Assembly: GCA_008632985.1 (NCBI GenBank)
Contig: QPGO01000109.1
Coordinates: forward strand, 62,001-126,000
Direction: 5' to 3'
Length of the DNA: 64,000 nucleotides
From: Psammoneis japonica
Taxonomy: Eukaryota
Positions 1 to 64,000 of this stretch are shown here, piece after piece. A program made the translations under genes and the position numbers. Each line of letters begins with the position of its first letter. Positions within the stretch are counted from its first letter, which is position 1. The notes beneath the pieces were generated by a model. The model had not been told where the DNA came from. It ran no database searches and worked only from the letters and a program-made list of their open reading frames with translations.

Positions 1-2299
1 TCCGCCACTTCACCAGCTTCGCTCTTGAATGGAGCGATGGAGCCACTGGCCAGTGCTGCTCTGACTTTGGCACTGGAACGTCCAATCCCTTGGATGTTTC
101 TCTTCCATTTGCCACGGCATCCTTTGCATCACTTGTAAAGAGTGTCAAACCACTGTTTGGATCAAGACGTCCCCCAGCGGGTCGCGATCCATCAGAAGCC
201 GTACACTTGTGTCGGGCGTGCCAATCGTCAAGCAAGCTGATTCTCTTTTCCAGCGGATGCCTCCAAATGCGCATGTGTTCTGAGCAGTGCTTCCACCTGG
301 AAGAATGGATGATCTCATCCATTTCTGCATCCGTGTGCTTTTTGCCATTGAGAGTTCCATCCTTGAGGGCTTGCATCACTGCTTGGCGGTCCGACCACTC
401 GGTGCATGAAACTGTAGCTCGAAGGTCCCGAACTGCTTGATGACAGTCGACGTGGTCTTTTCGAAGTGTCTGTACAATACGGTGCATCCAGTGAAAGAGA
501 CCCAAACGGCATGCTGTGTAACCTCCAAATAACACCTTCCATGACGATGACTCATTCGGCCAAGTGTCGCTGCAATGGATTTTTGGACGCACGTTCTTTC
601 GCCTCGCGAACTGCTCGGCTGCGTGAGCAAAATCTTTTGCTTCCAACGTCGGTGTCAGACAAGCAACTCCAACCTGTCCCTTTTCGTTGCACACAGCAAA
701 CAGTCCTGCCGCCGCTCCACCACCTTTCTTTGCACAATTCTTGAGAATTTGAAAAGTGTGGTCAGAAGCCACGCTCATTGATGCTCCCACCATCTGGATC
801 AATCTTGCACATCTGGAGTGTGATGACGCATCAAGAGCTGTCAATTCCGATGCGCCAGATTCATCATAAAGATCAAGAATCGCAGAACCTGATGGACTGT
901 AGCTGCCAATCCACTCGTAGAAAGATGTCCAGTCACCTGATTCATCGTTGGCTCGTTGACAATGCTCTTTCTGGAGATCCTCGAAATAGGCAGCTCGCAT
1001 CTGGTGTAGCGTGTGAGAAAACTTATCGCCGTTTGTGTGCGTGACAAGAAAGGATTCAAATGGCCTTGTGGTTTCCCTTGTAAGGTGCCATTTGTTGGTT
1101 GCGCTGGCATGCTTTGGCTCAGTTGGATGCGATGATTGAAGGCTTTTTGGTAACTTGTGTAGCAGTCGACCGTCGTTGCCCTTGCATCGCGTCTTGCATT
1201 TGTTGCACTCACACCACATTGACACTGCCACATGAGTCTCACCGCTGATGCAACACATTGGCGTCGCCCCACCGTATCGAGTAAAGTCCATACGGTCATG
1301 AATCATCTCCCCGTCACACTCTCCGTCAATGCAGGAAATGTAGATGTTAGGACAATTCAGCTCCCAACAAACGATGCACATTGTCACACCCTGCAGCTGG
1401 TGGCAGCAACAATCAGGCGGTGAAGTGCAGTCATCCTTGGGAACTTGAAACAACATTGTGCCAGGCGGAAAGGTGCCATCCTTGACCTCCAGAATCTCTT
1501 TGAGCTCAGTGCTTTTTGCTGTGGCAACAGGATACGTGTTGCTGCCCTGATCAAATCTGGGCTTGACAGAATCCAACAGACAACTGATGAGAGCACTCAC
1601 TGCAGCCGGGCACTTTGTCTTCTCCTCCGAGTTCTCATGCTTTTTCACTCGTGCTCGAATCTCTTTTTTCAACGTCTCAACCGAGAATTTTGTATTCCTT
1701 GCGGCATCAAAAAGATTCGGGTTGCTTGCGACGGCAGAACTGGACGCTCCCAGATTCACGGGCTTGCAAAAGTTTGAATCACCGGGAGGAGGCAATGGAG
1801 CTCGACTGTTTGATTCTTTAATTTCAAAATGGTCTTCCATGGTAGAAACTCCTTTCTGTGGGGCGGCTGGGATCGTATTGTTCTTTTCATGGAGCTCTTT
1901 TTCCCGTCGCTCTGCATCTTTCGCAGCCGCGGTGACATTGATTTGCATGCATCGTTTCGAAAACTTGCACGTGGGATCGTGACCATGATGGCATGTAGGC
2001 CCATTCTCACACCTCTTGCATTTCTTTGTTCCGTCGTCTACTCTTGGCACCTTGCGCCCACTTAAATCGCTCTGTTGCGTGCGCTTCTTACGTGTCTGCG
2101 CTTGACTTTTGCTCGTTTTAATGGAGCCTTTGCGCTTCTGGGATTGAGTGCCCATGTTGATAAAGAAAGGATGCAGCTGCTGCTGTGTAGCCACTTTTAG
2201 TGGAGCTGATTCTTCTTCAATGTCGGTCATCATCGAAGCACCAGTAGAGATTGTACTTTTCTCTCTCGTGGGTTTTTTTTGTGAGAGAATTTTTCTCAT
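1..2299 (-). CDS. Putative DNA-transposon transposase-like protein (DUF6729-like); >=766 aa, runs off the window start
   Basis: Manual translation gives one uninterrupted minus-strand frame from ATG 2299 (alternative ATG ~2233) to position 2. It is absent from the ORF track because it has no stop in the window. Motifs: CxxC..HxxHxxxC, CNKC, ASDHTFQILKN, VCNEKGQV, IHCSDTWP, RLGLFHWMHRI. Family assignment is from motif recall only. Confidence 0.6.
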   Translation of the reverse strand, partial: MRKILSQKKPTREKSTISTGASMMTDIEEESAPLKVATQQQLHPFFINMGTQSQKRKGSIKTSKSQAQTRKKRTQQSDLSGRKVPRVDDGTKKCKRCENGPTCHHGHDPTCKFSKRCMQINVTAAAKDAERREKELHEKNNTIPAAPQKGVSTMEDHFEIKESNSRAPLPPPGDSNFCKPVNLGASSSAVASNPNLFDAARNTKFSVETLKKEIRARVKKHENSEEKTKCPAAVSALISCLLDSVKPRFDQGSNTYPVATAKSTELKEILEVKDGTFPPGTMLFQVPKDDCTSPPDCCCHQLQGVTMCIVCWELNCPNIYISCIDGECDGEMIHDRMDFTRYGGATPMCCISGETHVAVSMWCECNKCKTRCKGNDGRLLHKLPKSLQSSHPTEPKHASATNKWHLTRETTRPFESFLVTHTNGDKFSHTLHQMRAAYFEDLQKEHCQRANDESGDWTSFYEWIGSYSPSGSAILDLYDESGASELTALDASSHSRCARLIQMVGASMSVASDHTFQILKNCAKKGGGAAAGLFAVCNEKGQVGVACLTPTLEAKDFAHAAEQFARRKNVRPKIHCSDTWPNESSSWKVLFGGYTACRLGLFHWMHRIVQTLRKDHVDCHQAVRDLRATVSCTEWSDRQAVMQALKDGTLNGKKHTDAEMDEIIHSSRWKHCSEHMRIWRHPLEKRISLLDDWHARHKCTASDGSRPAGGRLDPNSGLTLFTSDAKDAVANGRETSKGLDVPVPKSEQHWPVAPSLHSRAKLVKWR

Positions 2300-3137
2300 C
2301 GCGACAGAAGTCTGTGTTGTTGTGTTTTTCCGTGGCGCGAAAAGAAGATGATTTCGGTCTCCGCATCATTTTGATTCTTGTGTCTGATTTTGGAGAGTTG
2401 TCTCAGCCTCCTCGTCTATAAATGATTGCGTCAGATTTTCCGAAAAAATGTTAATTAATTAGTCGGAAAGTCCTCGACTTTCCGAGGGCCCCCTATAAGT
2501 AGAAATCCCAAATGCTGAATTCTGATTGGCTCTCGTAGCGCCATTCCTAATCCTCGCAGCTAGAGTAGAAAGTGACATTTGCTGCCATCTTGGCATTTTG
2601 CTCTTCCACGACAATTTGCTGTCTTGTTGCATCTTCTCAATCAAATGCAACAAACAACTGAACCCCAACAATGCACCTTCTGACAAATGTGATGCCACAT
2701 GGCAAAAATGCAACAACAACTGCCGCTGCACCTGCAGTGCTCTGTTCACATTCACCGCAAACTTTTTTGACGCGCCTTGGTGGCAGTCTTCTCTGGACCA
2801 TCAACGCAAAAACTCTTCAGTCTGTGGGTGCACTTGAAAATCCCAGAAGATGCACCTGCCTTGCCGCTGTTGAAATGGAAAGTGTCATTGGTTTGCGCTG
2901 CTTTGGAAACAAACTTTTGGCATCTTCATCTTTTTCAGTTGGTGGCTGGGGCTCACCAGCTGATTCAATGGCTTGTTGAAAGTCATCGTCATCTGCTGCC
3001 ACAACATCTTTCTTGGTTCTCAGGATCAGCGCTGGAGTTGCATTCTGGTGAAGGTGCTCATGCATCAGCTCGATGGGGAAAGATCCTTCAAATGTTGGAT
3101 TGCACACATCTCACAAATGCATTTTTGACTTCTGAGT

Positions 3138-3382
3138 TGACAGGATTTGAGCAAGATTTTAGTTTGTCACACACAATTGTGTGCACTCTTAGTTCCGCAT
3201 GCGTCGCGCGATGTAGTTTGCTTTCGAGCCACAGAGCTCACAAGAATGACAACAGCAGCACCAACATCACGACACCAGTCTTTCGGCTCCTGCAACGGTC
3301 TCTGCACGGAGACTCATCTGCTGTTTAGACAGCAGCAAGGAGTCATTGTTTTCTTCCACCCAGTCATCTTCATTTTCTGTCA
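3138..3382 (+). repeat. 5' LTR of Copia element 1
   Basis: Direct repeat of 7668-7912 with TG...CA termini. Confidence 0.95.
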
Positions 3383-4171
3383 GATTGACAGTCTTGCTCT
3401 TTGTTGTCCATTGAGCGTTCATCATTGTTGGCGGTGGAAGTGTGTGCATCTACCTTCTTCACTGCTGGATGCTGGATTAAATCTGTGCATTTGGATTTAT
3501 CCGACACCTCCCATTGTTGGATGTGTTTGTTCAATGGATGTTTGTTTGGCCAGGAATTCCTGAAATCTCAGACATCCGAGATTCTGGATTCCTTGCAGCG
3601 GATCCTGCCAATGCATCCGCACGCGTTCACACGCACACAACATAAATCCCTGACTCTGGCTCTGCTCTGCACACACCAAGTCTGCTGCCACACATCTGCG
3701 CCAGATTGCTGGTCTTCTACAGCCCTGCAAGGTCCATGAGGAGGACAACTGTGAGAGGAAGCAATTCGTGATCACAGCCTGCGTTGGGGCGAGGGTGCAT
3801 TTCCTGTGTTTGTTCGTCCCTCCACAGCACCAAATTTGGCCGGCCTGATCAGGTCATCCAACTGACACAAAAATGAGAACGGTTCGGAGGTCTTGTCCAC
3901 CTCCAGCCAGCTTGTCAGCAGGGGTTTTTTACCCCATTGTTCCGCTCTCAAGCAACCCAAAGCGTCGCCAGCTGCGGGTTCGGACGTGCCGGCACAACTC
4001 TGCAGACCGGATGGGAAGCTTGGCACCCAACCACGAACGGGATGTCACAGCCCGGTGACTTCTGACTCTCAAGACAGTCCAAGACATCAAGCCAAGATTC
4101 AAGTGAAGTTTCAAGTCATTTCAAGCTCACCCTCCGACTCCAGCTGGTTCCGACACCCACCTGGTTGCAAC

Positions 4172-7100
4172 ATGGTTCTCACCAGGCAACAACAAATCAA
4201 TGGCCTCAAGCACATTCTAGGCACTGTTCTGAATCAAGCCGCAGACAGTCCATTGCACTCCGCTCTCAACATTGATGGAACCGTTTGCATCAGGACCTTT
4301 TCACTTTTACTCCGATGCAATTGGGCGCCCTTGTGTGCAACGACGGAACCAATCAAATGCCTTTGCCACGTGGCTACAAAGCACAGATGGCTGCATTGAT
4401 TAGCCTGCACACGGCAAAAGCACGCGGCAGCACGGATGTTGGCAATGACCCTCAATTGTTCACACAAGAGGAGTTCAACAACTGTTGTCTCAGTCCTGAG
4501 CATGTGGCATCCCTCTCCATGGGTGCAGCACCATCTGCTCCGACTCCTGGCTCATTGCCACCCAAACCACATGATCCCGTGCATGACTTTAAATGAGGCA
4601 TCAAATGTGGCCCACTTGCCTTCGCGCTTCTCAAGTCTGACAAACAGTGGCACACGTGGCACACCTCCATCATCGCACAGGCCCGCTCCCAAGACGTCAC
4701 ACGCACTCTTGACCCGACGCACAAGCCCTCCACAGCTGAGGACAAGGCCTTGTTTGCTGAACAACAGAAGCACATGTTCACCGCATTCGAACAGATCTTG
4801 CAGAATGACAAAGGCAAGGCTCTTGTTCGTCAACACGTCGGCTCCTCTGATGCTCAAGCGGTGTGTCGTGACCTTTCCAAGCATGCCCTTCTTGAAGACA
4901 ACATTTGCAACCGTGGTGCTCCGTCCAAGCTCATCAGTGATCATGCTCAGGTTGAGATCAGCAACAAGGTTCTCTGCATTTTCCATGCCCTCTTCATCTC
5001 TAGCTGGCAAAGCAAGCCCAATCAACAGCACCAGAATTTTGCTGAATGTTGCTGCCAAACTGTGAAGAACATGGCCAACACCATCATGGATTGCTTTGGA
5101 TCCCCAGCCTGCACCTGGCTCCTCACCATCATGTGCATCTGCTTTGTGCTCAACCACACATCTGCCAAGCTTCACTGGCACACTCCCACTGAAGTGCTGT
5201 CTGGCTCCACCCCTGACATCAGCCCCCTTCTCTGCTTTCAATGGTGGGAACCCATGTGCCACCACCTGGATGATTCCGGCTGGCCATCTGAATCCCGCGA
5301 GTCATGCGATTGCTTTGTCGGCATTGCCAAACACGTGGGTCATGAAATGACATTCAAAATTCTTTCTGCTGACACTCAGAAGATTCTTTGCCACTAAAAC
5401 GTGCATTCTGCCAAAAACCCATCCACTTCCAACTTGTGTCTTGACCCTCCTGATGGAAAATCTGCTGAACCCATCATCAAATCCCGACACGATTCCAAGG
5501 ATTCACCAGATGGGGAGGCAATCAGGATGTCCAAAATGCTGGTTTTTGACCCCGAGGACATCACTGGTCGCACCTTCCTCATGAAGCTGCAAGAGGACAG
5601 ACAACACAGCAGAGCCCGCATCATCAAGGCCATTGAAGACCATGACTGGGAAATTGGCAACAACCTGGAACTGGTCAAATTCATCTGCTCCATCAACAAC
5701 GATGAGTGCAAGGAAATCCTTGCCTGCAACAACATCATGCACCACATTGAGCAAGAAGATGAGGACTCCACTCTCTGGAAGTTCCGGCACATTGTTTCAC
5801 ATGAAGGACCATTGAGACCTCATGACCCCTCTTGGAAAGGCTCAAGCTGCAAAATCATGCTTCAATGGGAGAATGGGGAGATCACGTCCAAACCTCTTGC
5901 CATCATTGCCAAGGACATTCCCATCACCTGTGCCATCTGCACACGTGAACATGGTTTGCTTAAACCCAAAGGTTGGAAACACTTCTGAACTGCAGCCCCA
6001 ACCCAGAAGAAGCTGTTCTGCATGGCCAACCAAGCCAAGTTGCACTCCTTTTGCACCACGCCACGACACAAGTGCGGGTGTGAAGTGCCGCGGGACTGCA
6101 AGCATGCCATGGCCCTTGATGAGCGCAATGGCAACCACAAGTGGGGAGACACAACGGACCTCAAGATGACTCAGCTTGATGAGTGCGAGGTCTTCCACGA
6201 CTGCGGACACCACAAGGATTCCAGCGCCCCATCAGGACACAAGAAGATCCGGGCGCACCTTGTCTGCAACATCAAACATGACGGACGGCACAAGGCAAGG
6301 CTTGTTGCCGATGGACACCTCACAGACGTGCCCGTTGACAGCATCCATTCCGGAGAGTGTCTCTTCGTGGCCTGCAAATGATGATCTTCCTGGCCAAACT
6401 CAACGAACCAGAGACCTGGGCCACTGACATTTGCTGATTGCTTGCGTGCCGAAGGCTTCTTCCCATGCAAAGCCGAGCCCGACATCTGGCTGCGCAGGAA
6501 TGGTGACCACTGTGAACATGTGGCAGTGTGTGTGGATGACCTGGCCTTCACCATGAAGGACCCCCAGGCTTTTGCAGACACCCTCATGGAGAAATGCAAG
6601 TTCAAGCTCAAGGGCACTGGACCATTGGAGTTCCATCTTGGCTGCAACTTCACCCGTGACCCAGATGGCACTCTGTGTCTTGCTCCCCGCAAGCACATCA
6701 AGCACATGGTTGACAACTGCGCGCGCCTCTTTGGGGAGAAACCCCGCACTGATGTGCTTTCACCCCTTGACAAGGGTGACCACCCTGAGCTCGACACCTC
6801 CGAATTGCTCAAACCGGATGGCATCCACCAACTCCAATCCTTGATTGGATCCCTGCAATGGGCCGCATCTCTGGGTCACATTGACACTGCTGCGGCTGTC
6901 ATGTCCCTGTCTGGCTTCCGTGCAGTGCCCCGTCAAGGCCATCTAGACCGCGCCAAACGCATCTGTGGACAACTCTCCAAGATGCATCATGGCGCCCTCC
7001 GAGTGCACACCAAGGAGCCCGACTGTTCGGACCTCCCCAAGCCCGTGTGTGATTGGGCTCAATCCATGTGTGGGGAGGCAGAAGAGCTGCTCCCGCAAGA

Positions 7101-7680
7101 TGCGCCCGAGCCGCTTGGCAAGTTTGTCACCACCACGCACTGTGTTGATGCAAACTTGCTCCATTGCATGCTCGCTGGATGCTCTGTCACCGGCATCCTC
7201 CATTTCCTCAACAAGTTTCTGGCTGATTGGTTCTCTAAGAAACAAGCAACAGTCGAGACTGCTGCGCAAGGATCTGAGTTTGTTGCCACAAGGACATGTG
7301 TCGAGCAGATCATTGATCTGCTGCACATCACTTTGCGTCACCTTGGCATTCCCATTTGTGAAACATGCCACATGTTTGGGGACAACAAGTTGGCTGTGGA
7401 CAGCGCCACCATCCCGCACTCCAAGTTGCACAAGCGACACACTGCCCTCTCGTTCCATCATGTGCGTGAGGCGATTGCCTCTGGATTCCTTGAGTTTCAT
7501 TTTGTCGAAGGCTCCCGCAACCCGGCTGACATCCTCAGCAAGCATTGGGGTTGCTCCCAAGTCTGGAACCTCCTTCATCCTTCAATGTTTTGGAGCTTCG
7601 ACCCCGAGGCTTTCAACCAATCCAACTTTGAATCTGTCGCTGTTGACCCCTCAAGCAAACTGGGGAGTGACAGGATTTGA
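4172..7680 (+). pseudogene. gag-pol pseudogene (gag, partial integrase, partial RT, RNase H)
   Basis: MVLTRQQQ gag start; LISDHAQVE and PNQQHQNFAE integrase motifs; KHDGRHKARLVADGHLT; AVCVDDL (YVDD); HCVDANL, GSEF, MFGDN and NPADILSK RNase H motifs. Stops, frameshifts, and deletions of the protease and central RT. Confidence 0.9.
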
Positions 7681-7912
7681 ACAAGATTTTAGTTTGTCAC
7701 ACACAATTGTGTGTGCTCTTGGTTCTGTGCTCGTCGCACAATGCAGTTTGCTTTTGAGCCACAGAGCTCACAAGAATGACAACAGCAGCGCCAATGTCAC
7801 GACACCAGTCTTTCGGCTCCTGCAACGGTCTCTGCATGGAGACTCATCTGCTGTTTAGACAGCAGCAAGGAGTTGTTGTTTTCTTCCACCCAGTCATCTT
7901 CATTTTCTGTCA
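7668..7912 (+). repeat. 3' LTR of Copia element 1
   Basis: Direct repeat of 3138-3382, preceded by a polypurine tract. Confidence 0.95.
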
Positions 7913-10900
7913 TGGGTTGCTGTGGAAGAAAGGTGGGAGTGTGAGTTTGCCTTGTTCAGTGTTTTGAGGGAAAAATGAATGCTGCGCAGCAAGCCAGTTG
8001 GCAATGGCAACAATGCCATCATCCTCCAGCCTTTTTGCAGCATGCCCACAGCACTCGCTGCAAGTCACACTGCCATCAATCTCTTTTCCGCCTCCCCCCT
8101 TTGAGGTTGTCAAGTGCAGCCTGAAGCACTGCCATGATGCAAAGTGCACCATGCCAGATGGGTGCCTTTTCACACTCAGCATCTGGGCTCTTGTTGTCCT
8201 GGTCAGGCCACACCAACTTGTGGTCACATGGATGATTGACGACAGCAGACAAAATGTCAATGTGCCATCTTGCATGACTGTCTTTGCATCAACATGATCA
8301 GGGCAAACCAAGGTCAGTGCCAAAATGCTGGTGTGTGCTCATGTCAAATCCCAGCTGTCATGCTGTGTGCAGTTTGTCACCTCACAGAATCTGGCTCTTC
8401 AACTGACATCTCATCATCACTCATCTTTTTCTTCAAAAAAAAAATGTTGCTTCTTCTTTGCTCACTCTGCTTTGTCACTTTTGAGCATGCCTGGGTCATT
8501 GTCAGAAAATCCATGTGGCACTTCAGTGTGATCAAGTGCAGCTCTTCCAAATTTTGTCTTGGTGGCTCCATTTTGCAGCCACACTTCCACAGATTCATTG
8601 CCAGTTGATGGTTGACAGAAGTGCTGATGGGGGTTTCCAATGGTGACAAGAAGAAACATGTGTCGCCATCATTTTCTGCCCTTCTGGAGGCCACATGAGT
8701 GCTCTTTTTGTGCAAATGCACTTGACCAGTGACAATGTCGTTCTCCACCATCACATTTGAAACCCCGTTGATGCTGCCACACAGCTTCTTCAACTCTCTG
8801 CCACACAATTTGGGCTCCATCATTGACGATGTTGAATTTTCCTTCAATGCTCTGCCCACAGGTCCGCTGGCATCCATTGATTCTGAGCATGAGAATCAAG
8901 AAACAGGCGATGCATGTGTTTTGATGTGAACAATTTTTGGACATCAGACATGATGGGGTTTTGCAATTTGGCCCTCAGGTGGCTTTGCAGGTGGGTTGAA
9001 AAGGTGGGCACAGGTTGCAGTGCCAAAAGCCATTGACTTTCAAGAAGCTGTTGGCATCATCGTTGAGAGACTGGGCATCATGTGACAATGTGTCATTTGT
9101 TTGTTCCAACAAATGGGTGGATTTGAGTTGGAGTTAAGTCATGGGACTGTGGAATCTCCTCTTGCACATGACAAAATTGGGCTGGTGAAGCCGCAGTGGT
9201 GTGGCACTTCCCAGCATTCAAGGGAGCATTTGCCACACAACTTGTTGTTGTCACAATCACACAAGAACTTGCATGTGTTGGTTGTGTGTTGCATGCTGGC
9301 CATGGGCTGATTGAGGGTCTTTCTCATTTTCTTTGCAACCTCACAGGACAACCACCAATGGCGATGTTGTGTGGTGATGCCACAATCCAACAGAGGGCAA
9401 CAATTGACTTTGTGCACTGTCGCAGCAATGGCTTCACCCCAAAGACATTGTTTGGACATGAAAATTTGGCGAGAGCAGCTTTTGGTCAGAGTCGCAAGTG
9501 GCTGCCAAATGAGGCCAAACAATTTAAAAGTGGAGACAATGACACCATGACATTGAATTGGCAGCAAAGCAACTGGCAACCTAAAGAGCACACATTGGGA
9601 ATCCCTCTGCGCCACTTGAATTGTTTCCTGGATGAAAAAAGCCTCCGTTCCTGTCATGTTGGAAGGTGGAAGTCTCAAGCGATGAACAAAACTCGACACC
9701 GCTGCAACACTTCTTTTCTCTCAAGAATGCACCAAAAATGCCATCAAGGCCAGCGGTGCTGTCAAAATCAAACTGGCAAGTCCCCATTCCAATGAGGGAT
9801 TTTGCGCATTGTTTGGTGTTGCGTTCGACTGACTCTCACATGGCTGTTTGCAAAGATGCTGGGTTGGGCCATCCGATCTCTCATGCTCAATGCGCGCACA
9901 TGTTTTTCAATTCTTTGAGACTGGCCATTGCTTTGTGCTTGGCATTGTTGAGTCAATGCATGTCCATCTCCAGCTGTGCCACATTCAATGCTGTGTGTTG
10001 TTTGATGTGGCAGCAGCCACAGGCATGAATCATCTTGGAGCAGCATGAACATGATGCAGCCCCCCCCTTTTTTTCTGCAATGTTTTTGTCTGTGACAGCA
10101 TGGGTGGCAGTGTGTTCTCATTGTGTCCAAAAATGCATCATGAGAATCAATCACAACAGCCAGTGGTGCTTGTTGACATTTTTTGGAGGACTTGCCCTGA
10201 CAGCTGCGGGCTCACTTTACAGTTGGGTCATGCTGCAACAAACGGCATGCCCATGGTCACGTTCAGTTCTGCGTGCATGCCTCAACCCATGTGAGCAGAG
10301 AACATGTCATGGATGTGGGACAAGACAGTTTGACTGTTCAACAAAATTGTGCCGTCCAATCCACACAAAACAATCCTTGGTGATGAGAGCGCGGACTTGT
10401 CAGTGTTGCTGTGGGGGACATGCCTTCCTGCAGGACAGGGGTGGATCAGCCAGTGACTTTGCAATCCACCAAAGTCTGTGCCTTGTGGTGTTGTTGAGCA
10501 AAAACAAACAAAAAGAGGCCAAACTGAGAAAGGAGTGAACGCAGCATGCAGCATCTGAGGTGAGACAGGGCATGAGACCCTGCCAACAAGCATGTAAAAA
10601 GGCGAGCTTGGCAGCACCACATTCCCCTCCTCGGGCACAGCTGCCCTGGCTCAGGCTCACAGAAAGCAAAAAAATACTCTCCACCTAAATCCCGGGGCGA
10701 AAGACCCCTGCTCAACAATCTTCCAGCTCACGGCTTTATAAAAATGCGTAAGGTGCGGTGCAGCAGCATTTCCTTCGTTCTCCAGCAAGGCAGTTGTAGA
10801 TTTAAACTAGACGACAGTCTTACAGCTCTTTCTTGTTGGTCCTCAAATTCGCTACTGGTGTTCGTTCATGCCCCAGCAACTGGCCATTATTGTTTCGTTC

Positions 10901-11245
10901 CTACAATAGTTAGCTTCGTCTGGACGACAATGACGGGTATGAGCGACTATTTGACCCCTTCACAGCGGATATTGAGTTCATGAAGAGAGGGGATCTCTGG
11001 GCAGAATAGGTTGCAAGTAATGTTGTCTTATTCACTGGATTTTAGACCGCTCTCTCAAATGTACGGCAATAGAAAAATAACGATGATAACAGCAATGTAA
11101 AGGGCACACGAACTGAGATAAAAGAAAGTAAACTGTCTATAATTTACCTTTAAGGTTGTTCAAAGTGGTGACGTTAGAACCGTGCAAGTCCAAACAACCG
11201 TTGCGTATTGCTAGCAGGTGACGCCTACCGGCATTCGCATGCCTT

Positions 11246-11713
11246 TTAAGAGGATTCTTCGGGAGCGGCAGCAGCAACAGGGGCTGGCTTGGCACTCTTG
11301 TAAAGACCTGGGTAGGTCTTTTTGTAAGCTTCAAAGTTGGGAGCGTTAATATCGAGACGAGTCACGGGGCTCTTGCGCTCGAGAGTGAGACGTTTGATTG
11401 GTGGAAAACTGGAATTCATCTGGGTCCTGGCGTTGGTGAAACGAGCCATACGGGCGCTCTCGGCGGCAGGGGTCGGTGAACCAGTCTCCCACTGTTCGGT
11501 AGGATCGGAAACATTCTCCTGAGCCATGGTTCCTGCAATGGCTGCTCCGGGCAAGATCGATGCAACACCAAAAGCGGACATGGTCGACAAGAAGGCCTTG
11601 CGCGACGTCGGTTCAGCGTTCAAAGAAACCGACGCTTTTTGCTGCGAAGCAGCAGGGGCAAACGCAGTAGCGACTCCCAACGTGGAGATAACGGCGAGGA
11701 CAGAGAGCTTCAT
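11246..11713 (-). CDS. Small nucleus-encoded plastid protein, probably thylakoid-targeted; function not recognised (155 aa)
   Basis: Signal peptide plus ATAF-AP motif (MKLSVLAVISTLGVATAFAP), then an SRKAFL twin-basic motif and a hydrophobic stretch ending AIA. Confidence 0.8.
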   Translation of the reverse strand: MKLSVLAVISTLGVATAFAPAASQQKASVSLNAEPTSRKAFLSTMSAFGVASILPGAAIAGTMAQENVSDPTEQWETGSPTPAAESARMARFTNARTQMNSSFPPIKRLTLERKSPVTRLDINAPNFEAYKKTYPGLYKSAKPAPVAAAAPEESS

Positions 11714-12195
11714 AATGACTTTCTCACTAATATTGAGAGTTGAGGAGCAAAGAGTGAGGGTTTCAGAGACGATGAACAGCGACAAAATAATTCGAAAGCG
11801 GCTGCCGTTCCTTTCTTCATCGTTGCCTCACCTTGGTCGATGTCAAGATCGAGTGCGAAGATGATCAAATCTTTCGTGTTCAACTCGAGAGCAACGATAT
11901 ACCAATTTCAACGTGATTCTTACGTGCGTGGAGTATTTCTACTAAAAGCTACATACGATTACTGCTACACAAAAATGTACTGATTGACACGTCATTAATT
12001 TCCGTGACGGATTCCTGATTCCGTCAGCTGGAGGGCATTCACGAGCTCGAATTTATGTTTTAAGACGACATCGGTGACACTTCAACCACGAGCTCTTTCC
12101 CGTAGAAGAGTACTGAAATCTACACGTTTCATTCGAAAGCACATTCAACATGTCGACAATGGCGGATCCTGAAACAATTCTTTTCAGGGACGGAG

Positions 12196-12956
12196 ATGGC
12201 TTTTCTACAAGAGACGGAGACTCAACCAAAAGATAATCGGATGACCTTTTGGACAAGCTTAGAAGCCATGAATCGCTGAAAGTGGATCATGAACCAGTCT
12301 CTTCTCGCCGTGCTGCCGTGCTGGTGGGCTTATTCTTCAACAAGGAGCGAGAACTTTGCGTGCTTCTCACGCAGCGAAGTAACAAACTTAGATCTCATGC
12401 AGGAGAGGTATGTCTGCCAGGAGGTAAATCAGACGGCGAAGAGAGTGCACAAGACACGGCGCTGCGAGAATCGATGGAAGAGATCGGGTTATCTGCGGCT
12501 CAACAGCACGTGTTGGAACTACTGGGAGCATTAGAACCAAGGGTCTCAGCTCATTTACTTTCCGTAACTCCAGTCGTTGCTCTCATCAAACCGCCGCTCT
12601 TGAATTCAAAAGATCAAAGGGTTCAACACGGTTTTGTGGTGAAAGCAAATCCTCATGAAGTGGCTTCTGTCTTTACCGTCCCACTCGCGTTCTTTTATGA
12701 TCCTCCGCCTGAAAAGTACAGTTTCTATGACTATTCTTGGAAAGGCTTTTCGGTAAGAATCCACGAGTTTGATTATCGTGATAGTCATCAGCAGTATCGA
12801 GTATGGGGGTTGACTGCTCATATGTTAGTACAAGTGGCATCAATAGTGTACGGCGGCAAGCAACAAAATCGAATTCAACTTGATCCTCCTGGATTACCGA
12901 GGCATGTTGATTTGCGTGTAAACAATGACAACAACATTGAATCAACATCGCAGTAG
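12196..12956 (+). CDS. Nudix hydrolase, CoA-pyrophosphatase (NUDT7/NUDT8/PCD1-like)
   Basis: LLTQRSNKLRSHAGEVCLPGGK plus Nudix box ALRESMEEIG, NPHEVASVF, VWGLTA. The ATG at 12196 joins the 12249 frame if one T is missing at ~12247-12250; start uncertain. Confidence 0.85.
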
Positions 12957-13030
12957 CAGTAGCCAAAAATTGAAAACGAAGGATTTGTGAATAATTTGCT
13001 TATGTGCATCCTATATATTTTCCCCGAATA

Positions 13031-15135
13031 TTAAGATTCGGAAGTCGTTACGGTTGAGGCATCTTCTGCGACAGCGGCGGCGGTTGCTGCCAGCATGAGA
13101 ACGTGAACTGGTGACGCGTGTTCATCTTGTGTCGGAGCAGCAGCGGACAAGTTGGGACTCTTATGAGTCGCTTCTTCTTCAATATCACAAATGCTTGGTT
13201 TCTTCATTGGTGCGGTGTTAGTGGAATTTGGCGTGACAATTTGCGATGTCTTCGCCTCCATATCTTGTGTCGGCGTGGTAGGCGGAGCCTCGTCGGTATT
13301 CCCCTTGCCCTCGGATGCTGCCTTCCTCTCGGCCTTCTTTTTGGCCAAACTGAGCTCAGTCGCTCGCTGATATAAATCTTCAACACTCTTGTTGTGAGCC
13401 AACCCGCGAAGCATTTCCCAGTACCCGAGGTCAGGTTCTTCGGCAGACACTGACCCATTTGCAGTTGGCTTTTCCTTCCCCACAATGGCTTTCAGAATAA
13501 TCTCATCCTCCTGAGGCGTAAACGAAGTAGCTGTCTTGGGCAAACTTTTGCCCGGGTTGCTGTCAAGAGATGATTCGTCTTCAGAACACGAGGCGGTTAA
13601 GGTAGAAGCAGCTGTGGTGATCGAACCTCCGTCAGTAGCAGACTGTTGCTTCTTCTCTTCAGTCTTTGCTTCTTTCGTGAGACGCTTGTGCTTTCCAGGC
13701 ACCCGAGTGTACTTCCCACGAATTCCCTCCCATGCAAACCCGATTGCGTCCAATCTAGACTTTCGCTCTGCACTCAACGTGTGCTTTCGTCTGCGTTGAT
13801 TCTGGACCCAGCCGACGAGCTTTCTGTCCTCTGGTATAGCCAAGGTACTTGGCAATGGCCATGCTTTTCCTTGTACTTGAGCAAGCGCCCAAACATCTCG
13901 TCCCATTGATTCTGGTGCGATACACCAGTGGCTACCCAAACAAAGCCGATATCCTCTAACCGCTTTCGCCGATCCTCGGATAAGTCATGACGGTATTCAC
14001 GCTGCTTGCTCACCCATCGTCCCAACTGAATGTCTTCCTTGTACTGCCAATGCACAAGGCAGTCGCCATTCTTCTTCTTGTATTCGACGAGGCGTTCATA
14101 CATAATATTCCATTGCTCGTCACGTGTTCGACGGCAACGCTTCTTTTTGTTACTCTTTCCATCGTCGCTTGACGCTGATCGCTTCTTTTTGGACGATGCT
14201 TGATGTTCTTGAGTCTGCATAGGATCTTGATACCATAGAGAATTTCGAAGCGTAGTAGGCTCGTTGAATCTGTTAAAACGTGAGTATAGGTTCATGTTAG
14301 GGAAAGCAATGGGCTCAATACTCTGACTTTGCTTCGATGGAGTCATAGGCGATGACATATCGTCTAGCTTGCCGCCGTACAGCCCCTTCATTTCGGAGAT
14401 TGACATGTGGTCAAGTGAAGGACGTTGGTGTGTAGCCGATACTGCGGCAGCAAGTCCACCGTGTGTCTGAATAGAAGGACGAGGGCTCGAAAGGGACTGG
14501 TTACGCAAATATCCCATCAAACTGCTCATATCCGAAATAGTGGACGTCGATTCCTGCTGTTGAGATGCTGTGGCCTCCGCCAGCGAACCTGAAGCGAGTC
14601 CGCCAATGGACTGTCTGTGCTCTTGAGCTTGAGTGGCCTGACGGAGCTTGGCGAGAAGAAACGGTATTGAATTCTTTTCGTTAGCCTGCTCTTGCGAAGA
14701 TCCGGATATCTCAGATGCAACGGACGACATTCCGAGTGGCATAGAATGGCGACGATTCGGCATGGGTTTGAGGTCGCCTTCGGAGAAGTTATCTTTCAGC
14801 GGGGACATCATCAATGACGGAGATGGCGCAAGCCTCTGGGGTGATTGCATGTTTGAAAGCATGTGCATGTTCATGGCTGGGAATGATGGTGTCCTATTTG
14901 TCCTCTGATGTGTGTCCTCGACTCCTGTTGTACTCTGGCGGCGGTTCGCAGTTGGCATCATGGGGAGACTAGCACCGCCTTCGTTGGTAGTCAGAGCACG
15001 AAGAATATCCAACCGCGTTTGACGAAAATTTAATGCCGATGATGACGAGAGTAGTTCAGAGTAGGCCCTTGCCATTGCGTTTGCCGGATCCTCAGCTTTC
15101 TCCTCATCACGGGATGTTTCCCTGCCCGATGACAT
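13031..15135 (-). CDS. Helicase-associated (HA) repeat domain protein, with apparent 1-nt frameshift at ~13832
   Basis: Two HA domains (WNIMYERLVEYKKKNGDCLV...LGRWVSKQR...LEDIGFVW; WDEMFGRLLKYKEKHGHCQVP|PEDRKLVGWVQNQR...LDAIGFAW). The second is split between ORFs 13774..15165 and 13031..13939. Possible Myb-like segment C-terminally. Confidence 0.85.
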
Positions 15136-16710
15136 GGTGAAAGATGTATGTTGTGTCTCCGACACTCGTCACGTTCTCGAAAAATAGTGTGAGTGAATAA
15201 CCCGTTTGAGAGATATTGTGGTCGAAAAATCCAGTTTTCTTGTTCGCCTCTCCACTCTCCGTAACTGTTTTGGGGGTCTTGGATGTCATAAAGAATGATC
15301 AAACTGGCCAGAAAACCCCGTTTCTCGACAGGCCTCACGGATATGTCTTGCCACTCTTCCAATTTCACGATACATAACGAACGAAAACGGTACCGTAGAT
15401 ACTAGAAATGTCTGGGCTTAACAAAAGTTAGAACCGTATTTTTCTACTTAGGGACAGCCTTTCAAGAATTTTAAAAGAGGCATAATTCTTGCGACGAAAT
15501 GCCCCTTTAAGTAAATTATCGTGAGGGGTGGGCATATCACCTTTCACTCTGATAAAATCCGAGAAATCTGTCTCACACCTCGGGGCACTAATTGATTTCA
15601 TACCTACGTTAAGTACACCGGCGTTGAAGACTACAAAGACATGTGTGTATTCGACAAAATGTTCGCTTTCTCATCATTGCAACCCCTCGCAACATCATAA
15701 AATGCGACCCCGCCCATTAAACGGCCATCTCTGCTTTGCGAGAAGATGTTATTGAGATGCAGGCATACACTACTACTAGGACAACACGTATGCTATTCTA
15801 TATATCTGCAGATAGTACAATTGAAATCGCTTGAGTGAAGCTGCACAAGAAACTTGAAATTGGAGTTTATAGTTTCCGAAAAGGAGTTGTTTGGGGGGAG
15901 AAACAGCCAAGAACATTCGAAAATATCAATCATGTAAAAGTGCCGAGAACAATTTTTTTTTCGATGGCGTCCTTTTGTCGATGAATGTGCAATGCCGTGC
16001 GTTTGTGATTGGTCTCGCGGTGCCTCGGCATCATGTGTCGCAATGTATACAGAGTCATTAAAAGAGTTGCTGTCATGCCGCTGGGTGTCGGGTATTTTGT
16101 GAAGAAGCGGGCACGACAGCTAGCACATGCCACGTCTCCAATGCAGGGCACGCTAGAATGAAGCAGATGAAGCCAACAGTCCGAGCTGTTTTGGGACAAA
16201 GAATCTGCACAAACGGGAAGAGCAAAGATGCGGCCAATAAAGTAACACAGACCACTAAAAGAAAACTAGCTGTGAGCCGCACCAATGCGAGACTAGCCAG
16301 TTGGGAAGCCCCAAGCTGACACCGTGCGAAACTTGTTGCCAGATCAGGGGCGTGCAAATTATTTGACCTCATGAACTGCACATGCGTCTAGCTAGCTAGG
16401 ATACATTTTCTGAATAGAGAGCACTTTCGCTCCAGCAACAACCATGTTGTTACGCCAAATGTATAAGCAATTCCATGTTCAATCGCCACTATATTCGAGG
16501 ATCTCTCTACTCTAGCTAGAGTAGAGAGGGTAGTTTCCAGCATTGTGCACCCCTCGTCCGCCCTTCGTCATGCCCATCTCGCGATCGTTTTTTTTCCCGC
16601 GAAGCTATCCGCGAATCACGAGTCGTGCGCGGCCACGGCGGAATAGTGATAGCGTGCTATTATTCATTACTGTTTTGCATCCACAAACCAACAATAATAC
16701 TACCGGTACC

Positions 16711-18893
16711 ATGCCTTCTTCAACTCGTAGCAATGGCGTTATGTATCGTGGTGGATTCTCTTCTTCCATCTGCAACTTGTTTTCCTCCAAAGACGAAAAG
16801 TCGGACTGTTGCGCTCTTGTTTGTTGCGGTGTTTTGCTTTCCGACAAGACGAGCTTTCTGCTTTATGGACAGCGCCCATCGTGGCCCAGACGTCTTGCAA
16901 TCAATGTCGGTATTCCCGTCATCTACCTACTTGTCATGATTCTCGTTGGACCACTGGTTGTCTCTGGAGATGATACTTCTGAGGAAGCAGAAGCCCAGAG
17001 AGCAGGATGGACTCGAATAACACTATGGGGACTCATCTTGTTGATCTCGGGCTTGATTCTTCGTGCTCGGCGAGAACGCATTCGAGTGCGACTCGATGTT
17101 ATGAAGGCAATGTATGAGGAACGATATCATCATGACGATACACAAGGACGAGCTTCGCTACAGACGTACATTAACACCCACTCTCGAGATGTCCGTCTGG
17201 CACATTCGACTTGTTGTGCTTGCTACCCCGTCGACCTTGTATACGACAACACGACTGAAACACCATTATTGCAACAAGACCAACGAGGTGATTTCTGCAC
17301 CGCGATTTGGAAGGCTGTTTCTTCCATGTGCTGCGTGGCTTGCTGCGGGGCGTGGTGTCAGTGCTTGGGCATGTGTGCGATCGGTCAAGAGTACCGCGAG
17401 ATTTCCACCTTTGGAGACCCGCAAAAAATGGATTACATCACGTTTGAACCCTTTGACAATTATTTTCCTCGAATCGAAGAGCTACGAACTCAGTCTGTGT
17501 ATTCACTCTGGGCTCATCTTGGTGCTCTTTCTCAACTATCGCGCAAGCTACTGAAAATTTTGGGCTGTGCACTCGCGGTTCTTCTTGTGGTTGCCTTGGT
17601 TGGCATCAATGGCAGTTTTGAAGCGGCCAATATGCTGGTGGTACGTATACTTGTTGCAACCCAAGTGTTTTCTTTCTGTATGCTTTTGTTGTTTTGGTTT
17701 CTCACTCTGTCTTTTTCTCTTATCGCTGGTTTCCACAGTTGATTGCAACATTTCTTCAGGCCTTTGGTATTTTGTGGCTCGTCCACTGGGTGTGGCATCG
17801 ACTTGATTTGAGTCTAGATGCTGTCATCAAGTATTTTGCATCTGGTTTTGTCCTATGTACTAGCTTGGCTCTGGTGTATGAGCTTGTTCTGTCTTTTGTT
17901 TTCGGTTTCGTTCTGCAAGTTATCGTGATTGTTGATGTTGGTATTGAGATATCAAAATCCGGAAACGAGAACCCAACCGTGGACGATATCAAAGAGTATG
18001 TCAAGGAGATGACCCATGATTACCCGTGGATTTTTATAATTGGTATCTTTATGAATGCCTTTGTGGTGGCAGCCATGGTAGAAGAACTAGCAAAATATTT
18101 TTCCTTCTGGATGGTGGAGCATCCAGACATGGACGTATCTCAGGGAGCGATTGTAACAAGGAACGGAGGTGGAGCACTCGCGTCATCCAACGAGGCAACC
18201 TATCATAGCGTCGAGACCAATGAAGAGGGTCAAGATAGTGCCACACCTCCACGTGACCGTGAATCCAACACGCAAACCGACATTGCGGACGACGTGGAAA
18301 CAGGGACTGCGCATCGTACCTTGCAATGGCGTTCGGTGGACTCTCTGGGTGTTGGTATTACGATTGCCATGGTTGCTACTGCACTAGGCTATGCCTGCTG
18401 TGAGAACATTTTGTATATTTTTGTGTATACGCCACCGACTGTCGCCAACGAAGTAACGACCCTCCTGGTGCGATCCATATTTCCAGTTCACCCACTTGCT
18501 GCTGCAATTCAAAGCATTGGTGTGTGCGAGCGCGACTTGGAGGGAAGAAAGCATGTCGGCATTGGCAGGATCATACTTCCTGCCTGGTTACTGCACGGGT
18601 CATTTGATTTCATTCTAATGCTTTTCGCATTTCTTCAGACATTGAAAGATGTTGATACCGGCGACGATGATGATGCATCGACGCCATCAGGAAAGGATGA
18701 AACGGTCACAATGACTGATATGATTCCACTCGTATTGGTCTTTGTGGTTGTTTTGGTGGGTGCGCTCTACTATATTTTAATGTCACGAGCTCAACGAAAG
18801 CGACTGGTTGGACTAGAGCTTAGCTCTCGTCAGCTGCAACACCCAGAGGACAGTACGGTCGATGCCTTGTCGGAAGGCGTTGCCATGACATAA
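16711..18893 (+). CDS. Multi-pass membrane protein with Cys-rich PLAC8-like segments and a PrsW-family intramembrane protease domain; 2 exons (16711-17640, 17739-18893)
   Basis: Intron GTACGT...ACAG (17641-17738) joins the two ORFs in frame. PrsW motifs AAMVEELAKY, GYACCENILY, VHPL, LLHGSFD; DCCALVCCG and CQCLGMCAIGQE. Confidence 0.85.
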
Positions 18894-18978
18894 CGCTTTT
18901 CGCTCGGGGGTAACGGAATGGGATGCCAGGATTTTTTAGAATGAAATTAACGTTACTATTGTTTGTCTATAATATGAT

Positions 18979-20358
18979 TTATTCGATTTGCTGTAGGAAA
19001 TCGATAATGTGCTGGTTGACTTGGTCTTGCTCAAGAAGGAATCCATCGTGTCCGTCCTGTGACTCAATAATTCGTAGAGTAGCAGCTGGTATTTTGTTTG
19101 CGAGTTCCTCTTGTTCATAAAGTGGATACAACACGTCACTGTCGATTCCCAACACAAGCGTCGGTACAACAACATTCGCCAATGCCTCGTCAATCCCGCC
19201 GCGATTTCTCCCCACGTCGTGTGTGTCCATTTGTTCCGTTAGTTTCACATACGTGACAGGATCGAATCTGTTTAGAAACTTTTGTCCTTGATACTCTAGG
19301 TATGACTTGACTTGGTATTGTTCCGCTTCTCCGGGCGATGCCTTGGTTGTACGACCAAACTTGTTCTGGTATCCCGTGGGCGTCCGGTAACTCACCATTC
19401 CGATTTGACGCGCTACGGATAAACCCGCAGTGGCCTTTTCAGGCTCGTCAGACGACCAATAAGGATCAGCGTAAATAGCCTGTCTCTGCACTTCTGAAAT
19501 AGCAATTTGCCAAGCTGTATGGCTCGCACCGCAAGCAATAGGAACAACAGATCGACAAAATGGCAAACCTTACAAAAGGCAGGCGCAAAGGTGTAGTCTG
19601 AGGATGAGATACATTCTGACTATAGAGTGCGACTTGATCAGCACACGATACTCATACCAAAACTACTTACCGTTGGGTGACTTAAAGGTAGACTGATTGG
19701 AACCAGCTTGTGCGGCAAATTCTACAGCTTGCATTCCTCCAAAGCTTCCTCCAATTACAGTCTTTATGGAATGAATACCAAGCTCGTCTTGCATCAACTT
19801 GAGTTGCAATGCTACTGTATCTCTGACTGATACTGCAGGAAAATCGATCCCATAATGCTGACCATTGTTGTTGGGATGTATGCTTTGAGGAGACGTGCTT
19901 CCATAGCAGGATCCCAAAATATTGCAGCACACCACAAAGTATTGGGATGTGTCAAAGGCCCGTCCCGGCCCGAGCAACTCACCCCACCAGGCGTGCAGAG
20001 ACGCATTTCCCGTCAGTGCGTGACAAATAACCAAGACATTGTCTCGTTCCTCGTTCAATGTACCGTACGTTTGATATCGAATTTGTGGATTCAATAGGCT
20101 TTCTCCGGATTCCAAAACATACTCTCCGTCGTAGTGATAGGTGTTGCCGTCGCTGGTCATGTCGCCGTATTCATCTTGCATAGCAATATTTTTAGCAGAA
20201 GTATTCACAGTAGGCTCCTCTTGAGAAGAAGAAGTAGTTGTTATTGTGGATGAGAAGGACCGCGGACTCCTTCGAACCAACAAAGATGAAGTGATGGAAT
20301 GACATCGACGCCTACTCGGTGCGGTACTTTGCGGTTGTGAAACAAATTGAATCATCAT
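18979..20358 (-). CDS. metX: Homoserine O-acetyltransferase; 2 exons (20358-19671, 19568-18979)
   Basis: ICHALTG, WWGELLGPG, GGSFGGMQ nucleophile elbow, GIDSDVLYP, GHDGFLLE. Intron GTAAGT...AAG (19670-19569) restores the frame. Start could instead be 20448. Confidence 0.92.
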
Positions 20359-20624
20359 TGAGAAAAAACGCGAATTGTTTTTTCGATTGCGTGAGACTGG
20401 TGATATGACCTTTGGAATTGAAGAACCTGCAGATGCAATGAACGACATGATGAAAATCAAAAAGAACACCGCGATGGTGCTCTGACATTATTCTTTTACT
20501 GCTTTCACACCTGGTTTGAAAGCATTTTATGGCGGGAAATGTGATGGCTACGGCCTACGGCGGCATCAGTAGAAATTGTACGGAGTTTTTTTGTGGCCGT
20601 CGTCGACGATGCGCGCCGCGCAGG

Positions 20625-20688
20625 GGCCACAGAAACCCGGATCTGATAGTTTGTGAGGCCACAGAAACCCGGATATGATAGTTTGTGA
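20625..20688. repeat. Two tandem 32-bp direct repeats upstream of metX
   Basis: ggccacagaaacccggat(c/a)tgatagtttgtga x2, one mismatch. Confidence 0.9.
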
Positions 20689-20819
20689 GAGGAAAAGCAG
20701 GCGTCCGAGCTTCCCAACCTGTCACCCATTCTATTATTTGTAGAGATATTCTATCTATCTCACAGCCCTGCCTCCTGCTTGTTTGTGGTAGTTGATTTCA
20801 TCGAATGCAGGTAAAACAT

Positions 20820-22115
20820 CTATTTTGTTTCGGCAAAGGCCATTGCAAGTCCCCAAGCAATCATGCTCTTGACGAGCAACCCGGGAATAAACACCGTCAC
20901 GTGTCCAAAGAAATCTACCTGTCCTTTTGAACAAACAAGCCATAAGAAACCAAGCAACACTGTGGAAGATTGCCCCAGCGAGGCCGCAAGCAAAGGATGA
21001 AACCCTTGGTTGTAATGCAAGATTCCCGAAATGTATGCACAAGGTATCATACCGACAATGTAGCCAAACGATGCCATCTTTCGCCGCGTGTACAAGTAAC
21101 TGGTAGTCCAGAGCGATGTATAAATCATTGCGCCCAGAGATGCTCGAGTAGGGCCAAGAGATAGTCCTGCCCAGGCTGCCCAAAGTGTGTGTAGCGTGAC
21201 GGGGATCGATGACAGAGTAGCCGGTACTTGAACGCGCACGTTTCCACCAATGTGGAGTAAAGTTGAAACAAAAACTGACGCAGCCAAATCACACGCTATT
21301 CCAGAATCATCAAAGGGATAAAGGCGTCCGAGGAATACCGCCAACAAAATGATTCCAGTATGGAACTTTCTTGCCCGTACTTGACGCCGTTTCTCGTGCA
21401 GACAAAACTTTCCCAAAGACAACGACATGTTGTTATTTGCGCTCATCCCTTGTAGTAATATTATTTGAGCCAGCTCTAGTCCATCTTGAATAGCAATGTC
21501 TGCGCCACGTTGAACACGACGTGTACCCAAATCAAATTTTCGATCCTGAACCCATCGCGCATCACCGAGAATTGCTACTCGTCCTGGTCGCCCATAACAA
21601 CTACATTTGCGGACACTCGAAAGCACTCCATCCGCTCCAACGACAATATCAAAAGGTCCAACTGCTGTGTCATGTTCAAGTACTTTGCAGTAAAGTTTAC
21701 CAGTGCTTTCGTCACATTCCACGTTGCTTACGCGTTGATTGTATCGAATGCAACATGTTGACTTTATGCGGTCGCTCATGGCCCGCTTGAGATCTTGTTG
21801 AAGAACAACGCAATTCTTTAGCCCATCTGTATTGTTGCTAGTAAGGTCCTTCCACACCTTGTCCATTCCAAGACGCTTGAACGATGCCTCACCATTTGGT
21901 AGGTACAGGTCACCAACGACACATGCGGCATCGCTATCCCGAGCCTCCAAGATTGTGACCTTGAAAGCTTCATTATTATCGCCGGTTTTATTGTTCTTGA
22001 GAGCAATGGCCAAGGACAGGCCACCAAAGCCAGCTCCAACAATAGCAATAGTAAATGCTTCTGGTTGTTGCTCTGCTGGTGGCTGTTGCTGCGGCGGCGT
22101 CGGAGGAGCGGCCAT
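20820..22115 (-). CDS. FAD-binding monooxygenase-like domain fused to a BioY-like (biotin ECF S-component) membrane domain
   Basis: IVGAGFGGL, VVGADG and ILGDA flavoprotein motifs. C-terminal IPVTLHTLWAAWAGLSLGP, SFGYIVG and FIPGLLVK resemble BioY. Single 431-aa ORF. Confidence 0.75.
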   Translation of the reverse strand: MAAPPTPPQQQPPAEQQPEAFTIAIVGAGFGGLSLAIALKNNKTGDNNEAFKVTILEARDSDAACVVGDLYLPNGEASFKRLGMDKVWKDLTSNNTDGLKNCVVLQQDLKRAMSDRIKSTCCIRYNQRVSNVECDESTGKLYCKVLEHDTAVGPFDIVVGADGVLSSVRKCSCYGRPGRVAILGDARWVQDRKFDLGTRRVQRGADIAIQDGLELAQIILLQGMSANNNMSLSLGKFCLHEKRRQVRARKFHTGIILLAVFLGRLYPFDDSGIACDLAASVFVSTLLHIGGNVRVQVPATLSSIPVTLHTLWAAWAGLSLGPTRASLGAMIYTSLWTTSYLYTRRKMASFGYIVGMIPCAYISGILHYNQGFHPLLAASLGQSSTVLLGFLWLVCSKGQVDFFGHVTVFIPGLLVKSMIAWGLAMAFAETK

Positions 22116-22269
22116 GGTGATGCTGCCTCAGCGGTACTGTATGATGTAGCAGTACGCAAGCTTTTCCCGCGCTACCTCAACGGAAATTGTGGTAATGAAT
22201 TTTTAACGCTCATGACTAAACTTCTTTCACGAATGACGTCACCTTCATTCGTTTGTTGAAGTTCTTGCG

Positions 22270-25200
22270 ATCGGATGATTCTGAGACAACGGCTTCACAC
22301 GGTTCCCTTCATTTCACCACACCACCTCCTGACCTTTGCCAAGTCTGCGTCTCGTCTAACTTTGTGGCCGTTTTGCTGGCATCTGCCATCATTGCACGGT
22401 CGCGACATTGTGCAAAAGACAGTGCATGCACAAGCTGCACCAGTCGAAGAACGGCGGCAAGCTCGGCTTGACGAGCGACATTGTTGAACGTCATGATCTG
22501 CTCACGGTTGCCGCCGCCAGTGTGCCTCAAGTTCAGCTTTTCTTCAAAGCACACAAGACATGGCATTTTGGGCTGGACAAAAACAAGGGTTCTTTGTGGA
22601 ACAGATCGACGCATTCTCCAGCCCCAGCAAGTGGCATCTCGCAGCACTGACGAGCGACACAATTGTTTTTTGAGAGTGTCACCCAAAAAGAGCTGGCAAC
22701 CTGTGTGGCACATCTGTGTTCACGGAGAGGATGCCAATGGAAGAACGTGTCTGTTTCCTGTGGCAGAAGACAAATTAAGTCTGGAAAGTGTCAATTAAAT
22801 TTGACCAGCCAGCACGCAGCAGGAGTTGTCGTGCAGGCACCGCGCAGATTCACTCAGGGTTGTGTGGAAAAAATGCAGGTTTGTTGCATTGAGCATGGGT
22901 CACCCTGCTTTAGACAAGCAAAAACCCAGCAGATCTCAGTGCAAAACCTGCATCGAACCTGCCTCCTGTGCAACAAGCCAAAAGGTTGTCAGCGGCATTT
23001 TTCCTTCTTGCACTTTTGACCCAGCAATGTCTCCATGGCTGAAGACACTGGTGTGTCATCCTGTTGCATGGTGACATCACTGCCACATGGAATCATGCAC
23101 AATCCCAGCATCAAATTTCCCAACCAACCAGCAATGAAGAATCACATCCCAGCATTGGGGGTCACATGGTGCTGCACATGATTCTGTGAAAATTTTGCAC
23201 TGAGACCAGGTGCCGGGCAAGATTCCTGAAATCTGGGCAAATGCCACCTCTGAGCATCAACCCGGTGTGATTCCGTGTTTTTTTGTGGTTCTTGACCTGG
23301 TGCTGGTGAGAGTTGGTCACAGCAAACCACAAAATGGCAAACCACAGGTGTGAGCCATGTTTTGTGCATGTCCTTTTTCATTCATGCAGCGCACATGCCC
23401 AAAATCAAAATTCCAAATTTTCTCCAAGCCGAAACTGTTCAGAACATCTGAAAGAGCACCACAGCCATGAGTTGTCCACTTCCATCCCCATTGCAACACT
23501 TGCACTAAGGTGCCTTGTTCTGCTCTTTGCACACTCCCATCGGCAAATCGCACAAGGCCGCTTGTGTGAGCGCTGTTGTTTCTGTCATTTTGCTGCATGC
23601 CTGCGACTGTTTGTTGAATGTGTTGCCTCCATTTTCTCACTTTGCATGCTGTTGATGTCATCTCCTTGTTCAACCTCCAGCAAGGTGTCTGCAGGGAAAA
23701 TGCTGTGCTTTGCAATCAATCAAGTGCCATGATGCAAGGTGTCACCTTCTTGTTCCATTTCCCGTGCAGCATCTGTGACATCAATGGCTGACAGCAGCCC
23801 TGGCAAGGGGAGTTTGGACACCACTCATTTGGAGGACAGGCCTGTCCAGCAAACACGTGCGCAGCATGTGGAGCACTTTGCACCACCTTCTCATGGCTCA
23901 GCCCCCCTTTTTGTTGGCGGCAGCTCTTTTGCTGGTGGTGGCAGTGGGTGGTGGTGGTGGCTCTTTTGTTGGTGGCAGTTTGTGTCATCTGGGGGATCAG
24001 AAAGCAACACATCCAGGTGCTGCACCTTTCTGTGGTGGCCCTGTTGCAACGCCCCAGTCACAACAGCCAGTCATGACATGCAGTGCACAGCATGGTGGCT
24101 TCCATTCTGGTGCTGGTTGTTTTTGGGTGTCTCTGTGGGTCCCACTGCATCAGTGTTTGGTGGTGGGTTGGCTTCCAAAGGTGGCTGCAATTGTGTTGGA
24201 GGCATCTCTTGTGGTGATGATGATGCCTGCTTTGGCACTGGTGTTGGCAGGTCCTGAGTTTGTGCATCTGGTGCTGACTCAGATGGCGCCAGTGGTTCTG
24301 GCAGATTGAGCAAGAGTTTTGACATGATTTCCAATGTCTCAATTGATGGACAAGATGATCTTTTGTCTTTTGCAGATGTTCATGAACTGGGCAGTGGAGT
24401 TGCTGTGGGCAATGGTCCTGCTGGTTTGAGCATCACATGCACTGACCCTCCACCTTTTCCAGTGGAAGACGTGTCTTCACCATCCAAATGCAAGGTTTTT
24501 TGTCAGCACGACTGGAGCAGGGTTCTCACCATCACTTGTTCAAGGAATCCATTTTCAACCTTGGCTTTGCACTCAAGGAGCCTGACTCCAGTTGTTGTCA
24601 TTTTTCTAAGTCCAACAGGAAAGCTCTCATTGTGAATGGTGGGCTGTTCATTCCACATTGGGGAGATGACACAAAGTGGATTCATTTCATTCAACAGAGT
24701 GCCGAGCAGTGTTGCCTTGCGAGGATGGGCAGGATGCCGCGCACTGCCCAACTGCCTTCTCTGACTTTTGCGTGGTGCAATGTCATCTGCTCTTGACAAT
24801 GAGAGTGACAGATCCATCCACGAGTTTCCATCATTTTCTCTCTGCAACAGATGCAGTTGCTGTAGCAACAACAAATCATTTGTCATCTGGAATGGCAAGG
24901 AGCAGGCCAGCCGTCATGTCTCTGCAGTCGACTGCTGGTTTTTCCATCATGTGATGATTGACCCTGGTTCCAAGAAGAACAAAATTCCCAAGACTGCCAA
25001 CAAGCATGGCTCAAGCATGCACTGTGATGTGGGTTGGTCTGGTGGCAAGAGAGCAGCTCTTGCGAAAACTCTGTTGACAGACACTGCACACGCCAAACGC
25101 AAGAGCCGCCACTCATCAAGAGCCGGTTGTTCAGCACATGGTTGGACTGAGCCATCTCTGTCTGCTGCAACATCACTTGTTGCAGCAAACACACCCTTTG

Positions 25201-25690
25201 GGAAACATCTTTTTGCACTTTGCCTTCTTGAGCGCATCCAAGCAGTGTTGGGTTTTGGAGCCATCGACAATCTCTTCCTCAGCTGGGCCCAAGCTGTCAA
25301 GCTCCTCTGACAAAGAGCATCAGCGAGCCAGTCTTTTGCAAGAAGTTCCTTGCTTTGCCTCTCAAGAGGACGCTCTGCAGAGTGAGAGCCCAGCGCTCCC
25401 ACGAACGATGCCACCGACACGGAAAACAATGCATCCCGATGGCATGGAGGTGGACCGGATGAGTCGGGTGAGTCAGAGGGAGAGACTGCTGGCCAGGTGC
25501 CTGGCGAGATTCCTGAAATCTAGGCAAACGCCACCTCCGAGCGTCGACCCGGCGTGATTCCGCTGTTTTTTCGTGTGGTTCTCGACCTGGTGCTGGTTCG
25601 TGATTTCCGAGTCGCGTCGTGATTCCCGGAAAGTAATTATGACTTTTTTAGTCGTACACTTCTAACCTTACCTACAGGTAGGATTCCGGT
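22270..25690. mobile_element. Hypermutated repeat tract, element class not identified
   Basis: TpA/CpG-depleted with no credible ORF. Contains a ~100-bp direct repeat (23206-23306 / 25493-25596). Boundaries approximate. Confidence 0.5.
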
Positions 25691-25796
25691 ACAAAAAACA
25701 TGACTGACCTGGACCAGGTGATGATTCCCGCGGAAACCCAGCAGGAACCGTTCCTGACGAGTGAGATGAGAACCAGAACACCATCAACAATAATCG

Positions 25797-27176
25797 ATGA
25801 AAATTATGAAAATGATGTATGCTGTGTTATTGCTATTCGCTGCCGGCGCCATAGGGGTGAACCTGGCGGAAGCTAAGGGATGTAAGGATATTCGCGTGGA
25901 GCAGGTGGATGGAATCTGGTGGTTTGCCAATTGCGATGGAGAGCGTTTTTTTTCGATGGGCGTGAACCATCAATATTGTCAGTGGCTCAAGCCATACAAT
26001 ATGAAGGAGAATATTGAACATTTCTGTGGTGGCTGTGATGTCGACGTTGATCAACTTAAGAAAAAAGTCGGATGGGACGGCTTTAAAACACATGCCGACA
26101 CCGTGCCGGCTATCGGAAAGATGAAGGAGTATGTAGGTAAGGTGATGCGTGAAAATGGATTTAACACCAGCGGGATGCACTCGGTCGACATCTATCCACA
26201 TGAGTTTTATTCAGTTGGTGAGATCAAGATAACGCCTTATCCCCACTCCGAGATTACGCCGGATTACACCTTGAAAATCTGGTGGAGGAGAAGGTGCTGG
26301 AATTGGCCAAAAGGCATGAAGGATCGACGAACCTGCTGGGCTATTACTTTACCGACGAGCCGATTTGGAAGGTACACAAACACAGATTTCCCCAAGAGGT
26401 CCAATGGTGGGGCTATTTTAACCCATGGGTGAATCAGATGCGCAACCTGCCTGAGGGGGCAGCGGGACGAAAGAAGTGGTTCGATTTTCTCAAGGGGCGT
26501 TACACACAGGTGGAAAAAGCGGCATCGGTGTATGGTGTTGAGGCATCCAGCTGGAATCAATTTTGCGCCATTATGGAGTGGCCGGTCCCTGAGCCGACAT
26601 ATGAAGTTAAAGCAGACAGTGAAGCATTTATTGAGAAGATTGCCCGGCGCTGGCATGATGTGCAGACCAAATCCCTTCGGAAGCATCAACCGGCAGACTG
26701 ATATTCGGGGACAAAATTGTTGACCCTGTTCCGGAATTGATGCTCCCGATTCTCAAAAATATGTGGATGTGATTTCAGTGCAGGCATATGGACCGTTCAA
26801 TCAGCATAAAGAGCGATTTCGGGAGATTTATAAGAAAACGGGAAAGCCGATTATCAATGGGGATGGAAATCCCTACGAACGAACCTATCCAATGGTCAAA
26901 GTCGGTGATGGGCAGTGGAGGACCCGTGCTCAAAATAACACTGAAATGGGCGAATCCTACTACAAATACCTGAAAGACCTGGCCGCGGAACCTTATATGC
27001 TGGGTTGGCATCACTGCGGGTTTATCCAGACCTGGTTTCATAAGGATTCAGAGGAACACAAGTCTCGCTATGGCTTTGTTGATGCCTTTGGCAAGCCTTT
27101 CGATGAACTACTTTCCAGGGTTAAGTTGGCAAATGCGCAGGCGCATGCTTGGCATGAGAAAGCAACTATTCAGTAA
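25797..27176 (+). CDS. Bacterial-type secreted glycoside hydrolase (beta-agarase-like, GH-A clan TIM barrel), with three frameshifts
   Basis: Signal peptide; WWFANCDGERFFSMGVNH, GFNTSG, LLGYYFTDEP, RLIFGDK, YVDVISVQ, TGKPIINGD, PYMLGWHHCG, YGFVDAFGKP. Spread over ORFs 25797, 26282, an unlisted short frame, and 26763. No introns. Confidence 0.75.
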
Positions 27177-27299
27177 CCTGTGCGGGACATGGATGAAATT
27201 GGAGATAAATGGGAGACATTCATGGGCAAGCGTCTGCTTTTTTTGGAGAGTGGAATGGATCCGCGATAAGCACCACACAACAATGGTCAACTTTAGTTC

Positions 27300-29540
27300 C
27301 TAGTCGGGGAATGGCACCGACATTGCACATTGAGAAAACCAAGTGGCAACAAGTCTAAATGTTAGAGGATTGACTTGATTGTTCCCCAACACACGTTGCA
27401 CATTGCAACTAAACTCCTGCCACGATGTTACGTTGTCCCACACGTTACTGTTCCCAATTCCCTCTCTTTCCAAAACACATGCTCGCTCCACATTCCCTTC
27501 ATGCCACTGATGTTCTTTTGCAAAATTATGTTGCATGGACAGCACGTTCATCTGTGATGCCGGTGTTGTTGCAGTCAAAGTCCGTCTGCCTCACATTGTA
27601 GAGGCAGCCCCGCTCTCAACAAACAATGCTCTGCGTGATTTCCATTGTCACAAAGAACAATTCCTTTCTCTCCAGTCACCACATTCTTTTTCAACCAAAA
27701 GAATCTTAAACTTTGTCCCTGGTTGAAAAATGACCTCACCTTCATTGCCATGGTCAACCCCAGTTTTGCTTTCTCCATGCAAAACACAGTCAAGGCACCA
27801 TCTTCCTCCTCCTTCCTGCTCATCATTGATGTTCCTTGGCTTGTCCAAAAATTGACGGATGCACTCAGAAATGCTGGATCAGAGCAAATGCAACCCAGCT
27901 TGACAGCCACAAAAGCAGATGCATGTGTGACATGAAAACACAGCTCCAGCAAACAAACTCACACTGGCGCGAAACCTTTCATTTTGAGAAATTCCCGCAC
28001 CCAGTTGACACAGCTCAGAACACCAATTTTGCAAATGTTCTCAGTGCTGAGCTCTTCAAGAAAACATTTTTGGCAACAGCTTGAACTTTGTCCGTTCATG
28101 AGACACCACAGAGTGCCCAAACAACAGCTGCAGCTGTGCATGATGTTTGGCCTTTTTGCTGTGGACATGTCCACAGCCAGTCAAGTGCCAATTGTTGGTC
28201 TTTTCTAGAAAATTGTGGCTTGTCCTCTCACAACCCTGCTTGTTTTTCATGAGCTCAAACTTGTGCTCAAGCCCTCTGAGGGTCTCTCTGTGCATTTGCA
28301 CAGATTTTGTGCCAGCAGCATCACAGGGGGATGCTGTTTGCCAGCCCCAACACACTTTTTCTCAGACAAAAAACATTTTTCATGATGGCCAGCTTGATGC
28401 AGGTTTGGAGGCAGGTTTCATGTGGCACAAAATGTGCTGATTTGCACATCAGATTTGCGCTGATGTCCTGTGCGGACCCTCTGCGGGGCTGTGTGTGTGA
28501 GCAGAGACAAGAAGCATGACTTTGGCAAAAAGCAGCTGTTCATCAAACTCAACAACTGTGTGCCAAATCCAACAATTGGCATTTGAAAATTGATGAGTGT
28601 GCGCAGTTCACAAAAAGGTCTGACAGCCCTGACGGGGGCTGGACTTGCACTCACAAGTGTGTGGGGGCACTCAGAGGCATCGCAAAATGTGACACATGGG
28701 TGAAGTGCAGGACAATGGAGAAGTGCAAGCCATGTTAAAAAAATGCCTCTGATTCTTCCTTGATGTGAGCTCAGAAACTGACACCATGGACAATGGAGAA
28801 GTGCAAGCCATGTTAAAAAAAATGCCTCTGATTCTTCCTTGATGTGAGCTCAGAAACTGACACCATGTGTGGTGTCAAAATTGGTTTCAACACCACACAT
28901 GGTGTCGACATTTTTTTTCACGCTGCCATCTGCAAAAGCACCTTGTGAGCCCCAAATGACTGCACACAAACAAATTCTCCACCTCAAAAATGCACGTTTT
29001 TACACTTTATTTTGCATGCTCCTTCCACGCAAGTTGCCTCCACCGTGGCATCACCTCCAGCGTCTCCCCACGTTGCCAGAATGTTCCCTCCATTGACTGC
29101 TGTGTGTGTCGTCTCCTCCTGGAGACGTGCAAAGAGATGAGAGACGGACATTGGGAGAATTTCTGGCTGTTTGTGATGACACACCTGAATTACCTGGTGC
29201 TTGTAGAGAAGAATTTCGAAATTTGCAGGTGATTCTGTCAGCAATGCCAACAAGGCCACAAAGTCAGAGAGCCACACAAGCTGAAAAATGCCGCAGGGCT
29301 CGATTTTCACAACCAAAGAAGAAACTGAGAAGAAAAGGCCCTCTCAATCTAAAGATTCTCCAGCATTTGTTTCCAGCAGTCAGCGAAGACTGCTCATGTG
29401 TTCGAGTGAGCATCAGAGCCCATCCAACAATCGAAATTTTTGACACCGACACCACGTGATGTGGTGACGAAATTTTCTAAAAACGGCTCGATCAACGCGA
29501 CGTGACTCAAACGCGACCATTGATAAAATTTTCTCATTTC
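27300..29540. mobile_element. Hypermutated repeat tract, class not identified
   Basis: TpA-depleted core with no credible ORF; boundaries approximate. Confidence 0.45.
28710..28866. repeat. Tandem duplication, 78-79 bp x2
   Basis: ggacaatggagaagtgcaagcc...aaactgacaccat repeated, differing only in A-run length. Confidence 0.9.
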
Positions 29541-29634
29541 GTGCGTCATCGGCACGCCGTTGGCTGGGCTTTCGATTTCCTGCCGCCCATGGCGTTCGTT
29601 TTCATTGCCTGTTTGGTTTTCAAACACTGACGAC

Positions 29635-31184
29635 ATGCATGTAGCTAGTAGGGGTCTGCGTCGTCGACTCGAGATACCGACGCCTTATTTTCACGGGGGC
29701 TTTTACGGTTTGTTTTTGCTTGTTTGCTCCAGCGCAGCAGCAACTTCAATCAACATTACGCATGCCGATGATGAAGCCCCCAACGAAAGTACTGCTAACA
29801 ACAAAGCTTCGCGCAGAGTCTGTGGGAAGTGGTGTGCTGATCCAAACAACAAGGAAATGAAATGCGAAATGGATGCCGATGTTATTCCATGTAAAAAAGG
29901 CAGTGAATGGTGTACAACGACTTGCGAGCTATGGAACTTGTTTGCATTGGGCGGTAACGATAAGCGTCGTCCCGTTTCATGCGAAATGTACAAGGCTGGA
30001 AAGGCGTTTCCGCGTGGAGCTGTTGTTTGTGATTCGTCTTGTCTCATTCCAGAAGTTTCTCCGTCGCGGTATCCTGCACCGACTGGATTGGGAATCTTGT
30101 GTCGACCAAATGCTTGTTCACCGGGAGCAACGCCGCTTGAGCATGTTCTTCGTGGCAAGGAGGCTTTTGGAGAATTGCAGTGTCCTTGCAATTGGTTTGG
30201 ATCAGAGTGTAGAAATGACTGGGTGCCTGTAAAAGCCGTTGTCAAGAATCAAGACGACAGCAATCTCGGTGGTGTGTTGGAGTTTGTGACACTGATGCTC
30301 GACTTGGACGATTGGAAACGGGTTATACAAGATTATCGTCCTGGCGGGGTGGTGCGGATTGTTCACGAGGACAGTGATGGAATTCCACGAGAATTTACTT
30401 GTGCCCTTGCTAGCTTTGATACTCCTGGCCAGCTAACCTTCTTGACTTCTCCGTCTGATCCGACTCTCAACAATCAAGTACGCCAAGTGGCGGATCGAAT
30501 AAGAAGCATGCCCTCTTTGGTGGAAAACGTGACAAACTTGTACGTCAATCCAAGTATTTCTGGGTTTTTCAATGGCAGCTACCAGTATCTCATGGACTTT
30601 GTACAAAAACACGACCATGTTCAAAACGTGGTAATCTTGTCCTCGGGTGCCGGGCTTGGTGGAGCATTGTCAGCTGTCGATGCTATTATAAAGGAGAATA
30701 CAGTCAACAAAGATGGACGACCGCCAATCAAGTTATACTTATATTATGGACTACGCAACATTGACCATTTGCCATTTCGCAAACGTCTGGAAAGGCTTTC
30801 TGCAGATGGAGACATTGAGCTCATCTTGGTCGTCAGCAACGGTTCATCCTCCGACAGTATTTCTGTTGGTGTTAAAGGGAAGAAATTGTCGAATGAGATC
30901 AAAGCTGCAGCTATACGAGGTGAAGCTAGTGCCAAACTCTTACCTGTGAGCAGTAAACTACAGTCGCTAACTCTCAAGGTTCTCGTCTCTACACGCAGCA
31001 CGTAGTTGGGCTCGACTTTATGGCGAAACAAGGTTCTCTTTTCAAACAAGGCGCTTGTTTAGAGAATACAATCTTTGTTGCTTGTGGTCGGATTGAAATG
31101 CTTGACGACATGAAAGCGATTCTTAGGGCATTAAGTGACGGAAACAACGAGCTCGTTTCCGACCTCGTATTTACCAATATTTGA
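29635..31184 (+). CDS. Protein with N-terminal hydrophobic/Cys-rich region and FNR-like FAD/NAD(P)-binding oxidoreductase domain; apparent 1-nt frameshift at ~30970
   Basis: REFTCALAS, LSSGAGLG, LYYGLRN; the alternative frame continues LYTQHVV...IFVACGRIEML...VFTNI* (stop 31182-31184). Confidence 0.7.
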
Positions 31185-31805
31185 AATGGACAATTGCTTC
31201 TGTTTGAAGTGGATGTCTCGCCCGTGAAAGAGGAGAGAATCATTTGGCTGCACACTCGGAGGCATTCCCGGGTGTTTGGCTTGCTCAAAAGTGGTGTCTC
31301 TACCCTTTCGAGAAGGTGGGCTTGTAGTCGAGGTTACATTTCTAATTGTTATTCTGACCATCAATTTCAACATATGCACGAAGGAATCCGAAGAATGTAT
31401 TGTATCGTTTCGGGGGCAATGCAATGCCAACTTGAAACTTGTGCTCCAGCTATACCAACTCGTGCTAAGCTACTCCAAACTCAGGAACATTACAAGTGAC
31501 ATTGTACAGTAGAAAGCGAAATACATTGTCGAATGCGTCAGAAGCACCGAGTGACGTTAAGCGGCGAATTCATGAGGGGACGGCGGGGAGGAATATTTCC
31601 ATGGTGTAGCACATAGGCGCTTTAAAAAGGGTCGATCCGAGCCACAGCGAATGAAAGTGAAGCTGTCCATTTTGAAGAAACGATGCGACGATGCGACGAT
31701 GCGACATACAGTCAACAAAAGACATTATTTACCAAAAAAAATTACTACCGTGCTGCGCAAGAGACAAGAGGTTGGAAGCGCAGATGGGTGGAGCCTTGGA
31801 AATTA

Positions 31806-33682
31806 TCACCACAGAGCCATGCCACATAAACAAACCGTTGTGACGGCTAAAAACAATGCATTGCATCCTCCTTTAGATGGACCCGGAGAGACTTGGTTTG
31901 GCACTGTCGCAGTTCCCAAAGTGGGTGCTGCAGTTGTTCCCTGAGATGGTTCTGGGGTTTCTCCAGGCGTAGAAGTGGTTTCCGGAGATGGTGATTGTGT
32001 TGAACTTGGTGGACCGTTTGTAACAAGAGCAGCGGGAGTCGGTGGCGGCGTACGTGGCGTTGTACTGCTAGTCGGTGGTGGCGTTGGACGTGGAGTTGGA
32101 CGGCTGGTCGGTCTTGGCGTTGGGCTTGGAGTTGGGGGGACAAAGGCTTGCAACCTAAAGGACTCCCAGTCGGCACAGTTATCGACCATTTTAAAGTTGG
32201 GGCGATTTGTATGATCAGCGCCAAGGAAAGCACCCATGCTAAATTGAAGAGACAATAGCGACCATCCGCCGTCGGGAACAGACGCCACCTAAAATGCCGA
32301 AGTGCATTCTGGTCAGCTATCCATGGAGTGAGATCGTTTGCGTGAACCGTACCAGGAGCACCCCGTTGAAGGAATCGGTCTTCACTGGCTTCAGCTAGCT
32401 TAATGTAGTATTCGTCACACTCATCTCCTGAATGGTTTTCAAACTCCCAGACACTCTGTCCGGAACAGGAAGAAGATGCATCCAGAGCATAATCCCAGTC
32501 ACCCCCTCCATTATTAGAAAATCCATAAAGATATTCATTCTGGAATCCATTCTGTAGACAGAATCTAAAGCCATTGGGAATTGCACAAGTGCCCCCTAGA
32601 TATGGTTCTAGGGTGAAAGACTCCCAGTCGGCACAGTTATCGACCACTTTAAAGTTGGGGCGATCTGTGTGGTCGGCGCCGAGGAAGCCACTCATGGCTA
32701 AATTGAAGAGGCAATAGCGACCATCCGCCGTGGGGAATAGACGCCACCTTAGATGCAGCAGAGCATTCTGGTCAGCTATCCATGGCGTGAGATCGTTTGT
32801 GTGAACTGTACCAGGAGCACCTCGTTGAAGGAATCGATCATCATTGGCTGCATCAGCTTTGATATAAAAAACATTCGGGTCATCACTGGATCCTTCGTCA
32901 AAAACCCAAACACGATGTCCAAAACAGGTTGGTTCGCCAGAAACACCTGACATGTCTTCAAGAGAATAATCCCACTGGAAGCCCCCATCGTTTGTGAAAC
33001 CAATCAGATACTCGTCATCAAGCCCATTTCGAAGGCACCATCTTGAGCCGCTTGGAACCCTGCATGAGCCGTTTTCGCAAAGATAGCAACGATTTCCTAT
33101 AGTAGAATTTGCCTGTCGTTCAAAGGCGTATGCCGCTTGCTCCACCGCATTGTTTTCTCCAAAACCGCCACCTTCTGAGAACGAGTGAGCGTACCTGCAC
33201 TTAAATCCATTGGATTCCCATTGGCGCCACTGCCTGATATGATAGTATTCGTGTGCAAGGAGGACGGCGAGATCCCCCGGACAGACGTGCAAGTTATCGG
33301 AGTGGAGATAGATCTGGTTGGGGCTGGGCGCCCAGCCGTTCCCCTGTAAACTAGAACAGAAACGAACGCGAACATCGCTGAACTCCGAGTAACCCACGAT
33401 ACCTAGAGCAACAAGCATGGAAATTGCGTCATTGATGCGATCGCGTCCTTCCATTCGAATGCGGTCGTTGTCGCAAATGGTCATCATAGGCTGACCAACA
33501 ATGTCATTAAGATCAAAAATCGACACGTAGCTGAAGCAAGCTGCTTTTTTACCCGGGCATGACAAGTCCGTAAACCCACAGTTGTATTTACAGGCATTAC
33601 AATCCAAGCTATGGGCCTTGCGCACGGTCACACTAGCAACTAAACTCGAACATGCCGTGAGCGATAGCTTGAGAGACTTCAT
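31806..33682 (-). CDS. Secreted, probably GPI-anchored protein: DUF4157-like HExxH peptidase, two beta-trefoil-like repeats and a Pro/Thr stalk; apparent 1-nt frameshift at ~32240
   Basis: Signal peptide; LLAHEYYHIRQW...NAVEQAAY. A duplicated ~150-aa unit (RFLQRGAPGTVH.NDLTPW...YCLFNLAM) whose second copy continues in ORF 31806..32288 to PTPSPTPRPT and a hydrophobic C-terminus. Confidence 0.75.
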
Positions 33683-34099
33683 AATAACGATGTGTAGTTG
33701 TCAGTTCCAAGAGGTGTGTAAGTCTATCGAGAGCCGCAAACGAGATTTTTGACTGGGTTGCCGTTTTCGACGGATGCTGTCTTTTGCCAATTCTTCCTCC
33801 TGCATGATGTCGGGAAGTTGTGAATGACTGCTTGCGACAGCAGGTGGAAAACTCGGATCGTGATGCGATGCACATGGTCGTGAGGCCGCGAAAAGATTGG
33901 GAATTTTCTGGTCTCGTCGATCCAGATGAGGGGGTCGCGGTTTGTGCCGGCTGCTAAAATTTCCCGCCAAAAATATGAGTCGCGACTCACGACTCAGGAT
34001 GAGCTCAGAACCAGAACCCTCCCCGCTTCTTCGCTGTTTCATCAGCTCATCAGCTTTCCATCATCATGGGAACATGGGAACGATTTATCATATTCTCAA

Positions 34100-35374
34100 A
34101 TGTCGTCATCATCGTCCTTGTTGACACCATCCTTAGAAAGGCTACAAGGACTATTGGAACAAGCAGTGCTTTACTTGGATCCGCCACCGCCGCAAGCGTT
34201 GAATACAAACCATGTGGCTCGGAATGTCTATGACGTGTTGATACAAGAAGTACTACTGCGGCCGCCAGAGCAACATGATGGTTTCGTATTGCACCCTCGA
34301 GTCCAAGAAATAATGGGGCGGGAACGAATGGACGAATATCAATCATGGTGCCAAGTACTGGCGGATGCTCTTCGAGCGTTGCTTATTGCCAGTGTACTGT
34401 TATTGGAGTTGTGTCCGCGTCATCAAGAAAGCAACGAAAGCAACAATAGTAGCCAATTCGTTCCGGAAACTGTTTTGGATCCAGAGTCGTGTCATGTATT
34501 GGAACGAACGGTACAGCGTTGTCTTGTTCTTTTGCGAATACTGGCATTGAGTTATCAAATTAGCCACGGCAATAATAACAAAAAGGGAAAAACGAGACCA
34601 ACAACAAACGATGGTAACGAAGAAGGAGAATCGTCGTGGACATGGTTGCATTCGTCCCCACCTTGCCAGTATCCATCGATGCAGTCGGCATTACAAGAAA
34701 TACCTGTGGAATGGCTTGGACTGGATACAGCAGATAACACTCCAACAGATTCAATGGAAGCATCAAGCGACGACCTTTTTCCGGAGTGTGATGCCAGCCA
34801 AGAAGACGCCTTATTGGATTTTTCAAAGGAACAATTATCACTGGAAGAAGACGAATTGATCCAAATGGCGTCAAGACCGATACCATTGGAAAGCAAAAGG
34901 AGTCCGTTTGCTAGACAAGGACCTCTCATACAACTTTTGGAGGAGCGTGATACTATTCAATCGAGCCGCAACGTCATGGCGAGACTGTCAAGGCATGGGA
35001 TACTGCAGCTCGAGGATACCTCTACTGCACGAGATTCAAAACACCCCTTAGAAGTATACAGTCTCTCTGCCGCTACTAACTGTCAAATTGGTACAACCAC
35101 AGCCTTGGGCGCTACAGACACGTGTCTCACGTTGGAAAGGCTATGGTCCTTTCCCGAAACAAACGAGTCCGCGTTGAAACTTGTCGTCCCGAGTGGATTG
35201 ATGGAGGGACACGCTTGGATGAATGTATGCAGTTACATGATTCAGAATTCCATATCGGGGCATGAAGAATTACAAAAGCGCCTCTTGTGCCATTGGGATC
35301 GTCAAGAGCACTTGGCTTGTTACAGGGCAGCACGACAGAAAATGCTAACCTATAGTGATTACGTTAAAAAGTAA
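34100..35374 (+). CDS. Hypothetical protein (424 aa)
   Basis: Long ORF with normal TpA content and amino-acid composition; no family recognised. Upstream in-frame ATG at 33926. Confidence 0.7.
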   Translation: MSSSSSLLTPSLERLQGLLEQAVLYLDPPPPQALNTNHVARNVYDVLIQEVLLRPPEQHDGFVLHPRVQEIMGRERMDEYQSWCQVLADALRALLIASVLLLELCPRHQESNESNNSSQFVPETVLDPESCHVLERTVQRCLVLLRILALSYQISHGNNNKKGKTRPTTNDGNEEGESSWTWLHSSPPCQYPSMQSALQEIPVEWLGLDTADNTPTDSMEASSDDLFPECDASQEDALLDFSKEQLSLEEDELIQMASRPIPLESKRSPFARQGPLIQLLEERDTIQSSRNVMARLSRHGILQLEDTSTARDSKHPLEVYSLSAATNCQIGTTTALGATDTCLTLERLWSFPETNESALKLVVPSGLMEGHAWMNVCSYMIQNSISGHEELQKRLLCHWDRQEHLACYRAARQKMLTYSDYVKK

Positions 35375-37788
35375 ATAGATTAAATTTGCACAGTAGTTCG
35401 AAAGAAGACATCGAAAATTAAAGAGGAGCTACTACGGCGCAACTCGGAATGATGATGACTTGTGAGATGGGCATTTCTTTCAAAAGTGCGCTCCTGCACT
35501 GTCAACTGAAATGGCACTCATTTCAAATGGTTTCTTTTTGTGGTGCTCTTGTCTGTGCATCATCTGTTGGTCTCTTTCAAAGTCTCATCACTGGCCAGCA
35601 TGTTTGACTTTTGGGAGTTAGCACTTGCAACCTTCCTCCATGACTTTCATTTGTTCGCAGGCTCGTGGGCAGACAAATGGAGCAATGCGCTCAGCACATC
35701 CAAGGGGGACAAGAACTGCATTGGGGTTCTCCAATGCACCAAACACCTTCAGCACTAATTGGGGCTGTTGGGGCATGTCTGTTGACAGACTGAGACTTCC
35801 CATTGGAGCCACACTCAGCATGTCCAACAGAGCCAGCCAAGCCATGTGTTGCCAGGGCAGGTTGACCTGTTGGCATGGTTGTGGCAACTCTGCCAATGGA
35901 CCAGGACCTGCCATTTGAGCCACACTTGGCTCACCCTTTTGTGGAACAAATGAGGGTTTGTTGTCACTGGTTTGAGAGCCTCTGGGACTGTCAAAGCATC
36001 CATCAATGGGCCAGGACTTTCTGACATTTGACAGAGCTGGCAAAGCTGTGTCAAGTCACTGGGTTGACCTGTTGGAGTGGTTGAGGCACCCATCTTTGTG
36101 TTTGGGAAGGCAAGAACTTCTGTCAGTGCCACACTTGCTTGGTGCCTCTGTGGCAAACCTTTTTTCTCTTGAGAACACCAAAGATGCAAGCCCATGCTCT
36201 TCTAGTCACATCTGCTGCCAGGTGGGTCAATCTTGCACAGGTTCACCACCTCCCACAGTGGACAGACACTCAATGCTTGCCTCTTTTTCATCTGCTTTTT
36301 TTCTTTTTCCAGCAATGGCTGGTGCAAACAACACACAACAAAACAAGCCCCTGTCAGACCAGCTGCTTGATGTTGTGAGCCCAAAGACAAGTTGCAGTGA
36401 CAGGCATGGACTTGTTGGGGACCAAGAAATTCTTGGGCAAAAGTGCTCATTTCTCTTCAGCTTGATGAAGAGAGGAACAAATGCACAGCGGCAACTTTCC
36501 AAAACAATGAACTCATGTGTCAGCAGCTGATGAGCAAAAAACATGGTCAAACCTCACTCACTGTGTCAGCAACATGCCAGTCATGTGCTTGACTCAGTCA
36601 CTCACAGTGACAAAAAAAAGCACAGCGCCTCTTGTTTGTTGAATCTGGAAATGATTTTTGCTGTGTGCAAGACACCTGCTTCTTTGTCAAACCTGCTGGT
36701 TGTCAATTTTTTTCTTGGGAAGCAAGGACACAAGCAAAAATCAAGCTGAAGCTCCTGATTTGCACAGCCACACCTTGGCAAGAGATGTTGTGCTGTGTGG
36801 AAGCAAATTTTTTTTTTCATGTGACTGCATTGCGTTCCATCTGTGCCTGGCCACATGGGCACACACAACATCATGCTGCCCTTGCACCCAAAAATGTCTC
36901 TGGAGCAGGCCTGCAGAGATGAAAGTGGTGCTGGCCAAGCACCACACATGTTGTCAATGTCAGCACAGGCTGTTGTGGAGGAGTCAAAGCACTGCAGTCA
37001 GCTGGCCAAAATTCATTTGTGCAGCAGCCATGTTGTCCTCCACACCTCAATCTTTCTTTTGCACATGGGCTCCAAGCAAATGACATTTCCAGCCACTGAA
37101 AATGACTGTCAGAATCCTTCATGTTGGCATTTGATCTGAAAATCCAACTTGCAACACTGTCTTTGCCTTGCTTTGTGCAGCTGTGAGACTCATGCTGTCC
37201 CCTCTAGATTCATTTTTGCAACATGCTGGCAAGACACGGTGGGAATGTGGAGCCATTGCCACTGGCCTGCATGGATGCACACTGGGCATTTTTGCATGTG
37301 GGACATTGGATTGGCACCACCAACACATTTCAAGTTGGGGGATTGACTGGATGCATTTCTTTGCAGAGCAGCCCCATCCAACAACTTCTGTTGAAACCTT
37401 TTTTCTGGGCATGTTTGAACATCATGCTGACATTCTCAGCATTGTGGTCCAACAGGGAAGAACAGCATTGTTGAAGAGATGCAAGCCAGTGGTCAGAGTG
37501 CCAAATGAAAATGAGGTGCCATTGGCGAGCTTGCGGGGGGAGAGTGCATGGCTTGATCATCTTGTTTTGCACCTGTGAGAAATTTCCTTTGCCCGTTGAT
37601 GTTGCTGCTTCTTGTGCACATTGCTTTTCAGGGCAATGGCAGCTCCTTGGAGCTGCCCCAGAACATCTTGCACTGAAAAGGCCAGAGTTCCAATGTCAGC
37701 CGACAACACCCAAAACAGCTCCATGGGGAACCGCGCGTTGCTCGGGGGCAGCACAAACAATGATGGCTCACTCGTTCATTGCTTTTGA

Positions 37789-38179
37789 GACGCGTTCCAG
37801 CCCTGGGTGGGACTCCGTGTGACATTGGGCCCACAGAATTCTACGTGCGAGCTCCGCAGCACGAGAATTTAATTGATGGATGTGTTTGTCTTCAACATCA
37901 AACAAACGGCCAAGTTTGTGGTGCAATTGTGCCTCTTGCCACTCGACATTTTTGCAAGTGCGCCTGCCCCCACGTGATTTTTAAGACACCATAGAATCGC
38001 GCTGTAACAAAAAATGTCAAAAGTTGTTGGACGGATCGCTCAACAAGTGTGCCGTGAAATGACACAAAACATCGAAAAAATCACGTAGAAATCTACGTGC
38101 GCGACATGCGACGTGATTCAAAAAACTGTCGATGTCACAGTTCAGCAGCACGAGGTCCCACCTAGACCTGGAACGCGTC
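37789..38179 (-). mobile_element. MITE copy 1 (391 bp)
   Basis: TIRs GACGCGTTCCAG...CTGGAACGCGTC (imperfect to ~25 bp); 4-bp TSD TTGA. Confidence 0.92.
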
Positions 38180-38672
38180 TTGAGCATTGAGCCACCTGTC
38201 TGCAGAGCTCATGGGAAAGGATTGTTCAATCCAAACTGGTCTGTGGAGTTGACAGGCTTTGGGCCCAATGGCTGTTTGTCTGATTGTCTTGTGGCAACGG
38301 CACTCAATTTGCAGCGAACTCAACAGCTCCCAGCATTGACAGCAAAGTTGGCCAAGGAAGTTCTCTCCTTGCCCAGATTGGGCTCGCCAATGCAGTGCTT
38401 GGGGTGAATCTCCATTCACACTGAACCAAAAAGTCTTGCGCTGGTCACAGCTGTGTCTCCACCCAATTGTGTCATGTCCTTGCACCATTGGTGCAGTGAA
38501 CCACCTCTCATCCAAGGATGTTGCTGCCACTGGGGAGATGGAGAAGAGCAGAAGAAAAAAAACCAAGGGCGTCATGGCGCATCTTCTCTCAAGAAACTTT
38601 TGTTTCTCTGCGCTGAAAGTTTCGTGCATGCTCTTCACTGTTTTGAAAAGCTTGAATGTGAAGATGGAGATG

Positions 38673-39042
38673 GACGGGTTCCAGCCCCAGGTGGGACTTT
38701 TTGTGACATTTGCCCCGTAGAATTCCACGTGCGAGCTCTGCAGTTAGCACTCTGGTTGGTGGATGCATTCATCTTTGACATGAAAAAACGGCCAAGTTTG
38801 CAGTGCATCTGTCCCTGTTTGCACTCAAAGTTTTGGACAACACGCCTGCCCTGCACCATTCTTGAGAGCAAAAAAAATGTTAAAAGTTGTTCAATGGATG
38901 GCCTGACAAATTCACTGTAAAATCATACAAAATTTCGCCAAAATCACATAGAAATGTGCGTGCGCGACATGCGACGTGATTCAAAAAACTGTCGATGTCA
39001 CAGTTCAGCAGTGCAAGGTCCCACCTAGACCTGGAACGCGTC
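38673..39042 (-). mobile_element. MITE copy 2 (diverged, 370 bp)
   Basis: Same TIRs and internal motifs; TSD not clean (gatg/tgtg). Confidence 0.85.
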
Positions 39043-39200
39043 TGTGAACATTTCAAACCAGTGCTTGTTCAAATTGTTTTCGTGATTGCAAGTTGTTCTG
39101 CGGGCAAGCGCGATGCGTTTCCTTCCTTCTGAGTTCCGCAAAAAATGGCGCCAAACGTTCAAAATGGGCGCGAAAAAATGTTGACGGCTTCTTGCGTGCG

Positions 39201-39645
39201 TGCAGCATGCATGCAGACAAAAGGTTATTTTGTCACGCCCTTTGTGACATTTAAAGGCTGCAACACGTCGCCGTGATGCATTGGCTCTCATCAGCAGCTG
39301 TGCACTGCACTCCTCCCCATGTGTTGCGCGTCCACACGGCTCTTTACCAACGTGCACTGATGCTGCACGGTTTTGGCGGAACAGTGTGGGTACGTGCGAA
39401 GGAACACACAGAACTGCACAGAGTTTCATGCATTCGACAGTGATCAACGTTGCTGCAGACAACTCCCACTCAGGGTTTCGAACCCCTGGCCTCCTGCCCA
39501 ATGGTTGCGATGAACCACTCCGCTGTGAATTCACAATGCAGCATGCATGCAGACAAAAGGTCATTTTGTCACGCCCTTTGTGACATTTAAAGGCTGCAAC
39601 ACGTCGCCGTGATGCATTGACTCTTGTCAGCGGCTGCATGTTGCA
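39201..39645 (-). mobile_element. TRIM copy 1 (445 bp)
   Basis: 109-bp LTRs at 39201-39309 and 39537-39645, PPT ggggaggag on the minus strand, TSD tgcg/cgcg. Confidence 0.88.
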
Positions 39646-40594
39646 CGCGGTCCTTGAGTCGTCCGAGATTCCGCGGTTGTCGGTTCTCGTTTCCTGTGCA
39701 AAGCAACCAGGGACACACGGCATTTTGTCGCCAATTGCGACATTCCCATGAATGAATTGGACGATTTGTCGTGAAAAACGCCCTTTGAGACAAACCTCAA
39801 TTGACAGGATTTGAGCAGGATTCAGGTGCGTGTGAAATGTTGCGTGCTGTTTAGTTTGCCGCGCAAAGTTTTGTGTGCTTCAGTTCCGCGCGTGCGCGTG
39901 TGATGCAGTTTGCTTTCGAGCCACTCGGCTCACAAGAATGATGACAGCAGCCCAATCACACCAACTTGCACATCTTTCGGCTCCTGTGATGGTCTCTGAG
40001 TGGAGACTCATCTGCTGTTTAGACAGCAGTGAGGAGTCATTGTTTGAATTCTTGCCATTTGCCTTCAATTTCTGTGAGATTGACAGTCTTGCTCATTGTC
40101 AACCCATTGAGCAACCGCCATCGTCGTCGTTGATTTGCCGACGACGCTGTTTCAATTCTGCGCAGACCTCCGTGTGTGTTCTACATGCATCGGCAAGTCC
40201 ACGCGCATTCAATGCCAGGCATCGGCTGGAATTTAACGTCGCCATCAAGTCTCCTTGCCGCTGGATGTCTGGATTGATTGTGCTGCCTTTTGTCGCTGAA
40301 GACATGCATTCAACGGTCACATCCAAGTCCACCCTTGATCTTCATCCCTCAACATGCCCATTCAACGGTTAACGGTCAAGAACCCTGTGCATTGAAAGAT
40401 CTTCGTCGCTGAAGACACACATGTGTGTGTCTTCACGGCCAAGAACTTGAACCCACTCTTTGGACTGCGGCTTTGCTGCCACTCCACAAGCACACCGAGC
40501 CTGTTGCACCTGATCTACCCTGGACTGCTGGTGCTCTGCAGTTCCACTGGGTCCACGAGGACGACTGTGAGAGCAAGCAGCCGTGATTGCAGCC

Positions 40595-40984
40595 GACGCG
40601 TTCCAGGTCCAGGTGGGACCTCGCACTGCTGAACTGTGACATCGACAATTTTTTGAGTCTCGTCGCATGTCGCACACATGGATTTCTACGTGATTTTTTT
40701 GACATTTTGTGTCATTTTACGGTGCACTTGTTGAGCGATCCGTCCAACAACTTTTGACATTTTTTGTTACAGCGCGATTCTTCAATGTCTTAAGAATCGT
40801 GCAGGGCAGGCAAAGTTGCAAAAACATCGAGTGGTGAGAGGCACAATTGCACCACAAACTTGGCCGTTCATTTGATGTTGAAGACAAATGTGTCCATCAA
40901 TTAAATTCTCGTACTGTGGAGCTCGCACGCAGAATTCTGCGGGCCCAATGTCACACGGAGTCCCACCTGGGGCTGGAACGCGTC
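40595..40984 (+). mobile_element. MITE copy 3 (390 bp), inserted in the Copia-derivative leader
   Basis: TIRs as above, TSD AGCC; the homologous empty site is visible at ~3776-3780 in element 1. Confidence 0.93.
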
Positions 40985-41422
40985 AGCCTGCGTTGGGACG
41001 AGGGTGTTTTCCCGCGTTTGTTCATTCGTCCACAGCACCTGGCGCCTGCGTCAACTGGCCAGCCTGATCGGGAAATCCAACCAACACAAAACAAGAACGG
41101 TTCGGGGGTCTTGTCCACCTCTGGTCAGCTTGCCTGCAGGGGTTTGCAACCCGCCACTCTGCTCACAAGCAACCCAAAGCACCGCCAGCTGCGGGTTCGG
41201 ACGTGCCGGCACAACTCTACGGACCGGATGGGAAGTTCAGCACTTGACAATGAATGGGACATCACAGCCCGGTGACTTCTGATTTTAAGATGGGTCAAGA
41301 TTTCAAGTCAAGTCTGGCTCAAGTCAAGTCTTTTTCAAGCCAAGTTGCAAGTCAAAACTCCGAGTCAAGACCGCGCTCTAGATTGGTTCCTGTCTTTTGC
41401 TTCTACTGCACCATCCTCCATC

Positions 41423-43705
41423 ATGGTTCTCACGCGACAGCAACAAACCGAAAGCTTTAAATGCATTCTAGGCACTGTGCTCAATCAAGACGATGACAGC
41501 CCTCTTCGTTCTGCCCTGTCCATCAACGGGATTGAATCGTGTGAGGAATTGTTCACGTTCTCACCCACCCAAATTGATGCCCTCACTTGCAGAGACGGCG
41601 CCAATGCAGTTCCTTTGCCACGGACCTGCAGAAACCTCCTAGCAGCTTTGATCAGCTTTTACTTTGTCAAAGTTTGCAATGGTGATGATGTGACCAATGA
41701 ACCCCAGTTGCTCACACCCGAGGAATTTCGTGACTGCCGCCTTGGTCCGGGCTGCTTGACCTCTCTAGCCACTGGCGCAGCACCCTCCGCACCTGTGCCG
41801 AGTCCCTTGCCATCCAAACCAGGTGAACCCAGTGCCATTTTGACACCAGCCATGCACTGTGCCGCCACTCAGGTGTCCACAAGAAGTGGTGTCAGTCGCG
41901 CCCTGCATGTCTTGACCAACCCGCCTGCAAGCAAACTCGGCCCAGTGCAGGATTGCAGCCCTTGCGCAGGCCCGCACTTCGAAACCAGTTGGGAAACTCC
42001 ACCCATGGCTTCCAAAGCTGCAGCTTTTGCACCCCGCAAACCACGTGCTGCCAACCTCCATGTGTCGACCACTGTCACCCTTCACGACCTTCGTTTGGGA
42101 AGTGATGGAGATGACAACTTGCTTCTTGCATCTCCTGATGGGGAGCCTCCTTTTCCCGTCATTGAATCTGTTCACAACAGTTCAATGGGTTCATCAGATG
42201 GGGAGTTCAGGACATCCAAGCAGCTTCATTGTCTTTGGATCCTCCAAGCATCGCACCACGAGACGAGGCCTCCTGATTGGATGCCCCAAGTCTCGCACCT
42301 TGAGACCAGGCCTCCTGACCGGATGCCCCAAGTCTCGCACCTCGAGACCAGGCCTCCTGACTGGATGCCCCAAGTCTCGCACCTTGAGACCAGGCCTCCT
42401 GATTGGATGCCTCAAGTCTCGTGCCTCAAGACTGGGCCTCCTGGTTGGATCCCCCAAGTCTCACACCTCGAGACCAGGCCTCCTGACTGGATGCTCCAAG
42501 TCTCGTGCCTCGAGACTGGGCCTCCTGATTGGATGCCTCAAGTCTCGTGCCTTGAGACCAGGCCTCCTGACTGGATGCTCCAAGTCTCGTACCTCAAGAC
42601 TGGGCCTCCTGATTGGATGCCTCAAGTCTCGCACCTTGAGACCAGGCCTCCTGATTGGATGCCTCAAGTCTCTTGCCTCGAGACTGGGCCTCCTGGTTGG
42701 ATCCCCCAAGTCTCGTACCTCGAGACTGGGCCTCCTGATTGGATGCCCCAAGTCTCGCACCTTGAGACCAGGTCTCCTGATTGGATGTCCCAAGTCTTGT
42801 GCCTCGAGACCAGGCCTCCTGATTGGATGCCTCAAGTCTCGTGGTCGTGCCTCGAGACTGGGCCTCCTGGTTGGATCCCCCAAGTCCCGCACCTCGAGAC
42901 CAGGCCTCCTGATTGGATGCCCCAAGTCTCGCACCTCGAGACCAGGTCTCCTGATTGGATGTCCCAAGTCTCGTACCTCGAGACCAGGCCTCCTGATTGG
43001 ATGCCTCAAGTCTCGTGCCTCGAGACTGGGCCTCCTGGTTGGATCCCCCAAGTCTCGTACCTCGAGACCAGGCCTCCTGATTGGATGCCCCAAGTCTCGT
43101 ACCTCGAGACCAGGTCTCCTGATTGGATGTCCCAAGTCTCGCACCTTGAGACCAGGCCTCCTGATTGGATGCCTCAAGTCTCGTGCCTCGAGACTGGGCC
43201 TCCTGGTTGGATCCCCCAAGTCTCGTACCTCGAGACCAGGCCTCCTGATCGGATGCCTCAAGTCTCTCACATCAAGACTGGGCCTCCTGATCGGATGCCC
43301 CAAGTCTCGTGCCTTGAGACCAGGCCTCCCAACTGGACTCTCCACGTCTTGTGCCTCGAGACCGGGCCTCCCAATTGGATCCTCCACGTCTCGTACCTCA
43401 AGACTCGGCCTCCGGATTGGATCCCTCAAGTCTTGCACCATGAGACTGGGCCTCCTGATTGGATCCCCCAAGTCTCGCATCTCAAGACTTGGCCTCCTGA
43501 TTGGATCCCCGAAGACTCGTGTCACAAGACTGGCAAGTCCTTTTGGATCCCAGAAGTCTTGCAGCACGGGACTGGTTGCCCCAATCAGACATCTGCAGCC
43601 TTGCACCACAAGATGTCTTGCTCCAATCCGATCCCTGAAGGCTTGCACCTTGAGACTCGTGACTTGTTTCTCCAATTGGGTCAGTCTCTCAGGAGATGCA
43701 GCTGA
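41423..43705 (+). CDS. Gag N-terminus fused in frame to ~30 copies of a 14-aa repeat (ETRPPDWMPQVSxL)
   Basis: MVLTRQQQ start is homologous to 4172. ORF is open, but TpA loss also removes stops, so expression is uncertain. Confidence 0.5.
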   Translation: MVLTRQQQTESFKCILGTVLNQDDDSPLRSALSINGIESCEELFTFSPTQIDALTCRDGANAVPLPRTCRNLLAALISFYFVKVCNGDDVTNEPQLLTPEEFRDCRLGPGCLTSLATGAAPSAPVPSPLPSKPGEPSAILTPAMHCAATQVSTRSGVSRALHVLTNPPASKLGPVQDCSPCAGPHFETSWETPPMASKAAAFAPRKPRAANLHVSTTVTLHDLRLGSDGDDNLLLASPDGEPPFPVIESVHNSSMGSSDGEFRTSKQLHCLWILQASHHETRPPDWMPQVSHLETRPPDRMPQVSHLETRPPDWMPQVSHLETRPPDWMPQVSCLKTGPPGWIPQVSHLETRPPDWMLQVSCLETGPPDWMPQVSCLETRPPDWMLQVSYLKTGPPDWMPQVSHLETRPPDWMPQVSCLETGPPGWIPQVSYLETGPPDWMPQVSHLETRSPDWMSQVLCLETRPPDWMPQVSWSCLETGPPGWIPQVPHLETRPPDWMPQVSHLETRSPDWMSQVSYLETRPPDWMPQVSCLETGPPGWIPQVSYLETRPPDWMPQVSYLETRSPDWMSQVSHLETRPPDWMPQVSCLETGPPGWIPQVSYLETRPPDRMPQVSHIKTGPPDRMPQVSCLETRPPNWTLHVLCLETGPPNWILHVSYLKTRPPDWIPQVLHHETGPPDWIPQVSHLKTWPPDWIPEDSCHKTGKSFWIPEVLQHGTGCPNQTSAALHHKMSCSNPIPEGLHLETRDLFLQLGQSLRRCS
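42260..43520 (+). repeat. 42-bp minisatellite, ~30 copies, with 4-unit higher-order structure
   Basis: Unit gagaccaggcctcctgattggatgccccaagtctcg(tac/cac/tgc)ctc; degenerates towards ~43660. Confidence 0.95.
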
Positions 43706-44595
43706 GCTTGCAATTGGATTGGTGGAACACAAGACCACTGCTTGTGCCTTTGAACTCATGCTTGCTCTGTTCCCCGAGTCGTGCAAATGCCATGCCACCC
43801 TGCACGAGCACTGCTCTGTTTTTCTAGCAGCAGCCCAGTGTGGCAACCATTCCAAGAACCAACAGACGGCTGTCAGTCTTTACGACCTTCGCTCAGGAAG
43901 TGAAGGCGATGTCAACTTGCCTGCATTGTCCTGCGCGATGTTGCCCCGCCGTTCAACATTGTCAACCAGACCAAGCTTTGCTCCTTCCATTGCAAGTGCA
44001 GATGTGGAATCCCACAAGATCCCAAGTGTGCCTTGAGCTTTGAAAAGCACAACAGCATCCACAATTGGGGAGACGCAGCTCATCTCAAGATGACCCACTT
44101 GGAGAATGCAACGTTGCTCCAGGAACTTGATCCTTGCTTGTCTCCTCATGTTTTGGTGCTTTGACTCCAAAGTTCTTTGGTCAATCCAAAGTCGAGTCTG
44201 TTTCTGTGACTCTTCAAGCAAACTGGGGAGTGACAGGATTTGAACAGGATTCAGGTGCGCGCGAAATGTCGCGCACTGTTTGGCTTGCCGTGCACAGTTT
44301 TGTGTGCTTTGGTTCCACGCGTGCGCGATGCAGTTTGCTTTCGAGCCACTCGGCTCACAAGAATGACAACAGCAGCCCGATTGTGCCGACCCACACGTCT
44401 TTCGGCTCCTGCAACAGTCTCCGCTTTCTGTGACTCTTCAAGCAAACTGGGGAGTGACAGGATTTGAACAGGATTTGGGTGTGCACGAAATGTCGCACGC
44501 TGTTTAGTTTGCCGTGCACAGTTTTGTGTGCTTTGGTTCCGCGCGTGCGCACGCGATGCAGTTTGCTTTCGAGCCACTCGGCTCACAAGAACAAT

Positions 44596-45043
44596 TGCAA
44601 CACACAGCTGCCAACAAGAGCCAATGTGTCACGGCGACGTGTTGCAGCCTTTAAATGTCACAAAGGGCGTGACAAAACAACCTTTTGTCTGCATGCATGC
44701 TGCATTGTGAATTCACAGCGGAGTGGTGCTACATCGCAACCACTGGGCAGGAGGCCAGGGGTTCGAAACCCTGAGTGGGAGTTGTCTGCAGCAACGTTGA
44801 TCACTGTCGAACGCGCAAAACTCTGTGCAGTTCTGCATGTTCCTTCGTGCGCACCCACGCTGTTCCACCAAAACCGTGCAGTGTCAGTGCACATCAGCAA
44901 AGAGCCGCATGGACGCGTGATGCATGGGGAGGAGTGCGACACACAGCTGCTGATGAGAGCCAATGTGTCACGGCGACGTGTTGCAGCCTTTAAATGTCAC
45001 AAAGGGCGTGACAAAATAACCTTTTGTCTGCATGCATGCTGCA
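44596..45043 (+). mobile_element. TRIM copy 2 (448 bp), inserted in the 3' LTR of the Copia derivative
   Basis: LTRs 44596-44704 and 44935-45043, PPT ggggaggag, TSD CAAT; the host LTR resumes after it. Confidence 0.9.
44710..44783 (+). promoter_or_regulatory. tRNA-like segment with A and B boxes inside the TRIM
   Basis: A-box-like (c)AGCGGAGTGG at 44716-44726 and B-box GGTTCGAAACC at 44760-44770 within hairpin caggg...ccctg; conserved in all three copies. Confidence 0.65.
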
Positions 45044-45319
45044 CAATGACAGTGGCCCGATCACACCGACTTGCACATCTTTCGGCTCCTGCAAAGGTCT
45101 CTGAGCGGAGACTCGCCTGCCATTTAGACAGCAGTGAGGAGTTGTTGTTTGAATTCTTGCCATTTGCCTTCAATTTCTGTCATCAATCGTTGGCAACAAA
45201 TGAGACAAAATCATCATTTGGTTGGTGGTTGTGCACCCTGAACACAAACGTTGCATCAACTGCAGCGCCATGTGATGAATTTAACTTTCGGTGAGGACTG
45301 CACTTGTCAATTGATGTTT

Positions 45320-48090
45320 TGGCGATTTTGTCGTGTGTGCAACAAATTTTTTGGGATGCGACAAATTTTGTCGGACGTGCGACAAATTTTGTCATTTCCG
45401 ACAAACCCCAACAAACCCCGACAGTGCACGACAAATGCTGACAAGAGCCGACAAACGCCAACAGACGGACGTTTGCGACATGCCGACAACGCAACGCTCC
45501 CCAACATTCAGGGAGTCGCCTCAAAGTTGTTGAAACTACGGCTCGAATTGAGGTGACACATTCTTGCACAGCTTCACAAAATTTTGCAATGTCCGCATTT
45601 CGACACTGTTGGCGAATTGGACTGTGCAAAATTTGGCCCAATGCCAATCAATGGCTGCACTCTGCAAAGGAATGAGCTCATTTCTGCAGCTCTGCAGCTT
45701 TTGACAACAAGAAAGTCATTGCAGCGTTTGTCGCCAAATGACTTTCAACAACTTTTTGTTGAAAGTTGTCAGCTTTCAACACTTTTTTGTTGAAAGTCAT
45801 GACTTTCAACAACTTTTTGTTGAAAGACGCAACTTTCAACAACTTTTTGTTGAAAGACGCAACTTTCAACAACTTCAACAGAAAACTTGTCAGCACGAAA
45901 ATCTGATTTGAAAAGCGACGTCGCCTGAGACAGGTTTGCATGACCGACATTTGTCCATCGTTGGATGCAGCATTCACTGTGGCACTTTGCCGCACTCAGC
46001 AAACTGCAGCGAGCACAATGAAGCAAGCAGACGGTGTCCACTTTGCGGCGTGATGTCTCAACGATGCTTGCACCATTTTCCCCATTTCTTTTTTCATTGT
46101 TGGGAGCAATTGCACAGTGCATCCTTCTGGGTTGTGCAGCGTGCATGCAGACAAAAGGTCATTTTTGTCATGCCCTTTGTGACATTTAAAGGCTGCAACA
46201 CGTCGCCGTGATGCATTGACTCTCATTGGCAGCTGCACATTGCACTCCTCCCCACGCATCACGCGTCCATGCGGCTCTTTGCTGACGTGCACTGACACTG
46301 CACTGTTCCTTGTGGGTGCGCACGAAGGAACACACAGACCTGCACAGAGTTTTGCGCGTTCGACAGTGATCAACGTTGCTGCAGACAACTCCCACTCAGG
46401 GTTTCGAACCCCTGGCCTCCTGCCTGATGGTTGCGATGAACCACTCCGCTGTGAATTCACAGTGCAGCATGCATGCAGACAAAAGGTCATTTTTGTCACA
46501 CCCTTTGTGACATTTAAAGGCTGCAACACGTCACCGTGACACATTGACTCTTGTCAGTGGCTGCACGTTGCAGTTGGCCCCATTGTGTGTCATTGAGAAT
46601 TGTGGATTTCTGTTGTGTTTGAAACCTCGAAGCAACCTCAATTTTTTTTCAATGGCATGCATGAAGTGTGCAGGTTGGTGCCGCTCGATTCTCAGTGGTG
46701 CTGTCACCAACATTCTCACTTCCAAGTCCTTTGTTGATTTCAATGAGATGCGACGTGTTGAGCCATGTCCACACCTTGGTCTGACGGAGTTGCTCGTGAC
46801 TTGGCGCTTTTGTCCGAGGATGAAACCACCTGACATGCAGCATGCTGGGACCCAGACTCGGAATGTCAGATGGGATTGCTGGGCTCAGAGGATGGAGCAG
46901 CCGATGGTTTGGCACTGGGATGATTCTCGCTTGGAGCTGTGGACAGTGCCTGACCACGCACTGGGTGAGATCGGAGGTGGATCACTGCCAGGTGGGAGCT
47001 TTGCTTGGTTCGAAGTGCACTGGACGGCGGCTCACTTGGAGCCATCGAAGGTGCTCCACTGCCAGCAGATTTCAAGAAATTGACAATTCTGAAGCTGCTG
47101 CAGCCGAAAATTCTGAAACTGCCACACTTTGCACTCTGAAACTGCCGCCACAAACTTTGAAACTGCCACCATGAATTGTCAAACTGCTCCCACTAAAAAC
47201 CACCAAACCAGCACTGAGCTGCCAAGCCAACTTCACGCCACGCTTTTGGGCTTTGGCAAGGTGTGCATCGCTCATGCTGTTCTTGTCATGATCTTTGACT
47301 TTTGTGTTGCCCGACTGCAGTGCAACCCCAAAACCAATGTCTCCACATGTGTCGATGTGGTTTTTGTTGAAAGCATGACTTTCAACAGATTTTTGTTGAA
47401 AGATCTAACTTTCAACAGATTTTTGTTGAAAGATCTAACTTTCAACAACTTTTTTGTTGAAAGATCTAACTTTCAACAAGCTTTCAACAACTTTTTGTTG
47501 AAAGTCGGTTGTCCATTGAGTTGTGACCATAAACTCAAGATGCAACATTTGTTGCTGAGTGTTTTCACACAAGGAAAGGGCAACCAAATGTCTTCAACAG
47601 ATGTGTGTTGCAGCGCACAAAAATGTCCATTTCACCAGAGTCGTCAGCGGGAATCAGATGCACCGCGCCTGCACGCACGAGCACGACAGGACAGCTTCGA
47701 CTTTCAACAGATTTGAGGTGACTCCCAGAAGTGCCCAGTTGCATGGACGTGCTGTCTCCACAAGATTTGCCTGCCACTCGCTAGAGCAGAGAGCTGGCTG
47801 CCCACTGACAAAAGGCACAGTGCAGCAACACACACCGGCACATTCCGCTCCACTGTGCAGAAGCGTGCGATGTTGTCCCGGTGTTGACGAGAGCATGGAG
47901 ACCACCAAGAGTGGCATGATTGTCGCTTTGCATCATCATGCAAAAGAGACACAGTGTCAATGGAGACGTCAGCAGTTGGCGTGTGCGGGGGGCGCGGGTG
48001 TTTTGTTCGTGAGTCATCGTCATGTCGTGTCTTGTCGTGTCTTGTCATGTCTTGTTGTGTCTTGTCGCATGCCGACAAATTTTGTCGGAT
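45320..48090. mobile_element. Probable non-autonomous DNA element with CGACAAA motif clusters at both ends and palindromic arrays
   Basis: cgacaaattttgtcg palindromes and cgacaa arrays at ~45320-45490 and ~48020-48088; ctttcaacaactttttgttgaaag arrays at ~45742-45877 and ~47360-47504. Confidence 0.45.
46135..46572 (-). mobile_element. TRIM copy 3 (438 bp)
   Basis: Two ~110-bp LTRs, PPT, perfect TSD GTTG. Confidence 0.9.
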
Positions 48091-50592
48091 GAATTTTCGT
48101 TGATGACATCGATCGCCAAATTCTGTTGATCACCCCACTTGTTGAAATGACATCGCCAAAGTGCAGGTTGGTCACAAATGACATTGATCATTTTGCAACT
48201 TAGCGCCGCATCCACGGATTCACCAGGCAACACCAGGGCATGGCAAAAAGTGTGCATTTGGTCAAAATCAATTGTTGAGTGCAAATGGTGGCATCTTCAG
48301 GGTCCCTTCAGTGAGCCAAACATGCACATTTCTCATCTGACCATCACAGGTCGTCTTGCGGGGGGAGTCAAAATGTCGCAATTCGCGTCTTTTCGCAAAT
48401 CATCAAATCATTTGACCCTTCAACCACCGGACTTGAGCAAATCTCCATGGGTGGAGATTTGCTCGCTTGTGTCACAAACACAGCAAATGAAGCAATTTCA
48501 GATGCATGTGATGTTTTGTTCGCGCAATTTTGTTCTGGAACGCGCATTCGCCAAAAATCTGGAGGCACCCTTTTTGCAATTTAGAAAGTTCAATGTCGCC
48601 TTTTAACACCGGGTTTTTTGCAAGCTGCATCTGTGAACAGAGAGGAGCTAAATCTCAACCTTTGACAATGGAGGTTGTCATGAATCACCATCACAAACAG
48701 AGCAACAACACCGAAACCCTGGGAGCAAATCTCCACCAGTGGAGATTTGCTCCCAACAAGTGAATGTACGTGGTGCACTTTGCGCAGATTGCACACGACA
48801 TGACATTTTCACACTTTGCTCCCCTGGTGGTGAAGGGTTGAGAGGGCGGTCCAGAGATTGCCTGGTGCACTTTTTATGTAGAAACTGCCAGAGAGCCAAT
48901 CACGTGCATTCCTGCACAGACGCACAAAACAGAAAGCATGGCACTCCATCACTCGACCTCATGACGACACCACCTGACGACAACGCATCAAAATGGCGTC
49001 GTCCGCATCTTTCTGCAGCTCCTCTTTCACTCACCCGGTTGCTCCAAAAGGGCCAGGGGAAGCTGGTGGGCTTTCTCTTGTGATGGAGCAATGAAAACAA
49101 AAGTTGTTTTTTGTTCCAAAATCTCAGAATGCAGTGCAACCGATTGTCAAGGCGAACTCGCACGTTGGCGGCAACAACACCAGTCAATGTTCACTCTAGA
49201 ACAACAATGGAGATGTGACACCCCAACAAAATAAAGTCCACACCCCCGTGACAAATTTTAAAGCTAGTTCTTCTTGTTGGCATGCAATCTTCAGCTGCTT
49301 TTTAGACTTGACAAAATGATCATCTGCCCCGGCTGTCACCCTCTAAGTTTGTTGCATTGGCTGACAAATTGGGCAAGTGAGCCACATGTTTCTAGCTTGT
49401 AAACTGCCTTGCAGCCAAAAGAAGCAATCTAAACCTTCAGAACAGCCATGATGCACTGGTCTGCCGAATCAAACTCCGCATCACCAAGTGGAGGCGGGGA
49501 GAGCCATTGTCAAAAATGCACTGTGATGGATCTGAGCTCTTGAGAGCTTGTCCAGCTTTTGACACCATGGCCCCAAATCACCACATTTATTATGAAGTCA
49601 GCCTGATGCTGTGTCTGTGACTTTGCCTCGTTTTGGAATTGCCACGGCCATCGCATTGCAGAGTTTTGACACCCTTGACGAGGAAAAGTGTTTCTGGGAT
49701 GCCTTGCGACGACGGAGACCCTGCAGAACAAAAGAACAATGTAGAAAGAGACAACACATGTAAGCCAAACGGGTGTTAATGTATAAAGCCTCAACGAAAC
49801 ACACAGCACGAATGGTGATGCACAAGGTCGGTCGTGATGCAACAGAAGCGACGCTGTCAACGCGAACCTTCAGTGAGAATTTTCACCATCAGCTGCCCAC
49901 ATGAACCTGTGTGCTCTCGAGCTTGTCACATACCTTATGCTATGACGTAAGATATTCTGTTGAGAGTACACTACAAAGTACCTCAGAAACAACCGTATTT
50001 TTGAAATCGGCGAAACGCCATTGTCTGTGTTATTTTGCGTGTTATTTTGCGTCGCGAGCCAGAAAACACTCCCAAAAACTGTTCTACAGGGCAAAATGTA
50101 CTGAATCTACACAGATTTGGGTTGTACCAGGCCACGTAGAAAATGAACGGGCCGAGAACTGTGGTACGCCCACTTAAGAAAATGTCGCCAAATGCGACAA
50201 AATGCCGTGTGTCCCCAGAACACTGATGACTGATGACGCAACAAACTCCATGAGGAATGAGCGAACGAGAAGGCTGACGCAGCAGACTCCGTGAAAGAGG
50301 AGCGAAGATAGTGTGATGTGTGGTGGATGAAATTGCACGAGCTTCTGCATTCTGTAGTGAGTAGGAGGGATTCGGATCAACGATTCTCATTTCCTGTGCA
50401 AACTCTGTGAAGCATGAGCGAACCAGAACGCTGATTACGCACCAAACTCCGTAAAGCATCAGCAAACGAGAAGGCTGATTTAGCCGACTCCGTGAAGAAT
50501 GAGCGACGAGAAGGCAGGATGTTGACCAAATCGATGAGAATCAAAAGCACCACACGGTCGCACAAAAAACAAAAAGAAACAGCTGCATCAGC

Positions 50593-52184
50593 ATGATCTC
50601 GCTCTCTTTCTATTCTCCTTCACTGTTCTTATTGCTGATGGAGTCTCTGGAAGCATCAGTGGACGCTATTCCTCTGAAAGTAGTGAAGAGGTGATAAAGC
50701 AAACAGGTCTCACTTCTCGTGTGCTTCTAGAACATCGCGTCAAATCCATTGGTGCCACCTTTCGGGTGTTCAAACCCAAGAAGCCTTTCCTCAAGTGTAC
50801 AGGAAACGTTCGAGGCGAGGCCGGTAGTTGCTCCGAATTCTCTGCCAACCCCAACTTTGATGTAGATATGACCGACATGCTTCGCTATGCGTCCTGTCGT
50901 CTCGGCTGCGACGAAACGACCCCAGATTGCGAACCCGTCACGTCAACGGAATTCTACGCCTGTTCGTCTTCACATGATTTAGCATTCAAGTGCTCCTCTG
51001 ATTCTGCTCGTGTCGAGTTGGAAGATCTTATCGACGCATTGAAAGATGATGACTACTTGGATTTTAACTGCGGCTTCGACACGTCATTCGATATGCAGTA
51101 TCTACTGGACGATAAATGCCTTGACTTAGATACGGATGGAGATACTGTGTATTACAGGATATTAGCAAGTGATTGTTCTACAGTGGTGGATTCATTCGAT
51201 GTGAATGATGACCTGTTCGACTTTGAGCATAACTCTGCATTTGAGGCGTTCCTCAAGGCTGTCGCTACAACCGCCCCCTCCTACGATAGTACCAAATATA
51301 CAGACGCAAAAATTGGCGCCTGCAATGCCAATTCAGATCCTTCTGTCTCTATTGGAATGAGCAAGGGCTTGCATCACTGCAAATGGAGTGGCAACGGAAT
51401 TGGCGGCAGTTTTGTCTTTCGTTTCGGTGTCAAAGGTGATCGTGATGCATTCTGTGGTGCAATGAAAGCCATTTGTAATGCCAAATGGCTACAGGCTGCT
51501 TCTTGCTACAATTTTCCCGACGTTAGGTCCAATCCTGGCCTTCCGTTTGAGCCGCCTGAATGTGATTCTACAGCAAGCTTGGTGACGTCGACCATCCGTG
51601 AGTCGTGCAAGGCACACAAGGATGCAGGCTTTACTTACCAAGATGGTTACTATATTGTCGATCCTCCCATCCTTGATTCTGGTGCTTCTCACAGCTCGTT
51701 CATTGTCTATTGTGACCAAACAAGCAGTTTTGGTGGTCAACTTGGTGGCTGGGCATTGTATGCACGTGGTTCTGATCATGTATTACGAGAGGAGAAGGAT
51801 GTGGTTTTCCCGTGTGAGTATGGCGTTTCGACGGCTGCTCACTGGCGAGCTCTCATGCTGAATATGAATCACGGCATGTATTTTCGAGACCAAAATGGAA
51901 AGGAATCTTTCATCCAAGCCAGCAAGTTAAAAAGTGGAAGTTGTTCTTCAGTGCAGGATCACTCCTCTCTTCTTGCAAACACCTATCCTGACCTCCTTTA
52001 TTTGTGGTGGGACGAGATTGACTGTAATGGGTCAGACTGGCACTATTCTATTGTGGTTATTGGAGGTATTTGCGGTCACTGCGCTTCTCTATACAACCAA
52101 GGACAACAACGATTCGATGTGTGGCCATATGATAGATCGCATGCGTGGCCACTACAAGATGAACTCCATTACTACGTTAGCTAA
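50593..52184 (+). CDS. Secreted Cys-rich protein with a C-terminal fibrinogen-related (FReD N-motif) domain; apparent 1-nt deletion just after the ATG
   Basis: ESCKAHK...DGYYIVDP...FIVYCDQT...GGWAL motif. The long frame extends upstream into signal-like LALFLFSFTVLIADGVSG, one base out of frame with ATG 50593. Confidence 0.7.
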
Positions 52185-52532
52185 GTAGCGATGGTACATT
52201 TTAGGATGATTGCGAGAAAGTAGAATCGTCGCAGGAGAAAAATGAGAAGGCGCTGTCCCCATTTGAAAAAAAAAAACAAAAATTAATGCATAGTAAGTAT
52301 CGTCTTCCCTATAGCATCTCATCTCACTATCTATACTGGCGGCAACAGCTTATTGCTGGCTTCATGAATAGCTGTTGCCAAATTAAGATTTCGATCATGT
52401 CGAAGGAGACTCTAGCTATGGTGCATTACAGCCGTTCCTTCTTCTGCTCCTCTTGAAAACGTGGAATGGGATTTTGACTTTACACGATCATTCATGTAAT
52501 ATGGCATTATGTAGAGGTTGCAGGCATTCACC

Positions 52533-52614
52533 AGATGCGAGTGAGAGGTTGCGGCACACATCGTCGGATGGCATGTAGATGCGAGTGAGAGGTTACGGTA
52601 CACATCGTCGGATG
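52533..52614. repeat. 38-bp direct repeat x2
   Basis: agatgcgagtgagaggtt(g/a)cgg(c/t)acacatcgtcggatg at 52533-52570 and 52577-52614. Confidence 0.9.
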
Positions 52615-54153
52615 CAAACCTTGCAGCATCAATCTTGATCGTTTCTCTTGTCTGTGGCATCCTGTCCAATCGTTGTCCGTTTCATTCCGGCTGTGATGGT
52701 TCGGGGGTTCCTGACTTGCATGATTTGTCCTGAATTTCACCGTGCTTCACCGTGGTGAAAACATCAAGCCACAAGTCTGTGACGGAGGTGGTCCGTCTGC
52801 CAACTCTTGTTCATTTCATGTTTGTTGTGTGCCAAAGGTCACACACACACCAAATGTTTGTGGACGGACCACTGCGTTTTGGAGGAACATTGAGATTGCC
52901 GTCATTGTCGTGCTTCGATCACTGATGGAAAGATAGAAAGAACGGGGTCTCGCCTGCAAGTGACTTGGGTGATCAAGTCCGTGCACAAACAGGAGAGAAT
53001 GGCTGTGCGTGCCAATCTAGGAACAGCACCTTGCGACAATGCTTTGTCTGGACATTGTGAGAGACTCTGAGCCAGTCTCAGAGTCGATGTGATTGTTGAA
53101 ATCGGATGGATTCCGACAGGTTGTGCAACAACACGGATCGGAGCCAGGATCAATTTCAATCAAAAACGGAGTGGAAGATGTGTCATCTTCAGTCATGAGG
53201 TTCTGACAGAAAAAGGGAACATGGAATCCCTGTCACCCCCCTTGAACCGAATGAGGGAAGACAGAAATGACTCATGACAACATGTGAGCAGGAAGGCGCC
53301 ACAGTGCACGGTCGACCATGACCCAAATTTTCTCTGCACATTGAGTTTTCGTGAGACAGTCTGCCAATTGGCTTTCGGCAGGGACCCAGACAAGCAGGTG
53401 ATGACCCAATCGTTGACCCTCACGGACACGTTGGAAACGTTGCTCAATGTGTCTCGTGCGTCAAGTCTGTTGGTCATTCTGTGCCATCTGGACTGCAGCC
53501 TGATTGTCCAACATGATGATGGTGGGGGTGGTGGTGAGACACTGGGAATCGACGACAGAGCAGTGGCGGGTGCCAAGGCAGGTGAAGTCACAGGCCAACA
53601 TGCGGAGACGAGCAATGGCCACTGCACCAGTGCAGGCACCCATCCATTCAGATTCTGCAGAGGACATTGCTGCGGGGGTCGGGACAGTGGAATTGGCCTC
53701 CACTGTTGCCCCATTGAAGTGGGCCATAAATCCGACAGTTGATTTTGCAGTGTCCGGACAGTCTTGCCAGCTGGCATTGGCGAATGCCACAAATTCGGAA
53801 TGACTGACATTGTGGGCCTCGCAAATTGCGTGAGCAGGACTCGCGGTGGGATCAGAATGGAACTTGATGGCAAGGTCTTGATGTTTTTGAAGACAACCAA
53901 AATGATGGATGAGAGCATCAAAATCTTTCATGCCAGGGTTGGCGCAAGCCTTGGCGAGTTTGCAAGTGATCCACAAAATGTCAGCACGTGTGTTGCAGGC
54001 AAGACAGAGGATGGAACAGACAGCGGAATGGAAATGGAGTCCAGGACACTTGGTGGCAATGGTGTCAGAATTGGCTTGGTCTTTTGGCTGGTTTGTCTCA
54101 GAGCAAACACAGTCAACTGGAGCTGGAGTGTCCTGAAAGCTGGGGCTGCCCCA

Positions 54154-54555
54154 GACGCGTTCCAGCTCCAGGTGGGACCTCTCACTGCTGCACTGTGACA
54201 TCAACAGTTTTTTGGATCGCGTCGCATGTTGCACACGTGCATTTCTGCGTGTCACATTCTACGAAATTGTTTCACACTCGTCCCTGTTTTGCAAAGCCAA
54301 AGGCTTTCTATTTTCAACATTTGTGAGAATGAAAATGCGCTGGGCATGTTCTTCAATGTCTGAAGAACACACCCGGGCAAACTGTTGATGATGTGCTGCA
54401 AGTGTGGAGGAGGAGATGCATTCACAAAATTGCCTCTTTTTCTGTTGGTGATCATTTGTATTTTCATTTCAGCATGAATTTACTGCAGAGCTCGCACACA
54501 GAATTCTGCAGGCCCAATGTCACACACGGAGTCCCACCTGGGACTGGAACTCATC
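54154..54555 (+). mobile_element. MITE copy 4 (402 bp), inserted in RT
   Basis: TIRs gacgcgttccag/ctggaactcatc, TSD CCCA. Confidence 0.9.
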
Positions 54556-57531
54556 CCCAAGGGGAGTCTGGTGTCAGGAATTGCTTGAGGAGATTGCAAA
54601 CGTGTTTGTGTTGATCCAGTGAGAAAGATCCGTCTTTGCAGTGGTGAGTGCGCATTTGCATGAACCAGGTGACACCATCGGTGAATGTGACATTGTGCTT
54701 GGACTGGATGAGTTGCTCAAAATCCTTTTCAACTCGATCGTTCGATCCGAAGTGTGTGACATCTTTGGCGCAGAAAATTGGCTTGAGATGTGATCCGTCA
54801 GGGAAGTGTTTGGCAAAGAAGGTGGGAACTGCCTTCAAATTGGTGCATCCTTGGGCGACAAGGAATTTGGAGAGTTTGGTTGACCACCAAAGGCCACTCC
54901 GGATGGTTCCACACATGCCCTTTTTGAGTCTGAGAGGTGTGCCAAAATGTTCCGCATGTTCCGGGAAGCATTGCTTCAAAATGGGATCAAAACGGACAAA
55001 GAGGCGACTGTGAGCTGGAGCTTGGAGGCAAGCACCAACAAAGTCACCATTTTTGGCATGTCTTTTGGCCTGTGCAGCAAAGGCCAAGAACAGTTTGATG
55101 GCACAGGATGAGGCATTGGGGGACCAGTTGTTGTTGTCATCACCTTGAGTTTCTCGAGGGAACCATTGGGCTTCTGTTTGGTGCAGAGAGCCAGTGCAGT
55201 CCCAACAACTTTGTCATCGGGATGTGGGCATTCATCAAGAGCACAGGTCTCATTGTCTGCAATGAGATTTTTGAGCTCAGAGCGGATGGCACAAAGCCAA
55301 GCATCGCGAATCGCAGGCGGCAGTCTGAGGATGGCTCAAAAAGTGTGAGGAGTGGGCAAGCAGTCATCAGTGGGAAGGTTGGTGGTTGCTTGGACAGCTT
55401 CCAAAGCCTGTTTCAAGGGATCAGGACATTGACACCAATTGTTGCAGTCAAGCCAAAAGGGGAAGTGACTGATGCACTGCAGGCTTCCTCCATTGTGATG
55501 GAGTCATCGAACAGGGTTTGTTCGAGCAAATCAACAAGGTGCGCATGCCAACATTGGAGCAAGAGGAACGTCGTAAGCCAGTGGGGGCAGGTTCAGGTGG
55601 AAGTGAATCAGAGTCGGAGTCATCATCATCGGGTGTAGTGTTGACAAGATCAGGGGGAGAGGTGGATGAGTTGACATCAAGGAAATCGTGGATGGCACCT
55701 GTGTGTTCTTCTGCTGGTGTCTCGTCACACTCAGCGAGGCTGGATGTGTCATTTGACATGTTCCAGATGGGAAGAGCACCTGAGAATGGAGTGTGGTTGT
55801 GCACAAAGGAGGATTCAAAGAGTTCATCAAAAACAATGTCATGTGCAACAATCAGATTCTTTGTCCCAATGCCCTCGGGTGCACAGATGAGGCGTCAAGG
55901 TTGGTGAGGTGCAAAGCCAATGTGGACACCACAAGAGCGATGTTGGATTTGTTGTGGAGTGGTGAAAGAGCAGCCAGTGTCCGGGTTGTACGGTTGGAAT
56001 CTGTCGAAGATCACTGGGCAGCCAAAAACGTGGAAGTGGCCAATTTTAGGTTGCTTGTTGAAAGCATGGAAGTGTGGCGTGGCAAGGGATCCGTCGGGGA
56101 GTCATGTGCCTTTGGCTGAGAGAGCATTCAGGATCGCAACAGCATGGACAAATGCGCGATGGCAGAAACAGGCCGAAAGGCATGCACCCACAAGAAGGCA
56201 GCGCATCACATTGCTGACGACTTGCCACATGCATTCCGAAATTCCATTTTGCTCCTGGTGGCATGGGGCGGCTGTCTCAACCTTGATGCCATGGGCATCA
56301 CCAAAAGCAATGAATTCAGAGGACAGAAAATGTTGTCCATAATCAGCTCTGATGCAGTTGATGTCTTGTGCCTGTCTGGTGGCCTGAACCTTGGCCATCC
56401 ATGATTTGATGGCTGCAATGATGTTGCCAGAGGAGGGGCTCACAATGCCGCGAACGCCACAGCAGTGTCCCTTGTGGGTGGCCAAGAAGAGGTGATGCAG
56501 AAAAGATGTTTTTGGTGTGAGAGCCATGGAGTGAGGGTTGGGAATTACATCCACAAACACACGTGAAAAAGTGTGTTCCAGTTCAGTTGGGTTGCGCTCA
56601 GTGCGGTTTCTTTTTCTGGGTGTCGTGATGCGCGTGTTGTCCAGACAGTCATCAGTCCCAGGGGCAGTGTGGCAGCCACACCAGACTTTGCCAACAGTGC
56701 CAGCCAAAAGACTCTGGGAAGAACGACCACCGAATCATTGACCGGCAAGGTCAAGGTCAATGGCGGTGGTCTTGCGCAGTGCGAGCATGGGTTCGGGAGA
56801 CACTGGGGACAAGGAGCGTTTGTGACAAAGAACAGGGAAGCTGAAAGTGTGTCCATTGCCAAAATCGAGTGTCATGATGTTTGGCGTGATTCTCACATGA
56901 AAAAGTTTGTTTGCTGTGAAGGATGGTTCCGAGAACAGATTCTGATTGAGGCCAGGGACATGACAAATGTGGTTGAGTGCAAGGTTGACAGGATGCCCTT
57001 GGTCATCAAGAAATTGCAAAGTGACGGAGCCAACATTCGTGGCGTGAACAGTGGTGCCATCAGCAATCACAACAGGGACATGACAATCAACAGGGTTGTC
57101 GAGTGTGTCATGTCGGACAAAGTGAGAGGATGCACCAGAGTTGACAAACCAACTGCGAATGTCAGTGAGATCAAGGTTGCGTGGGAGTTGCTGAGGTCAG
57201 CAGTGATCGGGATCATCTGCCACAAGGGCAACCACTCAGCGGGCGCATCGTCGGTGACCGCATTGGATGGCAGGAACGAATTGCACACAAGTGCATCAGT
57301 GCTGAGTGCGGAGATGGTTGATGAGTCATCATCATCCAAGACTGTTGAATGCAGTGCTTCAGAAGGTGCATGAGTGCATGCATCGTGCAAGTCCAATGGA
57401 AACGGGGGTGCCGAGGTGACGTGCGCATCGATCGGGTGGATGTCTTGCGAGGGCAAAGGAAGGACCAGCGTTTCGGGCATCAGAAAGTCCTGTGCAGTGT
57501 CCTCAGCAGGGGCATGTGCAAGAGGTGAGAT

Positions 57532-57922
57532 GACATGTTCCAGGTCCAGGTGGGACCTCACACTGCTGAACTGTGACATCAATGGTTTTTTGAATCGTGT
57601 CGCATGTCGCGCACGCAGATTTCTGCGTGATTTTTGCGACATTTTGTGTCATTTTACGGCACACTTGTTGAGCAATCCATCCAACAACTTTTGACATTTT
57701 TTGTTACAGCGTGATTCTACAATGTCTTAAAAAATTGTGCAGGGCAGGTGCATTTGCAAAAACGTCGAGTGGTGTGAGGCACAATTGTGCCACAAACTTG
57801 GCCGTTTATTTGATGTTGAAGATGAACACATCCATTGATTAAATTCTTGCACTGCAGAGCTCGCACGCAGAATTCTGTGGGCCCAATGTCACACGGAGTC
57901 CCGCCTGGGGCTGGAACGCATC
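57532..57922 (+). mobile_element. MITE copy 5 (391 bp)
   Basis: TIRs gacatgttccag/ctggaacgcatc, TSD agat/aaat. Confidence 0.9.
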
Positions 57923-60900
57923 AAATGGGGTGTGGTGGCAAACAACACAAGACAGGCATGAGGGTGGACGAGTCCATGCTGGAGTCACACTCATGGTGTT
58001 CCAGAGGGGGCGGGCCAGTGGAATCAGAAATGCTGGATGAGGCATCCTCGTCGACATCGCACTCTGTGTCCAAGTCCCAGAGTTGGCATGGATCCATGGG
58101 GTTGAGAGTGACACGCAGCAATCAATCGTGGGACAGAATCGAAAGATGATTTGTGGGATGAGTTGTCAGAGTGTGAAGAGGGGCATGACATGAGCGGCGG
58201 CAGAGAATCCGTGGATGATGAGCCAATGGAGTGGACGTCCACAAGAGCAGTGCAAGTGGCACAAAAAATGATCTCGGTGTCGTTGGGTTTGGCAGCGTCG
58301 TGGCAGGTCTGGGGTGGCGCGTCGGCAGCAGTGGCGGCAAGTGCACTTTGATGCTCATTTTTTGGGAGTTCCGGGCATTGAGGTTGAAGGTGTCCCTTCT
58401 TCTTGCAGTGACAGCAAGTGACCTCACTGAGATTGTGAGGAGGTTTTGAGGAGGAGTTGGGTTTGACAGTGCCGTTCTTGACGTCCCGAAGGCGGGAACG
58501 ACATTCGGCAGCCTTGTGACTCCGTTCGCCATAGCAGCCACAGATTTGGGGTGGACTGTTGTTGCGTGGGCAGTGTTGCTGTCTGGATTGATCATTCCGT
58601 GGGCCGTTTCTGGTGGTGGCAAGGTGAGCATGGTCATGGTTGGAATGTGAGCGATTGCCGCCAGACAGACGGTCACGGTGTTGTTGGTTGTGGTGCATTG
58701 ACGTCATAGAAAGTTTGCCTGACATCTTTAAAAAGGGGAACAACAGAGGATGAGAGGCGAGCGGCAGCACAAAATTCGGACTCGAATTGCTTGATCATTG
58801 CATCGTGTCGTGCATGGCCACCCATTTGACTGAGAAAGTGAAGGCTGATGTCAGAGTCAGTTTTGACGGGCAGGCCGGCATTTTCATGGTGGCAAAGTTT
58901 GCATTTGAAACACTTGATGAAGCTGCTGGCAGATTCATCAGAGTTGCGGAAGATTTGGAGATGGTCTTTTGTGCAGCAGTTGCTGTGTTCCTGGGTGACA
59001 GGAGCACAGCGCAATTGCAGTTCCTCAAGTGCCAATGTGCCAGATCAGGAACCAATGCCCAACACATCGGATTGATGAGTTTCGTTCACGTGTGTCCACA
59101 GGAGAGCGCACAGGGCTTTGTCGGCTGAGTTGGGGAGAGGACAGAGAGGGATGGAAGGGAAATCATCAAGCACTCTGCTGAAATCGGGAAATGAAGCAAA
59201 TGTGCCACGTAAGTCGTTCAAAAATGTGCAAAATTTTTGTCGTCTCGTGCATGGGTTCTGATTGTGCTCCAGTGTTCCGAGTTTTGCATGGGAGGCATGT
59301 CTCATCAGAGAGTTGGCTGAAGATTCTGAAGATTGCTCTTTTGCACCTGTGGTGCAATTGAGAGGCTCGGATGTGAAAGTCTTGTTGTCGGATGAAGAAC
59401 ATGTGGAACGTGGAGATGCCGGATCCTTCCGCAGTGTCAGAGCCAGGTGGAAGAGTGGCTCCAGGTGGAGGGACTCAGCCTCACACATCATGTCCTTGAA
59501 ATGGGAAAGGGCAAGTGTGCTGCACTCGCAAGCCGGGTGGCAGTGGAGGAGGCTCTCAAAAGATGATTTTGCGGCATCAATGGTTTCACGAAGCAGGTCG
59601 GACCGTTCATTTTCACACAGAAAAAAGGGTGCAAGGGCCTGTTGGATTTCAAAAAGAGCATCAACAGTCACGAGGCGGACCTGCACATTGATGTCGCTGT
59701 CAACAGAAACATTGGGTGAGGCAGCAGTGGGTGAGTCGGATGCAGGACAGGTGTCAGCATGGTGTGGTCGAGGCGGAGAAGCCAGAACTTCGGCGAGTGC
59801 ATTGTCCATGTCAGTCAACATGGGAGTGACCATGTCAAAAAGAGGATTTGCAGAGGTTGAAGAAGGATCAACATGTGGCAGGGCAGGAGCAGTGGTGTCC
59901 GGATCCTTTGGTGAAAGTGGGGGAAATTCCTTGGGAGATCCCAATGATGCAGCAGTTGTGGGAGCTGGTTTGTCCACAGGCAAAGTGGGGCCCCCCTTTA
60001 GCCTGATCATTGTTGTCATCCAAGTGAACTGTTTCAACCTCAACGGCAGTGCAGATGCAGTGAGGGGATGACTGAGACGATGCAGAGGGATGGCCACTGT
60101 CTTGGTGTGTCCGTGGACGGTCACTGAAGTGACAATCAACTTCAGGATTGTTGAATGGCTTGGTGCGGGACATCTGATGCTGGTTGCAGCAGGAAAGCAA
60201 AGTGCAGCGTTCTTGGTTGGGTGTCATGTTGAGGGATCGCCTGGATCTGGAATTGCAGCGACGTTTGCGGGGTCATCAACCAGAAATGTGAGTGGTTCAA
60301 TCGTGGTTGGCTGGCTCAGAAGGTTTCCGGATGCGGTTGTGCAAAGTGTCCAGATCAACATCAAGGACATCCAATGACTCGTTGATGGATGTCATTTGGT
60401 TGCGGATTGCACGGTCACAGACATTGTGCTCGGGGTCACAAAAATTGGTTTCGCCAAGGTCGGCCTCTTCCAAAAGATGGTCAATGCAAGCACCGGAGTG
60501 CTGCATGACGTGACAGTTTGATTGGATCTCATCAGTCTCAAGCTGAAGACGATCCACGCGAGATCAAGCTTGGGCAAGGCACTCCAACGGGGCACTGCGA
60601 ACATCAGCCTTGACACAAGTGAGGTGAAGTTCCTTGGGTGTGGGCGGGGCAGGAGCCGGAGAACGCTTGACCGAAGCAATGGAATGCTTGAGGGCACATT
60701 GGGTGCGACAACAAGCAGTCTTGGTGTGCTCGCGGGATGGCTGCAAAGAGAGAGCAGGTGTCCCTGGCAAAGTCAATGGTTTGCCATTGCACAGACCATG
60801 GACAGACAAGCAAGTGCGGCACTCGAAATCCACTTTGTTGTCAGAAGCGGTGGCGGTGCAAGTGGGCGCCTTGTTGTGTCTGGGAGCCTGCTTGGAGGAC

Positions 60901-61879
60901 TGGTTGGATGGCTTGGAAGGCTTTGCAGACATGTGCTTGATGCTGTGGATTGGAGTGTGGTGCACACCCTGGGTCACGTGTCGGGTGCAACGACGACGTG
61001 CGGGGTGCATGCTGGCATGCTGGACAACAGAGCCAACATCAACATGGTGACAAAGGCCACGAGGGGCAGTCGCAGGGATGTCAGCATTCAAGCATCCATG
61101 GACATGAAAAACCTCCTGAGAAAGGAGTGCGTGTGGTGACAGCTTGCAAGAGGAAGCATGGCGAGATGCACAACCAGCGCTTGGCTTGGAAAAAGTGGTC
61201 TCGTTGGACCAAACTGGAAGTGTTGCAACCATGATGGAAAGACAGAAAGAGCGGGGTCTCGCCTGCAAGTGACTTGGGTGATCACGTCCATGCACAAACA
61301 GGAGAGAACAGCTGCACATGCCAACATGGGAACAGCACCTTGCAACAACACTTTGTCCAGATGTTGTGAGAGACTCTGAGCCAGTCTCAGACTTGATGTG
61401 ATTGTTGAAATCAGATGGATTCTAACAGGTCAATGACACGGAATGGAGCCAAGATCAATTTCAATCAAAAACAGAGTGGAAGACATGCCATCTTCAGTCA
61501 TGAGGTTCTGACAGAAAAAGGGAATGTGGAATCCCTGTCAATCACGGTGCCTTTTTGTTCCCATTTTTGTGTGTGACAAAAGAATTTTTTTGACTCCCTC
61601 TGACACGCGCTCGCTAAAAAAACCAAAAAACGACTCCGGATGGCATCCAGTCATTGATTGCAAGCAACCGGACAATCATCATGATGGTTTGACCAGTCAG
61701 AAATGCCACACCAGTCCCTGAGATTGTGTCACTTGAAGGTCTTGCAAAGATTTGAAGAGACACTCGAGAAATCCACCAGGATTTGTTGTGCTTGGATGTC
61801 ACAAAAACACTGCACTTTTCTGCGCAATTCATTCTTTGTCGCATCTCCATCTTCCTCCCTTGCGGTCACACACATCCAT

Positions 61880-63133
61880 TCTGGTGATTCAGCGTTGCAC
61901 GTGGCATTGCATGGCTGGAGCAGGCTGCAAGCAGATGAGACATTGTGTGGTGAAAAAACAAAATGGCCAACAACATGTCGATTGCACTGCTGCAGCCCAG
62001 TGCGGACTTGCTGTCTCAATGACAATGGTGGAATGTGTGAACATCGGAAGGCACATGGTGTTGAGAAGAAGATTGAAGTTCAGAGGGTCTGTCAATCGCT
62101 GCAACACAGGCAGGCTGAATCTAACAGAAGTCGCTCGGGTTTGCAGGGTTGACCACAAATTTGCAGTCAAAGTGGAGCGAGAACTTGACTGTTGCGGCCA
62201 AGTGCTTCACCCGAAAAAGATTCACCAGAAACAATTGCATGGTCCAGGCATCAACAAAATTGACAGTCTAGATGCTTTTGTCCTTCTGCTGATTCCATGT
62301 CTGGACAAGCCAAGTTGCTCGCTGTCCAACTGTCAGGAGAAAATCTGCACAACCTCACAGGAGCAGTGGCTTCAAACACTGCCATCAGTGGATTCTGGAA
62401 TCATGCATTTCCAATCAGCGGGAAACTTTGCAAGCCAAATCTCATTCCCTGTGACAAATTCAAGCCTGAAAACATCCTTCAAGTGTGTGAGTTCACAATG
62501 GTTGTTGCCAAGGTTGATCTGTGGAGGGTCAAATGCAGAGATGAGAAGCTGCTGAAAGGTTCAGAAGTGCATTGCCGAAGGACAAGGCGAAATGTGCCAA
62601 TGGGGGAAGTCCCGCCATCCTTCACATCCTCTGATTTTCGCAGCACACACCCCATCATTGGCTTTTGCGGTGTCGACACAAGGACCCACCCAGTGCATTG
62701 CCGGATCCATGATGAGCTGAATGATGCAGGACAGTTTGCAATGGAGATTGAGCACGCAGTGTGTTGGGGCCTTCTCAGAGGCGGTGACATCCTTGTTCCA
62801 GATGATGCAGCCTGCCATGTGCATGGTGAAAATGCAGTTCTTGAAGAATGGCTGTGGATGGAGCATGGCATCTTTGTTTTGTTTCTTCCAATGAAGACCC
62901 CTGGATGGAACCCTGCAGAACTTGTGTGGCATCAACTTGTGACACAGCTCAAGCACCATCCAATCTGCAGGCTCCGCTCACACACCGAGCACTCCACCAC
63001 CTGTGCTGCCCATGACGTGTTGTCCCAAATCATGCATGACCAAGTCTTCCACATGCACAGAGCATGTGGACATGCATCTCAAGCTTGTTCCATGATAGAA
63101 TGCTCCACCATGGAATGCCCTGCAACAGACTGA
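61880..63133 (+). pseudogene. IS630/Tc1-mariner superfamily DDE transposase remnant
   Basis: VKCRDEK, ILVPDDAACH (DNAxYH-like), FLPMKTPGWNPAELVW (LPxxSPxxNPIExxW). N-terminal HTH-like part lies in a different frame; Tyr-free. Start approximate. Confidence 0.75.
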
Positions 63134-64000
63134 GATGCAATTGAAACTTCCAGGCCCTGGGCACATGACACAGAGTCATTCTGTGCCAGGAAACACTTTC
63201 GTTTTCCCACAAAAAATGTCTCTAAAAATTGACACTGCTTTGCCGTTGCGAGATTGGATCCATTCAATTCAAATTGTTGATCCAAAAAATGCTGCAGTTA
63301 GACTTTCACCCTGGCGAGAGCCACAAAATGCACAAAATGTGAGCATTGTTGGTTTTCCATCCTTTAAAACAATGTCTTGCAAGAACAGAACAGGCATGCA
63401 TTGTTCATGGTGCCAGGTGTTTGAACACGAAACTGGCTTTACATGCGGAGCACCTTTGTCGCACGAGAAAGCACAAGGGGTGGTGCAATTTTTAGTGACA
63501 GCTCTGCAACTGATGGAGTTGGGCCCAGATTGAGACACCTGAACAGTGCAATGGTGACAAGATGCAAACACAGTCACCAGCACAGACAGTCTTCATTGAT
63601 TTCAAAAGCATCAAGTGGATTCACACAGGAGTTTCAACGTCTGCAGAAATTTGCATTCAAACATCCATGCCTTTGCATCCAACAGAAACATTGTTGGAAG
63701 CAACATCCTTGTAGACTTGCATGCTTTCAGACTCATTGGACAATGAGAAGGATGGTGCAGTCAATGCCGGACGATTCTTTGGAGGACCAGGGAAGGAACA
63801 TGACCCCATGCGATTTTGAAAAGAATTCTCCTTGCCGTCAGGATGGGTGTTCTCCTTCTCCTGCATGCCATTTTCATCAGAATGCACGGGCTCTTCATCA
63901 TGTCCTCCATCATGTCCATGGGAGCTGCGATGATCATGGGAGGAGGAGCTGGGAGGTTGGTGTTGGTTGCAGTGGCAATTGTCTTTGCAGCCACTGGAAG

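Follow-up and report, generated by a model that had tools for sequence, protein, structure and literature searches.

Near-complete loss of TpA from transposon-rich tracts of a probable diatom genome suggests TpA-directed A:T to G:C hypermutation

Dinucleotide analysis of the window, that is, of the whole 64,000-nucleotide stretch of DNA studied here, divides it into five tracts nearly free of TpA and the DNA lying between them (Table 1). Tract limits were drawn from the positions of TA, and they match to within about 100 bp the five tracts in which an earlier reading of the sequence (the original prediction) had claimed TpA depletion. Base composition predicts 2,369 TA over the 38,398 bp of the tracts, and 155 are present (observed/expected ratio, O/E, 0.065; 4.0 per kb), whereas the four between-tract stretches (22,097 bp) hold 942 against 1,532 expected (O/E 0.615; 42.6 per kb). 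This is a 9-fold fall relative to the neighbouring DNA, and the between-tract O/E, if it applied to the tracts, would give about 1,457 TA there. TG and CA are raised almost symmetrically in the tracts (O/E 1.65 with 4,070 counts and O/E 1.72 with 3,983 counts, respectively), and G+C is 0.503 there as compared with 0.473 between tracts. The longest run free of TA measures 1,424 bp, the non-coding parts of the tracts have lost TpA to the same extent as the rest, and Tyr makes up 2.2–4.4% of the host-gene frames and is absent from the transposon frames.

The edges of the tracts are sharp and can be resolved within about 100–200 bp. At the left edge of tract 1, TA is dense through 2566 and the next TA lies at 3160; equally abrupt edges are found at 22217|22357, 25521|25634, 35433|35619 and 52599|52934. 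The stretch to the left of tract 1 is intermediate in composition and may be a partly mutated element. Its open frame at 2-2365 (minus strand; 788 aa) contains 1.0% Tyr and 9.0% Cys plus His, and no Pfam family was found for it.

Table 1. Tracts and elements identified in the window
Feature	Position	Strand	Remarks
TpA-depleted tract 1	2567..10594	none	TA 26 observed, 494 expected; TpA O/E 0.053; CpG O/E 0.42
TpA-depleted tract 2	22218..25520	none	TA 7 observed, 201 expected; TpA O/E 0.035; CpG O/E 0.38
TpA-depleted tract 3	27447..29349	none	TA 10 observed, 136 expected; TpA O/E 0.073; CpG O/E 0.29
TpA-depleted tract 4	35434..49196	none	TA 77 observed, 839 expected; TpA O/E 0.092; CpG O/E 0.60
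TpA-depleted tract 5	52600..64000	none	reaches window end; TA 35 observed, 699 expected; TpA O/E 0.050; CpG O/E 0.52
Intermediate stretch	1..2566	-	TpA O/E 0.29; outside the range of the original prediction
Copia-type LTR retrotransposon	3138..7912	+	LTRs 3138-3382 and 7668-7912
Probable second LTR element	52923..61540	-	direct repeats 52923-53235 and 61232-61540, 88-90% identical
DDE_3 transposase frame of DNA transposon	62264..63130	+	289 aa, no Tyr
MITE-like element	37789..38188	+	about 390 bp; terminal inverted repeats of roughly 25 nt
Further MITE copies	38673-39052, 40595-40985, 57537-57923, 54154-54555	+, -, - (first three copies)	
Second short repeat family	39200..39645	+	about 450 bp; copies 44596-45046 (-) and 46134-46576 (+)
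Tandem array	42235..43520	+	42-bp units, about 30 copies

Pfam searches of the tracts matched RVT_2 twice, Pol_BBD once and DDE_3 once, and found no family at 7.9–10.6, 22.2–25.5, 27.4–29.3, 35.4–37.8 and 45–49 kb; only part of the tract DNA is demonstrably transposon. The claim that every tract is a transposon was therefore upheld for the regions with RVT_2, Pol_BBD and DDE_3 and not for these five sub-tracts. Likewise, the proposed restriction to repeats is upheld as a confinement to tracts, given the sharp edges and the O/E of 0.615 between them; a recognisable transposon protein occurs only in some tracts.

The Copia element carries LTRs of 245 nt that are 92% identical, a Gag region at about 4172-4890 and a Pol region at 4807-7665, the latter corresponding to residues about 922-1921 of a polyprotein of roughly 1,900 aa whose segment at about aa 250-920 is missing. 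Its frames are broken or deleted, and the two of 488 aa and 431 aa contain no Tyr. The latter, ORF 6385-7677 (stop to stop), encodes the predicted RT/RNaseH and reads VCVDD, HCVDA, LRHLG and HWGC, as against VYVDD, HYVDA, LRYLG and HWGY in a consensus drawn from seven homologues, exactly the motif changes that had been pointed out beforehand. The probable second LTR element contains RVT_2 (54554-55213) and Pol_BBD (56738-57196) on the minus strand, with MITE copies nested within it. Tract 4 is pieced together from short repeats, solo-LTR-like fragments and one tandem array, and tract 2 has direct repeats of about 100 nt at 23206-23307 and 25493-25597. In a public run (X1), summed word depth reaches about 39,000–83,000 for the MITE, and 270–372 over 28.0–29.3 kb of tract 3 as against about 80 over the neighbouring genes.

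Ancestral states were assigned at conserved columns, the threshold being 80% or more of up to 120 homologues for Copia and 75% or more of nine homologues for DDE_3. None of the 29 conserved Tyr columns of the two proteins is retained (0/3 in the DDE_3 frame); most are now Cys or His, and most other residues are kept. The single-base replacement changes so inferred comprise 30 TpA>TpG/CpA, 45 CpG>TpG/CpA, 10 other A:T>G:C, 3 other G:C>A:T and 18 transversions. Within the Copia element, 15 Tyr>Cys and 6 Tyr>His changes place both products on the sense strand of one element. The predicted direction from TA to TG or CA, its two outcomes within a single element and the predicted excess over other A:T>G:C transitions (30 vs 10, replacement changes) are all borne out, and the specificity for TpA is strong, although by the measure of replacement changes it is not absolute, with 10 A:T>G:C changes elsewhere.

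Could these families simply be poor in TpA by nature, or have lost it via GC-biased conversion or selection? TpA is under-represented in most genomes, and its O/E is only 0.615 even between the tracts. However, the original prediction had named intact, active family members natively without TpA or Tyr as a counter-case, and no TpA- or Tyr-free relative turned up among 80 metagenome loci with related Copia RT (TpA O/E 0.33–1.07 in 80/80, hence at least 0.33) or among 120 homologues, all of which keep at least 8 of 14 conserved Tyr. Indeed 109 of the 120 keep 13 or 14, as compared with 0/13 in the window. The replacement of a catalytic-motif Tyr (YVDD to CVDD) in broken or deleted frames also speaks against native composition, and GC-biased conversion would not stay confined to TpA. 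The chance that composition explains the tracts is close to negligible.

An error-prone polymerase such as Pol eta, brought to silent chromatin for repair synthesis and misincorporating opposite the T of WA motifs, would likewise yield the A:T>G:C changes observed; the A of WA is the target of Pol eta, which prefers TA. Yet the changes here appear confined to TpA rather than WA: in the replacement changes, the only class scored, there is no WA-type excess outside TpA, and 10 A:T>G:C fall outside TpA against 30 at TpA despite non-TpA A/T sites being far commoner. The 18 transversions are not concentrated at TpA, and erasure down to an O/E of 0.065 would demand very many rounds of patch synthesis. 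We consider a polymerase of this type quite improbable as the cause.

Decay of methylated CpG in silenced transposons leaves the same TG and CA products, and its trace is visible here in the 45 CpG>TpG/CpA changes, with Arg>His/Cys at conserved columns. CpG O/E over all tracts is 0.505. Per 1-kb window in the tracts, however, TpA O/E is at most 0.18 throughout while CpG O/E ranges from 0.05 to 0.96, and the windows at 38–41 and 44–46 kb combine CpG O/E of 0.63–0.96 with TpA of 0.05–0.18. Conversely, CpG-poor metagenome relatives (CpG O/E 0.10–0.25) still have TpA of 0.50–0.73. Decay of 5-methylcytosine alone cannot remove TpA and was rejected, as CpG-rich windows are TpA-free too and CpG-poor relatives keep TpA; ordinary CpG decay co-occurs with the TpA loss and is separable from it, as had been anticipated.

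Copy-to-copy differences carry the argument to the level of DNA. Among four aligned MITE copies, TG and CA occur in the same dinucleotide column 27 times, as compared with 1–5 times for each of the other seven double-transition classes; TA is still seen in 4 of these flip columns, CG in 4 and neither of the two in 19, and in repeat alignments the ancestor of such a flip may be CG as well as TA. The second short repeat (three copies) shows 19 flip columns vs 0–3 for other double-transition classes, and the two LTR pairs show 4 and 8 flips along with TA/TG and TA/CA differences. In the tandem array, one dinucleotide column across 31 units reads CA 13, TG 11 and TA 7, and a CpG column reads CG 17, TG 8 and CA 6. 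Since copies of the MITE, the second repeat, the LTR pairs and the array flip between TG and CA at the same dinucleotide, independent changes on both DNA strands are indicated. The direction of change, its restriction to TpA and to the tracts, the outcomes on both strands and the independence of copies are all shown by these comparisons.

The same changes in the DDE_3 frame, in a MITE with terminal inverted repeats and in the tandem array indicate that retroelements are not the sole targets, in agreement with the predicted involvement of DNA transposons and MITEs. This bears on the possibility of editing before integration, whether by ADAR-like A>I conversion of retroelement RNA or by deamination of cDNA, fixed through reverse transcription. 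The LTRs of a single element could in principle come to differ while still cDNA, and such differences, taken by themselves, are compatible with pre-integration editing; at the position preceding the A they edit, moreover, ADAR-type enzymes disfavour G and often have a preference for U, according to a preprint on the alga Bigelowiella natans (Mettrop et al., bioRxiv 10.64898/2026.01.13.699255). Against such editing stand the non-retroelement targets just named, the presence of both TG and CA on the Copia sense strand, the equal depletion of whole tracts including non-coding DNA, and the report in that preprint that the B. natans changes arose in integrated DNA during culture. ADAR-like editing fixed by retrotransposition was rejected, as non-retroelements are affected and sense-strand T>C is present too, and pre-integration editing in any form would be very improbable. 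The case for action in situ is drawn from the MITE, the tandem array and the DNA transposon together with the B. natans experiment, not from the window alone.

An artefact, with modified repeat bases miscalled or a polishing error writing TG/CA for TA, was also weighed. Contigs of run X1, built from 31-letter words (word depth 31–33), reproduce the TpA-free tracts, matching 22162-23657 (1,496 bp) with no base differences and 35720-37814 (2,094 bp) with no base differences and one 1-letter gap; no library type is recorded for the run, and it may be the window's own assembly data, which makes it weak as independent support. Replacement of Tyr by Cys or His recurs in proteins encoded on separate metagenome contigs from ENA and JGI; P0265, P0147, P0167, P0255 and P0258 keep zero of the covered conserved Tyr, and P0159 and P0212 keep one. 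Furthermore, family copies differ in outcome at one site, some still being TA, and Illumina-based mutation-accumulation data in the B. natans preprint show a real process there. Artefact is hardly to be credited.

Taken together, it is very probable that the tracts are transposon-rich DNA in which a context-specific process turned almost every 5'-TA-3' into TG or CA. On either strand, the A of a TpA would undergo an A:T>G:C transition. The process would act on DNA, most simply on the chromosomal copies, would run nearly to saturation and stop sharply at the tract edges, and would be superimposed on methylated-CpG decay, which gives the same products. Its role would be the disabling of mobile DNA. 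Tracts would be chosen by silent chromatin or a small-RNA guide more likely than by repetition as such; repetition need not be the trigger, because a single-copy viral insert is affected in B. natans.

Context offers a hint at the chemistry. Trinucleotide densities in the tracts relative to the DNA between are 0.021 for TAT, 0.072 for TAC, 0.142 for TAG and 0.180 for TAA (chi-square 112, p 4e-24), which indicates a graded preference for the base after A of T > C > G > A, provided that TA in the tracts originally stood in contexts like those found between them. Tentatively, and with a real prospect of being right, we propose that adenine in a T-A-Y context is converted to hypoxanthine by a TadA/ADAT-like or other deaminase, with G becoming fixed when the DNA is next replicated. 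None of the window's frames yielded a deaminase domain, consistent with the earlier statement that no effector gene is visible there. Alternatively, the T of TpA may be modified, for example to 5-hydroxymethyl- or 5-formyl-uracil by a TET/JBP-type enzyme, and mispair with G to give T>C. As TpA is self-complementary, a thymine lesion predicts an identical sequence pattern; all the sequence evidence fits it equally, and the context result would then amount to a preference for R-T-A rather than T-A-Y. 5-formyluracil gives rise to T>C transitions, and in dinoflagellate DNA thymine hydroxylation is concentrated at TpA. We regard the thymine route as unlikely all the same, the sole experimental report, on B. 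natans, favouring a deaminase, as a proposal.

On a broader view, which is speculative and probably too wide, TpA-directed hypermutation might be an ancient and widespread genome defence of the SAR group (at least rhizarians and stramenopiles), silencing transposons and viruses by saturating TpA erasure. The enzyme responsible, either a modifier of thymine or a deaminase acting on adenine in DNA, would prefer T-A-Y and be directed to silent chromatin. If this were true, diatoms would offer a tractable system for the first natural eukaryotic DNA A>G editor, and Tyr>Cys/His proteins in unrelated metagenome assemblies would be the pathway's footprint in nature.

Among known systems, ascomycete RIP shares with the tracts the transition hypermutation of duplicated or mobile DNA, the ruined frames, a dinucleotide signature and the sparing of neighbouring genes. 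RIP depends on duplication and the sexual cycle. Its C:G>T:A changes fall mostly on CpA and increase both TpA and A+T, whereas here A:T>G:C at TpA removes TpA and raises G+C; fungal RIP was rejected, its direction being opposite, as foreseen. APOBEC3 (on cDNA) and ADAR (on double-stranded RNA) resemble the proposal in being context-dependent deamination against mobile or viral nucleic acid, but APOBEC changes C, ADAR acts on RNA, and both mark retroelements only and strand-asymmetrically, while the marks here are symmetric and also lie on DNA transposons and satellite-like DNA.

Targeted mutation of the kind proposed is rare, the prior report being one 2026 preprint on a distantly related alga. 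The original prediction had known of no described pathway, which no longer holds: that preprint reports the same signature, with mutation-accumulation lines, in B. natans, where NCLDV and virophage DNA integrated into the genome is hypermutated specifically at TpA (Mettrop et al., bioRxiv 10.64898/2026.01.13.699255). Of the 231 mutations newly arisen in two viral inserts there, 230 changed A to G or T to C, and the authors place all of these on TpA; RT and DDE domains are over-represented among 324 TpA-poor CDS described in the same work. The rate given there is about 1,000 times background, in integrated DNA, over cell divisions and in some lines only, and an ADAT2-like deaminase is the authors' unproven proposal for the effector (bioRxiv 10.64898/2026.01.13.699255). 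As far as the preprint describes it, B. natans shares with the window A:T>G:C change at TpA only, giving TpG or CpA by strand, foreign or mobile DNA affected amid an otherwise ordinary genome, and long-term TpA loss with gain of CpA and TpG. It is a chlorarachniophyte (rhizarian), whereas the host here, as judged from leads only, is a probable diatom (stramenopile); its reported targets are viral inserts, as against LTR elements, a DNA transposon, MITEs and a tandem array; and its NCLDV insert has a reported Rho of 0.45, as against the O/E of 0.065. CpG decay accompanies the TpA loss here, unlike in B. natans as reported, and a preference for the base after A is seen here, while the words 'context' and 'trinucleotide' are absent from the preprint's main text. 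Overall, our analysis indicates that the process in the tracts is of one kind with the TpA-only hypermutation of B. natans, here near-saturated and on transposons.

Scanned in 1-kb windows, the observed/expected ratio (O/E) of TpA drops to 0.00–0.18 over approximately 3–10.5, 22.2–25.4, 27.5–29.3, 35.4–49.2 and 52.6–64 kb and amounts to 0.52–0.71 in the intervening DNA. With tract limits taken from the TA positions themselves, the five tracts (38,398 bp in total) contain 155 TA against 2,369 expected (O/E 0.065), compared with 942 against 1,532 (O/E 0.615) in the four stretches between them (22,097 bp). Within the tracts TG and CA are raised to O/E 1.65 and 1.72, with nearly identical raw numbers (4,070 and 3,983), and the G+C content is 0.503 as opposed to 0.473 between tracts. 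The TpA-poor, TG/CA-rich tracts beside ordinary DNA, claimed from the raw sequence, are thus real, and the sliding-window check of TpA and CpG proposed along with them, run within the window, places the low TpA in these five tracts. Their borders are abrupt: TA recurs every 20–40 bp up to 2566, 22217, 35433 and 52599 and is then missing for 140–590 bp, and the longest run devoid of TA measures 1,424 bp.

Positions 1–2566, which lie outside the range originally named, show an intermediate TpA O/E of 0.29 and carry a 788-aa open frame at 2–2365 (minus strand; Tyr 1.0%, Cys+His 9.0%) with no Pfam family; this may be an element converted only in part. Among the 40 variants listed out of 423, 24 lie outside the tracts (positions 20186–31377) and eight of these oppose TA to TG/CA (for example at 20243, 21360, 26239 and 30960), which could reflect low-level off-target activity or differences between paralogous copies.

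Features located within the TpA-depleted tracts
Feature	Position	Strand	Source or remark
RVT_2	6385-7677	+	Pfam
RVT_2	54554-55213	-	Pfam
Pol_BBD	56738-57196	-	Pfam
DDE_3	62264-63130	+	Pfam
Copia-type gag	~4172-4890		tblastn with full-length homologues
Copia-type pol, residues ~922-1921	4807-7665		tblastn with full-length homologues
Copia-element LTRs, 245 nt	3138-3382 and 7668-7912		
Second direct-repeat pair	52923-53235 and 61232-61540		brackets second RVT_2/Pol_BBD region
~390-bp element, ~25-nt terminal inverted repeats			five copies in window
~450-bp repeat			three copies
Tandem array, 42-bp unit	42235-43520		

The view that every tract is a transposon holds where RVT_2, Pol_BBD and DDE_3 were found by Pfam and is not borne out in five sub-tracts (7.9–10.6, 22.2–25.5, 27.4–29.3, 35.4–37.8 and 45–49 kb), for which relaxing the Pfam cut-off to E 0.5 still gave no family and a transposon origin is plausible. 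Twenty further tract frames searched up to E 0.5 gave chance-level matches only. By tblastn, the Copia-type element lacks the middle of its polyprotein. The ~390-bp element has a summed word depth of ~39,000–83,000 (positions 37343–40000) in run X1, a public sequencing run matching the window, against ~80 over genes, and it is therefore a very abundant MITE with very many copies; comparison of four copies gave no clear call of target-site duplications. Two further stretches, 39850–40112 and 44148–44591, share 70–84% identity with the LTR flanking the Copia element (3138–7912) and probably represent solo LTRs from its family or a related one. An 809-aa frame without a Pfam family (41276–43702) spans the tandem array and stays open through the loss of TAA and TAG stops. 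Elsewhere in the tracts, too, long open frames are frequent and occur in several phases, and they are not to be read as genes.

The direction of change can be deduced from conserved protein columns. The plus-strand RVT_2 frame (431 aa) is free of Tyr and reads VCVDD, HCVDA, LRHLG and HWGC where seven homologues read VYVDD, HYVDA, LRYLG and HWGY, in agreement with the Tyr-free frame and motif changes of the original prediction. Among longer proteins, 1,399 are homologous to this frame, and the 120 among the matches listed are 53–67% identical, many being polyproteins of ~1,900 aa from ENA and JGI assemblies. When columns shared by 80% or more of the Copia homologues (75% of 9 homologues for the DDE_3 frame) were taken as conserved, none of the 29 conserved Tyr columns across the Copia gag, middle and RT/RNase H and the DDE_3 frame retained Tyr, the replacements in the Copia element being Cys (15), His (6), Gln (2), Leu (1) and Phe (1). 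Replacements explained by a single base change comprised 30 TpA>TpG/CpA, 45 CpG>TpG/CpA, 10 other A:T>G:C, 3 other G:C>A:T and 18 transversions, with 30 further columns, ambiguous or needing at least two changes, left out of these class counts. Tyr>Cys and Tyr>His together (15 and 8, Copia plus DDE_3) show no significant strand asymmetry, TG and CA are equally numerous in the raw sequence, and no transcription-linked bias is claimed.

A native composition of the family would offer another account of such depletion. As a control, 13 or 14 of the 14 conserved Tyr are present in 109 of the 120 listed homologues, with a minimum of 8 in any of them, as against 0 of 13 in the window. Related Copia loci from metagenomes have a TpA O/E of 0.33–1.07 in all of the best 80 of 375 confirmed stretches, and no TpA-free locus was present among these 80 (closer, 8-row alignment). 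Intact active family members natively free of TpA or Tyr, one of the findings that had been named as fatal to the proposal, were absent from both sets, and low TpA is not a native trait of the Copia relatives.

Among the inferred changes CpG>TpG/CpA is the most frequent, and conserved Arg is often His or Cys. TpA loss is nevertheless separable from CpG decay, as had been anticipated: windows at 38–41 and 44–46 kb combine a CpG O/E of 0.63–0.96 with a TpA O/E of 0.05–0.18, while related metagenome elements with CpG O/E 0.10–0.25 (among the best 80 of 375) keep TpA at 0.50–0.73. Several Copia relatives from metagenomes (loci L044, L062, L047, L002 and others) have CpG O/E 0.10–0.16 and ordinary TpA (0.50–0.73), indicating that CpG methylation decay without TpA loss occurs in other hosts.

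If an ancestral TA is resolved to TG or CA in each copy separately, copies should differ by a double change of TG against CA. Such flips occur 27 times in four MITE copies, against 1–5 for each of seven other double-transition pairs, and 19 times in three copies of the ~450-bp repeat, against 0–3. The two LTR pairs hold 4 and 8 flips, together with single TA/TG, TA/CA, CG/TG and CG/CA differences. In the tandem array, one column across 31 units reads CA 13, TG 11 and TA 7 times, and a neighbouring CpG column reads CG 17, TG 8 and CA 6 times. Among the 27 MITE flip columns, 4 still include TA, 4 include CG and 19 neither; flips may descend from CG or TA and hence prove independent resolution on two strands rather than an origin from TA, which follows from the Tyr columns and the depletion itself. 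Change at the RNA or cDNA stage before integration was also considered, as differences between LTRs might in principle be made on cDNA, but neither the MITE nor the DNA transposon nor the tandem array is explicable in this manner. Flips in MITE copies and tandem array, along with a DDE_3 frame devoid of conserved Tyr, corroborate the proposed change of both strands beyond retroelements.

With regard to artefact, contigs built from run X1 (31-letter words, depth 31–33) match 22162–23657 and 35720–37814, where TpA O/E is ~0.01–0.03, with no base differences and a single one-letter gap in the latter, which excludes consensus or polishing error. Run X1 is perhaps the assembly's own data, of unrecorded library type, so some chemistry-specific miscalls may persist. 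Database Copia homologues bear on this question: five (P0265, P0147, P0167, P0255 and P0258) keep none of the covered conserved Tyr and have Cys or His instead, two (P0159 and P0212) keep one, and two (P0143 and P0205) keep three, with Cys or His at 5–7 others, and look like half-converted copies. In several database homologues the catalytic motif has become VCVDD or VHVDD. As judged from their sequences, these Tyr-free proteins on separate ENA and JGI contigs provide independent support against an artefact.

Surviving TA sites reveal a context preference. Densities of T-A-N in tracts relative to between (both strands) are 0.021 for TAT, 0.072 for TAC, 0.142 for TAG and 0.180 for TAA (chi-square 112, p 4e-24). 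ATAT accounts for 0 of 155 surviving tract TA and 73 of 939 outside, TTAA is over-represented (31 of 155 versus 45 of 939), and TTAA and GTAA sites are retained in most or all copies of both short repeats. The densities, the absence of ATAT and the TTAA excess imply that all TpA is targeted and that a pyrimidine 3' of the A speeds the change, presuming ancestral tract contexts like those of neighbouring DNA; read on the opposite strand, a purine 5' of the T speeds it.

Collectively, the data demonstrate a DNA-level, tract-confined and almost complete process by which TpA becomes TpG or CpA, on either strand and in each copy separately, with a preference for T-A-Y and with CpG decay running alongside. 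The original reading of the sequence was essentially correct, and true TpA-directed DNA hypermutation very probably made the tracts. Tentatively, the lesion could be adenine deaminated to hypoxanthine, which pairs with C. Hardly any natural enzyme is known to convert A to G in chromosomal DNA, and the adenine base editors used in the laboratory had to be obtained by evolving a tRNA enzyme. A thymine derivative that mispairs at R-T-A, which we consider unlikely, is inseparable from an adenine lesion by sequence because TpA is its own complement. Whether begun by deaminated adenine or otherwise, the process would be targeted by a chromatin or small-RNA mark ending at the element border, in keeping with the sharp tract edges and with the CpG decay that accompanies them. 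Tyr codons and catalytic motifs such as YVDD would thereby be lost, TAA and TAG stops would disappear, leaving many false open frames, and copies would diverge rapidly. The single-copy viral insert reported as hit in Bigelowiella natans argues against a RIP-like sensor relying purely on homology.

The original prediction knew of no described pathway, which no longer stands: a process of this kind was reported in 2026 from the chlorarachniophyte B. natans, and the present one is therefore not categorically new. In mutation-accumulation lines of that alga, two integrated viral regions are reported to mutate at ~1,000 times the rate seen elsewhere in the genome, in some lines only, with 230 of 231 new mutations being A>G or T>C, all on TpA according to the authors (Mettrop et al., bioRxiv 10.64898/2026.01.13.699255; dated 2026-04-14). 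The same preprint describes 324 TpA-poor CDS enriched for DDE endonuclease and reverse-transcriptase domains and 124 clusters of TpA-poor, CpA+TpG-rich windows, and its authors propose, as a hypothesis, an ADAT2-like adenine deaminase with a defence role. The words "context" and "trinucleotide" occur 0 times in its main text, and diatoms go unmentioned there. Our literature search, in which subscription journals were thinly covered, found this preprint as the sole relevant paper and no report on diatoms or other stramenopiles. The tracts appear to be the first instance seen in a probable diatom, affecting transposons, saturated and with a measurable context preference.

If true, this occurrence at saturation in a second, distant algal lineage would mean that the B. 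natans finding is no one-species curiosity, and that the long-term targets are transposons, beyond viruses. Across an ecologically dominant group, it would influence genome composition, repeat annotation and gene prediction, since frames that have lost TAA and TAG stops pass for open ones. A simple screen for more hosts, and eventually for the enzyme, combines TpA O/E with Tyr>Cys/His at conserved columns.

Genes between the tracts encode HA, NUDIX, PrsW, BioY and alpha/beta-hydrolase domains, and the nearest Atlas clusters of the PrsW and HA proteins are mostly Bacillariophyta, leads that point to a diatom as the probable host. Two adjacent frames at 13031–15168 (minus strand) carry the helicase-associated (HA) domains; for a 617-aa frame at 31847–33700 no homologue of near length was found. 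B. natans genes are intron-rich, and the long, uninterrupted host frames of the window are unlike that species. TpA likewise makes up 6.0% of the B. natans genome according to the preprint, as against a share of ~4% between the tracts of the window.
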